Of a DNA stretch of 64,000 nucleotides, positions 1 through 64,000 are shown in pieces. This DNA is from a virus. Each line of letters starts with the position of its first letter. Within the stretch, counting starts at the first letter, position 1. Where the stretch lies: the IMG/VR virus record IMGVR_UViG_3300037076_000416, positions 7,172 to 71,171 of that record; one strand, written 5' to 3'. The notes below the pieces were generated by a model. It was not told where the DNA came from. It searched no databases and saw nothing but the letters and a program-made list of their open reading frames with translations. Position numbers and translations under genes: made by a program.

Positions 1-2579
1 GCTCGGATGAGGCGCTGCATCGCCTCCCACACAGGCACCCGCTCATCCGTCGCGGGGTCCCAATCAGCGCTGTACTCCTCGCGAGCGAGAAGCCGGACGC
101 GGCCACGGGCCGCGGCCAGGATCCCCGCATCGACAAGCCCTTCGATTGACGTGTTCTTCGCCTTTGAGAGGGTCTCGGACGTCCCGAACGCCGCGTCCTT
201 CAAGCCGAACTGCTCGTACCAGGCGATCGCCCAGCGGGTGTCGGCGTCGAACTCGCCCTCCTGTTCGGTGAGGATTTCGTCTAGGGCTGTATTGATGAGC
301 GCGAGCGCCGCGCGGACACGCATCACCGAGCCGTCGGGTTCGAGGACCTTGGGGTACCGGCTGAAGATCGCCATCCCCGGGCCGATCGACGCCTGGGCGA
401 GATCCACCGGGGCGATGTTCCCATGCTGGAGCGTTCGGAGAGCCTCGGGCAGCTCACGTTTGAGCGCGGCAACGAAGTCCTTGCGCGTGGTGACCCCAGC
501 CTCGCTCTGCCGTGGCCGGCACACCAGTACGATGGACGAGGCAAGGGCGTTCGACCCGAGCGATCGCATCCTATTGCCGAGCTCGCTCCTCATGGGCCAT
601 GTCCCGTGGATGGCAAAGCCGGAGCGAAGCAGACCTTCGAGCATCGTTTCCCAGCCGGTCGATGCCAGCCCGCCGTCGCTCGCGTACCTGTCGTCGCTTT
701 CGGTCTGCCTGAATGCGTAGTAGACGGTCACCGGATACTCCGAGTCGACTTCCTCATGGACCTTTTCGAAAGCCTGTCCAAGGCCTCTCTCGAAGTGGTC
801 GCGAGCTGCCTCCCGTCCTCCAAAGCGTGCGACGTCTGCAATGAGCTCGGCGGACTTAGGGCTCAGCACCGTGGCGAAGAGATCCGGCTGAACCGTCACC
901 AGGGTCCGACGCAGCCACACGTAGAAGAAGTCGGAGAGATCGGCGTATGGGACGTTGTCGTAGTACGGCGGGTCGGTCGAGACGATCACGCGGCCAACAA
1001 CTGTCGATCCTGCAGCGGCGTCTGCCTGAGTCACAATACCTGGCTGACCGCCCCCAAGTCCGGCAACCACCTTCGGTATGAACTCGAATGTCTTGTCCCA
1101 GCCACCTCCTGATGGGCCGATGGGGTTCGCCTCGGCGTAATCCCATGCCATCGGGATTGCCTGCCTCGCGAACATGTGACCCACATGCTGCTTGGCGGCA
1201 TCCGGTCGCCATTGACATAGAGCGTTATTCAGGTCGGCCATTCGCCCAACCGCAAGACCGAGATAGGTCGCGACCGCATCGGCGTAGGCCTGGGCGCCGC
1301 TGTCGCCGCCGTGAAGAGCGGTCCGCTCGCTGTGGAAATCGGCCCCGAGGGCGTCGCGAAGGACACGTGAGCGCCCCTCGTGGACAAGATCGCTGTATGT
1401 CGTGAGGGCGACGAGCTGGCGGGGTGTGAACAAGTCACAGAACCGTGTCAGCCCGTAGCGCGGCGCGCCCATATACTGCGGGTGCGTAGCAAGTTCCTCT
1501 TCTGGCCCCCATGAGGGGTTCGCCGAGTTGGCGACCCGGACCTGTTCCGCCTCGGGCGGCAGGTAGATCCGGCCACGAGTCCCTTCGGCTACGATCGCCA
1601 CGAGCTGAGCGCCCATGCGCCCAGCACGCGACTCAGTCTTCATATGGTCGTCCGAAGCTGCTTGCTCACAGACGAGGCAGCGAAAGTTCGCGCCCCGGCC
1701 GGTCCTGGCCGGCTCGGGCACTACCCCATGCGGCCCGCCGATCGTGAAGGAGATCGTCTTTGTCGCGCGGTTGACAAGGGGGACGGCCCACGCTTCCTTC
1801 CCCGGCTTCTTGCTGAGCTCGAACGAGCGGACGAGTGGCATCTGTGCGCCGCAGGCGGGGTTCGGGCAGGTCACCGTGCGGGCCCAGAGCCAGGCGACGA
1901 CGGTCGCCTCCCCCCCGCCATGCTCCTTCGGGAGACGGACCATCGGGTAGAGGTGGCTAATGCGGCGCTCAGCCTCGTCACTCATCCAGGCGCCGTAGCG
2001 GCGGACATCTTCGGCGAGCCCGGCAGCACCCTTCCAAGTGCCCGTGCCGCCCACGCCGCGACGAGCGTCAGGGTGGACCGGCGGTCGGTTGACGAACTCC
2101 GGCGGGATTTCGATGAGCGCCTTGGTGATGAGGACTGCGACCGGGTTGAGGTCGCTCGCGTAAGCCGCCAACCCCAACCGCTGGGCCTCGAGCGGGATGC
2201 TACCGCCGCCGCAGAAGGGATCCAAAACGAGCGGCGGGTTACCGCCGGTGGAGCGGCGGATCTCCGCTCGGGCTTCTTCGAGGACCGCCTCGTTCGTGGT
2301 GTTCTCCCACTGAACGAGCCGCTCGATGATCCCGAACAGCCTGGTCCGCTCATCCTCCTGGGCCTTCTTAGTCGGGAAGTGCTCCGCGTCAGATGAGGGA
2401 TCGTCGACCAGGCTGGCGAAGAGGACGGCCCGACAGGTAGCGAGCGGCTTGCGAGACCACCATAGGTGGAGCGTGCTCGGGTGCCCGTGGCGGATGCTCT
2501 TCTCCCGAGCCGACGCGACGTTGATCGCCTCGAGCGGGAGCGCGACCTCGATGAGTTTCCGCTTGGGTTGATCGCTCAC
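1..2579 (-). CDS. DUF1156-domain adenine-specific DNA methyltransferase (3' end outside window)
   Basis: Missing from the ORF track because no stop falls in the window. GTG at 2579 overlaps the helicase stop. Reads MSDQPKRKLIEVALPLEAINVASAREKSIRHGHPSTLHLWWSRKPLA, with DPFCGGGSIPLEAQRLG (motif I) and TDPPYYDNVPYADLSDFF (motif IV); same frame at position 3. Confidence 0.92.
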   Translation of the reverse strand, partial: MSDQPKRKLIEVALPLEAINVASAREKSIRHGHPSTLHLWWSRKPLATCRAVLFASLVDDPSSDAEHFPTKKAQEDERTRLFGIIERLVQWENTTNEAVLEEARAEIRRSTGGNPPLVLDPFCGGGSIPLEAQRLGLAAYASDLNPVAVLITKALIEIPPEFVNRPPVHPDARRGVGGTGTWKGAAGLAEDVRRYGAWMSDEAERRISHLYPMVRLPKEHGGGEATVVAWLWARTVTCPNPACGAQMPLVRSFELSKKPGKEAWAVPLVNRATKTISFTIGGPHGVVPEPARTGRGANFRCLVCEQAASDDHMKTESRAGRMGAQLVAIVAEGTRGRIYLPPEAEQVRVANSANPSWGPEEELATHPQYMGAPRYGLTRFCDLFTPRQLVALTTYSDLVHEGRSRVLRDALGADFHSERTALHGGDSGAQAYADAVATYLGLAVGRMADLNNALCQWRPDAAKQHVGHMFARQAIPMAWDYAEANPIGPSGGGWDKTFEFIPKVVAGLGGGQPGIVTQADAAAGSTVVGRVIVSTDPPYYDNVPYADLSDFFYVWLRRTLVTVQPDLFATVLSPKSAELIADVARFGGREAARDHFERGLGQAFEKVHEEVDSEYPVTVYYAFRQTESDDRYASDGGLASTGWETMLEGLLRSGFAIHGTWPMRSELGNRMRSLGSNALASSIVLVCRPRQSEAGVTTRKDFVAALKRELPEALRTLQHGNIAPVDLAQASIGPGMAIFSRYPKVLEPDGSVMRVRAALALINTALDEILTEQEGEFDADTRWAIAWYEQFGLKDAAFGTSETLSKAKNTSIEGLVDAGILAAARGRVRLLAREEYSADWDPATDERVPVWEAMQRLIR

Positions 2580-5500
2580 GCGGAGATCTCCACTAACTCA
2601 CCCTGCGAGAGCAGTTCCTTGATTGCATAGTTCACCGACGTCGCGGCCGGATCGGGTGCGATGGCGAACGGTCGCCTGAGGTAGATCGGGTCCGCGACCT
2701 TCTCGCCGTCGACGGCGACGATCGCGAGGTACCAGCGGTCAGGCACATTCAGGCTCTTGGCGATCTCGTTGCGAGTAACGGTCAACGTCGTCGCCCCCTG
2801 CGCACGGCCCTTGACTTCGATGAGGCGGAGGCGGCCATCGGGTTGGCGAGATTCGATGTCCCAGCCGTAGTTGCGATCCGAGACATCTTGCGGGGTGCGG
2901 CCGGCCGTCCGCTCGGCGGCCGCGACCGCCTCCATCGCAAGGCGCTCGACTCGGCGGGTCTCCCGGGCGAACCGCTCAACGTCGCGGCTGGGGCTCCCGC
3001 TCAAGCGCTCGAGCAGACCCTGGGGTACGACGATCGCACCGCCGACAACGACCGGCGGCAGGGCCTGGATCTGGGCCTCGAGGTCGAGCTCGCGCATCCG
3101 CGAGCGGAGGCGATCGGCGAGGTCATCGGCCCGTTGGCGGGCGACGCTGCTGGCGAGGCGGGTCTCCTTGCCCGCCCGTTCTTGCTCGCGGAGACGGGCG
3201 TACTGGCTGTCCCAATAGTTGATCTCGTAGGTCAGGCGGGCGTGGACCTCCCGGCGGGTCCGCTCGACCCGATCGAGCGTCCGTTCGCGGACCTCGGCGA
3301 GATGGGAGCGGGCCAGCTGCTCGATCGCGTAACCGATGGCGCGGGCTTCGAGCTTCGAGCCGGCGAGCCAGCCGGCCGCATCGATCGTCGGCGCGACGAG
3401 AGCGCGTTCCTCGTCGGAGCTCGGGCGATAGTCGAGGTAGGGAGCAGCGCCGGCACCGTGAGCACCGTCGTCGTCGAGCTCGACGAACTCGAGGCGGCGG
3501 CTCACGACGATCGGATGCCCGTCGCGGGTCTGCCGCCCATCGACGATCGCGTGCTCAAGGTAGACAAGGGCCCGAGGGGTGGCTGAGGGGTCGGACTCGT
3601 CAACCAGGAGCGCCCCCCGGCGCAAGAGTTCACGGTGGTCCTGGAGGATGAGATCGATCGTCGCCTCGAGGAGCGGGTGACCAGGACACACGAACTCGGC
3701 GAGGGGCAACCCGGGTACGGCGACCCGGGTCTTCTCGAACGCGATTCGCTCATACGCGCCGAGGACTCCCGGACGCATCGCGGCTTCGCGAGCGCGATCG
3801 CGGATCCGACCCGGCACCTTCGTCAGCTCATACCGATCGGGTTCGCGCTCGCGGACCTGGCCACCCAGTCGACGGTAGGCGAGCAGGAAGAAATCGCGGA
3901 CGTAGAACGGCTGCAGCCGACTCGCATCGGCCCGCTCCAGCTCGTCACGGACGGAGGCGACCTTTGTGGTGTCCAGAACATCCGCGCCAAGCGCTCGTGT
4001 CGCGAGTAGGAAGCGGAGTTGGCCAACGTCGAGCGCGGCATCGATGACCTGGGTCATCTGCGCGCGAACCTCGGGGCTGTCGCCATGGCGGATCGCCTCG
4101 ATCAGGAGCTGCCGCAAGGGCTTGCCCTCGAAGGTCAGTTCGCCCAGGACATCGAAGACCGTCCCGCCCAGTGCCTCGGCCTGGACCGCGAGCTTCTCCA
4201 GGAGGCGGGCATACACGTCGCCCTCACGGGTCTTGTCGGCCACGAGGTTCCACAGATGGCACGGCTCGGTTCGGCCGATCCGGTGGATTCGCCCAAACCG
4301 CTGCTCGAGCCGGTTCGGGTTCCAAGGCAGGTCGTAGTTGATCATGAGGTGGGCCCGCTGGAGGTTGATCCCCTCACCGGCCGCATCGGTCGCCACGAGG
4401 ACGATGGCCTCCGGATCATTTTTGAATCGCGATTCTGCGGCCCGGCGCTGGTCGCGCGGAACCCCGCCATGGATCGCGACGATCGCCTCGGGCCGCCCCA
4501 GGAATGTGCCGATTCGCTCGACGAGGTAGTCGAGTGTGTCGCGATGCTCGGTGAAGATGATCAGCTTGCGCCGCCCGCCGCCCGCGTCCTTCATCTCGGG
4601 CGCGTCCTGGAGAACCCGCGAGAGCTCAGTCCACTTTGTGTCCGTGCCGAGCCTCCGGACTTGGGAGGCAAGGGACTCCAACTGCTTGAGCCGCTCGATC
4701 TCCAGGCGCAGCTCGGCGATCGTCGAGGCAGCCGTAGCGAGATCGACCGCAGTCTCTTCGGCGGCCTCGGCCTCCTCGGCGGTTGCCTCGTCGTCGTCGA
4801 TCTCTTCGATGTCGGCGACCGTGAGCGCGGCGAGCTCGGGTTGGTTGATCCGCGCCTGGGCGCCGTCGCGCTGGACCATCGTGTCGGCGAGCGTCCGCTC
4901 GAGGCGGGCCAGTCGACGCTTCAATGACATGTGGATCGCCGCGGGCGATGACGCCAGGCGGCGCTGGAGGACCATCAGGGCGAACCCGACGATCAGGCCG
5001 CGCTTGCCCTCCCCTGCCGCCTTGATCTTCTCGGCCCGGTTCATCTCCTCGCGGACATACGTCGTGACCTGCTGGTACAGGTCGGCCTCAGGGCCCGAAA
5101 GGTCATATGGCACGACATAGGCATAGCGCGGCGGGAAGAGCGGTGTCCCATCGAACTTGACGAGCTGCTCCTTCATCAGCCGGCGCATCAGCTCGCCTGG
5201 GTGCGAGACCGGCGGAGCGGCATCGGTCGCCTTGCGCTTGTGTCCGGCGAACCGGTCTGGGTCGAGCAAACTCATGAACAGCTCGAAGTCCTCCTCCTTG
5301 CCGTTGTGCGGCGTCGCAGTCAGGAGGAGGAAGTGACGGGTGTGTGGTCGGACCCGTTCCGCCAGCAGGCGACGCTTCGTCTTCTTGACCTCACCGGAGA
5401 AGAGCTGGGCCGAGAGTTTGTGAGCCTCGTCAAAGACGACGAGGTCCCAATCGGGAGCGTTCTCAAGAAGGAGCTGGAGGTCCTCGTCGCGGCTCAGCTT

Positions 5501-6121
5501 GTCGAGCCGCGCGATCTGGAGGTCCGTCTCGGCGAACGGGTTGCCCGAAGCCGAGCCCTCGATCCGATCGCGGCTGAGCAGGGTGAAGTCGAGGTGGAAC
5601 TTCTCGGCGAGCTCGGCCTGCCACTGCTCGACCAGCGAACCCGGCGCGACGATCAAGCAGCGGCGGAGGTCGCCGCGGACGATGAGTTCGCGAATGAGCA
5701 GGCCGGTCATGATCGTCTTGCCGGCGCCCGGGTCATCAGCGAGGAGGAAGCTAAGGGGCTGGCGCGGCAGCATCGCCTCGTAGACGGCGGTGATCTGATG
5801 TGGAAGCGCCTCGACGAGGCTCGTGCTAAGCGCGAGATAGGGATCGAACAGGTAGGCGAGGTCGATCCGCTTCGCCTCGCTGGCGAGCTTAAAGGCTTCC
5901 CCATCGCCGTCGAAGGCCCAGGGCTTGCCTTCCTCGACGATGCTCAGACGCGGCTCGTCCTCGCGGTAGACGAGGCGCTCGGCGACGGCGCCGTCGGCGG
6001 TCCGGTAGGTCAGCGTTAGGACCTCGGAGCCATGCCAGCTGACGTCGACGACCGTCACGGCACGGTCCGCGACCACGCCGGAAATTAGAGCGCCTTTGGC
6101 CAGCTCTTCGAGACGGGCGAT
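2576..6121 (-). CDS. SNF2-family helicase with C-terminal DUF3883-like PD-(D/E)XK nuclease domain
   Basis: LLADDPGAGKT, DEAH, TATPHNGK, TDAAGEGINLQ, QRFGRIHRIG; C-terminal YGWDIES...IEVKGR. The track starts it at 6076; an in-frame ATC at 6121 follows a GGGGAGG Shine-Dalgarno. Confidence 0.92.
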   Translation of the reverse strand: MARLEELAKGALISGVVADRAVTVVDVSWHGSEVLTLTYRTADGAVAERLVYREDEPRLSIVEEGKPWAFDGDGEAFKLASEAKRIDLAYLFDPYLALSTSLVEALPHQITAVYEAMLPRQPLSFLLADDPGAGKTIMTGLLIRELIVRGDLRRCLIVAPGSLVEQWQAELAEKFHLDFTLLSRDRIEGSASGNPFAETDLQIARLDKLSRDEDLQLLLENAPDWDLVVFDEAHKLSAQLFSGEVKKTKRRLLAERVRPHTRHFLLLTATPHNGKEEDFELFMSLLDPDRFAGHKRKATDAAPPVSHPGELMRRLMKEQLVKFDGTPLFPPRYAYVVPYDLSGPEADLYQQVTTYVREEMNRAEKIKAAGEGKRGLIVGFALMVLQRRLASSPAAIHMSLKRRLARLERTLADTMVQRDGAQARINQPELAALTVADIEEIDDDEATAEEAEAAEETAVDLATAASTIAELRLEIERLKQLESLASQVRRLGTDTKWTELSRVLQDAPEMKDAGGGRRKLIIFTEHRDTLDYLVERIGTFLGRPEAIVAIHGGVPRDQRRAAESRFKNDPEAIVLVATDAAGEGINLQRAHLMINYDLPWNPNRLEQRFGRIHRIGRTEPCHLWNLVADKTREGDVYARLLEKLAVQAEALGGTVFDVLGELTFEGKPLRQLLIEAIRHGDSPEVRAQMTQVIDAALDVGQLRFLLATRALGADVLDTTKVASVRDELERADASRLQPFYVRDFFLLAYRRLGGQVREREPDRYELTKVPGRIRDRAREAAMRPGVLGAYERIAFEKTRVAVPGLPLAEFVCPGHPLLEATIDLILQDHRELLRRGALLVDESDPSATPRALVYLEHAIVDGRQTRDGHPIVVSRRLEFVELDDDGAHGAGAAPYLDYRPSSDEERALVAPTIDAAGWLAGSKLEARAIGYAIEQLARSHLAEVRERTLDRVERTRREVHARLTYEINYWDSQYARLREQERAGKETRLASSVARQRADDLADRLRSRMRELDLEAQIQALPPVVVGGAIVVPQGLLERLSGSPSRDVERFARETRRVERLAMEAVAAAERTAGRTPQDVSDRNYGWDIESRQPDGRLRLIEVKGRAQGATTLTVTRNEIAKSLNVPDRWYLAIVAVDGEKVADPIYLRRPFAIAPDPAATSVNYAIKELLSQGELVEISA

Positions 6122-6616
6122 GCCGAACCTCCCCTATCGGTGCCATTGGGCGACGCCTTCGCTCAGCCCGATTGTACGGGCGCGAGCGCGCGCACCGAGT
6201 TAGTTCGCGAGGATGCAGGCCGGGTCGTCAACCAGCAAGGCGCCCTATGTACATCTATGGGTTCGAGACACTTTCCTTCGTCAGGCCCTGATCGCCCGAA
6301 GGAACAATCTGACTCGTATCAGCACGGGGTTCGGCCGCCCGACTACGGCCGCTTGATCCTGGCCCGCAGCAGCTCGACGAGCGCCCACACGAACAGGATC
6401 TCGTCGGCGTATGGCCCGGGGTCGTAGTCGGGCCCTGCGTCGTCAAGTCGGCTCTGCCAGTGGTGCTGGATCCCGAACATGTAGGTCCGCGCATCGTCGA
6501 TCGTGATCTTGGGATCGAGATGACCCGTTCGAACGACCGATTCAGGACAGCGCCGAGCGCTGGCTGGCAGCGGGGGCGCTAGGACGGTGCGTTGACTGGG
6601 ATCGACCCATCAGCGA

Positions 6617-7186
6617 TCACCAAGCGGGCAAAGTAGTCTCCCGGTCGCCGACCAGCGCCTGCGAGTCGGTCATCTCGGGCGTGAAACCATCGGTGCCGCG
6701 GCTCACGAACCGCTCCCAGGCCTGCCCGACGACCCCAGACCCGGGGAACAGGTCGTCGAACTCGTCGGCCGGGTCGGCACCAAGCACGTCGATGATCCAG
6801 TCGCAAAAGACATCAGGCTTCGCCCCGTGGGTGCCCCGGCGTGTTGTGATGTTCGCGACGACGTAGTCACGGACACTCGGCCGGTCCTTCGTGCCGCGCG
6901 GCCGTGCCGCGACGAACAGGACCGGCTCCCACGCATACTGGACGCGGTTGCTCGGCTTCCAGCTGCACCACGGTTTGCACCACGCTGCGACCCGGGCCTC
7001 CGGGGCGAGGCTGAGCATGTGGCCGAGCGATGGCGATGATGCCGACAGCGCCCACCCGTCGTAGGTCCGCAACCGGTCGACCAGCGCGGGGAAGTCGACC
7101 TCGGCAGCCTCGATCCCGGACGGGTCGTGGGCGTAGTGCCGCTTGGCTTGGCCGAGGTAGGGTGGGTCGGCGTAGGCCAGCCTCAC
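6617..7186 (-). CDS. Small phage-type N6/N4 DNA methyltransferase
   Basis: AYADPPY at the N-terminus, HGAKP, DDLFPGSG motif I near the C-terminus. Confidence 0.8.
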   Translation of the reverse strand: MRLAYADPPYLGQAKRHYAHDPSGIEAAEVDFPALVDRLRTYDGWALSASSPSLGHMLSLAPEARVAAWCKPWCSWKPSNRVQYAWEPVLFVAARPRGTKDRPSVRDYVVANITTRRGTHGAKPDVFCDWIIDVLGADPADEFDDLFPGSGVVGQAWERFVSRGTDGFTPEMTDSQALVGDRETTLPAW

Positions 7187-7443
7187 GACTGCTTTCCAGA
7201 TCGCTGCCTAGCGATGGGACAGGACGCGCGGCCCACGTGCTTGGCCTTGGCGGCCGGTCCGGCAAGGGAGCGATCAGATGGCGGCGGGTTGAGGCTGCCA
7301 TTGACCTGCTCACACGCGCCGCCGACAGGCGACAGCGCCGCGGCAGCCAAAGCCGCCTGCGTCGCCTTCGTCGTCCTGCCTCGTTCGAGTGCCATACGAC
7401 GAAAATAGGGTCCGCTATCATCGCGTCTAGCCTGCGACCATAA

Positions 7444-8763
7444 ATGAGGCCACCGATCCAATTGGTCGAGATCTCGGACTCACCCCACGCGATCGTCGTG
7501 GCGTTGTGCGCGTGCTTCCGGTCAGAGCACGGCCACCCTCGACCCTGCGCTGCGTCTTTCAGTACCTCCGCGCGACCGGACCGCCCAGGTACATACGGCC
7601 GCTTCTGCCTCGCCTGCCGCCGAGCGGCTCGGCGATCAGGCCAGCTCAGGCGGCGGGCGCGCGAGCGACAGCTCCAGACGGTGCGCCACTGTGCCTGGGC
7701 CGACTGTAAGGAAGGAGAAGACGGGGGACCCTGCGAGGTTCCGCCGGCGCGGACGTATTGCGGCCGCGCTCATGCTGGTGCGGCTCGGCGAGGACGGGGT
7801 CGCCACGGCGGCGACATCCGCTGTGGCTGTCGGGCGCAAGCGCATCGCGACCGCCACGGCCGACCCTGTGGCGCGCCGCTTGGCTACGTTCGTCGCTCGC
7901 GGATCAAGCGTGCCAAGCGCCATTACTGCCTCGATTGTCGGCTCGACCGCCCCTGGCTCCAGGCCGCGCCGCCACCGTGCTTCTGCCAGCGCTGCGGCCG
8001 AACCTTGAGCCGAGGGGCGATGACCCGGTGTTCAGCCTGTCGTCGACTCGAACGGGAGCGCGGGTCCTACCGCCATGAGCGGGATGGCAAGGTCCTCGAC
8101 CTTCTTGCCGCCGGCTGGAGCCATCGCCAGATCGCCCGCGAGCTACCGATCGCCCGCGCCACCGTCGCCCGAATTCGCGCCCGGCTGGGCGTTCCGCCAC
8201 GTCCCGCGCCGCCGATCGAGCCGACCCATCCTGGACTCGGGACGATGGAAGGCTTCCAGTACCACGAGCGACACAAAGAAGCCCTATGCCCTGCCTGCCA
8301 TACGGCGCACGATGCCTACCTGCGCGACCGTGACCATGGACGTAAGGAGGGTCGGCCCGGGGTCGGCCGGCAGCCACCATCCGCCGCGACCCTGGCCGAC
8401 TACCGTCCGCTTGGCCGGCCCCGCCAACGAATCGTCCACGGGACGGCTGCTGGGTACAGCGCCCACCGGAAACACCACGAGGCCCAATGCGACGCCTGTC
8501 TGGCGGCGCGGCGAGCCGCGAACCGGCGCTACGCGGCGAAGACCCGTGCCGCGCGGCCTCCGGCGCGGCTCGGCCGACCAGCGATCTTCATCGCACCGGA
8601 GATCGTGACCCGCGTCCTGACCGAACGCTCGGCGGGTCAAAGCTACGCGGTGATCGCCGCAGGCTTCATGGCCGATGGCATTCCACCGCCCGGCACCGCG
8701 AAGCGCTGGTACCCCGGGACCGTGCGCACGATCGAGATGCGGGCGACCCCTGAGGCGCACTGA
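7444..8763 (+). CDS. Cys/His-rich multidomain putative DNA-binding protein (zinc fingers, HTH, two HGT-like CxxC repeats, recombinase-type C-terminal domain)
   Basis: Many CxxC pairs; HTH AGWSHRQIARELPIARATVARIR; repeats GTMEGFQYHERHKEALCPAC and HGTAAGYSAHRKHHEAQCDAC; C-terminal GQSYAVIAAGFMADGIPPPG..RWYPGTVRTI. Start uncertain. Confidence 0.6.
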   Translation: MRPPIQLVEISDSPHAIVVALCACFRSEHGHPRPCAASFSTSARPDRPGTYGRFCLACRRAARRSGQLRRRARERQLQTVRHCAWADCKEGEDGGPCEVPPARTYCGRAHAGAARRGRGRHGGDIRCGCRAQAHRDRHGRPCGAPLGYVRRSRIKRAKRHYCLDCRLDRPWLQAAPPPCFCQRCGRTLSRGAMTRCSACRRLERERGSYRHERDGKVLDLLAAGWSHRQIARELPIARATVARIRARLGVPPRPAPPIEPTHPGLGTMEGFQYHERHKEALCPACHTAHDAYLRDRDHGRKEGRPGVGRQPPSAATLADYRPLGRPRQRIVHGTAAGYSAHRKHHEAQCDACLAARRAANRRYAAKTRAARPPARLGRPAIFIAPEIVTRVLTERSAGQSYAVIAAGFMADGIPPPGTAKRWYPGTVRTIEMRATPEAH

Positions 8764-8794
8764 GTCCGGCCGGCTTCACACCCCAATCGCGATC

Positions 8795-8824
8795 GCCACC
8801 TCCGGCCACCTCCGGCCACCTCCG
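8795..8824 (+). repeat. Tandem repeat (GCCACCTCCG)x3
   Basis: Three perfect 10-bp units, intergenic. Confidence 0.85.
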
Positions 8825-9027
8825 GTCCATCTCCCCCCTTGAGCCGGCGGAGGGAGGCGAACCGTTGACAGAGGCGGGCTCCGTGCTGCATACAGGAAGG
8901 TGAGGCGGGGAAGCCGCGGCGATACTCGCGGGCCGGCCAATCGTTCCAATCAGGAGGCACGCCCCACGATCGACACAATGGGCCTGTCGTCGCGGGCGGG
9001 TTCCTGGCCCTCTGCGTTCACGACGGC

Positions 9028-9960
9028 GTGTTTCGGCCGCTGCTGGCGGGGCTGGTCGCGCTGCCCGTGATCCCGGGCGGCCTGAACACCCTCACCGTCA
9101 TCGTTCTGCTCTTCAGCCTGTGGCATGCGTCCTACGCGCTGGGGGTTCGGCTGACCGTCGTCTTCTTCGCGATCACCGCGGTCACGTCCTGGATCTTCGA
9201 GGACATCGGGGTGGCCACCGGGCTCATCTTCGGCCCGTACCACTACACTTCGACTCTGGGTCCGTGGCTCGGATCGGTCCCGGTCCTCATCCCCATCGCC
9301 TGGTTCGTGCTGGTCTACCCGAGTTACATCGTGGCCAACCTGATCGTGGACCGATCGTCGGTCGGCACGCCTGGGGGCCACCGCCACCTTGTTGGCCTCG
9401 TCCTGCTCGGTGCCCTAGTGATGACGGCCTCGGATCTGGTGGTCGATCCAATCCTCTCCGGCCCGTCCGTTCGCGCCTGGGTCTGGGGAATCGGTGGTCC
9501 CTACTACGGGGTCCCGGTCCAGAACTACCTCGGCTGGATCGCGACCACCTTCACCGTCTATCTCCTGTACCGGATGGTGGAGCGACGCGCACTGCCCCAG
9601 CCAGTCGGGCAACGCTCCCGTGGTCCAAGCGGGATGCCCGTCCTGGCCTACGCGGCGATCCCGCTCGCGAACCTCGTCTCGGGCGCCGCGCCGGCGGCGA
9701 TCGCAGTAATCGCGCCCCTCGCCATGGAGACGCCCGGTCGTGGCCGGGTTCGTTCGCCTGGTGAGCCCGACGGCCGGGGCCGCCCGGGCTCGACCTCGGA
9801 CCAGATGAGCATCTCGAGGAGACGTAGGGGTCCGACCGGTTTGCCTGCTTCAGCCGACAGCCGCGAGAGCGCCTCGAGTTGCACGGAGCTCCCGACGAGA
9901 TCGCTCCGGAACGAGCGCAGGACGTCAACGGCGATCTCGACCGCGTACCGCTTGTCCTGA
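9028..9960 (+). CDS. DUF422/CruF-like carotenoid biosynthesis membrane protein, C-terminus probably frameshifted
   Basis: FEDIGVATGLIFGPYHYT..LG..LGSVPVLIPIAW, DLVVDP, YYGVPVQNYLGW. After ~9735 the hydrophobic continuation VVAGFVRLVS lies in another frame. Confidence 0.75.
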   Translation: MFRPLLAGLVALPVIPGGLNTLTVIVLLFSLWHASYALGVRLTVVFFAITAVTSWIFEDIGVATGLIFGPYHYTSTLGPWLGSVPVLIPIAWFVLVYPSYIVANLIVDRSSVGTPGGHRHLVGLVLLGALVMTASDLVVDPILSGPSVRAWVWGIGGPYYGVPVQNYLGWIATTFTVYLLYRMVERRALPQPVGQRSRGPSGMPVLAYAAIPLANLVSGAAPAAIAVIAPLAMETPGRGRVRSPGEPDGRGRPGSTSDQMSISRRRRGPTGLPASADSRESASSCTELPTRSLRNERRTSTAISTAYRLS

Positions 9961-10412
9961 GTTCTGTACCGCTGCTTCGCGGCTCCGGTCGCACTGAGGT
10001 AGTAGCCGAGGACGACGTTGTCCAGGACCGGGATGAGGGACCGGCGCTTCCGAGGGAGGATCTTCGTGGCAACGGGGACGAGGATGTTTCGCGCCGAGAC
10101 CGCGGCGTCGAGCAGGCGATAGACGTCGCGGAGCTCGGGGTCGAAGAAACGAAGATCGGCGTCGACCGGGATGGCCACCAACACCGGCTCGCAGGCGGCC
10201 GCGACCGCGCGATGGATCCCCTGGAGCTTCCCCGCGCCCATCCCGAAACTGTAGGCGTTCATCATCACCGGAGCGAGCACATCCACGACCGTGATCTGGT
10301 CTGGCGCAAGATCCGCGATGCCGTCGTAGTACGGCCACTCCTCCCGGAGGAAGGCCAGCACCCGGTCCTCCGCGTGATCGATGCGGCACCCGGTCTGGAT
10401 GGAGATCAGCAT
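9648..10412 (-). CDS. DUF6308-like hypothetical protein
   Basis: AGGAGGGAG RBS; motif ATKILPRKRRSLIPVLDNVV; the tail overlapping the CruF gene may be spurious. Confidence 0.6.
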   Translation of the reverse strand: MLISIQTGCRIDHAEDRVLAFLREEWPYYDGIADLAPDQITVVDVLAPVMMNAYSFGMGAGKLQGIHRAVAAACEPVLVAIPVDADLRFFDPELRDVYRLLDAAVSARNILVPVATKILPRKRRSLIPVLDNVVLGYYLSATGAAKQRYRTQDKRYAVEIAVDVLRSFRSDLVGSSVQLEALSRLSAEAGKPVGPLRLLEMLIWSEVEPGRPRPSGSPGERTRPRPGVSMARGAITAIAAGAAPETRFASGIAA

Positions 10413-10504
10413 CGCTCCCTCCTGTGGCGAACCGGCGGTGCGCGGAAATCATCGTGACGGCAGTACCAGGACTTCGCGTCCGAGACTGACGCCGATCCGC
10501 TGGC

Positions 10505-10915
10505 CTACTCCGGAAGGATCCCGAGGTTGTCGAGCATGATGGCCTTGAGGCTGTCGAGCTCGGTGTCCAGCAGGCTACCGATCCGCCTCGCGAAGGCCTT
10601 TCGGGGAATCGGCTGGAGGAGATCCACCAAGATCACCGTGTCCGCAGTCAGTCCACCCTGGCCCGCGACCAGAGTGACCTGATATCGGGAGGCTCGATCG
10701 ACCAAGTGCGACGTAGGTGCTGCGAGTATGTAGGTGAGGGACGCGTCTGCGCATCGGCTGGGGCCATCCATGATCACTACCGGTCGCTCCGGGTGGGACG
10801 TCCGATTGCCCGAGATCGAGGTGGGCAAGAAGATGGCCTCATCGTTGACCCACCAGATGTCACCTTGGACGAAGGGTCTCCGGTCGATTCCGGCTGCCCG
10901 GAGCGCCTCGTCCAC
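10505..10915 (-). CDS. PemK/MazF-family toxin
   Basis: QGDIWWV...ERPVVIMD...ILAAPTS...ILVDLLQPIPRKAFARRIGSL; GTG just after the antitoxin stop. Confidence 0.8.
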   Translation of the reverse strand: MDEALRAAGIDRRPFVQGDIWWVNDEAIFLPTSISGNRTSHPERPVVIMDGPSRCADASLTYILAAPTSHLVDRASRYQVTLVAGQGGLTADTVILVDLLQPIPRKAFARRIGSLLDTELDSLKAIMLDNLGILPE

Positions 10916-10920
10916 CGATC

Positions 10921-11586
10921 CTAGTCCGCCGTTCCCAGTACCTCGCGATTCGCGTGGGCGCGCAACCCAGCGAGATCTGCCATGACCTCCGTCTCGAGAG
11001 CTGCCCGCTCGGCGGGGGTCCCTCGATTCGGCTGCCGAACGGCGTCCGCGATGGCCTTGAACCGTTCGAGGCCCGTGCGGGGCGTTCCGAGTGCACGTCC
11101 GAACGGGATGCTCGTACCGAGCATGAGCTCGTTGTCCTTCTCCCAAGTCGCGATCAGCCGCATCGGAGGGGTGGCATAGGCGACTGCCAACAGGCGGGTC
11201 ATCGAGGCCTTGCCGTAGGTATCGAGCACCGATGCCACGATCGCGATTTCATGGTCGCGGAGTCGGGGCGCGAACCGCTTGGTGCTTCCCGGCCGGTAGT
11301 CCACGCGCTGGTGACCGGCGCCGTCGACGTACTCGCGGATGGTGATCTCGAAGCCGTCCAGCTCTCCACCGATCTCCTTGAGTCCTCGGATCATCGGGCC
11401 GTGGTCCCAACGAACCCAGGTAGCGCCGGTCAAGGTCGTTCCATGGCGCCCGAAATGCTCGAGGTCGATCAGGTAGATCAGCTTGGTGAGCTTGACGCGC
11501 CCCACCGTGCCGACCGCGCTCACGACATAGGCGATCACTTCCTGCAGTTTGGTGGGAGAGAAGTCTTCGCCTTGGTCCAGCGACAC
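10921..11586 (-). CDS. Panacea/DUF4065 (SocA/GepA-like) antitoxin
   Basis: KLQEVIAYVV...VKLTKLIYLIDLEHFGRHGTTLTGATWVRWDHGP; AAGGAGG 8 nt before the GTG at 11586. Confidence 0.8.
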   Translation of the reverse strand: MSLDQGEDFSPTKLQEVIAYVVSAVGTVGRVKLTKLIYLIDLEHFGRHGTTLTGATWVRWDHGPMIRGLKEIGGELDGFEITIREYVDGAGHQRVDYRPGSTKRFAPRLRDHEIAIVASVLDTYGKASMTRLLAVAYATPPMRLIATWEKDNELMLGTSIPFGRALGTPRTGLERFKAIADAVRQPNRGTPAERAALETEVMADLAGLRAHANREVLGTAD

Positions 11587-11899
11587 CTCAGCCGCCTCCT
11601 TCGCGGTACGAGCATGTCCGAACGGCTCTCGGAATGCAAATGGCGAGTGGTCCTGGTCTCCGGACAGCTCCATCAGGCCGCCATGCAACTGGGGCACGGC
11701 AGGTCGTCCGCCACGCTGTTGTCCGCGACGACCTCCGACCAGAAGTGGAACAGCGTCCCGTTGCGGATCGCTTCGACCGCGCATTCCGGCGTCGCCTGGT
11801 AGACATCGTGGACGACCTGGGTATTGCGGTCCTTCACTAAGCGACCGAGAAGCTCCCGGGTGACGTGCGCGCGGGCCGTCGCCGACCAGTCGGGAAGCG

Positions 11900-12341
11900 C
11901 CGGCCATCGGCGCAATGCAGCAAATACGGCTCGATGTGAATGAAGGTCATGGCCGGCTCGCCCTTGGCGACTGCCTTGACCGCATCCAGGGTTGGCCCGC
12001 AGTCACGGCTCGTGCAGAGAGGCTGGGGTGGCGAAGACGAGTACGAATGGCTTGTGCTCGGCGAGTGCCTGATCCTCGGATAGCTGGTAGAAGCGCGGGT
12101 CGGGACTCGTGTCGCTGGTGATGCTGGCCAGCACCCCGCCGGCACGCGCGCTCGTCGGGGTGGGCACCGCGGGCGCCTTGGCCCCGACCCGGACCGCCAC
12201 CGTGGTCGTGACCGTTAGGCCGAGCTCACTCGACTCGCCCAGCTGGCCCGGTGGGGTGACGGTCACGACCGCCGCCCAGTTGCCCGCCGCGTTAACGTGG
12301 TGTCGTAGAACCAGATCGCCCGCTGGTTCGGGATCGCCCAC
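11900..12341 (-). pseudogene. Fragment of a thioredoxin-like exported protein
   Basis: PDPRFYQLSEDQALAEHKPFVLVFATPA, frameshift near 12020, then CTSRDCGPTLDAVKAVAKGEPAMTFIHIEPY; 5' part missing. Confidence 0.6.
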
Positions 12342-12366
12342 GCGAAAGTGGCCGGAGCAGGAGCGA

Positions 12367-13218
12367 TCACGAACGTATTCTTGTCCTTGTCAATATTGAT
12401 GAAGCCGACTTCGACCCTGTAGTCCGGGGGTGCCGACAGGCGTCGTGCCGGGCGTCCGGTGTGCCCGTCGCAGCCTTGTCCAACGGCAATGGCAGCGTCG
12501 TTGCCGCGATGCGCCGCTCGGCCGCCTCAAAGTAGGTCGGGTCGAGTTCGATGCCGATGAACCTGCGATCCAGCCCGAGCGCTGCCACTCCGGTCGAACC
12601 GACCCCCATGAACGGGTCCAGCACCAGGTCCCCCGGGTTGGAACCGAGCTCGATGAGCCAGCGAAGTACGCGGACCGGCTTCTGGGTCGGATGCTTCGGA
12701 TTCTTGAGGCGTTCGTTACCGCCGCAGGCCGGCGACTCGATGAAGTTGTGCATATCGCGCTGGCGCGTGAAGTTCCAGACGTGACCCTTGTTCCAGGCGG
12801 CGACGATCAGCTCGCAGCTGTTGAGGAACCCGGCTCGGCGCAGTTTCGGGGCCGGGTTCGTCTTGTGCCAGACGATGAACTGGAACGTGTCGAAGGCGGG
12901 ATCGAAGACCTCATGCCAATGGCCGAGGAGGTTGTAGCTGGTGAACGCGAAGATCGTTCCGGTCGGCTTCAGAACCCGCTGGAAGGGGACGAGCCACTCC
13001 CCGGGATCGAACGGATCCTGATCCCACGCGGCAATGTCGTTGTTGAAGTCAGACCTCCAGGACATTTTGATGTTGCCCGTCGTGTACATCCCGAGGTTGT
13101 ACGGCGGGTCGGTGCAGATCAGGTCGATCGAATGGTCCGGAATCCGATCGAGGAGCTCGCCGCTGTCACCATTCCACATCGTGCAGTCGGGTAGGGGTAA
13201 TGGGCAGGCAGGACTCAA
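12367..13218 (-). CDS. Orphan N4-C/N6-A DNA methyltransferase (beta class)
   Basis: IDLICTDPPYN, HPTQKP, VLDPFMGVGSTG, FIGIELD. Confidence 0.92.
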   Translation of the reverse strand: MSPACPLPLPDCTMWNGDSGELLDRIPDHSIDLICTDPPYNLGMYTTGNIKMSWRSDFNNDIAAWDQDPFDPGEWLVPFQRVLKPTGTIFAFTSYNLLGHWHEVFDPAFDTFQFIVWHKTNPAPKLRRAGFLNSCELIVAAWNKGHVWNFTRQRDMHNFIESPACGGNERLKNPKHPTQKPVRVLRWLIELGSNPGDLVLDPFMGVGSTGVAALGLDRRFIGIELDPTYFEAAERRIAATTLPLPLDKAATGTPDARHDACRHPRTTGSKSASSILTRTRIRS

Positions 13219-13398
13219 TCCTGGCGCTCCTCTCCTGGCATTTCGGCAGTTCTGCCGGGAATGTTGGGCCTCGTTCGCCCGTGGCGTGGTAGGGATGGCG
13301 GCGGGACCACTTCGATTGCTCCAGCATCGCGATTGGGCTGTGCGCGACCTTCGAGACGAGCCCGGTTCGCTCGCGCTGATCGCATCACGGTCCGCCGC

Positions 13399-13911
13399 TC
13401 AGTCCCTGCTCACCTGCCCGACGTTGACCTGCCGTTCGGCAATGTTCAGCTGGACGACCGGGAGCGCCAGCCGACGCACAACCGCGAGGGCCTTGATCGA
13501 GGCCAGGTGCCGCCGCTGGGCTCGGTCGAGGCGCCGATCGTAGTAGTCGGCCTGTTTGAGCGATCGGTCTCCGACGTTGAGCGCGAGCCGCTCTGCCTCG
13601 ACGACCCCGAGCCAAGTCATCACGATGCGTTCGACCAGAAGCCGCTCCAGGGGCGATCCGGCAGGCCCATTGAGGTCGTATCGGAGTGCCTCTGCCCGGC
13701 GCCGCAGTGCGGCCGCCTTGACCGCGTCGTCGCCCGCGATCGAGCTGATCAGGTGCTCCTCTGCACCACTGAGGCGAACGACGACATCCCAGCTCGTAGG
13801 ATGGGAGTCGAAGCTCGCCTTCACAAGGGCCAGGGCAGCTGGATCGCCAGCTTGAGCGCGGGGGAGGACATCCCCGGTCACGGGCTCGTCGCGGTCGCCA
13901 ACGTCAGACAT
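13399..13911 (-). CDS. Conserved-looking hypothetical protein
   Basis: GSPLERLLVERIVMTWL...LDRAQRRHLASIKALAVVRRL..QLNIAERQVNV; ATG at 13911 overlaps the upstream ORF end. Confidence 0.7.
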   Translation of the reverse strand: MSDVGDRDEPVTGDVLPRAQAGDPAALALVKASFDSHPTSWDVVVRLSGAEEHLISSIAGDDAVKAAALRRRAEALRYDLNGPAGSPLERLLVERIVMTWLGVVEAERLALNVGDRSLKQADYYDRRLDRAQRRHLASIKALAVVRRLALPVVQLNIAERQVNVGQVSRD

Positions 13912-14215
13912 CCCGTCGCCGCCGCCAGGCGCCTCGGTCGTGCCGGTGGTAGCCAGCTCCGGCGAGCGCCGCCTCGACGACCTTGTCGACTGTGAAACAC
14001 AGGTCAGAGATCTCGGCCTCATTCGAGTTGAGCTGATTGCCCTCGGTCCGCTGTGCTGCCTGTTCGCCATCTCGGCGGGAGCGCCGGTGCGCGTCCTCCG
14101 CCGCCGCGGTCTCGCCCTTCGGACCGGCCCCGACATATTCGCGGACAACCCGTCCAGCCCGCCGGACGCTGCGGGTGAAGTATTGCCCCCGCCCACGGCG
14201 GGACTCCCAGCCCAT
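13904..14215 (-). CDS. Small basic hypothetical protein coupled to the downstream gene
   Basis: MGWESRRGRGQYFTRSVRRAGRVVREYVG...AGYHRHDRGAWRRRR. Confidence 0.7.
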   Translation of the reverse strand: MGWESRRGRGQYFTRSVRRAGRVVREYVGAGPKGETAAAEDAHRRSRRDGEQAAQRTEGNQLNSNEAEISDLCFTVDKVVEAALAGAGYHRHDRGAWRRRRDV

Positions 14216-14224
14216 TGTGTTACG

Positions 14225-14748
14225 TCACCGAGCCTTGCGCCGCTCTGCACCCTGGCCGATCTGACCAGGGACCTCCGGCGCCTGGGAGGCGGTGGGTAGC
14301 GGACCCTCGGCCGCGGCAGGACTTGAGTCCACGATGAGATCCACGTCGGAGTCGGGCGGTGGGATGGCCCTGTCAGCCTTCGCCGCGGCCGCGATGAGTT
14401 GGCGACCGAGCGCGTCGGCGTCCCGACGCGTCCAAGGTCGAATTCGAACCCGTAGCCGTCGACCAGTTTGTTCTTGTTGGACGCCGAGATCGTGACCTTC
14501 CAGAGATCGACGACCGAGACGTCCACGGCCAGATGATCAACGTCGACTTCAACGATCCGATCGCCACCGGGACGGGTGTCAGGTGAAAAATTGGGGTAGA
14601 GCCTTGCCCCGCTTGTGGGGTACCGGAGCATTGAGTCGAACTTAACTGTCATGACGAATTTGCCTCCATCAATCCTGGTCGTGGCTTGGGCCGCCAGCCA
14701 TGTACGAGGTCCTGGCGTTCGAACGAGATTGCCTGCTCGTCTGGTCAT
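14225..14748 (-). pseudogene. Hypothetical protein, probable frameshift near 14435
   Basis: Protein-like to GYGFEFDL, then continues as TRRDADALGRQLIAAAAKAD in another frame. Confidence 0.45.
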
Positions 14749-15134
14749 CGCTCCCCCGGCGACAGCTGGTCGATGTCCATCGCCAGTCGCCAGATGTCCT
14801 TCCTCGTCAATCGGCCTCGGCGGCGCATCCGCCTTGATCTCGGGGTGCCGTCGGCCAAGTCGGCGGCGGTCTCAAGGAGGTCGGCCAGCAGACGAGCTCT
14901 GACCGGCGCTAGTCGAAGGTCGATCTTCCGGTAGTCCGCCCCGGGGGAGGTCGAGCCGGTTAGGGCGATCGGCAACCAGTCAGTTTCCGACGTGGCGACC
15001 AGGACGCCCGCCATCCCCGATGGTCTGATGCCGATCCGGAGATCGACGCCGGGGACGAGGCGGCGACCGTCCAGTGGGTCCGGCCCGGCGATAGGGTCGG
15101 CGACCGGGACGGCCGCCGTTGACTCGGTGTCCAT
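14745..15134 (-). CDS. Hypothetical protein
   Basis: AAGGAGGAG RBS before MDTEST; stop overlaps the next start. Confidence 0.6.
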   Translation of the reverse strand: MDTESTAAVPVADPIAGPDPLDGRRLVPGVDLRIGIRPSGMAGVLVATSETDWLPIALTGSTSPGADYRKIDLRLAPVRARLLADLLETAADLADGTPRSRRMRRRGRLTRKDIWRLAMDIDQLSPGER

Positions 15135-15275
15135 GTTCTCCTCCTTGTTATGTCTCGGCGTGTTCATTGACTTGGCCAACCTCGCCGGGGTCGATGCGCG
15201 GCTCATCGTTGATCAGTCGCCGGCCCGTCGGTGTGAACCTCGGTCGGGGTGGCAGGAACCGGTAGATGTCGAGCG

Positions 15276-15617
15276 TCACGGTCGCGTCCTTCTCCTTTTC
15301 GTCTGCGGTGGCCGCCGTGTCCGCCACGGTCGCGGCATCCAGGTCGTGGCTCCCGGACCGGCGTCACCGATCCGGATGCAGTCGACGCCCCAGCGTTCGC
15401 GCAACCAGCGCCCGAACGCTCCAACGTCAGTCGGGTCCGGACCGAGCAACGCTCGGACACCTTCACCGGGGTGCTGCTCGAGCCACTCGGCTTCCGTCGG
15501 AGTAAGCGCGTCCGGCGGGGCCCAGCTAAGCCGGCCTCCGTCGAGCCGCACATCCGCCCCTCGCTCCGTGAGGTGCCACAGCAGCTCTGCCGCCGTGCCG
15601 GTCGAGCCCCGGCCCAT
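15276..15617 (-). CDS. Small protein with TubC N-terminal-like segment
   Basis: TAAELLWHLTERGADVRLDGGRL....PDALT; TGATG coupling to the DUF3631 gene. Confidence 0.5.
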   Translation of the reverse strand: MGRGSTGTAAELLWHLTERGADVRLDGGRLSWAPPDALTPTEAEWLEQHPGEGVRALLGPDPTDVGAFGRWLRERWGVDCIRIGDAGPGATTWMPRPWRTRRPPQTKRRRTRP

Positions 15618-17122
15618 CAGGCTCCCCCGACCAGGAGAAGCGTTCCGTCCGCCCGGTGCGAGATGACGAAGCCAGCGGCGCGAGCCGCGATCAGAGCGGC
15701 TCGGATCTCGTCGGGTCCCGCCCCGATCACCCGGGCGCACTCGGACAGAGTCAGCGGCCCGGCCCGCAGTGCATCAGGCAGTGCCTGAGCCAGATGTGCG
15801 ACTCGCGGGTCTGAGATCGGTACCGGGCTCGGGCGAGAGCCAGCGAGCGCGATCCCCGAGACGGCTGGCAGGTCCTCGTCGCCCAACCCGGCCGAGTAGC
15901 CCTCCTCACCGCCGACACCCGGGCCATCGAGAGTCCCATCAACAACGCTCTCGGGCTCGTCCCCGCGGCTGGGGTCCACGGCCGCTACCGTGCTACCTGC
16001 CGCACGATCGCCGTAGCGGGGTAGCGGGTCCTGGGCAGGGGTGGCAGGCTCCCGGACGTAGCGATCCCAGGCGTCGACGAAGGACTCGCGCAGGTAGCCA
16101 CGGAGATTGATGCCATCGACCTTCATCTGAACCGAGCGGATCCCGAACGGTCGGAGGTAACGCGCGAGCCGTTCGGGGGTCAGGGGATGGTGGTCATCGA
16201 CCCAGGGCGATTCCTCGTCGGCGCGGAGGGCGACGATTAGAAGCGCCGTCCCGAGCCGGTCGACCTCCATCCGCTCGAAGACCACCTTCGTGTCGGCCAG
16301 CACCCGCAGCCCGAGCGAGTCGTCCTCGGCGCGATCGGCATGGAGGATCAGCGCGGCCCGCCGCGCTCGAGCGGGCCACTGCCCGGCGGCCACGTCGGCG
16401 ATCGCGATCAGCGGCTCCCAGGCATCAGCTGCCCGGTCCGGCAATTCATCCGGGACATTTGCCTCACGTGCCGGTGGCATGCTCGTGATCGCCGCGGCGA
16501 GGGCCAGGGCGATCGGCTCGGCCTCCCGGCTGGCCCGCGCATGGCGGAACTTCTCGACGACCTCGCTGGGCTTGCGCTTGGTCATCCGGATGGGGATGCT
16601 CCGGTCAGCGACCGTATCGGGCAGCTTGCCGATCGCAGCCAACACCTTCGGCCCGAAGACTGGGAAGAATTGCACCGTATGCTTGGTCCCCTTCGAGACG
16701 GTCCGGGGCACGGTCGCCCCACGTCGATGACCGGCGTTGATCAGGACACGGACCGCCTCATACTTGTCCGAGCGGTCGCCGAAGACCGCATCGAGCTCGT
16801 CGAGGAGCAGCGGCGTTTCCGGGTCGGCCTCGAGCATCCGGAATATCGTCGCCGCAGTCGGAATGATGAAGATGTTCGGACGGCCGTGGGCAAGGAGGCC
16901 GAGGCATTCAAGCAGCCGGGTCTTGCCGGCACCCTTCTCAGGGGACGTTGCCGCGAGGTACGGGGTCGCGTCCGCCGATGCGACTGCGTAGGTGTGGGCG
17001 ATCCAGAGGACGATGGCGACCACGGACTCCTCGCGCCCGAACACGACGAACCGGCGCAGGAATACCTCGACGGCCGCCAAGGCATCGCCGAGGGCGGTCG
17101 ATCCGGGGTCAACTTCGCTCAC
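15617..17122 (-). CDS. DUF3631-domain replication-associated NTPase
   Basis: TPYLAATSPEKGAGKTRLL, LLLDELD, LINAGHRRG, LPDTVADRSIPIRM, DRAADAWEPLIAIAD, FVDAWDRY. Confidence 0.85.
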   Translation of the reverse strand: MSEVDPGSTALGDALAAVEVFLRRFVVFGREESVVAIVLWIAHTYAVASADATPYLAATSPEKGAGKTRLLECLGLLAHGRPNIFIIPTAATIFRMLEADPETPLLLDELDAVFGDRSDKYEAVRVLINAGHRRGATVPRTVSKGTKHTVQFFPVFGPKVLAAIGKLPDTVADRSIPIRMTKRKPSEVVEKFRHARASREAEPIALALAAAITSMPPAREANVPDELPDRAADAWEPLIAIADVAAGQWPARARRAALILHADRAEDDSLGLRVLADTKVVFERMEVDRLGTALLIVALRADEESPWVDDHHPLTPERLARYLRPFGIRSVQMKVDGINLRGYLRESFVDAWDRYVREPATPAQDPLPRYGDRAAGSTVAAVDPSRGDEPESVVDGTLDGPGVGGEEGYSAGLGDEDLPAVSGIALAGSRPSPVPISDPRVAHLAQALPDALRAGPLTLSECARVIGAGPDEIRAALIAARAAGFVISHRADGTLLLVGGA

Positions 17123-18095
17123 GGCACCGACCGTCCGGCCAACTGCGCAACGTCGTACGGGTCGACGCCGCGGCCACCAGCCTCGAAGAGGCAGCCCGGG
17201 CTGTGGCACCAGGCTCGAAGGTCGTCGCGGGCGATCGAGAGCGATGCGGTCCGGTCGGGATGAGCCGGGCAGCGAACGGTCCGGCCGGGCGCGGCTCGCT
17301 CGACTCCCCAGAAGTGGACCAGGACAGCCGAGATCCCGCGCGTGTGATTGAAGTGAGCAATCGCTGAGCTACCGACGATCTTCGGGCCAGGTCGGGTCCG
17401 GGCGCTCTGGGTGGCTGGCAGCGGAATCCGCTGGGCGAGCGCTTCGACCCGGGCCACTGGGGTGGGCTGGATCGCAGCGAGCATCGCCCCGAGTGTCCGG
17501 CCGAGTGGAGTGCCGGACGCCGGATCGATGATCGGGTAGCGCGCGCCAGTGGCCGGGTGCGCCATCGTCGGCAACCTGAGCGCCGATCCAAGACTGCCGG
17601 GGTGCGACAGAAGCCCATGGCCGGCCGGAGCTCGACCTGGTCCGGCAGGTGATCGGCGCCGACGGCCCCGAGTCCTGCCTCGACCAGAATCGCGCGCAGG
17701 GCATTGCGCAGGATGATCCCAGGAAGCGACCCCTCAACCGGGAACCAGAGGTGTGCACGCCCCCCTCGACTCGGCTCGGCGTACGCAGGCACCTCGGCCT
17801 TCCAGGCGGCGGTCCCAACGCGACGGGCCAGCTCCAGGCCGTCAGGTCGGTCAAAGTCGACCGCGCCGACATGACCCTGAGAGTCCGCGTCCAGGAAGTA
17901 GGCGCCGATCGGCCGACCTTCGGATACGGCCCTGACGATCACCGCGGGCGTGAGCTTTTCGTGGACGGTGCGGTAGCGACCGCAGCGCGACGTGTTGTAG
18001 ACATCCTGGCGGCCGGCGAAAAGCTCAATCAGGTTCGCGGCCACGCTGACGGGAATTGCAGTGGCCGCGGTGCGGTCCTTAGCCGAGGTGGTCAT
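17119..18095 (-). pseudogene. AEP-type (TOTE-like) primase-polymerase with C-terminal CHC2-like zinc finger, frameshifted near 17620
   Basis: GAVDFD, EPSRGGRAHLWF, VELRP; after the shift GSLGSALRLP...CPAHPDRTASLSI...WCHSPGC. Confidence 0.7.
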
Positions 18096-18391
18096 GGCCG
18101 CCGGGTCTTCTTCGTGCGCGCCGCCGCAGACTTGTAGGCGAGTTGCGCGTAGTGAAGGCGCCGGAGGGCATCCGCCCGGCGTTCGATCTCCGCTGTGTCA
18201 GTGAGTTCGGGGAACTGGTGGCGAACCCGCTCCTCGAAGCTCGCGTGGAACGCGTCGCGCGCTCCTGCGGTGGCCTGACGCCCGTCGTGCGTGGCCGCAA
18301 ATGACAACCCGCCAAGGCGCGCGATGCGACGGTTGTGGAGGACCCGTGCCTCCGGGACGTCGGCGCTCCTGTCTCCCACGTGCTCCCTCAT
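18092..18391 (-). CDS. Small hypothetical protein of the kind found in integrative elements
   Basis: ARDAFHASFEERV...IERRADALRRLHYAQLAYKSAAAR; stop overlaps the primase start. Confidence 0.7.
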   Translation of the reverse strand: MREHVGDRSADVPEARVLHNRRIARLGGLSFAATHDGRQATAGARDAFHASFEERVRHQFPELTDTAEIERRADALRRLHYAQLAYKSAAARTKKTRRP

Positions 18392-18584
18392 CCCGACCGC
18401 CGTCCGCCGCGGCCCGGGAGAGCACCATCTGCATCTGGTGGAAGAATCGCGAAACCGGCTCGTAGCGCGCGCTTAGGCTGCGGCTACTGGCCGGTCTTCT
18501 GGCCGCGCCACCTGGCGCGAATCTCGGCTCCTTCGCACCCAGTCGAGCGACTGGGCTTCGGCCGACTGGCCGAACTGGGTCAGA

Positions 18585-18980
18585 TTATGGGTCCTGCGCT
18601 TGCACTTGTCCAATGCCACCGGCGAGGGCCCTGGCCACCTGGCGGAGGACCTTCAAGTCGAGTCGGTTCAAGTGGCCACACGGGCAGCGGACATCAAGCC
18701 GGTCAAGGGGAAAGTAGTCGAGCTGGAGGTCACCACTCGAGGAACCTCGATCCAGCGGGAGCGAGTACCGAAAGTGTGACTCCACGTGGCCGAAGCGCGG
18801 ACCGCGCAACGCCGCAACCCGGAGCACGACGCCGCGACGCGGGACGTCGGCTTCGAAAATGAGGCTCGCGACCCGTCGCCGGCAGCCGCGCCCACCACAC
18901 ACTAACGGTCGGACCTCACGGTCCGGCAGATCGATCCTGGGCATACCGAGGTCGCCCTCTCGGTGCCGTTTGGCTGTCAT
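18585..18980 (-). CDS. Hypothetical zinc-binding protein
   Basis: CGGRGC and CPCGH; directly downstream of the integrase. Confidence 0.45.
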   Translation of the reverse strand: MTAKRHREGDLGMPRIDLPDREVRPLVCGGRGCRRRVASLIFEADVPRRGVVLRVAALRGPRFGHVESHFRYSLPLDRGSSSGDLQLDYFPLDRLDVRCPCGHLNRLDLKVLRQVARALAGGIGQVQAQDP

Positions 18981-19013
18981 CGGCTACTCAACCGTGCTCA
19001 TGAAACGATGCCT

Positions 19014-19970
19014 CTACCGCGCAGGCCGGCCGCGGTCGCGGAGACGATCGATCGGGCTGCGGTAATTCGCCCGGGCACGCTCGGCAGCCGCGGACTGGCC
19101 GTACCTGCGAAGCATACCGCGGTCGCGCCAGCCGGCCAATTCCATCAAGTCGCCTTCCTGGCCGCCGTCGGCGAGCCACTGGTGCGCGAACGAGTGCCGG
19201 AACAGGTGCGGATGGAGGTGCTCGATCCCAGCCTGGCGGCCCCGCCGTTCGATGACCTGGAGCAGGCCGCTGCCGGTCATCGGCCCACGCTTGCCGATCC
19301 ACAGGGCCGTCTCGCCGGTCGTCGCGTGCGTCCGCCGGACCCGGAGGTAGCGATCGAGCGCCCGCGCCGTCCCGGCGCCGAAGCGGGTCGTTCGCTGGCG
19401 ACGGCTCTTGCTCGTCGCGCCCTGGATCACGACGGCATTGCGGTCGAGATCGAGGTCCTCGACCCGGAGGCCGGCGCACTCACCCCGACGCATCCCGGTG
19501 TCGGCGAGCAGGCTGACCAGGGCATAGTCCCGGCGTTCCTCGAAGTCGTTGCCGCGGCAGGCGGCGAGGAGACGGGCGAGCTCGTCGTCGGTGACGACCG
19601 GCGGTGGATCTTCGGGCACGAGCGGCGGCTTCATCCTGGTCATCGGTGATTCGCGCAGCTCATCTTCTTCGACGCACCAGCGCCAGAAGGGCTGGAGGCT
19701 GCGGTAGGCGAGGTTCACCGTGGCCGGCTTCCGACCGAGCGCCTGGAGAGCGACGATGTACGCCTCGACGTGCTCGCGCCGGATGGCTTGCACCGCCCGG
19801 GGCATGCCCTGATCGGCCAGGAACGCCTCGAACCGGGCCAGGGCGGGCAGGTAGGTGTGGTCAACCGTGCCGGTCGTCTTGCCTTCGGCGCGCAGATGCC
19901 GGGCGTACGAGGGAAGCAGCTCGGCCACGGTCAGGCGCGACCCGTCGACGGCGGCCTCGTGGTCGGTCAT
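19014..19970 (-). CDS. Tyrosine recombinase/integrase
   Basis: DTGMRRGE, K in SKSRR, HPHLFRHSFAH, LAGW, RRYG catalytic set. Confidence 0.93.
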   Translation of the reverse strand: MTDHEAAVDGSRLTVAELLPSYARHLRAEGKTTGTVDHTYLPALARFEAFLADQGMPRAVQAIRREHVEAYIVALQALGRKPATVNLAYRSLQPFWRWCVEEDELRESPMTRMKPPLVPEDPPPVVTDDELARLLAACRGNDFEERRDYALVSLLADTGMRRGECAGLRVEDLDLDRNAVVIQGATSKSRRQRTTRFGAGTARALDRYLRVRRTHATTGETALWIGKRGPMTGSGLLQVIERRGRQAGIEHLHPHLFRHSFAHQWLADGGQEGDLMELAGWRDRGMLRRYGQSAAAERARANYRSPIDRLRDRGRPAR

Positions 19971-20106
19971 CGCCGACGCGGAGGTTGACGGGTAAGATGG
20001 CGGCTGCTGACGGGCCACGGCTTGGCGAATTCCTCGTTGATCCGGATCACGTGTTATACGCTGAACCAGCATAGGGCCCAGCGGCAAGATCGTCCAGCGG
20101 ATGGAG

Positions 20107-20129
20107 TTTGCGCTCAATCTGAGCGTGAA
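20107..20129. other. Imperfect inverted repeat, candidate recombinase core site or operator
   Basis: TTTGCGCTCA-ATC-TGAGCGTGAA between the tyrosine integrase start and the tRNA. Confidence 0.35.
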
Positions 20130-20145
20130 CCGGCCGCTGCGCCGC

Positions 20146-20221
20146 GCGCCTGTAGCTCAGTGGATAGAGCGTCGGCCTCCGGAGCCGAAGGTCGCAGGTT
20201 CGAATCCTGTCGGGCGCGCCA
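20146..20221 (+). tRNA. tRNA-Arg(CCG)
   Basis: Acceptor stem GCGCCTG/CGGGCGC, D arm AGCTCAGTGGATAGAGC, anticodon arm TCGGC-CTCCGGA-GCCGA, T loop GGTTCGAATCC, encoded CCA. Confidence 0.97.
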
Positions 20222-21659
20222 TTTCAACCTTTTCGGGCAGCGCCAGCGCCAATCCGTGCGCGTAGGCCGCCTGGGTCAGCCGGACACCCACGATCAAGGG
20301 GCCCGCAACCGTGATCCGCTCGTAGATGGCGTGCATCAGGTCTGCCTTTTCCTTCGGTACGTCAGCGGCTTGGAAGGACTCGCCGAGGGCGCGGAGCCAC
20401 TCGACCGCGCGCTGGCCGGATAGGCCTTGGGCTGTGCGCTCCACGACGGCGTCCCGCTGCTCGCGGAGTGCCTTGAGGCGCGTCAGGTAGGTGTCGTCAC
20501 CGAGCCGGCCGCCGGCGTGCTCCAGCGCGAGCTCGCGGATCTGCCGGTCGATCCGTGCCCGGTCGATCGCGACCGGCTGCTGGCTCGACCCGAGGGCAGC
20601 GACGACCGATGCCATCGTGCGGTCGTCGAGCGCGATGCCGGCGACCTGGGCCAGCACCGGCGCTTCCCAGGTCTGGTCGCCGAGGCGGGCCCTACGACCC
20701 CAGGCCTCGCACGGCTTCGCGTGGTGCTTGCGGTGGCGGCCATCGGCGAAGGTGCCGTCGTTGCGGAGTTGCCGCCCGCAGACGCACACGAGGAGGCCGC
20801 CGAGCAGGTCGACGCGGTCCCAGTTCTTGGGTCCCCCACCGCGGGTCTTGGCGCGGCGGATCTCCTCCACCCGCGCCCAGAGCTCGTCCGACACGGGCGG
20901 CGCCGCCCGCCAGGGTGCCGGTCGCCGCGTCTCGTCATTGCCGCGGTGCCGGCGGATCCAGCCGTTGTAGAGCGGGTTCATCAGGATCATCCGGATGCCG
21001 GTCGCGGCGAGCCCGGTCTCTGCCTCGAGCTGCACCGCGCTCACGTTCCCCAGGGCGTACCGCTCGAACAGGCCGACCGCGACCGGCATGCGGTCGGGAT
21101 CGATCTCGAGGGTGTGCGGCGGCTCGGGCAAGCGTCGGAAGCCGAGGCCAGCATGGCCGCCGGGATCATGTTCGTGGTCGAACTTGGCGGCGTAGCCCTC
21201 GGTGATGCGCTCGGAGAGGCGGCGGCTGTACTTCTCCGCCCCGGCCGCCTCGGAGATCAGCTCGTCCCAGTCCGAGGGGTCGGAGCTCAGGATCTTCCGG
21301 TCGCACATGACCAAGGCGACACCATTCGGGTGCAGCTCGTCTTCGAGCAGTTCGAGGGTCCGTCGCAGGTTGCGCTGCCAGCGATCCGAGTACCCCGTGA
21401 GGAGGAGGTCGAAGCGGCCCGATCGGAGATCGTCGACCATCGTGGCCATCGTGGCCGAGCGCCAGACGGTGCGACCGCTGTGCGCAACCTGGTACACGAG
21501 CCCCGTGTCGACGAGGCCATGCCGCTCGATGAAGCGGTCCTGCTGCTCACGCTGGCTTGCTGGGCCGTAGCGGTCGTACTGGCCGGCCGTTGACTCCCTG
21601 ATCCAGCGGGCCGCCCGGAAGCCGCCGATCTCGTCGAGGGAGCGGGGAAGGCGCTTCAC
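20157..21659 (-). CDS. Large serine recombinase (prophage integrase); 3' end runs antisense through the tRNA
   Basis: WIREST catalytic Ser, SGRT, SDRWQRN, ILMNPLYNG recombinase domain, LLGGLLVCVCG zinc ribbon, coiled coil. Confidence 0.93.
   Translation of the reverse strand: MKRLPRSLDEIGGFRAARWIRESTAGQYDRYGPASQREQQDRFIERHGLVDTGLVYQVAHSGRTVWRSATMATMVDDLRSGRFDLLLTGYSDRWQRNLRRTLELLEDELHPNGVALVMCDRKILSSDPSDWDELISEAAGAEKYSRRLSERITEGYAAKFDHEHDPGGHAGLGFRRLPEPPHTLEIDPDRMPVAVGLFERYALGNVSAVQLEAETGLAATGIRMILMNPLYNGWIRRHRGNDETRRPAPWRAAPPVSDELWARVEEIRRAKTRGGGPKNWDRVDLLGGLLVCVCGRQLRNDGTFADGRHRKHHAKPCEAWGRRARLGDQTWEAPVLAQVAGIALDDRTMASVVAALGSSQQPVAIDRARIDRQIRELALEHAGGRLGDDTYLTRLKALREQRDAVVERTAQGLSGQRAVEWLRALGESFQAADVPKEKADLMHAIYERITVAGPLIVGVRLTQAAYAHGLALALPEKVEMARPTGFEPATFGSGGRRSIH
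20206..20228 (+). repeat. attL: 23-bp direct repeat CCTGTCGGGCGCGCCATTTCAAC
   Basis: Identical to 63495-63517; includes the tRNA 3' end. Confidence 0.93.
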
Positions 21660-21835
21660 GCGGCTGTGACCTTCTTGATCGTGACCATCTCGAACACCTT
21701 TGCTCTGGCGTCAAGTCCCTCGCGGCGTAGCTGCTCGGGGCCATCCGGGTAGCGCCGATGCAGCGCCTCCACGTAGCGGGCGAGGGCGGCCACGAGCGGA
21801 TCGCGCTCCACGGCCGGCTGGATCTGGGCCGTCAC
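21656..21835 (-). CDS. 59-aa protein coupled to the integrase start (candidate recombination directionality factor)
   Basis: Below the track cutoff: VTAQIQPAVERDPLVAALARYVEALHRRYPDGPEQLRREGLDARAKVFEMVTIKKVTAA; GTGA overlap with the integrase. Confidence 0.6.
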   Translation of the reverse strand: MTAQIQPAVERDPLVAALARYVEALHRRYPDGPEQLRREGLDARAKVFEMVTIKKVTAA

Positions 21836-21953
21836 GCGACGCCCCAGGGGTGAGCAGGGTGAGCAAGAACCCCGTTTCTCGGTCTCATCCTGATGTACGT
21901 GGAGGGTGCACCAGAGAATCGGTCAGATGCTCCCCCTGCTCCCCCCGGCCGCC

Positions 21954-24218
21954 TCATTCGGCGGGCCTCGCCACGATCAGCCCCTCGTAGACGGGACTGC
22001 CGTGGACCTTCCGCCGCCGCACGGGGAAGCCGAGCCGATCGTGGCGCTCCGTGAACGCTCGCCCAAAGACGGGGGCCGTCATCGGCTTGGACCCGATCGA
22101 CTCGGCCCAGGCGACGTACTGCTCGTAGATCTTGGGCCCGGGCGTCGAGGCACCCACCTGCGCCGTGACCCAGTCGCGTAGGAACCCGCCGAGGGGGTCC
22201 TCGTCCTCTCGGTAGGCGGCGGTTTCGCGGGCGACGACTGCAGGGAACGGATGGAGCGTCCCTGCGGTGGCATAGGCGACGGCGCCACGGACGGCCCACG
22301 CTAGGATGCCCGGCGCCTCGCCAGCGAGGATGAGGGCGAGACCCGGGTCCTCCGCGGGCCCGTCCCCGGTCTCGCCGCGCTTGGCGAACCGGACCGCCCA
22401 GGGGATCAGGGCGATCCGACGCCAGAACCCTTCGGAGGCATCGTCGGCGGCGGGGAGATGATTAGTCGCGAGGTGAAGCGTGTGGGTCGGCGCCCACTCC
22501 TCCTGGCGCCCGTGGAGCTCGCGTCCGGTCATCTTGTCGATCGTCGCGAGGCGCTTGAGCGTCCCGCCCTTGAGCTTGGCCCCTTGCTCGGGTTCGCTCG
22601 TGAACGCGAGGCGTGCGCCGCGAAGGCGCATGAGATCGGAGGTGGGGGCACCGGCCGTCCGGTTGGCGTTGATGACCGTCTCGACCGCGATCTCGACGCT
22701 GTAGTCGCCAGCGACCTCACGGCCGAGAGTCCGGAAGGCCACGGACTTCCCGTTGTTGCCCGAGCCGTAGTGGACGGCCAGCAGCTCCTTGGAGGTTCCG
22801 ACGAGCGATGCCCCGATGAGCGTCGCGAACCAGCCGACGAGTTCCTCGTCGCCGGCGAAGACCTCCTGGAGGAAGCGGTCCCAGCGCGGGCATCTGGCTC
22901 GCGGGTCGTAGTCGAGGTGGGTCGATCGACTGACCATGTCGGTGGGTCGCCCGACTCGCAGGGCGCCGGTCCGGAGATCGACGAGCCCGTTCTCACAGCC
23001 GAGGATCCACGGGTCAAGGTCCCAAGCGTCGCCGCTCGTCGCCGCAGGCTTCATCGACGAAGTGATCCGAAGGCCGGCCGCGATCGCGTCGTCCGTGGCG
23101 CCCGCCGCCATGATCGCGGCGAGCGTCCGCGCGCGCATCTCGCTTTCGGTGATCTTGACGGCCTCCTGGTAGCGGAGGCCGAGCACATCAAGCCAGAGCC
23201 GCCGGATCTCCTGGTCACGATCCGGGCGCCAACGATGGCCATGCCAGATCAGCCAGATCCGCCGACCGTGGTCGAAGCGGATCGCAGACCCTGTTCGCTC
23301 GACGAAGTGATAGGCCGCGAGCGACTGGCGACTGAGGTGATCGATGCGGTCGCCGGACGGGTTCTCCCCGACGTCGGCTGCGGTCCACGGTTGGGCATCG
23401 TCCGAGCCGAGGTTGGGCTCGACAACTCCGGCCGATCGCCCCGGGAACGCAATGCCGGGAGGCTTGCTCCCGATCGACTCCGCGATCCTGCGGACCTCTC
23501 GCTCATCGAGCGGCGGCTGACACTGGATGCGATTTGCCTCGAGCAGCGCAGCAAGGATGACTGGCTCCGGTGCTCCACGTCCGCGGATCGAGCCGGCGAG
23601 TGAGGTCAACCTGACGTTGCGCTCACCCTCGGGGATTACCTCGGGGATGACAGGCATGGGGCCTCGGAGCACGCGACCCGCGCCCGCAAGCTCGCCGATC
23701 CATCCGGGAGCCTCCGCGAGCCCCAGCTTCGGCTCGCGGAGCCACCGGTAGCGGCGGCCGCTGTGGTGGAGCGAGGGTGGCGCGACGAGGTAGCTGCCGG
23801 GGCCTCGGAGGTCGATCTTCGGGAGGATGGCGACCTTTGGCCCGATCCGAGCGTCCGTCATGTAAATGTAGTGCCGGCCCCGACCAGTCTCGACCGTTGC
23901 CGTCTCCGGAAGCGAGTAGCCGCCCGCCTCAAGGGCGGCCACGCCTTCGGGACCGTCGACGTCAACCGCAACGACGCCGGATGGCACCGCGACCCCGATG
24001 TTCGCGTCACGCCACCTCGTCCACCACGCGCGGATCCGATCGGTGTCGGTGGCGGCATCCTTGATGCCGTTCTTGGTCCGCGGGTGCTTCCCCGGCGATG
24101 AGCAGTCGGGTCGACGGCAGTCACAGGCGCCGTCGATTGGTGTGTGCAGCGGGAACACTCCCCAACCGGTGGCGGCTATCGCCAGGGCGCCCTCGAGGAG
24201 AGTCCGCGGCGAGTTCAC
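21954..24218 (-). CDS. Bifunctional primase-polymerase/PriCT plus P4/D5-type SF3 helicase
   Basis: GWGVFPL, CDCRRPDCSSPGKHP, VDVDG, TGRGRHYIY, IDLRGPGSYLVAPPS, PEGERN, YGSGNNGKS, ATNHLP, FWRRI. Confidence 0.92.
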   Translation of the reverse strand: MNSPRTLLEGALAIAATGWGVFPLHTPIDGACDCRRPDCSSPGKHPRTKNGIKDAATDTDRIRAWWTRWRDANIGVAVPSGVVAVDVDGPEGVAALEAGGYSLPETATVETGRGRHYIYMTDARIGPKVAILPKIDLRGPGSYLVAPPSLHHSGRRYRWLREPKLGLAEAPGWIGELAGAGRVLRGPMPVIPEVIPEGERNVRLTSLAGSIRGRGAPEPVILAALLEANRIQCQPPLDEREVRRIAESIGSKPPGIAFPGRSAGVVEPNLGSDDAQPWTAADVGENPSGDRIDHLSRQSLAAYHFVERTGSAIRFDHGRRIWLIWHGHRWRPDRDQEIRRLWLDVLGLRYQEAVKITESEMRARTLAAIMAAGATDDAIAAGLRITSSMKPAATSGDAWDLDPWILGCENGLVDLRTGALRVGRPTDMVSRSTHLDYDPRARCPRWDRFLQEVFAGDEELVGWFATLIGASLVGTSKELLAVHYGSGNNGKSVAFRTLGREVAGDYSVEIAVETVINANRTAGAPTSDLMRLRGARLAFTSEPEQGAKLKGGTLKRLATIDKMTGRELHGRQEEWAPTHTLHLATNHLPAADDASEGFWRRIALIPWAVRFAKRGETGDGPAEDPGLALILAGEAPGILAWAVRGAVAYATAGTLHPFPAVVARETAAYREDEDPLGGFLRDWVTAQVGASTPGPKIYEQYVAWAESIGSKPMTAPVFGRAFTERHDRLGFPVRRRKVHGSPVYEGLIVARPAE

Positions 24219-24409
24219 CGCTGGCGGGCGGGATCGGCGAGGTAATCCTCGAGGTCTTGGGGCCTGACGCGCACCGCCCGGCCGATTCGGATCGAGCGCA
24301 CGTGCCCCAGGTCGATGAGTTTCCAGGCCATCGATCGGCTCACCGACAGTCGATCGGCGATCTGCTCGATGCGGAGCAACCGGCCGCAATCCCCGTCCAC
24401 CGCATCCAT
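24215..24409 (-). CDS. Excisionase-like HTH protein
   Basis: LLRIEQIADRLSVSRSMAWKLIDLGHVRSIRIGRAVRV. Confidence 0.85.
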   Translation of the reverse strand: MDAVDGDCGRLLRIEQIADRLSVSRSMAWKLIDLGHVRSIRIGRAVRVRPQDLEDYLADPARQR

Positions 24410-24554
24410 GGGCTTCCCTTGCGTTGACACTTGTGGCATCCTCGTGTCATCGCGTCCACGACAACTGCTGCTGACGCTTGCCGATAGTCTAAGGCGCCCC
24501 GATGTCCACTGCAACCCACAATCTGTCGATGACACCGATCGAGGCTTGGTCCGC

Positions 24555-25883
24555 GTGAGCCTGCGGCCGCGCTTCGCTGGTGAAGGCCGGCTTCGCCTGC
24601 CCGCGAGCGTCCAGGTCCTCTACCGCGCCAACGATCTCGGTTGGGCACGCGGGGACATCGTTGGGGACCTCGCGGACGCGGGCTACGACCCGTTCGAGCG
24701 CCTGTCGAGCGGACTGCTACTGGCGGAGGACTTCGCCCGGGTCGACCTTTCGAACCGGAAGGTGACCCGGCCGTGGTACCAGGAGCACGGGGTGCTCGAC
24801 CTCTCACATTTCTTCCCTGCTGACACGTTCGCCGTGTCACTCCACGTTCGTGAAGATCCACCCTTTCACGATGCTGAAGTCGACGTTCGGCGGCAGCAAG
24901 AGAACGTGCGCTGGCATCTCCTTTCACTCGCGCGCCTCAGTGATCACCTGCCGGAAGGTGGCAAGCCCCGCGCGGGCTGGGCCCCAGGCGAGGGCTGGGA
25001 CACGCGTTGGGCGCAGCCCGCGCTGCGGGACCCGAGCGGTGGCGCGCTGTGGCTCGGCGCTTCCTCGAACTTCGAGGCGCGCATCACGCCGATGATGCAG
25101 CGCTACGAGCGCTTCGAGGACGTCCCCGACGGCGGATCACTCCACGACTACAACCTCGATGGCGTCAGGCCAAAGCGGTTCACCGAGCAATGGTGGCCGG
25201 CCGCGCACGCGGCCTGGCAGCGCATCCTCAGCGAAAGCATCCCGGTCCTATGGGTGCCCGAGATCGACTGGGCCTACGAGTGGTCGGAGTACGACATCGA
25301 GTCGGGCTCGCCGTCGGGACGATCACCGACCGGTCGGCTCAGCTCGGACTGGTGGGGGCTCGTCGAGCTCGAGCGTCGTCTGCTGACGTCCTACGTCCGA
25401 AGGGCGGCGGAGTACCAAGTCGAAATCGGGCGACCCTGGCTGGAGCGAGACCTCACGCGCGAGGGGGAGAGTCTCGCGGACCGCTTCCCCGGTCCGCTCG
25501 TCGTTCACGAGCGGCGCTGGTGGAGCTCGCTGCTCGCGCCCGTCTACCTCCAGCTCCTCGAAGCTCTGCGTCGGGTAACGGAGGGCCAGCGCGGCGCGGC
25601 CTTGTGTCGGGAGTGTGGTCAGCCGTTCCTCACGTTGGACGCGCGGCGTTCCAGCTTCTGTACCGACCGAGAGCGCTACCGCTTCTCCCAGCGGGACCGG
25701 CGGCGGCGGCTCAGCGAAGCCGCCCACGATCCGGAGATCGACGCGGAATTCGAACGCATCGAACAGGAGCTCGAGGAAGAGGCGCGATCTGATCGTGCGA
25801 TCAAGGCGGACCTCGCCAGCCCAGAGCCATGGCTGCCCAAGAAGGTGGCCAAGACGCTCCGGCGTCGCAAACCATACCGGTGA
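24555..25883 (+). CDS. Hypothetical protein with C-terminal CGNR-like zinc finger; divergent from xis, candidate regulator
   Basis: CRECGQPFLTLDARRSSFCTDRERYRFSQR; start uncertain (track gives 24315). Confidence 0.6.
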   Translation: MSLRPRFAGEGRLRLPASVQVLYRANDLGWARGDIVGDLADAGYDPFERLSSGLLLAEDFARVDLSNRKVTRPWYQEHGVLDLSHFFPADTFAVSLHVREDPPFHDAEVDVRRQQENVRWHLLSLARLSDHLPEGGKPRAGWAPGEGWDTRWAQPALRDPSGGALWLGASSNFEARITPMMQRYERFEDVPDGGSLHDYNLDGVRPKRFTEQWWPAAHAAWQRILSESIPVLWVPEIDWAYEWSEYDIESGSPSGRSPTGRLSSDWWGLVELERRLLTSYVRRAAEYQVEIGRPWLERDLTREGESLADRFPGPLVVHERRWWSSLLAPVYLQLLEALRRVTEGQRGAALCRECGQPFLTLDARRSSFCTDRERYRFSQRDRRRRLSEAAHDPEIDAEFERIEQELEEEARSDRAIKADLASPEPWLPKKVAKTLRRRKPYR

Positions 25884-26087
25884 CGCCCGTCGCCCCTCAC
25901 GTCACGCCGGATTGGTCATTCCACCGGCTCACAAGAAGGTGACCTGTGGCCCGCCGATCAGGTGCTATGCTCGGCGGACATGTTGCTTGGGGTAGGACCA
26001 TCGACCCGTATCCGGACTTGACCTTGCCCTGCCAGGATCGGCGCCAACGGTGAATCGGATCCGCGGAGACTCTAGAACGACCCAGCG

Positions 26088-26477
26088 ATGCTGTCGTTGA
26101 CCCGCGCTGAGGCGCTCACGCAGGCGCGCCTCGAGTTCCAGCGTTACGTGGAGCGTCTCCTCATGGAGAAACGGCTGCCACCTGAATACGTCGCTGACCT
26201 TGGCAAACATTGGGACAAGCGCCTAGCGAGCCTCGCCCGGCTCGGCTCGGATCTCCTGATCAATCCTGAGGTCCTGTCGTCGCTCACGGTCCTGGCAAGG
26301 GCGGTACGCGATCCGGACATGGATGCGGACGCGGCCGTCCGGTGGCTGGACGTGTTCCCGGACCGAGTCGCAGATCTCTTCCCGCCGTCGGACGTCACCT
26401 TCCGGCTGATCGATGCGGCGGAGCAGCGTGAGAGTAGCGAGACCGTCCAAGCGGGTGCGATGGCGTCGGCTGCCTGA
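26088..26477 (+). CDS. Hypothetical helical protein with low-complexity tail ending -SAA (candidate antitoxin)
   Basis: 129 aa; first gene of a tightly spaced operon. Confidence 0.6.
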   Translation: MLSLTRAEALTQARLEFQRYVERLLMEKRLPPEYVADLGKHWDKRLASLARLGSDLLINPEVLSSLTVLARAVRDPDMDADAAVRWLDVFPDRVADLFPPSDVTFRLIDAAEQRESSETVQAGAMASAA

Positions 26478-26478
26478 C

Positions 26479-26892
26479 GTGTCCGCCGACTTTAGGCGCC
26501 ATCCGATCCAGGCGATTGAGGTGCGCGCGGACCGGATAATCGCAGAGCGGCGTCCTCGTGCTGCGGGAAAGACCGACGTCGCTCCCACGTCACATACCCC
26601 GCGAGTGCGGCTCGTCAACATCGCCGAGGACGGGCGGTCGTTCACGATCGAAGTCCAAGCCAAGGTCGAAGTCCCACTTGTCGATGACGAGGTCTGGGCG
26701 GCAACGATCCGGCTGACTGCCACCTTTGTCTCTGATGTGGTCGTTCGCAGGTACGACGCGCGTGCCTTTGCGAACGCCTCGGGCGTCTTCCTCGTCTGGC
26801 CTTACGCCCGGACATATCTGAACGAGTTGGCTCGCATCGCTGGGGTCACGGCTCCGCTCTTGCCTCTTGTATCCCGGCCACCTGAGTCCTGA
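26479..26892 (+). CDS. SecB-like chaperone
   Basis: Beta-rich N-half, then IRLTATF...AFANASGVFLVWPYARTYLNELARIAGVTAPLLPLV, matching the SecB PYxR...LP C-terminal pattern. Confidence 0.7.
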   Translation: MSADFRRHPIQAIEVRADRIIAERRPRAAGKTDVAPTSHTPRVRLVNIAEDGRSFTIEVQAKVEVPLVDDEVWAATIRLTATFVSDVVVRRYDARAFANASGVFLVWPYARTYLNELARIAGVTAPLLPLVSRPPES

Positions 26893-26903
26893 CGATCGCG
26901 ACT

Positions 26904-27596
26904 GTGAACCACAAACCTGGCCGGCCCGATGCCAGGCAGGAATCCGCGTTCAACCACCAAGACGTCGTTGACATCACTGATGCCCTCGTTGCGAACCCCG
27001 ACCTTCGGCTGTTGAAGCTGGCCGATACCCTCTCGCTGGTTCGAGAGGTCATGAGCGACCAAGAGGTTCGTGACTTCATCGGGTTCTCTCTGCTCACCGA
27101 CGTCAAGTTGGGTCCCGTGGCCATGACAGTCGCTACCAAGGCGCGCGACATCGCGACAGCGCCGAGCCGCGATGACCGAATGCGGCGGCGCGGCGCGCTC
27201 CTGGAGCGCCTGGTACACAAGCTCGTCGAGCGGCGGCTGCCTACCCATACCCACCACGAGCATCAGGTCGAGCTGACCCACAATCCTCGCTCCCGGATCC
27301 AGTGGACACGGCCCAAGGAGGTCGTGGCTGACGGCCCGGAGTTCGAGGTGTACGAGTGCAAGTCGGACGGACTCCCCGACGTGGCGGATATCGACGAACT
27401 GAGTGATGTTCGGACGACCGCGAGAGCCGAAGGCACAGATGCCCGACCGACCATCGTCACCTTAGGCAGCGAGGGGAGCCTGAGAATCCAAGCGAAGGCA
27501 TGGCGGCTCACGGAAACGATCTTTGGAGTGACCGCGGACAAGATCCTCCGATTGGCATCGGAGCCTCCCGGCAAGCCGATCCAGCCGGCGCCGTAA
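26904..27596 (+). CDS. Hypothetical protein with PD-(D/E)XK-like nuclease pattern
   Basis: RGALLERLV helix, PKEVVAD, EVYECK. Confidence 0.55.
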   Translation: MNHKPGRPDARQESAFNHQDVVDITDALVANPDLRLLKLADTLSLVREVMSDQEVRDFIGFSLLTDVKLGPVAMTVATKARDIATAPSRDDRMRRRGALLERLVHKLVERRLPTHTHHEHQVELTHNPRSRIQWTRPKEVVADGPEFEVYECKSDGLPDVADIDELSDVRTTARAEGTDARPTIVTLGSEGSLRIQAKAWRLTETIFGVTADKILRLASEPPGKPIQPAP

Positions 27597-27653
27597 ACCG
27601 TAGAGCGCCCTCGGACAACGACCGACAAATCACTTCCGTCATCAAAGGTCCAC

Positions 27654-29738
27654 ATGGCGAGCATCGAGACCCTGATTGCGCAGATCGACGACGCGGCCCT
27701 GCGCGAGAAGCTGGGCCGCGAGGTCGCCGAGATGAAGAAGCGCCTCGACTGGGGCCTCGTCTTCGAGCGCCACCTTCCCGAGAACGTGCGGGCGCTCTCC
27801 GCCCCGATCAAGCCCGGCTCAGTCGTTTGGGAGCGTCGGTCTGCGACACCCCGCCGTTTCCGGGTGCGCTCTGTCGACGGGGCCGATCTTCTGGTCGTCG
27901 TGGAGCCTGAGAAGACGACGGCATCGACCGACGCCCCGACCGAGCGGATCGCCCGGTCCGAGGTGCTCGTCGAGCAGGACTTCGCCGAGCCGATCTTCCC
28001 GGTGCCGACGCCAATCGGGGCGGTCCGAAACGGCCCGGCTGACGCGCCCTACCACGCGGTGATGCAGGGCGAGAACTACCACACGATCCAGGCGCTACTC
28101 GCGGCATACGACCGATCGTTCGACCTGATCTACCTCGATCCGCCCTACAACACCGGTAACAAGGACTGGTCCTACAACAACGACTACGTCGACCCGAACG
28201 ACACCTACAGACCGTCGAGGTGGCTCGCATTCATGGAGCGGCGGCTGCGCGTTGCACGCCGTCTGTTGAAGTCCGACGGCGTAATCGTGGTCACGATCGA
28301 CGAGAATGAGGTTCACCGCCTCGGGATGCTCCTGGAGCAGCTCTTTCCCGAAGCGCGGACGCAGATGGTGACGATCGCGATCAACCCGCACGGCACGAGT
28401 GGCGAAGGTCTGTCACGCGTCGACGAATACGCGTACTTCGTCTTCTTTGGTGGGACGCAGCCGAATCAGACGTTCGAGGACTTCTTCGGCCCTGAGGGTA
28501 GGACCCGTGCCCGCTGGTGGACCGAGTTCATTAGGGGCAGCCACCAATGGACGCGGGCGGCGCGCCCCAACCTCTGCTATCCGATCATGATTGACGGTGC
28601 CGGCCGGATCGCGGGTGCCGGGGATCCGCTCCAAGGCCCCGACGAGGAGCGGCCGCTTCGGCAAGGGGACTTCGATCTTGCCTGGCCCGTCCGGGCCGAC
28701 GGTCGACTCGGAATCTGGAAGCTGGAGGGCGCGCGCGTCCGCGAGATGTATCCGCAGGGCTACATCGTGGCGACCAAACCCGCGCGCGGCACCTGGTCGA
28801 TCCGATATCTGCTTGAAGGCGCCTTGTTGGCGATTGAGTCGGGCGAGCTCGAAATCGCCGGCTACGACAGGTACGGTGGCGTGATCCTGCCTCCGAAACG
28901 GGGTCGCGTCGTGCCCAAGACCATGTGGCATCGAGTGCGGCATACCGCGGGTGCCGCTGGTGGGACGGCAATGCTCGCGGCGCTCTTCGGACGCACCGGA
29001 GTGTTCTCGTTTCCGAAGTCGATTTACTCGGTACGCGACACCATCGACGCTGCCATCGGCAGCCGCAAGGACGCCTTGATCCTGGACTTCTTTGCCGGCT
29101 CCGGAACTACCCTCCACGCCACGCTGATGCTGAACGCCGGCGATGGTGGCCGGCGCAGATGCGTGCTCGTCACCAACAACGAGCTGCCGTTCCAGACGGC
29201 TCAGGCGCTCGAGCGGGAAGGGAGGTTCCGAGGCGATCCGGAGTTCGAGTCGGCCGGGGTCTTCGAGACTGCGACACGGCCGCGCGTCACGGCTGCGATC
29301 ACCGGCGTTCGAGCGGATGGACTCCCGGTCGAGGGTGAGTATCTGGACGGCCGGGCGTACGCCGAGGGGTTCGCCGAGAACGTCGAGTTCTACCGCCTCG
29401 ACTACCTCGATCCCGCGGAGGTCGAGTTCGGCCTGCGGTTTGCCGAGATCGAGCCTCTCTTGTGGCTCCGCGCAGGTGGCATTGGTGAGCGGGAGACCCT
29501 CGACCCGTCACAGCCGCTCGGCGTCCCCGCCCATTCTCCGTATGCCGTGCTCTTCGACCCAGCAGGATTGCCCGACCTCCTGGCCACGTTCTTGGAGCGG
29601 CCGGACGTCACCCTCGTCTTCATCGTCGCCGACTCGCCCGAGACCTTCGCCCAGATCGCCACCGAGCTGCCGCACGACATGGAGAAGGTTCGCCTCTACC
29701 GCGACTACCTCGACACGCTGCGGGGGGCCACGCGGTGA
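27654..29738 (+). CDS. mod: Type III restriction-modification Mod-like adenine methyltransferase
   Basis: WGLVFERHLPE, IYLDPPYNTG, TIDENE, FSFPKS, LDFFAGSGTTLHA, CVLVTNNE. Confidence 0.9.
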   Translation: MASIETLIAQIDDAALREKLGREVAEMKKRLDWGLVFERHLPENVRALSAPIKPGSVVWERRSATPRRFRVRSVDGADLLVVVEPEKTTASTDAPTERIARSEVLVEQDFAEPIFPVPTPIGAVRNGPADAPYHAVMQGENYHTIQALLAAYDRSFDLIYLDPPYNTGNKDWSYNNDYVDPNDTYRPSRWLAFMERRLRVARRLLKSDGVIVVTIDENEVHRLGMLLEQLFPEARTQMVTIAINPHGTSGEGLSRVDEYAYFVFFGGTQPNQTFEDFFGPEGRTRARWWTEFIRGSHQWTRAARPNLCYPIMIDGAGRIAGAGDPLQGPDEERPLRQGDFDLAWPVRADGRLGIWKLEGARVREMYPQGYIVATKPARGTWSIRYLLEGALLAIESGELEIAGYDRYGGVILPPKRGRVVPKTMWHRVRHTAGAAGGTAMLAALFGRTGVFSFPKSIYSVRDTIDAAIGSRKDALILDFFAGSGTTLHATLMLNAGDGGRRRCVLVTNNELPFQTAQALEREGRFRGDPEFESAGVFETATRPRVTAAITGVRADGLPVEGEYLDGRAYAEGFAENVEFYRLDYLDPAEVEFGLRFAEIEPLLWLRAGGIGERETLDPSQPLGVPAHSPYAVLFDPAGLPDLLATFLERPDVTLVFIVADSPETFAQIATELPHDMEKVRLYRDYLDTLRGATR

Positions 29739-32239
29739 AGATCGCGCTCAAGGACTTCCAGGCCACGGCGGTCGCCGAACTGCTGAGCCGCCTCGAGACC
29801 GCAAAGGTTGGCTACCGCGGCGGCGCGGGTCAACGGCAGGCGGTCGGACTCACGGCCACCACAGGTGCCGGCAAGACGATCATCGCTACGGCCGTGATGG
29901 AGACGATCCTTTTCGGCTCGGTCGAGGACGGGATCACACCCGATCCTCGGGCCGTGTTCCTGTGGATGACAGACAAGCCCGAACTCAACGCCCAGACGCA
30001 GACGAAGATGCTCGACGCGTCATCCGACCTTCGCTTCGACCTGCTCCCCGAGATCGACAGCACCTTCAACTCCGAGTCGCTGGCGCCCGGCAGGGTGTAC
30101 TTCCTCAACACGCAGAAGCTCGGGGCGAAGACCGACCTCGTGAAACGCGGGCCCCTCGTCAGGCGGAACTTCACCTTCTGGGACATCGTCCGCAAGACCA
30201 TCGAGGACCCGACCCGGACGCTGTACCTGGTGGTAGATGAGGCCCACCGGGGCATGGTCGAAGCCCGCAAAGTCGCGGAAGCCAACTCGATCATCCAGCG
30301 CTTCATCAAGGGCTACCCGGACGAGGGAATGCCGCCGTGTCCGATCGTTCTCGGCATCAGCGCGACCCCAGCCAGGTTTCTCGCCGTCGTCCAAGGCGCA
30401 GGGCGCACGACCAGCCAGTGGGACGTGCCGCCAGATGACGTAAAGGCCTCGGGATTGATCAAAGAGAAGACGCTCGGTGAGTGGGCCGGCGAACGCCAAC
30501 ACGACGCGATGGCGCTCTTCCCCGATGCCGTTCGGGCGTGGAAGGATGCGCACGATGACTGGGCGGCCTACCACGCGGCCTACGGCGCAGCCGGCGGGGA
30601 GACGCTCGTCGTCCCGGCGCTGATCATCCAGGTCGAGAACGAGGTCGGCGATCGTGTTACCGCGACCGACCTTGACGCCTTGATCCGGGCCGTCACCGAT
30701 ATCGCCGGGCCAATGCCCGACATCGCCTTCGCCCACGCCTTTGGCACCAACGTCCCCGAGCCCGTCGGTGGGCGGGTCATCCGCTATATCGAGGCGTCGA
30801 AGATCGCCTCGGACACGGACGCCCGCGTGGTGTTCTTCAAGACCAGCCTCGATGTGGGCTGGGACTGCCCACGCGCCGAGGTCATGTTCAGTTTCCGACG
30901 CGCGGTCGATCCGACCTCGATCGCCCAGACGATCGGGCGGATGGTTCGCACCCCGCTGGCCCGCCGTATCGAGGAGAACGAGGACCTCAACAACGCCTAC
31001 GTGTTCCTGCCCTTCTACGAGGAGGCGGGTGTCAAGGCGATCATCAAGCACCTCAACGACAGCGGGAACGAGGCGATCGCCGGCACGATCGCCCCACGAC
31101 GCGAGACGATCAGCCTGCCGCTGCGGGCCGACCTCGAGCGGGCCATGGGCGCGATCCAGGCGGTGCCCTCCTACCTCGTCCCGACCCCCCGCTCGCGCCC
31201 CGAGATCCGGACCCTAGCCGACATAGGCAACTTCCTGTCCGGCACCGGCATCGACCCGGGCGCCTTCAAGCGGGAGATGGCCGGCTGTGCCGCGCTGCTC
31301 GTTGCCCGGCGCGACGCCCTCGCGGGCGATGCCGACTTCCAGAAGGAAGTCGGCGACCAGGGAGAGATCGTCGTGCGGCACGCCGAACTCGCCTTCGGCG
31401 CCGACGGCGGCATCGCCGAGGGCGCACGGACGGTCCCCGCCACCGAGGAGAGCATCGGGCGGATGTTCGTCGCTGCCGCCCGGAAACTCACCAATGAAGC
31501 GGCGAGCACCTACGTCCGGCTCCGGCTCGCCGCGGATCCGACGAGCATTGGCGTCGCTCGCCTCGAAGCCTATTCGCTGGTCAACCGCGACGGAGTCATG
31601 GACGCACTGAACGCCCATGCCTCGGCACGGATCGACGTTCTGCGCGCCGAGCACGGGGCCGCGATCTCGCACCTCTCGGCCGCGCGCCAAGCGCGCTATC
31701 GCGCGATCCTGAGACAGGTCCCGGCGCCGTCACTCGTGCCGCTCAACCTGCCCGAGGTCGCGGTCTTCCGCAAAGGTGACGCTCCCCTGGCCAATCACGT
31801 CTATGCCGCTGATGGCGCTGCGGCCATCTACCTCAACGGCTGGGAGACTGACACGGTTGTCCCGGAGACCACCAAGCCAACGACGATCGGATGGCTGCGG
31901 AATGGCGAGCGCGAGGGCTGGTTCTGCGTGCCCTGGCGCGATGGCAACATCTGGCGCGGATTCTTCCCCGACTTCCTACTCGTGCGCGAGGACGGCAATC
32001 GGGTGCTGGTGGACATTCTCGACCCCCACGACCACACGAAGCCCGATGCAGTCGGCAAGGCGAAGGGCTTGTCCTCCTACGCCGCCACCCACGCCGAGCA
32101 ACTCGGGCACGTCGACCTGGTCGCCAGGATCGGCACCCGCTATCGCCGGCTCCACCTCGATGAGCTGGCCATCCGCAACAAAGTCGATGCGCTCTCGAGC
32201 ACGGCCGAGCTGCTCAACCTCTACCAGCATGAGGGATGA
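29735..32239 (+). CDS. res: Type III Res-like helicase/endonuclease
   Basis: ATTGAGKT, VDEAHRG, SATP, GWDCPRAEV, QTIGRMVRTPLARR, C-terminal FFPDF...ILDPH; GTGA overlap with mod. Confidence 0.87.
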   Translation: MKIALKDFQATAVAELLSRLETAKVGYRGGAGQRQAVGLTATTGAGKTIIATAVMETILFGSVEDGITPDPRAVFLWMTDKPELNAQTQTKMLDASSDLRFDLLPEIDSTFNSESLAPGRVYFLNTQKLGAKTDLVKRGPLVRRNFTFWDIVRKTIEDPTRTLYLVVDEAHRGMVEARKVAEANSIIQRFIKGYPDEGMPPCPIVLGISATPARFLAVVQGAGRTTSQWDVPPDDVKASGLIKEKTLGEWAGERQHDAMALFPDAVRAWKDAHDDWAAYHAAYGAAGGETLVVPALIIQVENEVGDRVTATDLDALIRAVTDIAGPMPDIAFAHAFGTNVPEPVGGRVIRYIEASKIASDTDARVVFFKTSLDVGWDCPRAEVMFSFRRAVDPTSIAQTIGRMVRTPLARRIEENEDLNNAYVFLPFYEEAGVKAIIKHLNDSGNEAIAGTIAPRRETISLPLRADLERAMGAIQAVPSYLVPTPRSRPEIRTLADIGNFLSGTGIDPGAFKREMAGCAALLVARRDALAGDADFQKEVGDQGEIVVRHAELAFGADGGIAEGARTVPATEESIGRMFVAAARKLTNEAASTYVRLRLAADPTSIGVARLEAYSLVNRDGVMDALNAHASARIDVLRAEHGAAISHLSAARQARYRAILRQVPAPSLVPLNLPEVAVFRKGDAPLANHVYAADGAAAIYLNGWETDTVVPETTKPTTIGWLRNGEREGWFCVPWRDGNIWRGFFPDFLLVREDGNRVLVDILDPHDHTKPDAVGKAKGLSSYAATHAEQLGHVDLVARIGTRYRRLHLDELAIRNKVDALSSTAELLNLYQHEG

Positions 32240-32459
32240 CTCGGCCACGCCCGGGCGTGAACCTCCAACACAATGGGAGCGTCGGGATGCTCGGGACGGT
32301 CTCCTTCGCGCGACGGAATGATCCGACGCCAGTTCCGGCCATCTCGTCCCGATCGGGGCGTAGCTATTTGGCGTCGGGCGACCGACCATCATCTGTCCCG
32401 AGCGCCGACAGGGTGCAGAGCTCCTAGGCCCGTCGCAGTCCTCCCACAACGAGGATAAC

Positions 32460-32488
32460 TTGACATAATCCTTCGAGAAGCGCACGAT
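32460..32488 (+). promoter_or_regulatory. Putative sigma70 promoter
   Basis: TTGACA-17 nt-CACGAT, just upstream of the ATG at 32507. Confidence 0.5.
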
Positions 32489-32506
32489 AACTGGCGTCGA
32501 CTGTCT

Positions 32507-33178
32507 ATGAACCCAGCGGGAGCCAGCGTGCAATACTCCGACGAAACGGCGCTCATCCGGGCGTTCGACACAGCCTCCCCGGCGGGTCTAACTTTGGCGA
32601 TCGCCACCCTCGTTCGACGGGCGTATCCCGCTGCACGGGAAGAGTGCGAGCGCATTGCAGCCCCGCTGGAGGATCACAACCTCAGGGGCTATGTGAAGCG
32701 CGCCATCATCGAAGGCGCGCTCTTGCCCTTGCCCGTGCGCTTCCCTAGCGTTGTGGTTCGACCGGCCTCCAATCTCTTCGGTTCGTGGCATCACCGGGAG
32801 TTGCACCTCGGCGATGACTGGGTGATGACCTTCTCGCATACCGAGCACGTTCGCGACCCCCTTCCCCAGGCAAACTTTCGTGACAACCTCGCGGCACGGC
32901 AGGCGGGCTTGTTTGAGGAGTTTGACGAAGAACAGCCGTCGCCCGGGCGCTTGTACGCCGTTGTGGTGCATGGCTCTCCCCGCCCCACCGATCTCGCTCC
33001 AAGCTTCATCAACATCGTGTTCCCGAGGCTGGGCGGCGCGCACGGGGTCGGGATCAACCTGTATGACCGTCACCCTGGCCTTCGGCCGAAGCTGCGTCCC
33101 GGCTACGCGATCGGCCAGCCTCTGCCCGAGCTGCTCGAAGTCGACATTCCTAAGGAAGGCACGGAAGGCAACGCGTGA
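32507..33178 (+). CDS. Hypothetical protein, candidate toxin partner of the XRE-ImmA/IrrE protein
   Basis: 223 aa, GTGA overlap with the downstream peptidase; no recognised domain. Confidence 0.65.
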   Translation: MNPAGASVQYSDETALIRAFDTASPAGLTLAIATLVRRAYPAAREECERIAAPLEDHNLRGYVKRAIIEGALLPLPVRFPSVVVRPASNLFGSWHHRELHLGDDWVMTFSHTEHVRDPLPQANFRDNLAARQAGLFEEFDEEQPSPGRLYAVVVHGSPRPTDLAPSFINIVFPRLGGAHGVGINLYDRHPGLRPKLRPGYAIGQPLPELLEVDIPKEGTEGNA

Positions 33179-34362
33179 AGCCCGGCACACCGGGTTTCGT
33201 TGGGGCGCGACTCCGCGAAGCGCGTGAAGCCCGGCAAATGTCAATTATCACCCTCGCGGAAGTGGTCGGACTCTCCCGCCAAGTGATCTCGAGCTACGAG
33301 CATGGGGAGAGCACGCCCCAACCTGAAAGCTTGTACCGCCTAGCGGGGGTGCTTGACCTACCCGTGTCCTTCTTCTCTCTGCCCGCGCGGGAAGAGGACG
33401 AGTCGCCGACCTTCTACCGATCGCTTCAGGGCGCCTCAAAGGGATCGCGCCTCGCAGCCGATCGTCGACTCGCCTGGGTTGGGGACATCGCCACGGAGCT
33501 GGCTGCGTACGTCAGCTTTCCGGAAATCGCGTTTCCGCTCTTGGTTCGTCGGGGTTCTGTGCCGCTCGACATCCCCACCGTCGAACAAACCGCGACCACA
33601 CTTCGCCAGGAGTGGAAGTTGGGCGATGGTCCCATCCACAACGTGGTAGCCCTGATCGAAGGCAAGGGTGGACTGGTAGCTCGTGCCGAAGCTGAATCCG
33701 AGGCCATCGACGCCTTCTCTAAGTGGCTGCCGACGATCGGGCGACCCTGCATCTTCCTTGGGATTGAGAAGGGCAGCCGCGCGCGGTCACGTTTTGATGC
33801 AGCGCATGAGATCGGCCACATGGTGATGCACCGCAGCATCAGCCGAAGTCAGGTTTCGGTGCCCGCCGAGCTGAGCGTGCTGGAGTCGGAGGCGCACAGT
33901 TTCGCGTCTGCCTTCCTACTGCCCGCCGAGTCCTTTGCAGAGGATCTCTTCTTCCCGACTGTGGACGGAATGCTCGCCCTGAAGCCTAAATGGAAGGTTT
34001 CGGTCGCAGCCATGCTGAAGCGATCGACTGGCTTGGGAATCATCGATGACAACCACGCACGCCGCATGTGGATGTCCCTGTCTCGGCGCGGCTGGCGAAA
34101 GGGCGAACCGGGGGACGAAACCATCGCCCCCGAGAGTCCGATGGCGTTTCCGCGAGCCTTTGAGTTGGTAGTCCAAGCGGGCATTAAGTCGGCATCGGAG
34201 ATGGTCGAATCCATGCCATTGGGCGAGCGCGATGTCGTCAGGTACGCGTCCCTACCGACCACGTTCTTTCAGTTGGACTCACCGGTGCGACTCATCGACC
34301 GAGCCACGCCCCGCGAGGCCGTGGCAGGCGGTCAAATCGTGCCCTTCAGGCGACCGAATTAA
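33175..34362 (+). CDS. XRE HTH plus ImmA/IrrE zinc metallopeptidase
   Basis: GARLREAREAR...ISSYEHG; RSRFDAAHEIGH; ESEAHSFASAFLLP; KWKVSVAAM. Confidence 0.92.
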   Translation: MKPGTPGFVGARLREAREARQMSIITLAEVVGLSRQVISSYEHGESTPQPESLYRLAGVLDLPVSFFSLPAREEDESPTFYRSLQGASKGSRLAADRRLAWVGDIATELAAYVSFPEIAFPLLVRRGSVPLDIPTVEQTATTLRQEWKLGDGPIHNVVALIEGKGGLVARAEAESEAIDAFSKWLPTIGRPCIFLGIEKGSRARSRFDAAHEIGHMVMHRSISRSQVSVPAELSVLESEAHSFASAFLLPAESFAEDLFFPTVDGMLALKPKWKVSVAAMLKRSTGLGIIDDNHARRMWMSLSRRGWRKGEPGDETIAPESPMAFPRAFELVVQAGIKSASEMVESMPLGERDVVRYASLPTTFFQLDSPVRLIDRATPREAVAGGQIVPFRRPN

Positions 34363-34640
34363 CACGCCCCATTCGCCCTACGCCTTTCCCACACACCACT
34401 GCGCCGGCCGTAGACATCCGGCCCGACGTCGGCCCAGGCACCGGAGCGGCGGACCTGAACGCTGTCTGCCTTGACCCACGCTCCAGAGCGTTGGACGTAG
34501 GTCTCGGAGCCGACCTCGTAGACGACGTAGGCGCCCATCTGCCGGCCTGAGTGCAGGGTTGCTACGCCGTCCGTCAGGCTGTCACGACGCAGCGGACGCG
34601 CGGAGCGGGTGCCGCTAACCGTAGCGAGCGCCGAGCTGCG
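34359..34640 (-). pseudogene. Remnant of a minor tail/fibre gene
   Basis: Three RSG(A/V)W repeats (YVQRSGAW, VRRSGAW, GRRSGVW); no good start; abuts the convergent peptidase stop. Confidence 0.45.
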
Positions 34641-34660
34641 GCTTACGTCCTTTGGCCCGG

Positions 34661-35203
34661 CTAGCGCTGGAGCATGAACCGGATCGTGTCGGCCAGGACG
34701 TTGATCGCGGCTCGCTGGGCGGGAACGACGTCGGCGTAGTTCGCCAGGACGCGGATGAGGGCCTTCGTCGCGGCTGCGGTCTGGACGGCCGTCGGGGCGG
34801 CCAGCGGGAGGAACGTCGCGAGGGCTGCGATATCGGCGGCCGGCGGGTCGGGGATCGCTCGCGCCGCAGCCAGGAGCGCGAGGTTCGCGTCGAGCGCGAC
34901 TGGGTCGATCGGGGTCGTCTGTAGGATCCGCAGGACCCGGCCCGCTGCGGCCTGGAGTTCGGCTGCAGCGACCTGCGGGTCTGGACCAGGATCGGGCAGC
35001 GCCGCGATCTGCGCGGGTGTCACCGGGCCGGGGAGGACGTCGAGGCCTTTCCACGTCTCGCGGGCCACGAGGTAGCCCGCGGGCGGGAGGGTGTAGCGGC
35101 CGGCGTACGCGGGCGGGATGCCCGCGATGAGGACCCCGATGGCGAGCGAGGCGCCGAGGACTTCGGGGTTGCTCACCTTGTCCGGGTCGTAGACGAGGAA
35201 CAC
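34661..35203 (-). CDS. Phage hypothetical protein (tail region)
   Basis: AGGAGG RBS; in the late operon. Confidence 0.7.
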   Translation of the reverse strand: MFLVYDPDKVSNPEVLGASLAIGVLIAGIPPAYAGRYTLPPAGYLVARETWKGLDVLPGPVTPAQIAALPDPGPDPQVAAAELQAAAGRVLRILQTTPIDPVALDANLALLAAARAIPDPPAADIAALATFLPLAAPTAVQTAAATKALIRVLANYADVVPAQRAAINVLADTIRFMLQR

Positions 35204-35213
35204 GGCGAGCCTC

Positions 35214-36146
35214 CTACTGCTGAAAGTACATGACGACGCCCGCGCCGCCCGTGGAACCGGCCGTCCCGATCCCGGCCCCCGCGCCGCCGTTGCCCCCTGG
35301 GCAGGAGATCGTCCCGACGTTCGACAGGGAGTCGTAGGTCAATACGATGCAGCCGCCGCTCCCGCCCCCGCCGCCCCCGGAAGTCGGTGTCGATCCCGGT
35401 GCCCCATCGCCGCCTCGCGACTTCATGGCACCCGTCGCACTAATGACGATGCGGCGGGCGAACACCATGATCCAGCCGCCGCCATGACCACCGCCGCCCG
35501 CGTAGCCGCTTACGCACGATCCGCCGCCGCCGCCCATGCCAGCGGCCATCGGGGACATTCCGATGTTGCCAGTCATGTACGCCCCGAACCACAGGAGCGG
35601 ACCCCCCGCGTGCGGCCCGTAGTAGTCTCCGCTGCCGGTGATGACGGAGCAAGGCGTGGCGGTGTAGGCACCGGCGTCGCCGCCCCTACCGCCGATGCCG
35701 CCCATCGTGAATGCGGCACCTCCGCTCCCCGCCCCCGGCTGCCACGCGCCCGCCTGCCCGCCGCCGGTACTCAGTTTCCCGTAGCCCGCCCCGCTGGGCG
35801 GGCCGCCGCCCGTCTGCCCGGAGTTGACCAGCCACGGCGTGGCGATGGTGCCGTTCAGGGTTAGGGTGCCCTTGACGAAGATGCGCCAGCCGTTGACCCA
35901 CAGGGTCTGCCCGGCGTTCACGGTCAGGTTGTTGTAGTACGTGTCGCGGGTCATCGACGTGGTGCCGCTGATCGTCACGTCGCCGTCCGACCCGTCGCCG
36001 TAGGCCGACTTGGCGCCCCCCAGGAGCGCGCCGTTTGTGCCGTCGTGGACGTGCCCGGTCGTCGGGTCCAGCACGTCCGCCCGGAGGTTGTTGTACTGGG
36101 TCGCGGTCGCCTGCGCGCCGCTCGCGACCGCTCCGCTGTTCGCCAT
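35214..36146 (-). CDS. Glycine-rich tail fibre-like protein
   Basis: ATQYNNLRADV, YGDGSDGDVTIS, many GGGGG runs. Confidence 0.8.
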   Translation of the reverse strand: MANSGAVASGAQATATQYNNLRADVLDPTTGHVHDGTNGALLGGAKSAYGDGSDGDVTISGTTSMTRDTYYNNLTVNAGQTLWVNGWRIFVKGTLTLNGTIATPWLVNSGQTGGGPPSGAGYGKLSTGGGQAGAWQPGAGSGGAAFTMGGIGGRGGDAGAYTATPCSVITGSGDYYGPHAGGPLLWFGAYMTGNIGMSPMAAGMGGGGGSCVSGYAGGGGHGGGWIMVFARRIVISATGAMKSRGGDGAPGSTPTSGGGGGGSGGCIVLTYDSLSNVGTISCPGGNGGAGAGIGTAGSTGGAGVVMYFQQ

Positions 36147-36150
36147 CGCC

Positions 36151-37080
36151 CTAGCCTCCGTTGGTCGTGAGCGCCCACGTGACGCGCAGGGTCAGCCCCG
36201 CGGCCTTGTAGTAGGCGAAGGGCAGGATCGAGACGAGGACCGAGCCCGCATACAGCCCGGCGACGTAGAACTGATCGACGGCCTCGGCCATCGTCCAGAA
36301 CGCGGACGCCGTCACCACCCGTCCCGAGCGCGAGACGTTCGTGAGCGCCTTCCGCGTTGGCTCGTTCGGGACCAAGAGCGCCGCTGACGTCGTGTCGATC
36401 GGCTCGATCGTCCGCGCCGCGTCGAAGTTGAGGGTCGCGGTCCCCGAGGCGTTGGCCACGACCGAGATCCCGATCCCTGTCGCGTGCGCCCAGGACGGAG
36501 TGCCGGCCCCGACCGAGAATGACGCGATGGGGATGCGCGAGAGCTTCCACGTGGCGTCCTGGAGAGCGACCCCGTTGGCCGCCTCGATCGTGGCGAGTGA
36601 CGCCCGGAAGTAGGCCCCCGTCCCGCCGCCGGTGTAGATGCGGAGCTCCGAGCTCGCGAGATCGAACCGGCCGCGGAGGGCGGGCCGGAGCCAGATCTCG
36701 ATCGCTGTCGCGAGCGTGGCGTTGTAGTCGGCGAGGGCGGTCGCCTGGTAGTCGGTGTTCGTCGTCGAAGCGGTCGCCGCGACCTGCAGGGATGCCGCGC
36801 CCACACGGAAGGTCGCCGGGTCGACGATCGGCGAGCCCGTCCAGCCGGTCGCGCTCTCGGCGTCGGTGATGGTCGCGCCGCCCGCCCCGAGTCCGATGTG
36901 GGTCAGCGCCAGGCTGGCGGACTCACCGGCGAGGGCCTTGGCGTGCTCCGTCGCGCCGAGCAGGGTGTAGGCATTCGGGTAGACGAGCCGCTCGACGATG
37001 CGGCCCGCCCCGTCGCGTGCCTCGAGCGTGACCACGCCTCGGACGGGACCGGGGGCGTCGGCGAGTCGGATCAGGTCCAT
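36151..37080 (-). CDS. Tail collar/baseplate-like protein with inserted beta-sandwich domain
   Basis: LTHIGLGAG ... EA..AGLY..TLRVTWAL scaffold interrupted by ~160 aa. Confidence 0.6.
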   Translation of the reverse strand: MDLIRLADAPGPVRGVVTLEARDGAGRIVERLVYPNAYTLLGATEHAKALAGESASLALTHIGLGAGGATITDAESATGWTGSPIVDPATFRVGAASLQVAATASTTNTDYQATALADYNATLATAIEIWLRPALRGRFDLASSELRIYTGGGTGAYFRASLATIEAANGVALQDATWKLSRIPIASFSVGAGTPSWAHATGIGISVVANASGTATLNFDAARTIEPIDTTSAALLVPNEPTRKALTNVSRSGRVVTASAFWTMAEAVDQFYVAGLYAGSVLVSILPFAYYKAAGLTLRVTWALTTNGG

Positions 37081-38750
37081 TGGGTCCAGTCCCACATCAG
37101 CGGATGCCCGGCCGGACCCCAGGTCCAGGGTCCCGAATCGACCGCCGTCGCGAGCGCCCCGTCGGTCGGCGGCGGGACGACGTCCGGCAGCACCCGCTCG
37201 GTCGGCGGGAGCGCCGGAGCCGAGTACAGGCTGCAGGTGTATCCCGCGTCCGAGGCCCGCCACTCGTTGCGGATTACCTGCAGGTAGGTCGTGACGGGCG
37301 GGCTCGTCGAGTCGTCGACGAACGCGAAGGCGTTGAAGGGGTGGAGGAACGGCACGCCGTCGAGCGCCGGGATGTCGATCCGGGTCCGGACCCCGGAGCG
37401 GAAGAAGAGGATGTCCTGGGCCCGGATCGTCGCCACGTCGGCGTTGGGGAGGTAGGCGTTGCTGATCGACTGCGGGATGATCCCGAACAGGTCCTGCGCG
37501 TCCCGGTCGTCAGCCACGATCGACCAGGGCGACGCTTCCCGCGCCGGCTTCCCGTTGACCTTCATGGTCGTGACGAACGCCGGCGCTCCCGAGACGTTGT
37601 AGAGCACCAGGTCGGCCGTCGAGCCGTTCGGCGTCAGGACGTAGTAAACGTCGGGCGTGAACGCCGTCATCGCCGGCGGAGCTCCGGCGTGGACCGCGAG
37701 CGCCGTCCCGGTCCCGTCCGCCTTTGTGTTCGCGGCGATCGTTCCCATCGTCGTGAAGAGGAGCGGGAACTCGCGCTCCCACCGCGTGAGATCCTGGCCC
37801 TTGATCTGGAGCGTGACCGAGCCCGGATACCAGACGGCGCGCGGGACGCTGTTGTATTGGGTAACGGGTACGGACCCGTTCATGACCGTGTACGGAACCT
37901 GGTCGAAGGTCGTCCAGCCGTAGGCGGTTGGGAGCGCGACCGGCGTCTTCTGGTCATAGACGGTCTCGTCGACGAGGGCCGAGACCCGATCCTCGTAGGC
38001 GAGCAGCACCCGGGAGACCTGGCCCTGCTGCCGTCGCGCGTAGGAGAGGTCGTAGGCGACCAGGCTCCGCACGAACGACGCGACCGGCGTCGCGAGGAGC
38101 GCCCGGTGGCTCTCCCGGTTCAGGAAGCGCAGGACGCCATCGACGTCGACGTAGACGCGGCCTCCCTCCGCGATCGCGAGGTCGGCGAGCTCGGCCACCG
38201 GGCTAGCCGCGACCGCGACGGCCCACACCGCCGTCGTCTCGGCGACGTCGAGGACGAAGTGGACGCCCTCGGTCAACCCGGCCGCCACGAGGAGCCCACG
38301 AGCCACGTTGTCGAGTCGGACGGCGGAGCTGGGCCCGTAGTTGACCTGCAGGCGCGCGAGCGTCGCAAGCCGATCGAGGAGCCGCATCGAGACGCCTCGC
38401 GTTGACTCGGTCGGCGTCAGGGAGTCGATCCAGAAGGTGCCGATCTTGGCGAGGATCCCGTTGTAGCCCAGGCGGATGTAGGCCTTCTGGCCAGGGTGGG
38501 TCAGGTAGCTGTAGAGCGGTCCGGCCGCGTTGTCGGGGTCGTAGCGACGCGTGGCATTGTCGAGCTCGACGTTGACCTCCGCGGCGTTGAGCGCCCGCGT
38601 GTTCGGATCGACCGACTCGACGCCCGCGAGCGACAGGACGTAGGGCGTCTCGTTGACGAACGTCACCCCGTCCCATTGGACCCACAGCTCGTAGCCGAAC
38701 GTGTGGACCGGCGCGAGCGTGGCGGCGATCAGGGCCGGATCCACACTCAT
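37071..38750 (-). CDS. Minor tail protein (Tal/hub position)
   Basis: ELDNATRRYDPDN, EGGRVYVDVDGVLRFLNR; synteny. Confidence 0.75.
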   Translation of the reverse strand: MSVDPALIAATLAPVHTFGYELWVQWDGVTFVNETPYVLSLAGVESVDPNTRALNAAEVNVELDNATRRYDPDNAAGPLYSYLTHPGQKAYIRLGYNGILAKIGTFWIDSLTPTESTRGVSMRLLDRLATLARLQVNYGPSSAVRLDNVARGLLVAAGLTEGVHFVLDVAETTAVWAVAVAASPVAELADLAIAEGGRVYVDVDGVLRFLNRESHRALLATPVASFVRSLVAYDLSYARRQQGQVSRVLLAYEDRVSALVDETVYDQKTPVALPTAYGWTTFDQVPYTVMNGSVPVTQYNSVPRAVWYPGSVTLQIKGQDLTRWEREFPLLFTTMGTIAANTKADGTGTALAVHAGAPPAMTAFTPDVYYVLTPNGSTADLVLYNVSGAPAFVTTMKVNGKPAREASPWSIVADDRDAQDLFGIIPQSISNAYLPNADVATIRAQDILFFRSGVRTRIDIPALDGVPFLHPFNAFAFVDDSTSPPVTTYLQVIRNEWRASDAGYTCSLYSAPALPPTERVLPDVVPPPTDGALATAVDSGPWTWGPAGHPLMWDWTQWT

Positions 38751-39118
38751 CGCGGAGCGACCTCGGTCAACACCAGCGAGAACGAGCCCCGGTCTTCAAA
38801 CTGGCGCTCGAGGGCCCCGATGTCGAGCCCGACCGAGACGCCGTCGGCGCTCGGCCAGGCGTCCGTGAACGTGAAGGTGGGATAGGCACCGGCTTCGACC
38901 GCGCTGCGCCAGAGGCTGACGAGCGAGTCGTAGACGGCGAGGTCGATCCAGCCGAAGGTCAGGCGGTAGCGGTACGAGAGCGAGAGGACCATCGTCCGCA
39001 GGTTGCCGTCGAGGGTGCGTCGAGCGAGGACCCGCTGATCGAGCTCGCGGCTGTTCCCGGATGGCCCGGGGAGGCCCAGGTCGATGGTCGTGCCGGCGTA
39101 GGTGATCGTGGGCGTCAT
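38747..39118 (-). CDS. Distal tail-like protein
   Basis: RRTLDGNLR; immediately after the tape measure gene. Confidence 0.65.
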   Translation of the reverse strand: MTPTITYAGTTIDLGLPGPSGNSRELDQRVLARRTLDGNLRTMVLSLSYRYRLTFGWIDLAVYDSLVSLWRSAVEAGAYPTFTFTDAWPSADGVSVGLDIGALERQFEDRGSFSLVLTEVAPR

Positions 39119-42100
39119 CCCGCCCTCGCGAGGGTGAGGCCCCGCCGGCGGGCCTCGTCGTCGAGGTGGTCATAGATCGAGCGGGCGAACGCCCGCGCCT
39201 CCGCCTCGGTGCCGGCCAGGGAGCCGGCAGAGATCGTGATCCCGCCGTTGATCGTCAGGCCGCCCCCGCCCAGACCCTCGAGCGTCGGCCGGATCGTGCC
39301 GGCGGTCTCGGGCACGAACAACTCAGCCCGGCGCTCGCCCACGATGTACGGCACGCCCGCATCGACCGCCCCACCACCGGCCCTGGCCGCGGCCTTGATC
39401 GTCGTGATGGAGAACGTGGTCTCGGCCTTGACCAGCGCCGAGGTGTACGACCGCAGGCCATCGGCGAACGACTGGCCGAGCGCCGCCCCGGCAGCCGCAT
39501 AGGTCACGCCGCTCGCCGCGAGGAGTGCCACGACCTTCGCGTTGGTCGCCTTCCAGGCCGCCGGATGCTTGTCGAGGTACGTCTGGAGCGCCGCCATCTC
39601 CTTGTCGTAGGCGGTCGTCTGCGCGGCGAAGCGGGCGTCCTCGGCGGTACTCGCGTCCTTCGCGAGCAGGTCGTTGGCGTCCTTCTGGAGCGTCAGCGCA
39701 TCGATCTTGGTCCGCGCGTCGGCCTCCAGCCTCGCGATGTTCTGCTCGGCGAGGTAGTCGGAGAGGGCCTGCTGCGCCGATGCGAGCGCGGCGGGATCCG
39801 CCGCGGTCCCGACCGCGGCCTGCAACTCGGCGAGCCGACGCGCGTCCTGGACGTCCGCGAGCGCCTTCCGGGCCGCGTCCACTCCGGCGTTGATCGCGCC
39901 GATCTGGCTGTCGAGTTGCGCGTTCGCGAGGCTCCGGGTGTCATCGATCGCCCGCAGGTTCTTGGAGTGGAGATCATCGAAGAACGTGCGGGCCGCGGTG
40001 TTCACCTTCTCGAACGCCGCCGACAGGTTCGTCTTTGCGTCGTCGGCGAGGGTCCGAAGTTTCGCCTTGGCGCTGTCGGCCGCCGTCCCGGCGCCGCCGG
40101 TCGCCGTCGCGAACCGATCCGCGGCGGTGACTCCGGATCCGCCGAGCATCGCGATCGACGCCTCCAGTTGGGCGTTCGCGGTGTTCGACCCAACCGTCTT
40201 GCTGATCGCGGCGACCTGGGCCTGATAGCTCGGGTACAGCTCCTCGGTCTTGGTGATGACCCCTTGGAGTGCCGTGACCATGGGGGCCAGCGCCGCGCCG
40301 AACAGGCCCGTGGTCGGGAGGCTCGCGATCGTGGAGCGCAGCCCGTCGGCGAGTGCCAAGGCCGCGTTCCGGCCAGCCACGAAACCTGGCCCCTTGAGCG
40401 CATCGAGGTAGGCAAGGATGGACATCGCCGTGTTGGCCGAGGCCTCGCGCACGGCCGGGTCGCCGGCGTTGAGGCCGTCGACGAGGGCCTTCGCGTGGAG
40501 CGCGCCGGCGAGCATCGTCTTGACCTTCGCGAGGTCGAGCGGCTTGTGGAAGGCGTTCATCAGGACGTTTCCGGAGGCGACAATCGCAGCCGCCGCCGAC
40601 TCGGCGCCCTTGCCGAACTCGATGCCGGCGTCCACTCCCGCGTCGCGGGCCGCGTTCGCCTTCTCCTTGATCGCGAACGTCAGATCCTCGGCCATCGCTG
40701 CACCGGCCTCCGAGGGTGCCGGGCTTCCACGCCCGCCGGCCGCCAGGCTCTCCGCCCATCCCCGCCCGGCCGCGTCGCCGGCGTCCTTCTGCCGAGCGAG
40801 GATCTGCGCGTTGACCACGTCCAGGTCGGACTGAAGACTCTTGAGTTGGTCGCCGTAGAGCAGCGTCCCGAAGGGCAGGTTGGCGATCTTCTCGATGCCG
40901 GCAACGATCGCCGCGCGGGCGGTCTCCATCTCGGCGAGGGTGGCGGTCTTGACGTACTCGGTGGTCTGCGTCGCGATCGCGTCGGCCTGCTTGTTGAGGC
41001 CGTCGTTGATCATCGCCCAGGCGGCGACGACGGCCGCCGCAGCGACGAGGGGCAGTGCCAGGGTGAGGCCGGCGCCGAAGATCGATCCGGCCTTGGTGCC
41101 GGCAGTCATCCACGGCGCCACGTTCGCGGTGAGGGCAGCGGCCAACTGGGGGGCCACCTGCGAGCCGAGGATGCCGGCCGCGCCCCCGATCCCCGCGAAC
41201 AGCACGCGGGTCAACTGGGGCCCGAGGAGCGCGGCCACCATCAGCAGGTCGCCCATGTTCGTGCCGATCCCGGCCAGGCCGCCTTGGAAGTCGTGCAGCA
41301 TGAGCAGCGCCTTGCCGGCGAACGTGTTGTCGTTGATCTCGCCGGCCTTCGCGACGGCATCGGTGTACTGCTCGACGGTCGGGACGAAGGACGCGAGGGC
41401 CTGCCCGGGCTTAAGCAGGGACGCGACCAGGCCGCCCACCCGCTTCCCGAACAGGTCCTGAGCCTTCTGCGTCCGCTCGAACGCGTCAGCCGTGTTGGAG
41501 ATGTCGGCGATGACGGTGTTGAACTCCTCCGGCGAGTGGACCTTGGAGAGCGCCGTCTGGAAGCCCTGGGCCGCGCGGTCGGCGGTCACGCCGGCCTTCG
41601 CGAAGAGGTTGACGATCCCGAGGGTCTGATCGGTGGACCAGCCGGCGGCGGCCATCGTCGGCGCGAACTTGATCAGGGAGTCCACCACGGCGTTCGCGTT
41701 GACGCCGAGAACCTGGGCGCTCGCGGTGACCTTGTCCATCATCACCGGCATATCGGCGAGGGAGATGACGCCCGTCTTGACCAGGGAGTTGAAGCGGTCC
41801 ACGGCCTCCGCCGCGGTCCCGCCGACGATCTCGGCGTAGTCGAGGAAGTTGGCGGCGAGGGCCGTTGCGGCCGCCCCGGTGATGTCGAAGTGGGTCTTGA
41901 GGCCGATCTTGGTGTCCGCGATCTCGGCGTAGGTCTGGTGGGCGTTCTTGTAGAGATCGTTGAGCGCCGCGGAGAACACCTTGGCGTCCTCGGTCGAGGC
42001 GCCCGTCTGGACCCGGTACTCGCCGGCCAACTCGTTGAGTTGGGTCGCGCCGGTCACGGCGGACGCGAGCCCCGCGCCAACGCCGGCCCCGATCGCGCCG

Positions 42101-42243
42101 CCGATCGCCTTGTTGATCTTGCCCGAGAGGCGCGCCGCCATCGTGGTGCCGGCCGAGTCGGCGGCCTTCGCGGCGGATGCTTCAAAGGCGCCCGTGTCCA
42201 GGTTGAGCCGGACGAGGGCGAACAGGTCTGCGACGACGCTCAT
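39115..42243 (-). CDS. Tail tape measure protein
   Basis: 1042 aa, Ala-rich helical; C-terminal RAGGGAV..G.PYIVGERRAELFVP. Confidence 0.9.
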   Translation of the reverse strand: MSVVADLFALVRLNLDTGAFEASAAKAADSAGTTMAARLSGKINKAIGGAIGAGVGAGLASAVTGATQLNELAGEYRVQTGASTEDAKVFSAALNDLYKNAHQTYAEIADTKIGLKTHFDITGAAATALAANFLDYAEIVGGTAAEAVDRFNSLVKTGVISLADMPVMMDKVTASAQVLGVNANAVVDSLIKFAPTMAAAGWSTDQTLGIVNLFAKAGVTADRAAQGFQTALSKVHSPEEFNTVIADISNTADAFERTQKAQDLFGKRVGGLVASLLKPGQALASFVPTVEQYTDAVAKAGEINDNTFAGKALLMLHDFQGGLAGIGTNMGDLLMVAALLGPQLTRVLFAGIGGAAGILGSQVAPQLAAALTANVAPWMTAGTKAGSIFGAGLTLALPLVAAAAVVAAWAMINDGLNKQADAIATQTTEYVKTATLAEMETARAAIVAGIEKIANLPFGTLLYGDQLKSLQSDLDVVNAQILARQKDAGDAAGRGWAESLAAGGRGSPAPSEAGAAMAEDLTFAIKEKANAARDAGVDAGIEFGKGAESAAAAIVASGNVLMNAFHKPLDLAKVKTMLAGALHAKALVDGLNAGDPAVREASANTAMSILAYLDALKGPGFVAGRNAALALADGLRSTIASLPTTGLFGAALAPMVTALQGVITKTEELYPSYQAQVAAISKTVGSNTANAQLEASIAMLGGSGVTAADRFATATGGAGTAADSAKAKLRTLADDAKTNLSAAFEKVNTAARTFFDDLHSKNLRAIDDTRSLANAQLDSQIGAINAGVDAARKALADVQDARRLAELQAAVGTAADPAALASAQQALSDYLAEQNIARLEADARTKIDALTLQKDANDLLAKDASTAEDARFAAQTTAYDKEMAALQTYLDKHPAAWKATNAKVVALLAASGVTYAAAGAALGQSFADGLRSYTSALVKAETTFSITTIKAAARAGGGAVDAGVPYIVGERRAELFVPETAGTIRPTLEGLGGGGLTINGGITISAGSLAGTEAEARAFARSIYDHLDDEARRRGLTLARAG

Positions 42244-42459
42244 CTAGTGGACCTTCACGATGCCCAACTCGGAGAGCTTCCCGAGCGCGGCCAGGTACTC
42301 GGTCACCGACTGGGGTGGACGCGCGGGCAGGTACGACGGGCGGGGCAGGTCCGGCAGCTTGGTCACCGCGAGGCCATACGTCGGCACCGCGGCGCGCTCG
42401 AGGGCGTCGTGGACCGCCACGAAGATCTCGCCCATCCGGTCCCTGCGCTCCCCGGTCAT
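42244..42459 (-). CDS. Tail assembly chaperone, downstream (gpT-like) part
   Basis: Frame open upstream with protein-like EFYEWAIANWHYRSPADVEGSLTIRQVTLLY. Confidence 0.55.
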   Translation of the reverse strand: MTGERRDRMGEIFVAVHDALERAAVPTYGLAVTKLPDLPRPSYLPARPPQSVTEYLAALGKLSELGIVKVH

Positions 42460-42938
42460 CCGCTCCTGCGCCTTCCGGTAGAGGAGCGTGACTTGGCGGA
42501 TCGTGAGTGACCCTTCAACGTCGGCGGGGCTGCGGTAGTGCCAGTTGGCGATCGCCCACTCGTAGAACTCGCCTGGGCCGACGCGACGGCCGCCCGAGCG
42601 ATCCCCACCACGAGCGCCACCTGGCTGGATGCTTGGGGGAATGCCACCTCGGTCAACTTGGAGTAGATCGCATCGATCTCGCGCTCGGTCGCGTTCTCCA
42701 AGTCGCCCAGGGCGTGCGTCACGTCATAGGCCAGGATCAACTCGCGCTCCGAGTCGGCGATCGCTTGGACGCCTTCCGGGGTGTCGCTCGGATAAGCCGC
42801 CAGCCTGAGGAACGACTCCTGGAGCTGGTTCTGCCAGGCCCGGTTGGCCCGCCAGACCAACTCCGGGACCAGGATCGTCTTGCCCCCGACGACGAACGGG
42901 AGGAGGCCGGATGCGACCTCCTCCTCCTCGCTCGGCAT
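42456..42938 (-). CDS. Tail assembly chaperone (gpG-like)
   Basis: Between the tail tube and tape measure genes. Confidence 0.65.
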   Translation of the reverse strand: MPSEEEEVASGLLPFVVGGKTILVPELVWRANRAWQNQLQESFLRLAAYPSDTPEGVQAIADSERELILAYDVTHALGDLENATEREIDAIYSKLTEVAFPQASSQVALVVGIARAAVASAQASSTSGRSPTGTTAAPPTLKGHSRSAKSRSSTGRRRSG

Positions 42939-42943
42939 GGCGG

Positions 42944-43702
42944 TCAGCCGACCTCGATCTTGATCGGGACCAGGGTGGGATCCGCGCCGTCATAGTGGCC
43001 GTGCATGACGACGTGGCTCCCGGCGATCGCCGAGTCCGACATCTCCACGTCGAGGGTGCCTTCGGAGAGGGCCTTGGTGACGGTGACCTTGAGGTGCCGG
43101 CCGTCCACGCCGAGCCCGTCGAGGATGACGTCCTGGAATGCCGCCGAGGCGACGCGGCCGATCCGCCAGGTCGTGATCGTGGTGCCGGCGTCGTCCACCA
43201 TGACGACGGCGTCACCGGAGTCGTGGTTGAACCGCAGCGGCTTCTCGGTCGCGACCGTCAGGCCGGACACGTAGCCGACGACCTTGACGATCTCGGTCTC
43301 ACCGGCGTCGCCGACTTTGAGGAACTTCCCGGTTGCGATGTTGGTTGAGGCCGTGAGGACCAGCGCGGACGCGCCCGCCACCGAGTCCGCGCTCAGCGTC
43401 GTGGCGAGGCCGAGCGTGACCGTGATGGTGCCGGTCCCGACGACGGACGTGGCACCCGGCATCGACCAGGCGATCTTGGCGGCCGACAACTCATTGACGT
43501 CGAACTCGACCGAGACATCGACCTTGGTGTTGAACACGGCGCCCGCGAGCGCCCCGCCGGCGCCCTGGAACTCGGGCTTGATCTGGGTGGCCTTGACCGA
43601 CGCCTTGGGCGCCGTTTCGGTGGCCCCGACCTCGACGCCGCCAACCGTGAGGCTGGCCGGCGCGCCGAAGAACAGGGCAGTCGTGTCGATGACCGTCGCC
43701 AT
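42944..43702 (-). CDS. Major tail tube protein
   Basis: GAAGGAG RBS before MATVIDT; beta-rich; synteny. Confidence 0.7.
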   Translation of the reverse strand: MATVIDTTALFFGAPASLTVGGVEVGATETAPKASVKATQIKPEFQGAGGALAGAVFNTKVDVSVEFDVNELSAAKIAWSMPGATSVVGTGTITVTLGLATTLSADSVAGASALVLTASTNIATGKFLKVGDAGETEIVKVVGYVSGLTVATEKPLRFNHDSGDAVVMVDDAGTTITTWRIGRVASAAFQDVILDGLGVDGRHLKVTVTKALSEGTLDVEMSDSAIAGSHVVMHGHYDGADPTLVPIKIEVG

Positions 43703-43716
43703 GCTGGTACTCCTTC

Positions 43717-44142
43717 CTAGGGGATGGGCTGGGTGCTGACGTTGAGCCGGAACACGCCGTAGGCGTAGGGCTGGCTGGTGCCGGGATCCTTGCCGAGCGT
43801 CGGGCCTCCCTCCACGACGCTGCCGAAGATCGGAAGGCCGGAGGCGGCGACGCGCGGGCCTCGCCGATGGAACACGCCAGCGCAGGCGAGATAGAGCACT
43901 TCGGCCGCCGGGAAGGTGGCCGCGTAGCAGCGCAACGCGAGCGTGACGCTCGACGTGGCGGTCCCGGCCTCCCACGGCGGGTCGAGGACCGCAAGGACGA
44001 TGAAGGGCAGATACGCACCGGCGCCCTTGGCGTCGCCGGCCGATGGCTCGGTGGGACGGATCCGGGTCGTGATCTCGGTCACGCCGGGAGCCGCGTACAA
44101 CTCATCGATGGCCGCGCCCAGGGGCGAGAGGATCGGGGTCAT
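43717..44142 (-). CDS. Tail terminator-like protein
   Basis: YLPFIVL, LRCYA; synteny; ATGA coupling. Confidence 0.65.
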   Translation of the reverse strand: MTPILSPLGAAIDELYAAPGVTEITTRIRPTEPSAGDAKGAGAYLPFIVLAVLDPPWEAGTATSSVTLALRCYAATFPAAEVLYLACAGVFHRRGPRVAASGLPIFGSVVEGGPTLGKDPGTSQPYAYGVFRLNVSTQPIP

Positions 44143-44612
44143 GACATGCCCGGCTTCACGCGCCGAGCGACCGCCGGAGCGATGACCGCCTCCGAAGCGC
44201 CCGCGACGTTGCGGTTGACAGCCGGCGTGAGGAACGGGCGGGCGATCTGGTGGATCGTCCCGAGTTCGTTGAGGTGGCCGAGCCGTGACGAGAAACCCAC
44301 GAACAGCACGACCTGGTTGAGCGGCGTGGCGAGGCCGCGGGGCTTGCCTTGGGTGTTGCCGGCGACCTTCTTCCCGAGCGCCCACACGCCGAGGACTCCG
44401 GTGTCGGCCAGCATCGGGACGCCGCGCTCCGCGGCTCTCTCGGGATCTCGGGGGGCGTTGGCGACGGCATCGTCGAGGATCCGTTGGCCGACGATCGCGA
44501 GACCGTCAGCCGCCCCGAGCATCACGTCGTTGAGCGCGGCCCGGTTCATGACGACCTTCTTCGCCCGGTTCGCGATGATCTTGGCGGAGGGAGCGCGGCT
44601 GTACGGCATCAC
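44139..44612 (-). CDS. HK97 gp10-like neck protein
   Basis: HLNELGT..QIARPFLTPAV. Confidence 0.75.
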   Translation of the reverse strand: MMPYSRAPSAKIIANRAKKVVMNRAALNDVMLGAADGLAIVGQRILDDAVANAPRDPERAAERGVPMLADTGVLGVWALGKKVAGNTQGKPRGLATPLNQVVLFVGFSSRLGHLNELGTIHQIARPFLTPAVNRNVAGASEAVIAPAVARRVKPGMS

Positions 44613-45196
44613 TCGATCGCCTGGAGATCGAGCTTCAGATGGTGGTCCTGGCCGGCCTGGTCGTGGATCCCGAGGATGTCGTAGCGGATCCCGTCATGGC
44701 TGACCCAGGCCGCCGTCGTCAGGCCCGCCAGGGGCCAGATGTAGGCCACGTGGCTGCTCACGACGGCGCCACCCTGGGACAGGATGGCCGCCTCGCGCGC
44801 CGTACGTGGCTGGATCAGCCCGTCAACGGTCGCCAGGATCGCGGGGCCTTCGACGGGCTGGTGGTACGCATCGAGGATCGGGACGCCGGTGCCGTCGACC
44901 TGTCGGATCGGATCGCCCTGGTGGTGGCGGACGGCGAGCGGCGTAGTGAGCGCGGCGCTCGTGGTGGTCGCGGTGATGACCTGGACGATCTCGGATTCGC
45001 CGGGATCTCCCACCCGAAGGTACGCGCCATCCGACGGGGCGACGAGAAGCGCGGCGTAGGCGAGCGCGGCGGTTCCGGTCGGGGCGTCCGCGGTAAGCGT
45101 CGTGTCCGCGCCACCGGCGGTGTCAGGCCCGCCGGCGGTTTGCGTGGCCGTCCCGTGGATGACCAACGTGTCCCGGAACAGATCGCCGAGGCTCAC
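44609..45196 (-). CDS. Head closure/stopper protein with inserted module
   Basis: DAYHQP...DGIRYDILGIHDQAGQDHHLKLDL. Confidence 0.7.
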   Translation of the reverse strand: MSLGDLFRDTLVIHGTATQTAGGPDTAGGADTTLTADAPTGTAALAYAALLVAPSDGAYLRVGDPGESEIVQVITATTTSAALTTPLAVRHHQGDPIRQVDGTGVPILDAYHQPVEGPAILATVDGLIQPRTAREAAILSQGGAVVSSHVAYIWPLAGLTTAAWVSHDGIRYDILGIHDQAGQDHHLKLDLQAIE

Positions 45197-45765
45197 GTCG
45201 GCTCCATCGCGGAGTGGATCCGCATGGCGTAGGCGGGCCGGCGGAGGAGGACGGAGCGGGCCAGGTTGCCCCGGCTCATCCGGCCCGCCGACAGCCCGCG
45301 GGTGTACTGGTAGTCGCCGATCGTCTCGGAGTCGAGGCCCGTCTCGCCGACGGTGCCGCGGACGAGCTCGATCACGGCGCGCTTGACCGCGGCCGTGTCG
45401 GAGGGCGTGTACGTGGCGGTCACGGTGCCCTGCCAGCCGAGGTAGAGCTGTCGCCAGGGTGGATCATCGGCAAGGTCCGGGGTCCAGATCCGCCGGATCA
45501 TCCCGCTCGAGGGCGTGAACAGGAACTCGCTGGCGGCGAGCGTGCGGCCGGCATCCGTCATGACGACGGACTCGGCCCGGCGCCGGAGGTAGAGCGGCGT
45601 GTCGCCAATCCCGGGCATGAACGTGTCGGTGCGCTCGCCCGTGAGGGGGCCAACGCGACCGGCGAGCCATGCCTCTTCCCGATCGATGACCGCCTGCAGG
45701 TCGACATCGCTGAGGCGCGAACGCACGAGCGCCCGAACGGCAGCGATGTCGACGAGAGACGGCAT
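45193..45765 (-). CDS. Head-tail connector/adaptor
   Basis: AVKRAVIELV..SETIGDYQYT. Confidence 0.75.
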   Translation of the reverse strand: MPSLVDIAAVRALVRSRLSDVDLQAVIDREEAWLAGRVGPLTGERTDTFMPGIGDTPLYLRRRAESVVMTDAGRTLAASEFLFTPSSGMIRRIWTPDLADDPPWRQLYLGWQGTVTATYTPSDTAAVKRAVIELVRGTVGETGLDSETIGDYQYTRGLSAGRMSRGNLARSVLLRRPAYAMRIHSAMEPT

Positions 45766-45767
45766 GG

Positions 45768-46058
45768 CTACTTCCGCCCGCGCCTGGCAGGGGCCGGCTC
45801 AGGTTCGGTGACGAGCGCCTCCACGGCGAGCGCCGTCTCGGCGGCAGCCTGCTTGGCTGGGTTGCCCACGAACACCTCGCCCCCGCGGATCGGCTTGGGG
45901 CCGACTCCGTGGATGCCAGGCGCGACGACGAGCGGCCCGTGAGGGTCCGCCTCGCCGGCGTTCGTCGGCGGGAGGAAGTCCTGCGGCTGCGGGTCCACCG
46001 CGGCGTCGCGGAGCGGCGTGCCGATGAGGATCGGCACGCCCGCGTCGCGAGCATCCAT
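45768..46058 (-). CDS. Small phage protein after the capsid gene
   Basis: GTPLRDAAVDPQPQDFLPPTNAGEADPHGPLVVAPGIH; TGATG coupling. Confidence 0.7.
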   Translation of the reverse strand: MDARDAGVPILIGTPLRDAAVDPQPQDFLPPTNAGEADPHGPLVVAPGIHGVGPKPIRGGEVFVGNPAKQAAAETALAVEALVTEPEPAPARRGRK

Positions 46059-47341
46059 CAGGCCACCTTGACGTTGCGGAGGACGGCGGCCGCGCGGCTC
46101 GACTTGAGCACGACGGCAACCGGCCCCATCTCGACCTCGCCGGTCTTGACTGCGCCCGCGGTGGAGAAGTCCGGGAGCCAGGTCTGGATCAACTGGCCCG
46201 GAACGGCAACTCCGTGGAAGCCGTCCATGCCGAACCGCACCGCGTAGATGCTGGTCAGGCCGCCGGGGTTGACGCTGTACGCGCCGGGCGTGGTCTCGGC
46301 CACGACGGCCGCGTGGCCTGCCCCGACGATGCCCGAGGCATCGATCGAGAGGAGCGGGACATCCACGCCGGCGTAGCGGCCGGCGAAGGTGACGACGAGC
46401 GGCGTGGTCCCGATCGGCGCGGCGCCGGTCGCCGACACGTCGCCGGAGTCGATGTTGGACAGCGCCTCAAGGGCGGTGACGATCGTCGCGGCGGTGGCCC
46501 CGAAGGCGATCGGCGCGGTCGTTTGCCCCTGGAACGTCAGGGTGAACGTGCCACTCGTCCAGGTGCCGGAGGCGGTGATCGTCTGGACCTCGTTGGTCCC
46601 GGCTGCGCGGTTCGGGATGACGAGATCGGCCACGCCGGCCTTCTCGCCCAGATCCACGAGCGGGATCCCGCGGAACGTCTCCTGCTCGACGCCGAAGGCG
46701 TCGGTGGCGGAGCGCAACTGGCCGGAGAACGCCGCGACCATGCCGAGGAGGGCCTTGGCGGTCCCGTTCATCAGGAGCGCGTCGGGCCGGCCGTCCATGA
46801 GCGCCAGCCAGGCGTTGATCCGGGCGACCGCGGCGATCGCGAGGGCCTGGGTGTTGACCGCGGTCAGGTCGAGAACCGGGCCGGCGACCTCCGTCGCGGT
46901 CCCCGAGAGCGCCTGGTTCAGGCCATCGAAGCCGTCCGTTGTCACGGAGTCGTTGCCGTTGATGACCTGGTCCGAGAAGTACGCCTTGGTCGCCTTGACC
47001 AACTGCGTCAACTGGAACGACACCTCCGACACGGCACCGATCCCGGTCAGCACGCGGTCGATCTGGAACGAGCCACCGAGCGGCCGCAGGTTGACCGTGT
47101 ACTGCGCCTTGGTGACCTCGGTCGGGCTGTATTCGGCGTTGATCGCGCGGAACGCGGCGGCCCGCTGGCTCACCTGGCGGGTGTAGCCGTAGACCAGCGT
47201 GGATCCGCCGCCGGCCGGGTTCACCGACTGGTCGAACGGGAGGCGGTCGAGGATGAACGACGACTTGCGAAACTCGTCGATGATCTGGTGGTCGATGGCG
47301 GTCGCTGCGTTCAGCGACGCCTGGGCAAGCGTGACTGGCAT
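46058..47341 (-). CDS. Major capsid protein with internal domain insertion
   Basis: MPVTLAQA..., FRAINAEY, LGGSFQIDRV, FDGL, TSIYAVRFGMDGFHG, GEVEMGP, AAAVLRNVKV. Confidence 0.88.
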   Translation of the reverse strand: MPVTLAQASLNAATAIDHQIIDEFRKSSFILDRLPFDQSVNPAGGGSTLVYGYTRQVSQRAAAFRAINAEYSPTEVTKAQYTVNLRPLGGSFQIDRVLTGIGAVSEVSFQLTQLVKATKAYFSDQVINGNDSVTTDGFDGLNQALSGTATEVAGPVLDLTAVNTQALAIAAVARINAWLALMDGRPDALLMNGTAKALLGMVAAFSGQLRSATDAFGVEQETFRGIPLVDLGEKAGVADLVIPNRAAGTNEVQTITASGTWTSGTFTLTFQGQTTAPIAFGATAATIVTALEALSNIDSGDVSATGAAPIGTTPLVVTFAGRYAGVDVPLLSIDASGIVGAGHAAVVAETTPGAYSVNPGGLTSIYAVRFGMDGFHGVAVPGQLIQTWLPDFSTAGAVKTGEVEMGPVAVVLKSSRAAAVLRNVKVA

Positions 47342-47349
47342 ATTTGGTG

Positions 47350-47424
47350 CTCCCGCGAGTAGGGAGACATCCCGCGTTCCGCCTTCACTCGCACTCGGGC
47401 GGAGGGATGGCGGCTAGCGCCGCC
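47350..47424 (-). promoter_or_regulatory. Predicted structured RNA over the capsid ribosome-binding site
   Basis: Three stems; loops GCGAGUG and UACUCGC are complementary; the GGGAG Shine-Dalgarno is paired in a stem. Confidence 0.55.
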
Positions 47425-47432
47425 GGTTCATT

Positions 47433-48038
47433 TCAGTGCTTCGTGTAGTGCGCTGCGATGGCCGACTCGAGGTCCTTGGCCTGCGCCGGTGCGCCCGTCT
47501 GGGCTCCGCGGGTGGGGCCGCCGGCTCCCCCCTGGGTGAACATCTCGGGGATGTCCGACTTCAGCTGTTCGACGGCCTTGTCGAGGTCTGTGACCTTGCC
47601 GGACTCGTCGACCTTCAGGCCTGCGATGAGGTCCGACCGCAACGCCAGCTCGAGGAGCGTCTCGTTCGTGGCGCCTGCCACCCGGAGGGCGGCCTCGACG
47701 CGGACCGACCGGATGCTCGTCTGCCACTTGGCCCGTTCCGCAGCCGTCGCGGCGTTGGTGGCCTCCTTGATCGCCTTCTCGGTCTCGGACAGGCCAGCGG
47801 CCCGCAGGGCCTCGAGCTCGGCCTGGACGGCCCGGAGGGCGTCCTGGGCTTCCTTGGCTGCCTTGCGCTCGGCGGCGATCGCCTTCTTCCCGGCCTCCCC
47901 CAGGGCGTCCGTGTCGCCCGTCGCGGGCGTGGCGGTCGCAGGCGTGGGATCGGATGCCGGGCTGACCGGCGTGGTCTGGGCCGGCGTCGCACCGGCCGCG
48001 GCGGGCGTCGCGCCCGCGGGAGTGGTCGTTTCGGGCAT
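47433..48038 (-). CDS. Capsid scaffolding protein
   Basis: LGEAGKKAIAAERKA, LSETEKA, coiled coil; between portal and capsid. Confidence 0.85.
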   Translation of the reverse strand: MPETTTPAGATPAAAGATPAQTTPVSPASDPTPATATPATGDTDALGEAGKKAIAAERKAAKEAQDALRAVQAELEALRAAGLSETEKAIKEATNAATAAERAKWQTSIRSVRVEAALRVAGATNETLLELALRSDLIAGLKVDESGKVTDLDKAVEQLKSDIPEMFTQGGAGGPTRGAQTGAPAQAKDLESAIAAHYTKH

Positions 48039-48045
48039 GGTGGTC

Positions 48046-49563
48046 CTAGTTGCCTCCTCGCGCAAGGGCTGCCTGGACGTCCGGCATCATCGGCGCCACG
48101 GCGGGCGCGGGAGCCGGCTGGGTTGCTGGCGGAGGGGCCGCGGCGAGCCGCTCGCGGATGAGGGCGATCTGGCGCGGCGAGAGGCCGAGCTCCTCCCAGA
48201 TGGTCTCCTCGTCGATGCCGAGCGCCTTCCACTTGGTCATCGCGTCGGTGTGGGTGGCCTCGGTCCGGCTCTCCGGGTCCTTCCAGATGATCTCGGCACC
48301 GAGGTCCTTCCCGCGCGGGTCGTCACGGAACGCGAAGTTGAGCCGGAAGACCTCCTCCCAGGACTCGCCCTTGTAGAGCTGCGAGTCGAGGACCTTGGCG
48401 ACGAGGCCCGTCTCGGCGCTCTTCAGGGACTCGCCCGAGGGCGGCTGGCCCGACTGCGGCAGGAGGTAGTGGTACGGCGTCCGGCTGATCGCGCCGAGGT
48501 GCTGCACCTCCATCTGGACGCCGGAGATCATCGGCGCGAGGTCGGTCTGCTCGAACTCCCCGAGCTCGGGAGTCGCCGGGTTCGGGTCCTCGGGGTCGGG
48601 CGGGGGCAGGATCCACAGGCGATCCACCGCGGCCTTGAACGGCTCGATCGGCTGGCCCGTCTTCTCGTCGATCTCGACCTCCCAGTTCTTGAGCCAGCGC
48701 TGGCGGAAGGCGGCGAGGTCCGACGCGTTGATCGTGTCGGCACGCAGCTTGTTGATCGCGTCCTGGTTGCTCATCACCATCGCGATCTCGGACTGCCCCT
48801 CGTCGGGCCCGAAAACGCCCGGGATCGGCCGGCCGTAGGCGTCGAGGACCGGGGCGGTGAGGCGCGGCCGGTTGACGAGCGGCACGATCGGGATGACGCG
48901 CAGCGGGTTCCGCACCGGCCACGGCTCGCCCGGGACCTCGTCGCGGGTCCACTGCGCGACCCGGCCCCAGGAGGCGGCGCTGAACTCGACCGCCTTCTGC
49001 TCCGATCGGAACTTGTAGATGCCGTCTGGGAGGTACAGCTCGGCGCGGTAGCGGCCGTCGTCCGCGAGCCAGCGCTTGAGGGCCGCGCGGCGCTTCCAGC
49101 TCTTGCCGGGCTCGGTCTCGACGGTGACCTGGAGCGCCGACTCGATCGTGGCCTCGGGCTCGCCGCTGACCGCGTCGGGCCAGACGAGCACGTAGGCGAG
49201 GCCCTTGACGAGCGACTCGGTGTGCGCGATCTGCGACTCCGCGTCGAGCCGGTTGCGCTGCCACCAGTCCCAGGCGTCGGTGTCGCCGCCCCGGTTGTCG
49301 CCGATGCGAATGCCCTGCACCTGCAGCCGCTCGCGGTGGGCGTCCACGACGAGGGACATGAAGTTGGAGCTGAACTCGCGGAAGCGGTCGCCGAAGGCTG
49401 CCCGGAAGGTGTCCGACACGAACGCGAGCGGCTGGCGCCCGGCGTAGTACGCCTCGTACCGCTCCATCCGGTCGCGCCGATCGTCGAGGCGCTTGCCGAG
49501 CCGGGCGAGCCACCAGGGGAGCGAGCCGGGGTCGAGCGTGACGGGCGCCATCGGGTCGATCAT
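48046..49563 (-). CDS. Portal protein (SPP1 gp6-like)
   Basis: YEAYYAGRQ, NFMSLVVD, NPLRVIPIVPLVN, QDAINK, SGESLKSAETGL. Confidence 0.92.
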   Translation of the reverse strand: MIDPMAPVTLDPGSLPWWLARLGKRLDDRRDRMERYEAYYAGRQPLAFVSDTFRAAFGDRFREFSSNFMSLVVDAHRERLQVQGIRIGDNRGGDTDAWDWWQRNRLDAESQIAHTESLVKGLAYVLVWPDAVSGEPEATIESALQVTVETEPGKSWKRRAALKRWLADDGRYRAELYLPDGIYKFRSEQKAVEFSAASWGRVAQWTRDEVPGEPWPVRNPLRVIPIVPLVNRPRLTAPVLDAYGRPIPGVFGPDEGQSEIAMVMSNQDAINKLRADTINASDLAAFRQRWLKNWEVEIDEKTGQPIEPFKAAVDRLWILPPPDPEDPNPATPELGEFEQTDLAPMISGVQMEVQHLGAISRTPYHYLLPQSGQPPSGESLKSAETGLVAKVLDSQLYKGESWEEVFRLNFAFRDDPRGKDLGAEIIWKDPESRTEATHTDAMTKWKALGIDEETIWEELGLSPRQIALIRERLAAAPPPATQPAPAPAVAPMMPDVQAALARGGN

Positions 49564-51089
49564 CAGAACCCCACGGCCTTCCGGGGCGTGCGCACGAACG
49601 CGACAGGCGCTTCCTGCATGGCCATCGCGACGGCGCGGACGAGCGCGACGCAGGCGACGTTGGGGCGCGTCGAACCGTGCTTGGAGCGGGTGACCTTCAT
49701 GCCGCGGTCGGTCAGAACGGCGGTCGTGTTGGCGACGTGCTCAGCGAGGACCGGATCGTCGGCGTGGACCAGTCGCCCCGTGGTGATGAGCTCGAAGGCC
49801 ATCGTCGAGGGCGGGGCCATCACGGCCGCCGTCATGGGCACGTCGACCATGTTCAGGCCGTCCTGCTCGAGCATCTCGGCCGACTCGCCGAAGGCCACGC
49901 GGTCGAACGCGAAGGCAGGTCCTGGGATCGCCCGCCTCGTCTTCTCGTCGCGGGTCTGCGCCAGCGGGTAGGTCGTTCGGAGCGTGCGGAGGGCGACCCG
50001 CATCGCCTCGGCCGACACGATGCCCGTGGCCGCCTCGGGCGCGAACACCTGCGACCTCACCACGACGCGATCTCCCTGGCGTTGCGCGACCGCGACCGCG
50101 CCAAGCTCACCGTCCGGGCTCCGATCGATGCCGACCCCGATCGGCAGAGCGACGTTGAGCGGCAGGTCGCCGCGCGTCGCAGACCACGCCCCTTCGCGCA
50201 ACCAGGTGTCCTCGGTGCCCAGGAACTGGTTGAGGTGGTAGCGGCGCCATTCGAGGAGCGCACCGCGAGCCCGAAGCCTCGCGAACTCCCGACCGAGGTA
50301 CTTGCCGTCCGCGAGCCAGGACGCGGGATTGCAGGCGAGCCAGACCGCGGGGTCCTCGATGTCGGCGTCGCGCGGAGCGCCGTACCAGTAGATGAGGGTC
50401 CCGTTGACTCGGTCGCGGTAGATGAGCAGGGAGCCCCGCACCTCGAGCTCGCCGGTTCCGGAGAACATCGAGTCGTACAGGTCGGCGAGGATGCCCTCAC
50501 CGGCGACGCCAGCGGTCGTGATCCACAGGGTGAAGGGCTGCTCACGGGCGCCGGTCCCGGTCGTGAGGGCCGTGTACAGCTCGGCTGACTTGTGGGCGTG
50601 CAGCTCGTCGATGATGTTGGCCGAGGGGTTGAGGCCGTGCTGGAGGGCGCCGTCGCTCGACAGGGAGCGCATGATCCCGCCGTTGCGGGCGCACTCGATT
50701 CGGAGGGAGCGGTAGGGCCGCAGGCGATCGAGCAGGAGCGGGGACCGGCGGACCATGCTGATCGACTGGCCCATGACGATCCCGGCCTGGTTGCGGGCCG
50801 CCGCGGCGACATAGACCTCGGGCTCGGATTCGCCGTCGGCGTCGAGCATGTACAGCCCGGCACCGGCAGCCATGGTGCTCTTGGAGTTCTTGCGGGGGAG
50901 CCCGAGGCCGACCTCGTTGTAGATGCGGAGGCCGGTGGCGGGATCGAACTCGAGGGCTTCCCACCAGAACTCGCGCTGCCAGTCCTCGTAAATGAGGGGG
51001 CGTCCCGCCCATCGGCCCTTGGTGTGGCGGATGTACCGCTCGCAGTACGCGGCGAAATGGGGGCCGCCGGACAGCGCGTCGGGGACCAC
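49563..51089 (-). CDS. terL: Terminase large subunit
   Basis: RHTKGRWAG, LPRKNSKST, IIDELHAH, ITTAG, CNP, YHLNQF. Confidence 0.93.
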   Translation of the reverse strand: MVPDALSGGPHFAAYCERYIRHTKGRWAGRPLIYEDWQREFWWEALEFDPATGLRIYNEVGLGLPRKNSKSTMAAGAGLYMLDADGESEPEVYVAAAARNQAGIVMGQSISMVRRSPLLLDRLRPYRSLRIECARNGGIMRSLSSDGALQHGLNPSANIIDELHAHKSAELYTALTTGTGAREQPFTLWITTAGVAGEGILADLYDSMFSGTGELEVRGSLLIYRDRVNGTLIYWYGAPRDADIEDPAVWLACNPASWLADGKYLGREFARLRARGALLEWRRYHLNQFLGTEDTWLREGAWSATRGDLPLNVALPIGVGIDRSPDGELGAVAVAQRQGDRVVVRSQVFAPEAATGIVSAEAMRVALRTLRTTYPLAQTRDEKTRRAIPGPAFAFDRVAFGESAEMLEQDGLNMVDVPMTAAVMAPPSTMAFELITTGRLVHADDPVLAEHVANTTAVLTDRGMKVTRSKHGSTRPNVACVALVRAVAMAMQEAPVAFVRTPRKAVGF

Positions 51090-51092
51090 GGC

Positions 51093-51587
51093 TCAGCCCA
51101 CATCGCCGACCACCCGAAGTCGTGGCGGGAGGCCGATGTCGGCCGTGAGCGAGTCCAGCGCATGCTCACGCTCGATCCGAAGGCCCGTCCGAGCCGAGGG
51201 CGACAGGCCGAGTTCGCGGGCGAAGAGGCGGATGGCATCGCGGTAGTCGCGGACGATCTGGTGGAGCGGGTTCTTGACCAGCTCGCCCTTCTGTCCACGG
51301 ACCAGGGGGCCCGACTGCGCCAGCAGCCGAACTGCGTATTCGTAGCCCGCGACGCCCTCGCAGTACGCCCGCAGGATGTCCCTATCGGCCGCCCGGATGA
51401 CGCCCGTGTGGCGCATGTCGCGCAGGACCCGCCGCCAGACGGCCTTCGCCGCGTCGTCCATGTCGGCCGGGATCTTCGGGACGTCGGGCGAGGGCATCGG
51501 CTCGCGCAGGTTGAGGCGGCTCGGGCGCGTCTCGCCGCGGAGCTGCTTCACCTTCGTCGGGGTCGGGGCCGGACCCCGCCTACCCAT
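51093..51587 (-). CDS. terS: Terminase small subunit, P27 family
   Basis: MGRRGPAPTPT..K.LRG, KNPL, ELGLSPSAR. Confidence 0.92.
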   Translation of the reverse strand: MGRRGPAPTPTKVKQLRGETRPSRLNLREPMPSPDVPKIPADMDDAAKAVWRRVLRDMRHTGVIRAADRDILRAYCEGVAGYEYAVRLLAQSGPLVRGQKGELVKNPLHQIVRDYRDAIRLFARELGLSPSARTGLRIEREHALDSLTADIGLPPRLRVVGDVG

Positions 51588-52962
51588 CGACGCGCTCCGC
51601 CGTCCGCCCGGTGAAGTTCTGCCAGCGCTCGATCGCCACCTGGACGTACTTGGGGTCGATCTCCATCGCGTAGCAGCGCCGGCCGAGCGTCTCTGCCGCC
51701 ATCAGCGTCGTGCCGGAGCCGCTGAAGGGCTCGTAGACGGCCTCGCCCGGGCGCAGGTGGTTCCGGATCGGGATCTCCGAGAGGAGCACCGGCTTCTGGG
51801 TCGGGTGGTCCTCCTTGTGCTCCTTGCTGCCGCCACCGATCCGCTTGGGACTGGGTGCGCGCCAGATCGTCGCCTGGTCGCGCTCGCCGATGAACAGGTT
51901 GGGAACGCCCGGCCGCCGGACCACGACGCATGGCTCGTGGGCCCAGTGGTACCAGGATCGGCCCACTGAGAAGAGGCCCTTGTCCCAGATGATCTGGCTG
52001 GCGACCTCGAACCCGATGTCGAGCAGGCCCTGCAGCACCTCGAGGGTGTGGACGCTCGCGTACCAGACGTAGCCGACCCGGAGGGACGGCACGAGGGCGA
52101 ACGCCTCGGACCAGTCGGCGCGGGTGTCCATGCTGATCGAAGTGTTGCGGTGGCCCGCGGTGTGGTGGCCCCGGATCGCCCGTGGGGCGTCCTCGCCCTC
52201 GGGCCGGCCGTCGGCGGCGTCGCGCATCATGTACGGCTTCTCGGCGCCCGCTACGACGCCCCAGCCCTTGACCCGCTTCCGCGGTCCGTTGTACACGCCG
52301 TCGCGCCAGGTCTGGTCGAGCTGAACGCCGTAGGGCGGGTCAGTCGCGAGGAGTGTGGGTTCCGCTCCGGCCAGGAGTCGCGTCACGTCCGCGGGGCTCG
52401 TCGCGTCACCGCAGAGGATGCGGTGGTCGCCGAGCACGTAGAGCTCGCCGGGCTTGACGTATGACTCCTCGGGCGGCTCGGGCACGTCGTCGGGATCGGT
52501 GAGGCCCGCCTTGGGGTCGTTGCCCTTGAGATCGCCGAGGAGGGCGAGCAGCCCGGCATCGTCGACCGTGACGTCTGCGAGCAGCGCCCGGAGCTTCTCC
52601 TCGTCGCGCCCTGCCATCGCGCCGATCGGGTCGAGGGTCGCGAGGACGAGCGCCTCCTCGGCGAGCTCGAGGTCGACATAGAGGACCGGCACGGTCGGCT
52701 CGCCCCGTCGCAGGGCGAGCGCGACCCGGGCATGGCCGTCGACGACGAAGCCGGTGCGCCGGTTCACGAGGACCTGCTGGACCCAGCCCACCTGGTCGAG
52801 GGCGCCGGCGAGGGCGTCCTGCTGCGCCTTCGGGTGAATCCGCCAGTTCGCCGGGTTGGCGAGCAGCTGGTCGGGCGCCTCCTGCCCGGAGCCGGTGATC
52901 CGGTTGCGCCACGTGGCGGTCTGCGTCGGCGCGGTGGTCTTGGTGGCCACGCGCGGGCTCAC
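51580..52962 (-). CDS. ParB-like N-terminal domain plus N6/N4 DNA methyltransferase
   Basis: ANPANWRIHP, VVDGHARV, HRILCGD, ATDPPYGV, HPTQKP, EPFSGSGTT. Confidence 0.9.
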   Translation of the reverse strand: MSPRVATKTTAPTQTATWRNRITGSGQEAPDQLLANPANWRIHPKAQQDALAGALDQVGWVQQVLVNRRTGFVVDGHARVALALRRGEPTVPVLYVDLELAEEALVLATLDPIGAMAGRDEEKLRALLADVTVDDAGLLALLGDLKGNDPKAGLTDPDDVPEPPEESYVKPGELYVLGDHRILCGDATSPADVTRLLAGAEPTLLATDPPYGVQLDQTWRDGVYNGPRKRVKGWGVVAGAEKPYMMRDAADGRPEGEDAPRAIRGHHTAGHRNTSISMDTRADWSEAFALVPSLRVGYVWYASVHTLEVLQGLLDIGFEVASQIIWDKGLFSVGRSWYHWAHEPCVVVRRPGVPNLFIGERDQATIWRAPSPKRIGGGSKEHKEDHPTQKPVLLSEIPIRNHLRPGEAVYEPFSGSGTTLMAAETLGRRCYAMEIDPKYVQVAIERWQNFTGRTAERVDG

Positions 52963-53450
52963 CGCGCCACTCCGGCGCCCTGTGGCGCCCGTGGGCGAAC
53001 CGGGGCCGCGGCGGGCACGGATATTTCTGGCGAAACTCGGCCGCGTGCACACGATTGGGAGGCGCGGACGTCCAGGAGCGCAGAACCCGCGTGTGGGGAC
53101 CCCCGGTCGACCCTTCGTGCGTTCACGAGGCGCGCTCCGTTGGCGGAGTTCCTCGATCGGCAGAGCACCCGGGTGTTGGCGGGGTCGAACGGCCCGCCGC
53201 CATCGATCAGCGCATGCACGTGATCGAGCGTCAGGTCATGAGATGCGTGGGCAGGGTGCTCGACGCCATCGCCCGGACAAACCCAGCCGTACTGCCCGAC
53301 GTGGCGGGCGATCATCCGCTTGGACAGGCGAGTCCATCGCGGATCAGCGTGAAGGTGATGGTTGGCCCCGATGCCCGACAGCCGCGGGTGCTGGCCGCAG
53401 CGTCCAGTCGTTCGGCTCGTGACGACGCCACAGACGGTGCAGAGCTTCAC
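52959..53450 (-). CDS. HNH endonuclease (packaging-associated)
   Basis: CTVCG...CGQH, LDHVHAL..GG..FDPANTRVLCRSRN. Confidence 0.85.
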   Translation of the reverse strand: MKLCTVCGVVTSRTTGRCGQHPRLSGIGANHHLHADPRWTRLSKRMIARHVGQYGWVCPGDGVEHPAHASHDLTLDHVHALIDGGGPFDPANTRVLCRSRNSANGARLVNARRVDRGSPHAGSALLDVRASQSCARGRVSPEISVPAAAPVRPRAPQGAGVAR

Positions 53451-53574
53451 TCGCTAGACCACGACCGCCGTGCGGTTGGGCTGCCCTCGGGCGTCAAGAC
53501 CTCGACCACCGTGCCCTCGGGCAGGGTCGGGTTGGACACGGGCGTCGTCTTCGCGCTCGCGCGGTTGACGGCGC

Positions 53575-53657
53575 GGACGTACCCGAGGTCGCGACAGGCA
53601 GGGGAGCCCGGGAGTCGGTGTGGATCTGACCAGCGCGCCGTCATGCCCGCAAGCGTG
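53575..53657 (+). repeat. ~83-bp direct repeat, copy 1
   Basis: GGACGTACCCGAGGTCGCGACAGGCAGGGG...AAGCGTG, near-identical to 55154-55235. Confidence 0.92.
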
Positions 53658-53776
53658 CGGACGGCGGGCCGCGATTCCTATTCGGTCGATTGGGCCATGC
53701 ATGTCACCCGACCACTACCGCGTGTACTGCGCGGCGAGGCATAGCACCGCCGAAAACAACCCCTTGACTCGGAACC

Positions 53777-54397
53777 GTGAAACCGGGATGGCCGTCGCGG
53801 ACACTACGGGGTGTGGCGGAGATGGAGCACGACGAGGCGCGACTCTGGTCGCTGGCGCGCGGTGGCGATGCCCTGGCGTTCGCCGCCATCTTCGACCTGC
53901 ACCGGGACCGCGTGTTCCGCCAGGCCGTCCGCCTGCTGGACGCCGGGCCTGACGCGGAGGACGTGTCGGCCTCGGCGTTCCTCGAGCTGTTCCGCAGGCG
54001 GGACGACGTCCGGATCGTCAACGGGTCGGTCCTGCCGTGGCTGCTGGTCACGACGGCCAACCTGGCGAGGAACTCCACGCGGGCACGGCGCCGCTACCGG
54101 GACTTCCTGGCGAGGCTGCCTCGAGACGGCACGGAGCCCGCATCGGCCGATGTGGCCCTGTCGGTCGTCGACCTCGACCTGGACCCCCGGCTCCAGCGCG
54201 CCCTGCGGCAGCTCTCGGAGGAGGACGTCGTGCTCCTGACCCTGGTGGCGCTCGAGGACTTCACGATCGCGGACGCAGCCGCAGTCCTCGGCCTGAGCCC
54301 GGGAGGGGCCAAGACGCGACTGCACCGCGCGAGGCAGCGCATCCGCAAGACCCTGCCCGAATTCCAGGTTGCCTACGACCAGGCGGGAGCCCCGTGA
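53777..54397 (+). CDS. ECF sigma-70 factor
   Basis: DAEDVSASAF, LPWLLVTTANLARN, AAAVLGLSPGGAKTRLHRAR; start may be 53822. Confidence 0.92.
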   Translation: MKPGWPSRTLRGVAEMEHDEARLWSLARGGDALAFAAIFDLHRDRVFRQAVRLLDAGPDAEDVSASAFLELFRRRDDVRIVNGSVLPWLLVTTANLARNSTRARRRYRDFLARLPRDGTEPASADVALSVVDLDLDPRLQRALRQLSEEDVVLLTLVALEDFTIADAAAVLGLSPGGAKTRLHRARQRIRKTLPEFQVAYDQAGAP

Positions 54398-55152
54398 TGA
54401 CGATCCAGATGGACGACCGCTACGCGAGCGCGCTGCGCGAGGCGCTCATCGACCACGTCCAGACCGCGTCGGGGCGTCGACGCGGCGCCGCACGCCGCCT
54501 GGCCATCGGCGCCGCCGCCGGCCTGCTGCTTGTCGCGGGGGCAGCTGCCGGAGCGGTCGCGACCGGCATCCTGCATTTCCCGGGCACGCCGGACGTAGCG
54601 CCTCTGGCGCCGAGCGTCACGGTGACGGGCGAGGGGACCCAGACGGTGGAACTCGGCGCGCCGCCGGCCGGCACGACGGAACTCGAGATCAGGCTGGCAT
54701 GCCTGACGGCCGGGGCCTTCCAGACGGCCGACGGCGCCTCGCTCGTGTGCGACGCCTCCAGCGCGGGCACGGGCGCGATGGACTGGCACCTGGCCGTCGT
54801 CGCCGGCCAGCACTCGACGGTCATCACCGCGCGCGCGGGCGAGCGGTGGCGCCTCGTGGCGACCTACTCACGCGTGACGGACACCGCGTGGGGCGTCAAC
54901 GCGGACGGGCTCACCTACGGGGTCCCCAACGACCGCGGCACGCCCGACCTCGTGGCGGCCGTCGCCAGCAACGGAAGGGTGGGCTACGTCTACAGCCGGG
55001 ACATGTTCCCGCCGACCCCGTCCTCGCTCCAGATCGGGGGCGACCCCGAGCCTCGCACCATCACTGTCTACACCTCCGACGGCCACACGGTCATCGGGCA
55101 GATCCGCACCGGCGTCAACCCGAGCACCGCCCCGGCGAGCACCGCCCCGTAA
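54394..55152 (+). CDS. Putative single-pass anti-sigma factor
   Basis: Coupled to the sigma gene; TM LAIGAAAGLLLVAGAAAG; WGVNADGLTYG...PDLVAAVASNGRVGYV. Confidence 0.75.
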   Translation: MMTIQMDDRYASALREALIDHVQTASGRRRGAARRLAIGAAAGLLLVAGAAAGAVATGILHFPGTPDVAPLAPSVTVTGEGTQTVELGAPPAGTTELEIRLACLTAGAFQTADGASLVCDASSAGTGAMDWHLAVVAGQHSTVITARAGERWRLVATYSRVTDTAWGVNADGLTYGVPNDRGTPDLVAAVASNGRVGYVYSRDMFPPTPSSLQIGGDPEPRTITVYTSDGHTVIGQIRTGVNPSTAPASTAP

Positions 55153-55153
55153 T

Positions 55154-55235
55154 GGACGTACCCGAGGTCGCGACAGGCAGGGGACCCGGGAGTCGGTGTG
55201 GATCAGACCAGCGCGCCGCCATGCCCCCAAGCGTG
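55154..55235 (+). repeat. ~82-bp direct repeat, copy 2
   Basis: Three substitutions and one indel relative to 53575-53657. Confidence 0.92.
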
Positions 55236-55319
55236 GGGTAGGTTTGGGCCATGCCTTCGGGGCTTCCGGGCGATGGGGCGAAGATTGAACCGGGCAGGGT
55301 CCGCTCGCATCTGTAGAGC

Positions 55320-55892
55320 ATGGTGGCCATCGAACGACTGGAGGGCCTGATCAACGTGGGGCCTCGCGCGTCCGGGGGGACGGAGGTCGAGCGGAGGGCA
55401 GCCTTCGAGCGGTTCACCCAGAGCCGTTTGGAGCGCGCCTACCGCTTGGCTGGTCTCCTTCTCCGCGATCGAACGGATGCCGAGGATGCCGTCCATGACG
55501 CCGCGGTCCTGGCCTGGCTCCACTGGGGGGAGCTGCGCGATCCCGAGCGGGTCGACGCCTGGTTCGACCGGATCCTCGTCAACGGCTGCCGCGCGCGGAT
55601 GCGCCGAAAGATGATCCGCCCGCTCGTCTTTGCCAACGGAGCCGAGGCGCCGGGCCCCGACGCATTCGCCGGCCTGCACGAGCGCGAGATCCTCCATCGG
55701 GCTCTCGCGACCCTCGACGCCGACCACCGCGTGGCGGTCGTCCTGCGCTACATCGCCGACCTGTCGCCCGCCGAGATCGCCGCCCGGACGGGCGAGCGCG
55801 AGGGCACCGTGAAGTCGCGGCTCCACTACGCGCTGCGCCAGATGCGTGCGGCCCTCGACGCCGCGGAGCGGGCGCCCGGAGGTTCCCGATGA
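55320..55892 (+). CDS. ECF sigma-70 factor
   Basis: DAEDAVHDA, AWFDRILVNGCR, GTVKSRLHYAL. Confidence 0.92.
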   Translation: MVAIERLEGLINVGPRASGGTEVERRAAFERFTQSRLERAYRLAGLLLRDRTDAEDAVHDAAVLAWLHWGELRDPERVDAWFDRILVNGCRARMRRKMIRPLVFANGAEAPGPDAFAGLHEREILHRALATLDADHRVAVVLRYIADLSPAEIAARTGEREGTVKSRLHYALRQMRAALDAAERAPGGSR

Positions 55893-57388
55893 ACGACGAG
55901 CGCCTTGAGCGCGAGGTGCGTGCCGCCCTCCTCGAGGACGATCCCGGCCCGGTCGGCAGCGGACTCCGGGCGCGCATCGCCGCGGTGCCCGACGACGCGG
56001 CGCTTCGGCCCAGGCTCGTCCGGTCTCCGCGCGTTTCCCGGCTGATGGTCTCGGCGGCGGCAGTCGCCGCGGTGGTCCTCGTCAGCGCCACGCTCGTCAT
56101 CGGGTTGGGCGCTCGCCGGACCTCGGTCGGACCGGCGCCGAGCGTTCTTCCCTCGGTTATGCCGATCAGCCCGGCGCCGTCAGCCGTGCCATCTGTGTCG
56201 CCCGCTCCCACGCCGAGTCCGTCGGGGTTGACTCCCGTGCCTGCCCCGTGGGGTGGCCTGCGCTGGCCGGCACCGATCGTCTTGCCCGACGCCAACTCGG
56301 TCGAGGGCGTCACCACATTCGACGGACAGCTCTTCGCAGTCGGCCACATCGTCGGAACGGGTGGCCAGAACCCGGTCGCTGTCTGGCGATCGTCGGACGG
56401 GACGACGTGGACGCCACTCGCCCAGAGTGGAGCGACGTTTGCGGGGGACGCCTTTGTCGAAAGCCTCGTCGCGACCCCGGACGGCCTTCTCGCCTGGGGG
56501 CCGGCCGGCGGATCAACCTGCACCGGACAGGGAGAGGGGCAGGCAACGTGCGTGCCGCCTTCCGACGTCATCTGGAGGTCGCCCGACGGGAGTAACTGGA
56601 CCCGGGATGCGTCTGCCTTCGCGGGCGCGTGGCTCCAGGCGATCGCCAGAGGAACGCACGGTTTCGTGGCCATCGGGGACATGGGCTGGGACAGGCCGGC
56701 TATCTGGCTCTCGGACACCGGTGCGACCTGGCAGCGGCTCGCCCTGCCCGCCGCCGTGTTCGCCGACGCGCACTTCTCCACCGTCCGCGCGACGTCGACC
56801 GGTTACGTCCTCGCCGGCGGGACGGGTTCGATTTCGGTCTCGGTGACGGGCGGGCCGATGGCGACCGCGTCGAAGGTGGCTGCGGGCTGGTGGTCTCCCG
56901 ACGGGCGCACCTGGACGAAGGCGACGGTGACGCGCGCGACCGAGACAGGATCCAACCTTGGGACAATCTCGGTCGGTTCGCATGGCCTGGTGGCCACAGG
57001 AGCCAGCCCCGCCGAACGGGATCATGCAGCGTGGACATCAGCCGACGGAGGCACCTGGACCCCGATCGCCGCGGGCTACATCGCAGCTCCCGCCACCTCG
57101 ACAAGCGTCGCCACGCTGCCGTCGGACTTGATCGTCGATAACGGCACTGACCTCATCGCGATCGCCGTCAACGAGCAGCTCGGGCTCCGAATGTGGACCT
57201 CGTCCGACGGCGTCGCCTGGCGGCCGCTGCCGTTCTCCGGTGCCATCGACGCGCTTCCGGCGTGGCCGGGCGACCCGACCCGGCCCGTGTTCGACCGAGC
57301 CTTCGTCGTACCGGACGGCCTCGTCGTCATCGGCCACTTGGGCAGCTCGTTGCAGCAGTCCGTCTGGCACGTCGTCGCGCTGCCGTAG
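55889..57388 (+). CDS. Putative anti-sigma factor with TM helix, Pro/Ser linker and W-x-S-x-D-G repeat propeller
   Basis: WRSSDGTTW, WRSPDGSNW, WLSDTGATW, WWSPDGRTW, WTSADGGTW, WTSSDGVAW. Confidence 0.8.
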   Translation: MNDERLEREVRAALLEDDPGPVGSGLRARIAAVPDDAALRPRLVRSPRVSRLMVSAAAVAAVVLVSATLVIGLGARRTSVGPAPSVLPSVMPISPAPSAVPSVSPAPTPSPSGLTPVPAPWGGLRWPAPIVLPDANSVEGVTTFDGQLFAVGHIVGTGGQNPVAVWRSSDGTTWTPLAQSGATFAGDAFVESLVATPDGLLAWGPAGGSTCTGQGEGQATCVPPSDVIWRSPDGSNWTRDASAFAGAWLQAIARGTHGFVAIGDMGWDRPAIWLSDTGATWQRLALPAAVFADAHFSTVRATSTGYVLAGGTGSISVSVTGGPMATASKVAAGWWSPDGRTWTKATVTRATETGSNLGTISVGSHGLVATGASPAERDHAAWTSADGGTWTPIAAGYIAAPATSTSVATLPSDLIVDNGTDLIAIAVNEQLGLRMWTSSDGVAWRPLPFSGAIDALPAWPGDPTRPVFDRAFVVPDGLVVIGHLGSSLQQSVWHVVALP

Positions 57389-57809
57389 GACCGTCCCGAC
57401 CATCGTCGGGTCGCGTGACCTGCGCCATCCGCGCGATCGAGCGGGAGGTGGCTCGGTGGTGGCTGTCTGCGGTTGGGCCGAGATTCGTTGATGCCGCTGG
57501 CTACCGGTCAGCAACCCTCGGGGAGTGCGGGCCGGGCTGACAGGGCTCCCCAGCCCCCGATGCACGGTCAGCGTTGAGGCATCTTCAAAGGCTGTTCGTC
57601 TCGGGCCGATGACCCAGTCCACAGGGCAAACCAGCATCCCAACCGGGGCGCGAAACGGGACTCCTGCCGAGTGTCAGAACCCACCTCTTGCCGAGGAGTA
57701 ATCAACACGGAAAGTCCTCCCAATCCGGCAGGAGGTGGAGATGCCGGTGACTCCCTGAGCGTCGCGATCAGCCTCGTTCGACGTTCGCCATCCCACCGTC
57801 GCGAGGTGA

Positions 57810-58223
57810 TCAGAGTCTTCGGGGCGACCTTCTCCGAGCGAGTCGGAGGAAGAAAGTCCCGCACGCGAACCCGAGGCTGCCGAATGTCCCGGCGGCCCAC
57901 GCCCCACTCACACCGCCGACTACCAGAGCCACCAGACTCATCGCGCCTTGCGGGCTGGCGAGCAACATGGCCGACGCCCACACAACGCCGCCACCGAACG
58001 CGCCGACAAACATTGCGAACCATGCGTCCGGCACAGGCGCGAGCACGCGAACCGCCAGACCAACGCCGAAGAAACAGGAGATGACCACGGCGTAGAAGAC
58101 CACGCTCGACGACACCGCGTCTGGGGCGAGCCCCGAGAGCGCGAGCCCGAGTGGCATCGCGAGGGCGGCGACAACGCCCGCCGCAATGGCGATGCCGACG
58201 TGGGCGCGCGACACAACTGGCAT
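57810..58223 (-). CDS. Small multi-pass membrane protein
   Basis: About four hydrophobic segments. Confidence 0.55.
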   Translation of the reverse strand: MPVVSRAHVGIAIAAGVVAALAMPLGLALSGLAPDAVSSSVVFYAVVISCFFGVGLAVRVLAPVPDAWFAMFVGAFGGGVVWASAMLLASPQGAMSLVALVVGGVSGAWAAGTFGSLGFACGTFFLRLARRRSPRRL

Positions 58224-58412
58224 ACCGTCCTCCGCGCCCGGCCACCTGCTCCTCTTCGCAGGCGCCGGCCTCCATTATTGCGCGGTCGTCCAGCCGCTGA
58301 TGGCCACCGAGAGGGCGAAATCGAGGCCAAATCGGAAATCAACCGCCATCTCCACCTCCTGCCGGACTGGAAGTCCTCTTGCTGCCGCACTCGAGCCGAC
58401 CTGAAGGCCCGG

Positions 58413-58929
58413 TTACGGCGCCTGTGACGCGGACGTCACGACCAGCGGCAGGTTGGGCGGCACGGCCCCGTCCTGCCAGTCGGCCAGCGTCGCCGGGGTG
58501 CACTTCGCGGCTGACAGGACGAGGCCGCCGCTTGTGGTGTAGGGGAAATAGCAGCTCAGCCCGACCGCGCGTTCACGGCCGCCGTCGAGCGTCACCAGCG
58601 CGGCGACCCAGGTGTCGATGCCGTATGTGAGCCGCGGGGTTCGCTGCTCGCCCCCGTCGGTGACAAAGTGGCTCGGAAGCGAGACCCACTCGACCTGCAC
58701 CACCTGCGACCGCTCCGCGTCTGAGAGCGCGGACCGCGCGCCGCTCGAGATCACTCCACACTCGTCGCGTGCCGGTGGGCAGGCGATCTGGGGGCCGATC
58801 CAGATGCCGTCAACGAGCCGGGCTCCTGGATCCGTCCAGTGCCCGTGGGCTGCGCCGCCACAGCCCGCGACGATCGCCCCGAGCATGAGCCCCAGGAGAG
58901 CACGAGCGGGCACGCCAAGCCTCGACACG
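58413..58929 (-). CDS. Putative lipoprotein
   Basis: LLGLMLGAIVAGC lipobox-like; start approximate. Confidence 0.55.
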
Positions 58930-59075
58930 GCGCCATCTTGGCCACGGACGGCGGCCCGGGGCAACTGCCCAATGGGACCTGTCGAGCAGGCTTCGACTTC
59001 TGCCCCGCCTGAGGAGGCGCGAGCTGCCTGCAATCGCAGTTTGAGTGACGCCATCGCCCGTGCAAGGTTGCATCC

Positions 59076-59412
59076 CTAGAACAGGCGTGCGACTCCGGAC
59101 CTATCGCGCGATGGCGCGGCAGTCATTCCCCGCGAGCAGCGGGAACCTCCAGATACGCTCCTCGGCGAACGCCAAGGAGCCCACCGCCACAAGGGAGCCA
59201 GCGACGCGGCAGTTCGACTCCGTGGGTGGTCGCCGTCAAATGGCCGAGGATTGAACCCAGATGCTGCCATCTGAGCCCGGAAGTGCTTCTCGGCGAAGAC
59301 GTCGGGGCTGCTCCCGCTAGGTTCTGACGAACACCCAGCCCAGCACCGCCATGACGACGACCACGCCCATCATCACGAGGTAGTAACGGCGAACGAGTCC
59401 GAGAATGTTCAT
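59076..59412 (-). pseudogene. Degraded membrane-anchored protein gene
   Basis: MNILGLVRRYYLVMMGVVVVMAVLGWVF, then a stop or frameshift. Confidence 0.35.
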
Positions 59413-59553
59413 GATCGCCTCTCCATGGCAGCGGTCGCGGGAACCGAAGTTCGCGTCAGGTCTCGGCGCGATCCCGTGGGCCGACCTCGTACCGGCGTTC
59501 TGCGAAAGCGGCGACGGCCGGCGAATGCGTTGCGACCAGTATCGTCGCTCCGA

Positions 59554-59790
59554 TCAGGTCGCGCTTTGGGCCAGACCCTCGGGTTCGGGCAGACGCGGCG
59601 CCAGGATCCACACGAGCTGGGCGGTCGTCGTCGCGCCAACCTTGGACCGAGCGTTCGCCAGGTGGTGCTTCACGGTCGAGTGCGACAGACCCAGGCGGTG
59701 GGCGGCCGCCTTCTCCGACCCGGCGACGAGGACGGCCGCGACCACCCCGACCTCCCGGTCCGTCGCGCATCCGGCGGGGCGGTCCCTCAC
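59554..59790 (-). CDS. Small LuxR-type HTH protein
   Basis: TDREVGVV...SEKAAAHRLGLSHSTVKHHLANARSKVGATTTAQLV; GTG overlaps the stop of the orphan integrase tail. Confidence 0.8.
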   Translation of the reverse strand: MRDRPAGCATDREVGVVAAVLVAGSEKAAAHRLGLSHSTVKHHLANARSKVGATTTAQLVWILAPRLPEPEGLAQSAT

Positions 59791-59870
59791 GCCAGCCGCC
59801 TCGCCGCGGCGATCCACTCATCGCGGCCCTCAATCGGCATGTCGTAGGTTGAAATCGCGCGTCCAACACC
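59787..59870 (-). other. att P-arm encoding an alternative integrase C-terminus (GVGRAISTYDMPIEGRDEWIAAARRLA*)
   Basis: 59814-59870 matches 63440-63496 at 56 of 57 nt and ends at the CC crossover. Confidence 0.85.
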
Positions 59871-60684
59871 AGTCAACGCGGGTATCGCCCGAGAGCGTGG
59901 TGTTGCGATGGCCCCGAGTGCGCCCACGGGCGCCAGCGGGCGCGCCTGTGGCGTCGTCGGCGTTGGGTTGGTCGCTGACGCGCATGTACGTCTTTTCGGC
60001 GGGACCGAGGGCGTTATACACGCCGTCACGCCAGGAGCCATCGAGGCTGACGCCGTAAGGAGGATCGGTCGTCAGGAGCTTCGGCTCGGCGCCGTCGAGC
60101 AGGCGGGCCACATGGTCGCCATTCGTGCTGTCCCCACACAGGAGGCGATGCTCGCCGAGCTGCCAGAGGTCGCCGGGCTTCGTGCGCGGTGCCCGGCGCG
60201 CCTCCTCCAGCGCTTCGTCGAGGTCGAACGCCTCCGTCCGCTCCCGCTTCTCGCGGACTTCGAGCTTTCGGAGTAGGTCCCCGATCTCGTCCTCCCCAAA
60301 GCCCGAGAGCGTGAGGTCGAGCTCGGGCGTCGCCTGCAAGTCGGCCAGCATGCGTGCCAGGAGCTGGTCGTCCCAGGAGCCGCTGATCTTGTTGAGGGCG
60401 AGCCCGAGGACACGTGCCTGCTCCACGCTGATGTCGAGCCAGGTCACGGGGACAGTGGTCAGCCCGAGCCGTCGTGCTGCCACGAGGCGCTGGTGGCCGC
60501 CGATGACCGTTCGGTCTTCACGCCGAGCGAGCACCGGCTGGACGAAGCCGAATTGGCGCAAGCTCCGTTCGAGCGCGTCGAGTTCGTCCTCGCTGATCCG
60601 GCGCGGGTTGGCGGGATCGGGCCGAAGCTCCTCGATCGGGACCTGGTCGACGGTGAGGGAGGGGAGCGAGGCTGAGGTGGTCAT
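59871..60684 (-). pseudogene. ParB-methyltransferase 5' half, truncated at the att crossover
   Basis: ANPRRI, IGGHQRL, HRLLCGD, TDPPYGV, GHRNTTLSGDTRVDW|; the paralog at 51580-52962 continues DW-SEAFALVP. Confidence 0.88.
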
Positions 60685-60731
60685 GCGAGGAGGGCCCTCC
60701 GGGTGTTGTCGTCTATGAAAACATCTGTTCT

Positions 60732-60992
60732 ATGCAGGACGCACCGTCGGCTGATCCCCGAGACCAGGCCATTCGCGCTGCGCTGCGCGACGTCGCCGCT
60801 CTGGCCGCGATCGTCGCGGGGGAGTTCCACGCGACCTATGTCGGACCCGACCGGGCGGGGTACCTGCACGTCCTCGGCGACTACCTCGCCGATTTGGGCG
60901 GGCCGCTCGAGGACGGACCGAACGGACCAGTGGTCGCGGTCGATGGGCGACGGATCGTCATACGGTTTGGCCGGACAGGCGGCCCTCGGTAG
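60732..60992 (+). CDS. Hypothetical protein
   Basis: 86-aa ORF of plausible composition. Confidence 0.4.
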   Translation: MQDAPSADPRDQAIRAALRDVAALAAIVAGEFHATYVGPDRAGYLHVLGDYLADLGGPLEDGPNGPVVAVDGRRIVIRFGRTGGPR

Positions 60993-60993
60993 G

Positions 60994-61302
60994 ATGGGGG
61001 AGTGGCAGGACAACCCGAGCTCATCGATGGCTGACGAGCAGGCCGAGGCGAAGGCGCTCGCGGCGCACCGCCGTGATCTGAACCGCCGGCTTCGGGCGGC
61101 ATTCATCGCAGGCGCCGAGGAGGACTCGCGCTCGAGGCTCGGCCGCGGGCTCTCCGAGGAGGAGCTCCGGCGGGTGTTGCGCCGGTATCCAGGGGACCTG
61201 CCCAGGCGACAGCCTGGTCGGATTGTGACGAGGCCGGAGACGGTGCAGAGCCTCGTGGATCCGCTCTCCCCTCCAGGAAGGTGCGGTTCCCGACGCTGGT
61301 GA
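60994..61302 (+). CDS. Hypothetical protein
   Basis: RLRAAFIAGAEEDSRSRLGRGLSEEELRRVLRRYPGD helical segment; start uncertain. Confidence 0.5.
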   Translation: MGEWQDNPSSSMADEQAEAKALAAHRRDLNRRLRAAFIAGAEEDSRSRLGRGLSEEELRRVLRRYPGDLPRRQPGRIVTRPETVQSLVDPLSPPGRCGSRRW

Positions 61303-61503
61303 CGCTCGACTGCAGGCACCTAGACATTGTGTTGAGCGTGGGCCGGGTAGACCGCGCCGATCGGAAGGGAAGAGGAGCGGGCCACGCTCCCGAGCGTAGT
61401 TGCGGTGTCCGCTCGCAGATACTGGGACGTTGTACCTGTGATCAGGTACGGGCAGCCGGGCCGCGCCGCGAACCGAATGGGCGGGTCCGGGCAAGATAGG
61501 TCG

Positions 61504-62100
61504 GTGGAGGCAAGATCGGACGCCCAAGTCATCGCCGCTTCGCGAGTCGAACCGCGCGTGTTCGCGGCGGTTTTCGATCGGCACTACGACGCCGTGCATC
61601 GCTATCTCGCCCGCCGGGTTGGATCCGACCTAGCCGACGACCTCGCCGCCGACACGTTCACCACGGCCTTCGACGCACGCCGCCGCTATGACACCGCGCA
61701 CCTAGACGCGCGCCCGTGGCTCTTCGGAATCGCCACGAACCTCCTGCGCCATCACCGCCGCGGGGAAGCTCGCCGGCTTCGGGCCTACGCCCGTCTCGAT
61801 CGCCCCGCCGACCCGGACGGCGGCTTCGGGGGGATCGAGGCCCGAGTCGACGCCGGCCGGGCGGGACCGGCGATCGCCGACGCATTGACCCGTCTCTCGG
61901 CGGGTGATCGCGACGTCCTGCTCCTCTTCGCCTGGGCCGACCTCCGGTACGAGGACATCGCCGTGGCGTTGCGGATCCCGGTCGGGACGGTGCGATCGCG
62001 GCTCCATCGCGCACGGCGCCGAGTCCGTGAACTACTGGTCGACTCCGGGCAATACCTGGGTGCCGACACCCTCACGGAGGCTCTGGAACCCGATGGATGA
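61504..62100 (+). CDS. ECF sigma-70 factor
   Basis: SDAQVI..S, ADDLAADTF, ARPWLFGIATNLL, IPVGTVRSRLHRAR. Confidence 0.93.
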   Translation: MEARSDAQVIAASRVEPRVFAAVFDRHYDAVHRYLARRVGSDLADDLAADTFTTAFDARRRYDTAHLDARPWLFGIATNLLRHHRRGEARRLRAYARLDRPADPDGGFGGIEARVDAGRAGPAIADALTRLSAGDRDVLLLFAWADLRYEDIAVALRIPVGTVRSRLHRARRRVRELLVDSGQYLGADTLTEALEPDG

Positions 62101-63139
62101 GATGGACGCCCTGCGGACCCTCGGAGGTGATGTTCCGCCCCCGGAGCCGGCGGCGAAGCGGGCCGCCCGCGCGGCGCTCGTGGCCCATGCCGAGGCCCGT
62201 TCCAGCCGACCGCGGTGGCTGCCGGACGGCCGCCTGGGCTTCAGGCGAGTTCGCGTCGTTGGCGCTCTGGCCACCCTGGGTCTCGTGGCGGTACTGGCCA
62301 GCGGCCAACTCCCGGTCGGGCCCCGGCCTGATCCTGCGGCGGCCGCTGCCCTGAACCATGCCGCCGACATCGCCGCCGCCCAGCCGGACACGGCTGGAGA
62401 CGGCTATCGATACACCAAGTCCGAGGGGGCATATCTCAGCGGTATCGGTGGTGGGCCCGAACACCCGAACGGCGTGTGGGCGCTCGTGCCGGTCAGTCGC
62501 GAGATCTGGATCAAGCCCGACGGTTCTGGGCGGATCGTCGAGTCGCGGGGCGAACCGATCTGGTTCGGCCCAGCCGACCGTGCGGCGTGGCAGGCGGAGG
62601 GCTCACCCGATCTGCGCGGCACACCCTTCTCCGACACGCGGTTCGGTCCGACGCCTCCCGGCGCCGACCCATGGGTCCCGCAGCCCTGGCCCGGCAGCCT
62701 CTACTACCAGAACGTCGATGCCCTCCCCACCGACGTCGGGACACTTCGCCACATGATCGACGAACGCGCCGCGGCGAACGGCGGTGGAGCCACCGATTAC
62801 GAGCGGTTCACGATCGTCGGCGACCTGCTTCGAGAGACGGTCGCGGCGCCGAAGGTGCGCGCTGCGCTCTACCGGGTCGCCGCGAGTCTGAATGGGGTAG
62901 AACTCGTTGGCTCGATGACCGATCGAGCCGGAAGAACAGGGACGGCGGTCTCGATGACGAATGACCAGTCCAGCCGTGGCCTCGAGCGGCGCGTTCTGAT
63001 CTTCGACCCGCAGACCTCCTCGCTGTTGGCTGAGGAGGACGTTCTGCTTCACAAGGTGGACTGGCTCGACGCCGAGCCCCCGCTGGTCATCGGCTACAAC
63101 ACCTACGTCACGTCCGAGATTGTCCCGACCATCCCGTAG
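62093..63139 (+). CDS. CU044_5270-like putative anti-sigma membrane protein
   Basis: TM helix, REIWIKPDG, ALPTD, PKVRAALYRV, TDRAGRTG, LIFDPQT. Confidence 0.8.
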   Translation: MDEMDALRTLGGDVPPPEPAAKRAARAALVAHAEARSSRPRWLPDGRLGFRRVRVVGALATLGLVAVLASGQLPVGPRPDPAAAAALNHAADIAAAQPDTAGDGYRYTKSEGAYLSGIGGGPEHPNGVWALVPVSREIWIKPDGSGRIVESRGEPIWFGPADRAAWQAEGSPDLRGTPFSDTRFGPTPPGADPWVPQPWPGSLYYQNVDALPTDVGTLRHMIDERAAANGGGATDYERFTIVGDLLRETVAAPKVRAALYRVAASLNGVELVGSMTDRAGRTGTAVSMTNDQSSRGLERRVLIFDPQTSSLLAEEDVLLHKVDWLDAEPPLVIGYNTYVTSEIVPTIP

Positions 63140-63164
63140 CAGGTGCTCGAGGGTGTCCGCGACA

Positions 63165-63413
63165 TCACCGCGCGCACATTCGCTCGAGTTCTTCGCGGTG
63201 GGTGAAGCTGGCCTGTGCCTCATCGATGCAGCCGCAGCGATCGAAGAGGCGAGCCAGGTGCCAGTGGACCGTCTTGGTCCGGATCCCGAGTTGAGCCGCC
63301 GCACCCTTGCGTGAGCCGGTCTGACAGCGAGCGAGCAGGACCTCGAGCTGCCGGTGGGTCGGGCTCGCGCCGAGCGGACTTGAGAGCTCGCCGCGCAGGT
63401 ATCCGTCCCTCAC
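63165..63413 (-). CDS. Small LuxR-type HTH protein
   Basis: THRQLEVL...SRKGAAAQLGIRTKTVHWHLARL; GTG overlaps the stop of the second integrase tail. Confidence 0.75.
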   Translation of the reverse strand: MRDGYLRGELSSPLGASPTHRQLEVLLARCQTGSRKGAAAQLGIRTKTVHWHLARLFDRCGCIDEAQASFTHREELERMCAR

Positions 63414-63473
63414 GCTGATCTGACCCGGGCGGCCGCTTCCCACTCATCGCGGCCCTCGATCGGCATGTCGTAG

Positions 63474-63517
63474 GTTGAAATCGCGCGTCCAACACCTGTC
63501 GGGCGCGCCATTTCAAC
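63474..63517. repeat. attR: 44-bp imperfect palindrome centred on CC, containing the 23-bp tRNA-end repeat
   Basis: GTTGAAATCGCGCGTCCAACA-CC-TGTCGGGCGCGCCATTTCAAC. Confidence 0.92.
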
Positions 63518-63570
63518 GGATCCACGAAGGCAACGAGCCGATAACTCTCCCGAGGATCGAGTCGAACCGT

Positions 63571-64000
63571 TCAACTGATGCCGATCCGGATCGCGGCACT
63601 GAGTAGAACGGCCGTTGCACCCAGGCCCAGGGCGACGCCGACGATACCCGCTGCGGTCAGCATTCCGATCCCAATCAGGGGCCCCGCGGAGAGGAAGGCC
63701 ACGCCGAAGTTGATGACGGCAAGGCGTAGGTTCGAGGCACGCCCAAGGACGTGACGCTGCCGGCCGTGAGCGGTCGGATCGCCAGGTCCGATCGCAGGGA
63801 TCAAATGGGTCGCTGAGGCCACGATCGTCAGCGCGATCCAGCCGCCGACGAGCGGACCAGCGACGGCTTCGATGGACCAGCCGGCAGGGTCCGCCCCAAA
63901 CACCAGTACGCGGCCCGCAGCGATCGCGATCCCGATCTCGAACCAGACGATCGCTGAGACGAGACCACCAATCGCGTAGCGGTGCCACCCTGGATCGGTC
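63571..64000 (-). CDS. Multi-pass membrane protein, C-terminal part (probable host gene)
   Basis: Frame open to the window edge; hydrophobic helices; outside attR. Confidence 0.7.
   Translation of the reverse strand, partial: TDPGWHRYAIGGLVSAIVWFEIGIAIAAGRVLVFGADPAGWSIEAVAGPLVGGWIALTIVASATHLIPAIGPGDPTAHGRQRHVLGRASNLRLAVINFGVAFLSAGPLIGIGMLTAAGIVGVALGLGATAVLLSAAIRIGIS

Follow-up and report, generated by a model that had tools for sequence, protein, structure and literature searches.

The prophage described here carries its attachment site, attP, inside the coding sequence of its own large serine integrase. Because the recombination site lies within the last integrase codons, integration and excision are predicted to swap the tail of the enzyme: the free phage would make an integrase of 511 to 512 amino acids (aa) with a conserved tail of 26 to 27 aa, and integration would exchange this tail for 15 residues read from the antisense strand of a tRNA gene. 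The explanation that we favor as a whole, and consider probable with some reservation, combines a phage with attP in its integrase gene, two integrase isoforms, and a tail that works in the control of the free form. Large serine integrases are valued tools of genome engineering because they are strictly directional; what determines that direction in natural systems, apart from stand-alone directionality factors, is to our knowledge a matter of current work.

An attachment site within the integrase gene

All coordinates of the initial annotation were reproduced in the window, that is, the whole 64,000-nt stretch of DNA analyzed (Table 1). ARAGORN finds a single tRNA in the window, tRNA-Arg(CCG). 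The integrase ORF, in its 500-aa form, ends in ...VEMARPTGFEPATFGSGGRRSIH, and its last 65 nt are antisense to this tRNA; residues 486 to 500 (FEPATFGSGGRRSIH) are read from the tRNA antisense strand, and the stop codon falls in the D-loop. Two minus-strand frames enter from the right: ...VEMARPTGVGRAISTYDMPIEGRDEWEAAARVRSA ends with a stop codon at 63410-63412, ...TGVGRAISTYDMPIEGRDEWIAAARRLA with one at 59787-59789. Read from the sequence, the dinucleotide CC is present at 20206-20207, 59869-59870, and 63495-63496, and since the right-hand frames are open through it, joining there keeps the integrase frame. The predicted free-phage isoform shares residues 1 to 485 with the prophage isoform, and the two then diverge. 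Thus, the ORF, the repeat, and the junction frames confirm that the att site lies inside the integrase ORF and that the frame continues into both right-hand arms, as had been proposed; the further claim of two isoforms is borne out at the level of predicted products by the frames joined at CC. The tails of the two arms are 90% identical over 72 nt (repeat family D4) although their flanks are unlike, in agreement with the initial annotation.

Table 1. Features of the window
Feature	Coordinates	Strand	Evidence and remarks
tRNA-Arg(CCG)	20146..20221	+	ARAGORN; antisense at the junction in 42/68 junctions of L001-L062
Large serine integrase, prophage isoform, 500 aa	20157..21659	-	Only long ORF with resolvase homology
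attL core	20206..20228		Crossover CC (20206-20207) plus 21 nt identical in P' and B'; direct repeat D19
Prophage proper, 39,665 bp	20206..59870		PHROGs, Pfam, gene map
GerE/LuxR-type HTH gene 1	59554..59790	-	Pfam GerE, 28.1 bits (cutoff, 23.5); GTG start overlaps tail stop (GTGA)
Right-hand arm 1 (junction J2)	59787..59870	-	CC, P arm, native tail codons (VGRAISTYDMPIEGRDEWIAAARRLA, stop)
Remnant of older related prophage	59871..63494		Alignment with the intact copy (51580-53052) extends as far as the W codon where the sequence breaks
Truncated ParB-methyltransferase gene in remnant	59830-60684 (listed ORF)	-	Homology to intact copy 51580-53052
ECF sigma gene in remnant	61405-62100	+	Within 59871..63494
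Putative partner gene in remnant	61904-63139	+	Within 59871..63494
GerE-like HTH gene 2	63165..63413	-	Pfam GerE, 22.7 bits, just below cutoff; GTG start overlaps tail stop
Right-hand arm 2 (attR)	63410..63496	-	CC, P arm, native tail codons (VGRAISTYDMPIEGRDEWEAAARVRSA, stop); 90% identical to arm 1
attR core	63495..63517		Displaced original tRNA 3' end (B'), then host flank; D19

The attP site covers ∼50 bp within codons 477 to 493 of the integrase gene, and its crossover is the GG of the Gly485 codon. An imperfect palindrome of ∼50 bp is centered on the CC at 20206-20207, with 20 of 24 positions symmetric about it in the window and a mean of 17.3 of 24 over 19 sites; in inverted orientation, the P arm matches P' imperfectly. 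At J2, the break falls exactly at the GG, and only GG(T) is common to the partner. We placed the crossover at CC because it is the symmetry center of the site and because J2 is an independent second junction; the palindrome center and J2 both uphold the position first suggested. Covariation of the P and P' arms within molecules was not detected: arms of one molecule match at 17.3 of 24 positions, as do arms taken from different molecules, and the observed value was equaled or exceeded in 2673 of 5000 permutations.

The P' arm encodes KVEMARPT, and the same 23 bp, repeated directly at the two ends as D19, consist of the tRNA 3' end plus 7 nt. Insertion therefore rebuilds the tRNA, with its final 16 nt (20206-20221) supplied by the phage. 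These 23 bp would serve at once as tRNA 3' end, as integrase codons, and as a putative integrase-binding half-site.

A 23-bp identity at a tRNA 3' end is typical of tyrosine integrases, and a gene of the Phage_integrase family, at 19014-20117, lies 29 nt from the tRNA. This neighboring tyrosine recombinase might have made the junction, with the repeat as its core and the serine ORF overlapping by chance. We rejected it as the responsible enzyme and consider such an origin highly improbable: the gene lies beyond the repeats that bound the element, only 4 of the 146 loci searched contain a relative, and the junction between serine integrase and tRNA recurs without this gene. The identity of P' and B' over 21 nt is accounted for because the tRNA must be rebuilt. 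The att sites of large serine integrases are short, with imperfect dyad symmetry and a 2-bp nonpalindromic crossover, and need little identity between attP and attB. The site in the window fits this description in its dyad symmetry around CC and in the sharing of only GG(T) at J2, which serine integrases allow. Both features likewise speak against the tyrosine recombinase.

By its sequence and predicted fold, the integrase is a large serine recombinase, with a catalytic domain that contains the serine and with a zinc-ribbon domain (DBD2) and coiled coil. Residues 19 to 159 match Pfam Resolvase (2.4e-11), and the catalytic Ser23, in the motif RESTAGQ, is invariant in one alignment (A1) and at least 90% conserved in another (A2). 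The zinc-site residues C292, C294, H313, and C317 are conserved in both; the Pfam Recombinase domain (DBD1) scores 17.1 bits, below the 21.1-bit cutoff. An AlphaFold2 (AF2) model was made for a homolog, P0096, which is 72% identical to the window integrase (mean pLDDT, 90.7). This model aligns with the full-length serine integrase 9dxh_A (Z, 16.8; RMSD, 10.5; 392 residues aligned), with the TP901-1 catalytic domain 3bvp_A (Z, 15.4; RMSD, 2.8; 125 aligned), and, over model residues 150 to 464, with the LI integrase 4kis_B (Z, 12.4; RMSD, 8.4; 229 aligned) and with 6dnw_A. The same model also aligns with 4bqq_B (Z, 12.3; RMSD, 9.0; 243 aligned) and 4kis_B, a likeness at the level of the fold that concerns DBD1. 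Six helices over residues 329 to 445 of the P0096 model are set between beta elements, as in DBD2 with an inserted coiled coil.

The prophage encodes integrase, primase, methyltransferases, helicase, tape measure, major head protein, portal, and large terminase, together with a ParB-methyltransferase, ECF sigma cargo genes, a GerE HTH gene, and the tail codons. The element is read as a temperate tailed phage with a Limnocylindria (Chloroflexota) host; it resides in tRNA-Arg(CCG) by means of its own large serine integrase. To its right lies the remnant of an older related prophage, which also holds a second HTH gene plus tail. Arm 1 is joined to a pseudo-attB inside the ParB-methyltransferase gene of this older prophage, and we interpret the junction at 59870 as a probable deletion, made by the integrase, between that pseudo-attB and an attP-like site in tandem. 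Excision that used the right end at 59870 instead of 63496 would leave the tRNA broken.

Distribution among relatives and comparison with known systems

Among the best 120 database homologs, 88 end in tRNA-antisense text, 18 have a native tail, and 14 have other ends. The expectation that homologous integrases would end in this way is thus borne out, and the orphan tail, when the native tails are aligned in frame, is likewise conserved as a peptide. The same junction at the same position of tRNA-Arg(CCG) was found in 42 of the 68 integrase C-terminal junctions of loci L001 to L062. This recurrence, together with that in the database homologs, argues that the junction did not arise by chance. 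The metagenome loci comprise 40 tRNA-antisense junctions, 13 native ones, and 5 others, with 24 loci falling outside the search pattern. Relatives at 31 to 54% identity carry native tails such as ..IPIVGRREWLRASRSA or the antisense text of other tRNAs, so that the design can be followed down to about 35 to 50% identity. In the host class, a match at an E value of ≤1e-60 occurs in 52 of 301 genomes sampled. From these comparisons, we conclude that the placement of attP within the integrase gene is a family-wide trait of Limnocylindria prophages.

The native form also occurs in phage sequences where the site has no tRNA. One 41.7-kb contig (G001) starts inside the integrase gene (residues 214 to 486, followed by the tail and the HTH gene) and ends with the primase and integrase residues 1 to 75. 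At three loci (L080, L081, and L088), the integrase with a native tail runs into the ParB-methyltransferase; L080 and L081 also have the primase upstream and orf164 downstream. None of the six IMG/VR records whose ends were checked (G000 to G006, all but G003 holding the native form) was classed as circular. Of 24 public runs, all kept as Logan contigs, four were examined for excision junctions; in these four, the contigs break at the tRNA, and none of the loose ends listed fits an expected junction. At least eight loci hold a second attP-like junction 3 to 9 kb from the integrated one. A tandem array would give the same native junction as an excised circle.

The initial annotation had stated that no characterized large serine integrase of this kind was known. 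This holds for characterized enzymes: in the main texts of the literature searched, we found no description of this integrase family and no characterized serine integrase with attP inside its own gene. A described but uncharacterized case does exist: the SPbeta-like Bacillus phage vB_BsuS-Goe14 has a sprA-like large serine integrase, and the codons for the C-terminal part of this enzyme contain attP (bioRxiv 10.1101/2021.11.22.469490). According to the portion of that preprint available to us, both systems combine a large serine integrase gene that contains attP in its 3' part, a C terminus altered by integration, and cut codons left as an orphan ORF at the other end; the authors of the preprint offer the speculation that integration is the task of the long form and excision that of the short one. 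Compared by description, the target in Goe14 is spoVK, which encodes a protein; the core measures 3 bp, and the 131 residues lost belong to an unexplained extension. The phage studied here instead has a tRNA target that is rebuilt by the site and swaps only 26 to 27 residues for 15; purifying selection on its tail is shown (see below), and the tail is coupled to a downstream regulator.

Two systems with tyrosine recombinases follow a similar logic. In Mx8 (IntP/IntX), as outlined in the available parts of PMC6070905 and PMC4383910, attP lies inside the integrase gene at a tRNA site, and integration provides a new 3' end and a prophage form altered in activity. The window integrase has the internal attP and the new 3' end together with a serine catalytic domain; Mx8 Int differs in chemistry and site architecture, and the likeness is one of logic only, not of membership. 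In the integration-dependent immunity of mycobacteriophage BPs and its relatives, a coding region contains attP, the attB is in tRNA-Arg, integration changes the C terminus of a protein, and integrase and regulator share one operon (PMC9262239, as excerpted). The gene cut in BPs is the repressor, the integrase is a tyrosine recombinase, and the degrons end like LAA, according to the same excerpt. Here, the cut gene is that of the serine integrase itself rather than of a regulator, the regulator downstream is uncoupled but not truncated, and the tails end in RRLA, VRSA, or ARSA, with no LAA-like end.

One paper calls it rare for serine recombinases to insert elements into tRNA genes (PMC3218068), and the 2014 Islander paper regarded it as then unknown (PMC4383910). 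The accessible portions of the sources describe serine recombinases that act at the 3' end of a tRNA gene in Mycobacterium AICEs (tRNA-Leu; PMC3218068) and in phiRSM (tRNA-Ser; PMC4471427), the latter with a small resolvase-type recombinase and attP between two genes; these portions do not mention attP inside the recombinase gene. An attP inside the integrase gene was known before from Goe14 (serine) and Mx8 (tyrosine); relative to Goe14, the phage studied here has the tRNA target, the selected tail, and the coupling to a regulator.

Selection, predicted docking, and regulator coupling of the native tail

We compared pairwise codon differences among 36 unique native tails. The integrase frame has 1118 synonymous versus 237 nonsynonymous differences; the corresponding counts are 55 and 1288 in one shifted frame and 27 and 1258 in the other. 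We take these counts to show that the native tail is under purifying selection at the peptide level in the integrase frame. In the PIEGRDEW codons, minor-allele counts at positions 1, 2, and 3 are 4, 2, and 44. The conserved part of the tail is thus this internal motif, which is modeled as folded, rather than the extreme C terminus. An ATG inside the tail (GATGAG) was rejected as the start of another frame, as its codon varies synonymously between GAT and GAC and the frame reads as junk.

In the AF2 model of P0096, tail residues 491 to 500 reach a pLDDT of 91, with a strand at 491 to 494 and a helix at 500 to 511. The prophage 500-aa isoform, folded from its single sequence without an alignment, has a mean pLDDT of 35. 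When the core (residues 1 to 469) was folded with the tail (470 to 512), the score was 0.65 versus 0.16 for the best control; the score mark is reached by 58 of 80 solved complexes and by 2 of 110 mismatched pairs. The three runs have at least 95% of their contacts in common, with a partner pLDDT of at least 69. Tail residues 493 to 498 are predicted to lie against the strand at 456 to 461 and residues 503 to 509 in the interface, whose core side includes residues 333 to 361; the two partners are halves of one chain, and contacts of 470 to 476 with 465 to 469, next to the cut, are trivial. The docking used an alignment built in this analysis, and the model shows likeness rather than binding. 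From the order of secondary-structure elements, residues 333 to 361 are predicted to be the DBD2-proximal end of the coiled coil. The prediction places the tail on DBD2, next to the coiled coil, in the region reported to bind recombination directionality factors (RDFs). In the part of PMC12286644 available to us, verified RDFs are located where DBD2 meets the coiled coil, and most of them contribute a beta strand to the DBD2 sheet. RDFs of large serine integrases include SPbeta SprB, Bxb1 gp47, and phiC31 gp3. The modeled tail resembles RDFs in adding a strand to this sheet, with a helix close by, beside the start of the coiled coil. RDFs, as described there, are separate proteins that act in trans, whereas the tail would act in cis and be removed and restored by the recombination reaction.

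Given this predicted location at the zinc-ribbon/coiled-coil junction, a role in directionality is plausible. We give about even chances to the reading that the free-form enzyme uses its tail as a functional element, which docks on DBD2 where the coiled coil emerges and whose loss changes control; tail loss would then alter directionality or the response to a directionality factor, in a manner similar to the conversion of IntP to IntX in Mx8.

The end of the tail is also linked to the next gene. All 24 canonical tails end in an ATGA or GTGA overlap and contain the Shine-Dalgarno sequence of the next gene within their final codons. In 19 of the 24, the overlapping ORF resembles a GerE-type HTH protein (by eye; Pfam was applied to the two copies in the window). 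Since the tail stop overlaps the start of the GerE-type gene, integration would uncouple that gene too: it would place this gene at the opposite end of the prophage and stop its translational coupling to the integrase.

This arrangement allows the tail to be seen as a neutral by-product of compaction. As attP carries the tRNA 3' end and adjoins the integrase gene, the ORF runs through it; the tail would be kept to deliver ribosomes to the regulator start and as P-arm DNA, and the swap would have no effect on recombination. The first 8 tail codons are indeed the P arm, the last 3 to 4 hold the Shine-Dalgarno sequence and the ATGA/GTGA start, and the 15-aa prophage end is dictated wholly by the tRNA sequence. 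Moreover, the fold typical of serine integrases extends only to about residue 468, and the tail may therefore be dispensable for activity. An open frame would suffice for coupling, however, whereas PIEGRDEW..AAA is conserved at the amino acid level (44 of 50 changes in the PIEGRDEW codons fall at third positions), and the pattern ..PI.GR.E.L..R[ST]A persists in relatives of ∼50% identity with different att sites. The tail is also modeled with high confidence and passes the docking controls, and L080, L081, and L088 keep it though no HTH gene follows. We regard this neutral origin as rather unlikely.

The initial annotation had likened the Ala-rich ends to ssrA-type degrons. The free form would then be short-lived and integration would remove the tag, for which BPs, with its tagged repressor and integrase, provides a precedent (PMC9262239, as excerpted). 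Canonical tails do always end in Ala, preceded by an AAA run. The tmRNA tag of the host class, however, is ANKQPALALAA in each of the genomes for which ARAGORN reads it, 3 of 5, and the tails end in RRLA, VRSA, ARSA, GLTA, or ERLA, never in LAA. The third base of the final tail codon belongs to the start codon of the next gene, and residues 500 to 511 are modeled as a docked helix rather than a free end. Degron removal would, in addition, stabilize the integrase in the lysogen, with no evident benefit. The resemblance to degrons is therefore weak, and we consider this function very unlikely.

Returning to a tail that works in the control of the free form, a more specific version can be formulated tentatively, and we hold it to be possible but on the unlikely side: the tail would be a built-in directionality module that is switched by recombination itself. 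Seated on the junction of DBD2 and the coiled coil, it would make the free form deaf to, or preset against, an excision factor, and this form would integrate. Integration would delete the module and yield a prophage isoform with this surface free, which would respond to the factor and excise; the same event would cut the GerE-type regulator off from its ribosome supply.

Implications

These integrases offer a natural experiment with two isoforms in which a short tail, predicted to sit at the known control point, is the sole difference, and hundreds of natural attP/attB/attL/attR sets for comparison. The conserved tRNA target is a ready-made landing site, which is rare for serine recombinases as far as the consulted parts of the literature indicate. 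The design also accounts for the odd orphan mini-ORFs and tRNA-antisense protein ends in annotations of Chloroflexota metagenomes. If the tail is indeed a directionality module, a single crossover would reset the integrase and an operon together, in a large clade of serine integrases that target tRNA genes.

The crossover site inside the integrase gene

The window contains a single tRNA gene, tRNA-Arg(CCG) (ARAGORN), and the final 65 nt of the integrase ORF are antisense to it. The ORF has a Resolvase domain (Pfam, 2.4e-11) and a weak Pfam Recombinase match, and its C terminus reads ...KVEMARPTGFEPATFGSGGRRSIH*. In the minus-strand frame, both right-hand sites encode G-VGRAISTYDMPIEGRDEW(E/I)AAAR...A*. 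Checks of the tRNA, ORF, repeats, and frames found all coordinates, frames, and peptides of the initial annotation to be correct, and they confirmed its observation of a C-terminal swap at the att site.

In the integrase sense, the reconstructed attP reads P′ arm, GG, and P arm, in which the P arm repeats P′ imperfectly in inverted orientation (the window site is symmetric at 20 of 24 positions; 19 homologous sites average 17.3 of 24). The crossover had been centered on this GG (CC on the plus strand), and the P/P′ symmetry center and a second junction, at 59870, both agree. Here the P arm abuts the W codon (TGG) of a ParB-methyltransferase gene that is truncated and whose alignment with the intact copy stops exactly at that codon; the crossover is thus pinned independently. 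The partner sequence at 59870 and the real site have only ...GAC-GG(T) in common, which is how a serine integrase behaves at a pseudo-attB. We infer that the present junction arose when the DNA separating a tandem attP-like site from that pseudo-attB was deleted.

Features of the integrase locus and its relatives (window positions unless a locus is named)
Feature	Position	Strand	Details
tRNA-Arg(CCG)	20146-20221	plus	
Integrase ORF	20157-21659	minus	500 aa
Tyrosine recombinase gene	19014-20117	minus	Pfam Phage_integrase 2.5e-28
Direct repeat, family D19	20206-20228; 63495-63517		23 nt
Repeat, family D4	59803-59874; 63429-63500		72 nt; 90% identity
Prophage	20206-59870		39,665 bp
Module read as older remnant	59871-63494		
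Intact ParB-methyltransferase gene	51580-53052		
ECF sigma and downstream partner genes	53777-57388 (prophage); 61405-63139 (remnant)	opposite to phage genes	
ECF sigma-factor genes with 86-nt stretch upstream	53777-54397; 55320-55892		
86-nt stretch, two copies	53575-53660; 55154-55238		90-95% identity
att-core insertion sequence	L017:11453-12780; L026:4959-6290; L041:3055 onward		Proteins concerned: P0037, P0039, P0066, P0109

The prophage carries genes for a primase, methyltransferases, a helicase, tape measure, major head protein, portal, large terminase, and ParB-methyltransferase, together with ECF sigma cargo genes and a GerE-type HTH gene. The 71-kb IMG/VR record that contains the window is classed as linear; titles of the records of related loci name Limnocylindria/Chloroflexota MAGs. 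The segment to the right of the prophage, whose module matches the prophage's own (ParB-methyltransferase, ECF sigma gene, HTH gene, and tail), is interpreted as what is left of an earlier, related prophage. Excision via the nearer right end, 59870, would put a foreign 3′ end on the tRNA-Arg gene; to restore the gene, the outer end, 63496, must be used, and the resulting 43.3-kb circle includes the remnant. Hence, the prophage may be either trapped in place or oversized.

In both modules, the ECF sigma and partner genes sit between the ParB-methyltransferase and HTH genes, which looks like a recurring cargo slot. The two copies of the 86-nt stretch, upstream of two ECF sigma-factor genes in the prophage cargo, could serve as a common regulatory leader. 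Outside the prophage, the tyrosine recombinase gene begins 29 nt from the tRNA-Arg gene on its 5′ side and has relatives in just 4 of 146 loci searched; it could be part of another element on the left (window 1-19000).

Distribution of the two ends and selection on the native tail

The tRNA-antisense ends for which the annotation proposed checking homologs are a family trait. Among the 120 best database homologs (67-91% identity), 88 have one (mostly PTGFEPATFGSGGRRSI[HR]), 18 have the native tail, and the remaining 14 are fragments or take other forms. Of 68 integrase C-terminal junctions in genome loci L001-L062, 42 fall in antisense tRNA-Arg(CCG), at one shared position. Pattern counts over 80 metagenome loci gave 40 tRNA-antisense, 13 native, and 5 other junctions, with the pattern failing to match in 24 loci. 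Some integrase representatives of 31-54% identity end in native-type tails, e.g., ..IPIVGRREWLRASRSA, and others in antisense of other tRNAs (..GIEPAT, ..GLEPPTFRSAT, ..DSNLRP); by pattern, those 430 aa or longer (41 representatives) comprise 12 tRNA-antisense, 9 native, and 20 other ends. A hit at E ≤ 1e-60 was present in 52 of the 301 genomes sampled from the host class.

We also observed, in several independent loci, a 1.3-kb insertion sequence (DDE transposase, rve-type; IS481-like by eye) at an identical position in the att core. A 16-bp target duplication flanks it in L017 and L026, the loci that were read through. The interrupted integrase ends ...ARPTVSEFTT*, with the whole tRNA 1.3 kb beyond. 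The element appears to target the integrase att site.

The native tail was studied in 41 collected sequences, 36 of them unique. Codons 1 to 8 are the P arm, and the next two are variable linker codons. At codon positions 1/2/3, the PIEGRDEW codons have minor-allele counts of 4/2/44 and the AAA codons 3/8/43. Pairwise comparison of the tail core in the integrase frame gave 1118 synonymous versus 237 nonsynonymous codon differences, upholding the claim that the orphan tail is conserved as a peptide, and 55/1288 and 27/1258 in the two other frames; the sequences are mutually related, and these counts are not of independent events. Even so, the codon periodicity is unambiguous, and the native tail is evidently translated and selected.

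In all 24 canonical tails, the stop lies within ATGA or GTGA and a GAGG/AGG motif occupies the codons before it. The overlapping ORF resembles, by eye, an 80- to 95-aa GerE/LuxR-type HTH protein, of one or the other of two types, in 19 of the 24; in the window, Pfam confirmed GerE in copy 1 (28.1 bits) and placed copy 2 (22.7 bits) just under the 23.5-bit cutoff. The overlap of tail stop and next start is kept in relatives of 38-54% identity. Integration therefore also cuts the regulator gene off from the ribosomes and transcript of the integrase. The Ala-rich ends had been likened to ssrA-type degrons; this idea is weak, because the overlap and the GAGG/AGG motif explain both the conserved R-[ST]-A and the final Ala with no need for a degron, and the tmRNA tag of the host class is ANKQPALALAA.

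Candidate free forms and tandem arrays

Several data sets hold contigs with a native-tail integrase, no tRNA at the site, and phage genes beyond. Contig G001 (41.7 kb) starts within the integrase gene (residues 214-486), continues through the tail, HTH gene, ParB-methyltransferase, terminase, and portal, and has primase and integrase residues 1-75 at its far end. In L080, L081, and L088, the native-tail integrase leads into ParB-methyltransferase, with primase upstream and orf164 downstream in L080 and L081; in L068 and L069 (50-54% identity), it lies midcontig. None of the virus records whose ends were looked up was of the circular class, and Logan contigs from four runs break at the tRNA.

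On native-tail contigs, tandem arrays would look the same as the free form, and a second attP-like junction lies near the integrated one in at least eight loci. In L005, L016, L030, L036, L037, L039, L043, and L044, a second integrase C terminus, 3-9 kb from the integrated junction and in the same orientation, is joined to the native tail. The eight loci hold arrays, either tandem or decayed, at the same tRNA, and some integrated copies therefore retain the "free" isoform.

A different arrangement was seen in L066 and L080, from different collections: native-tail integrase, ParB-methyltransferase, and orf164 are followed head-to-head by an inverted copy (orf164, ParB-methyltransferase, and integrase C terminus with tail). 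The ORF overlapping the tail stop in these loci is not an HTH protein.

Predicted tail docking and precedents

For homolog P0096 (512 aa, 72% identical), an AF2 model built on alignment A2 has a mean pLDDT of 90.7. The crossover residues 484-486 are loose, and the tail forms a strand (491-494) and a helix (500-511), with a pLDDT of 91 over 491-500. Known serine-integrase structures align only up to approximately residue 468, so the tail is a family-specific addition. When core (1-469) and tail (470-512) were folded as separate chains, the docking score was 0.65 (best control, 0.16), a mark that 58 of 80 solved complexes and 2 of 110 mismatched pairs attained. This result has limits: the two are halves of one chain, contacts adjacent to the cut are trivial, and the alignment supplied was our own. 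Three runs share at least 95% of contacts, with a partner pLDDT of at least 69. The firmest predicted contacts are between tail 493-498 and strand 456-461, and the interface also takes in tail 503-509 and, on the core side, 333-361.

By secondary-structure order, the contacted parts would be the beta hairpin immediately after the helical insertion and the helices immediately after the zinc ribbon (DBD2), placing the predicted contact at the junction where DBD2 meets the coiled coil. According to PMC12286644, verified recombination directionality factors (RDFs) bind this junction, most adding a beta strand to DBD2's sheet and most contacting the coiled coil in its DBD2-proximal part. The resemblance between the predicted tail site and this RDF binding place is a lead, not a result.

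The literature contains related cases. In the tyrosine family, integration of Mx8 turns IntP into IntX (PMC6070905, PMC4383910), and BPs has attP within its repressor gene, with degrons involved (PMC9262239). Serine recombinases at tRNA genes are called "rare" in a 2011 paper citing Mycobacterium AICEs in tRNA-Leu (PMC3218068) and "not known" in the 2014 Islander paper (PMC4383910); phiRSM is a further case (PMC4471427, PMC3218068). The initial annotation knew of no characterized large serine integrase precedent, which needs qualifying given Bacillus phage Goe14, a described though uncharacterized case of a large serine integrase whose attP falls within its own C-terminal coding region and for which the authors speculate on a regulatory role (bioRxiv 10.1101/2021.11.22.469490); our literature search found no account of the Limnocylindria integrase family. 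The interpretation is partly supported: the C-terminal swap and conserved tail are real, and the degron proposal is weak. Distinctive of the Limnocylindria integrase family are the tRNA target, 23 bp with triple duty, a selected and apparently folded tail predicted to lie at the enzyme's control point, and a regulator coupled to the tail's end.
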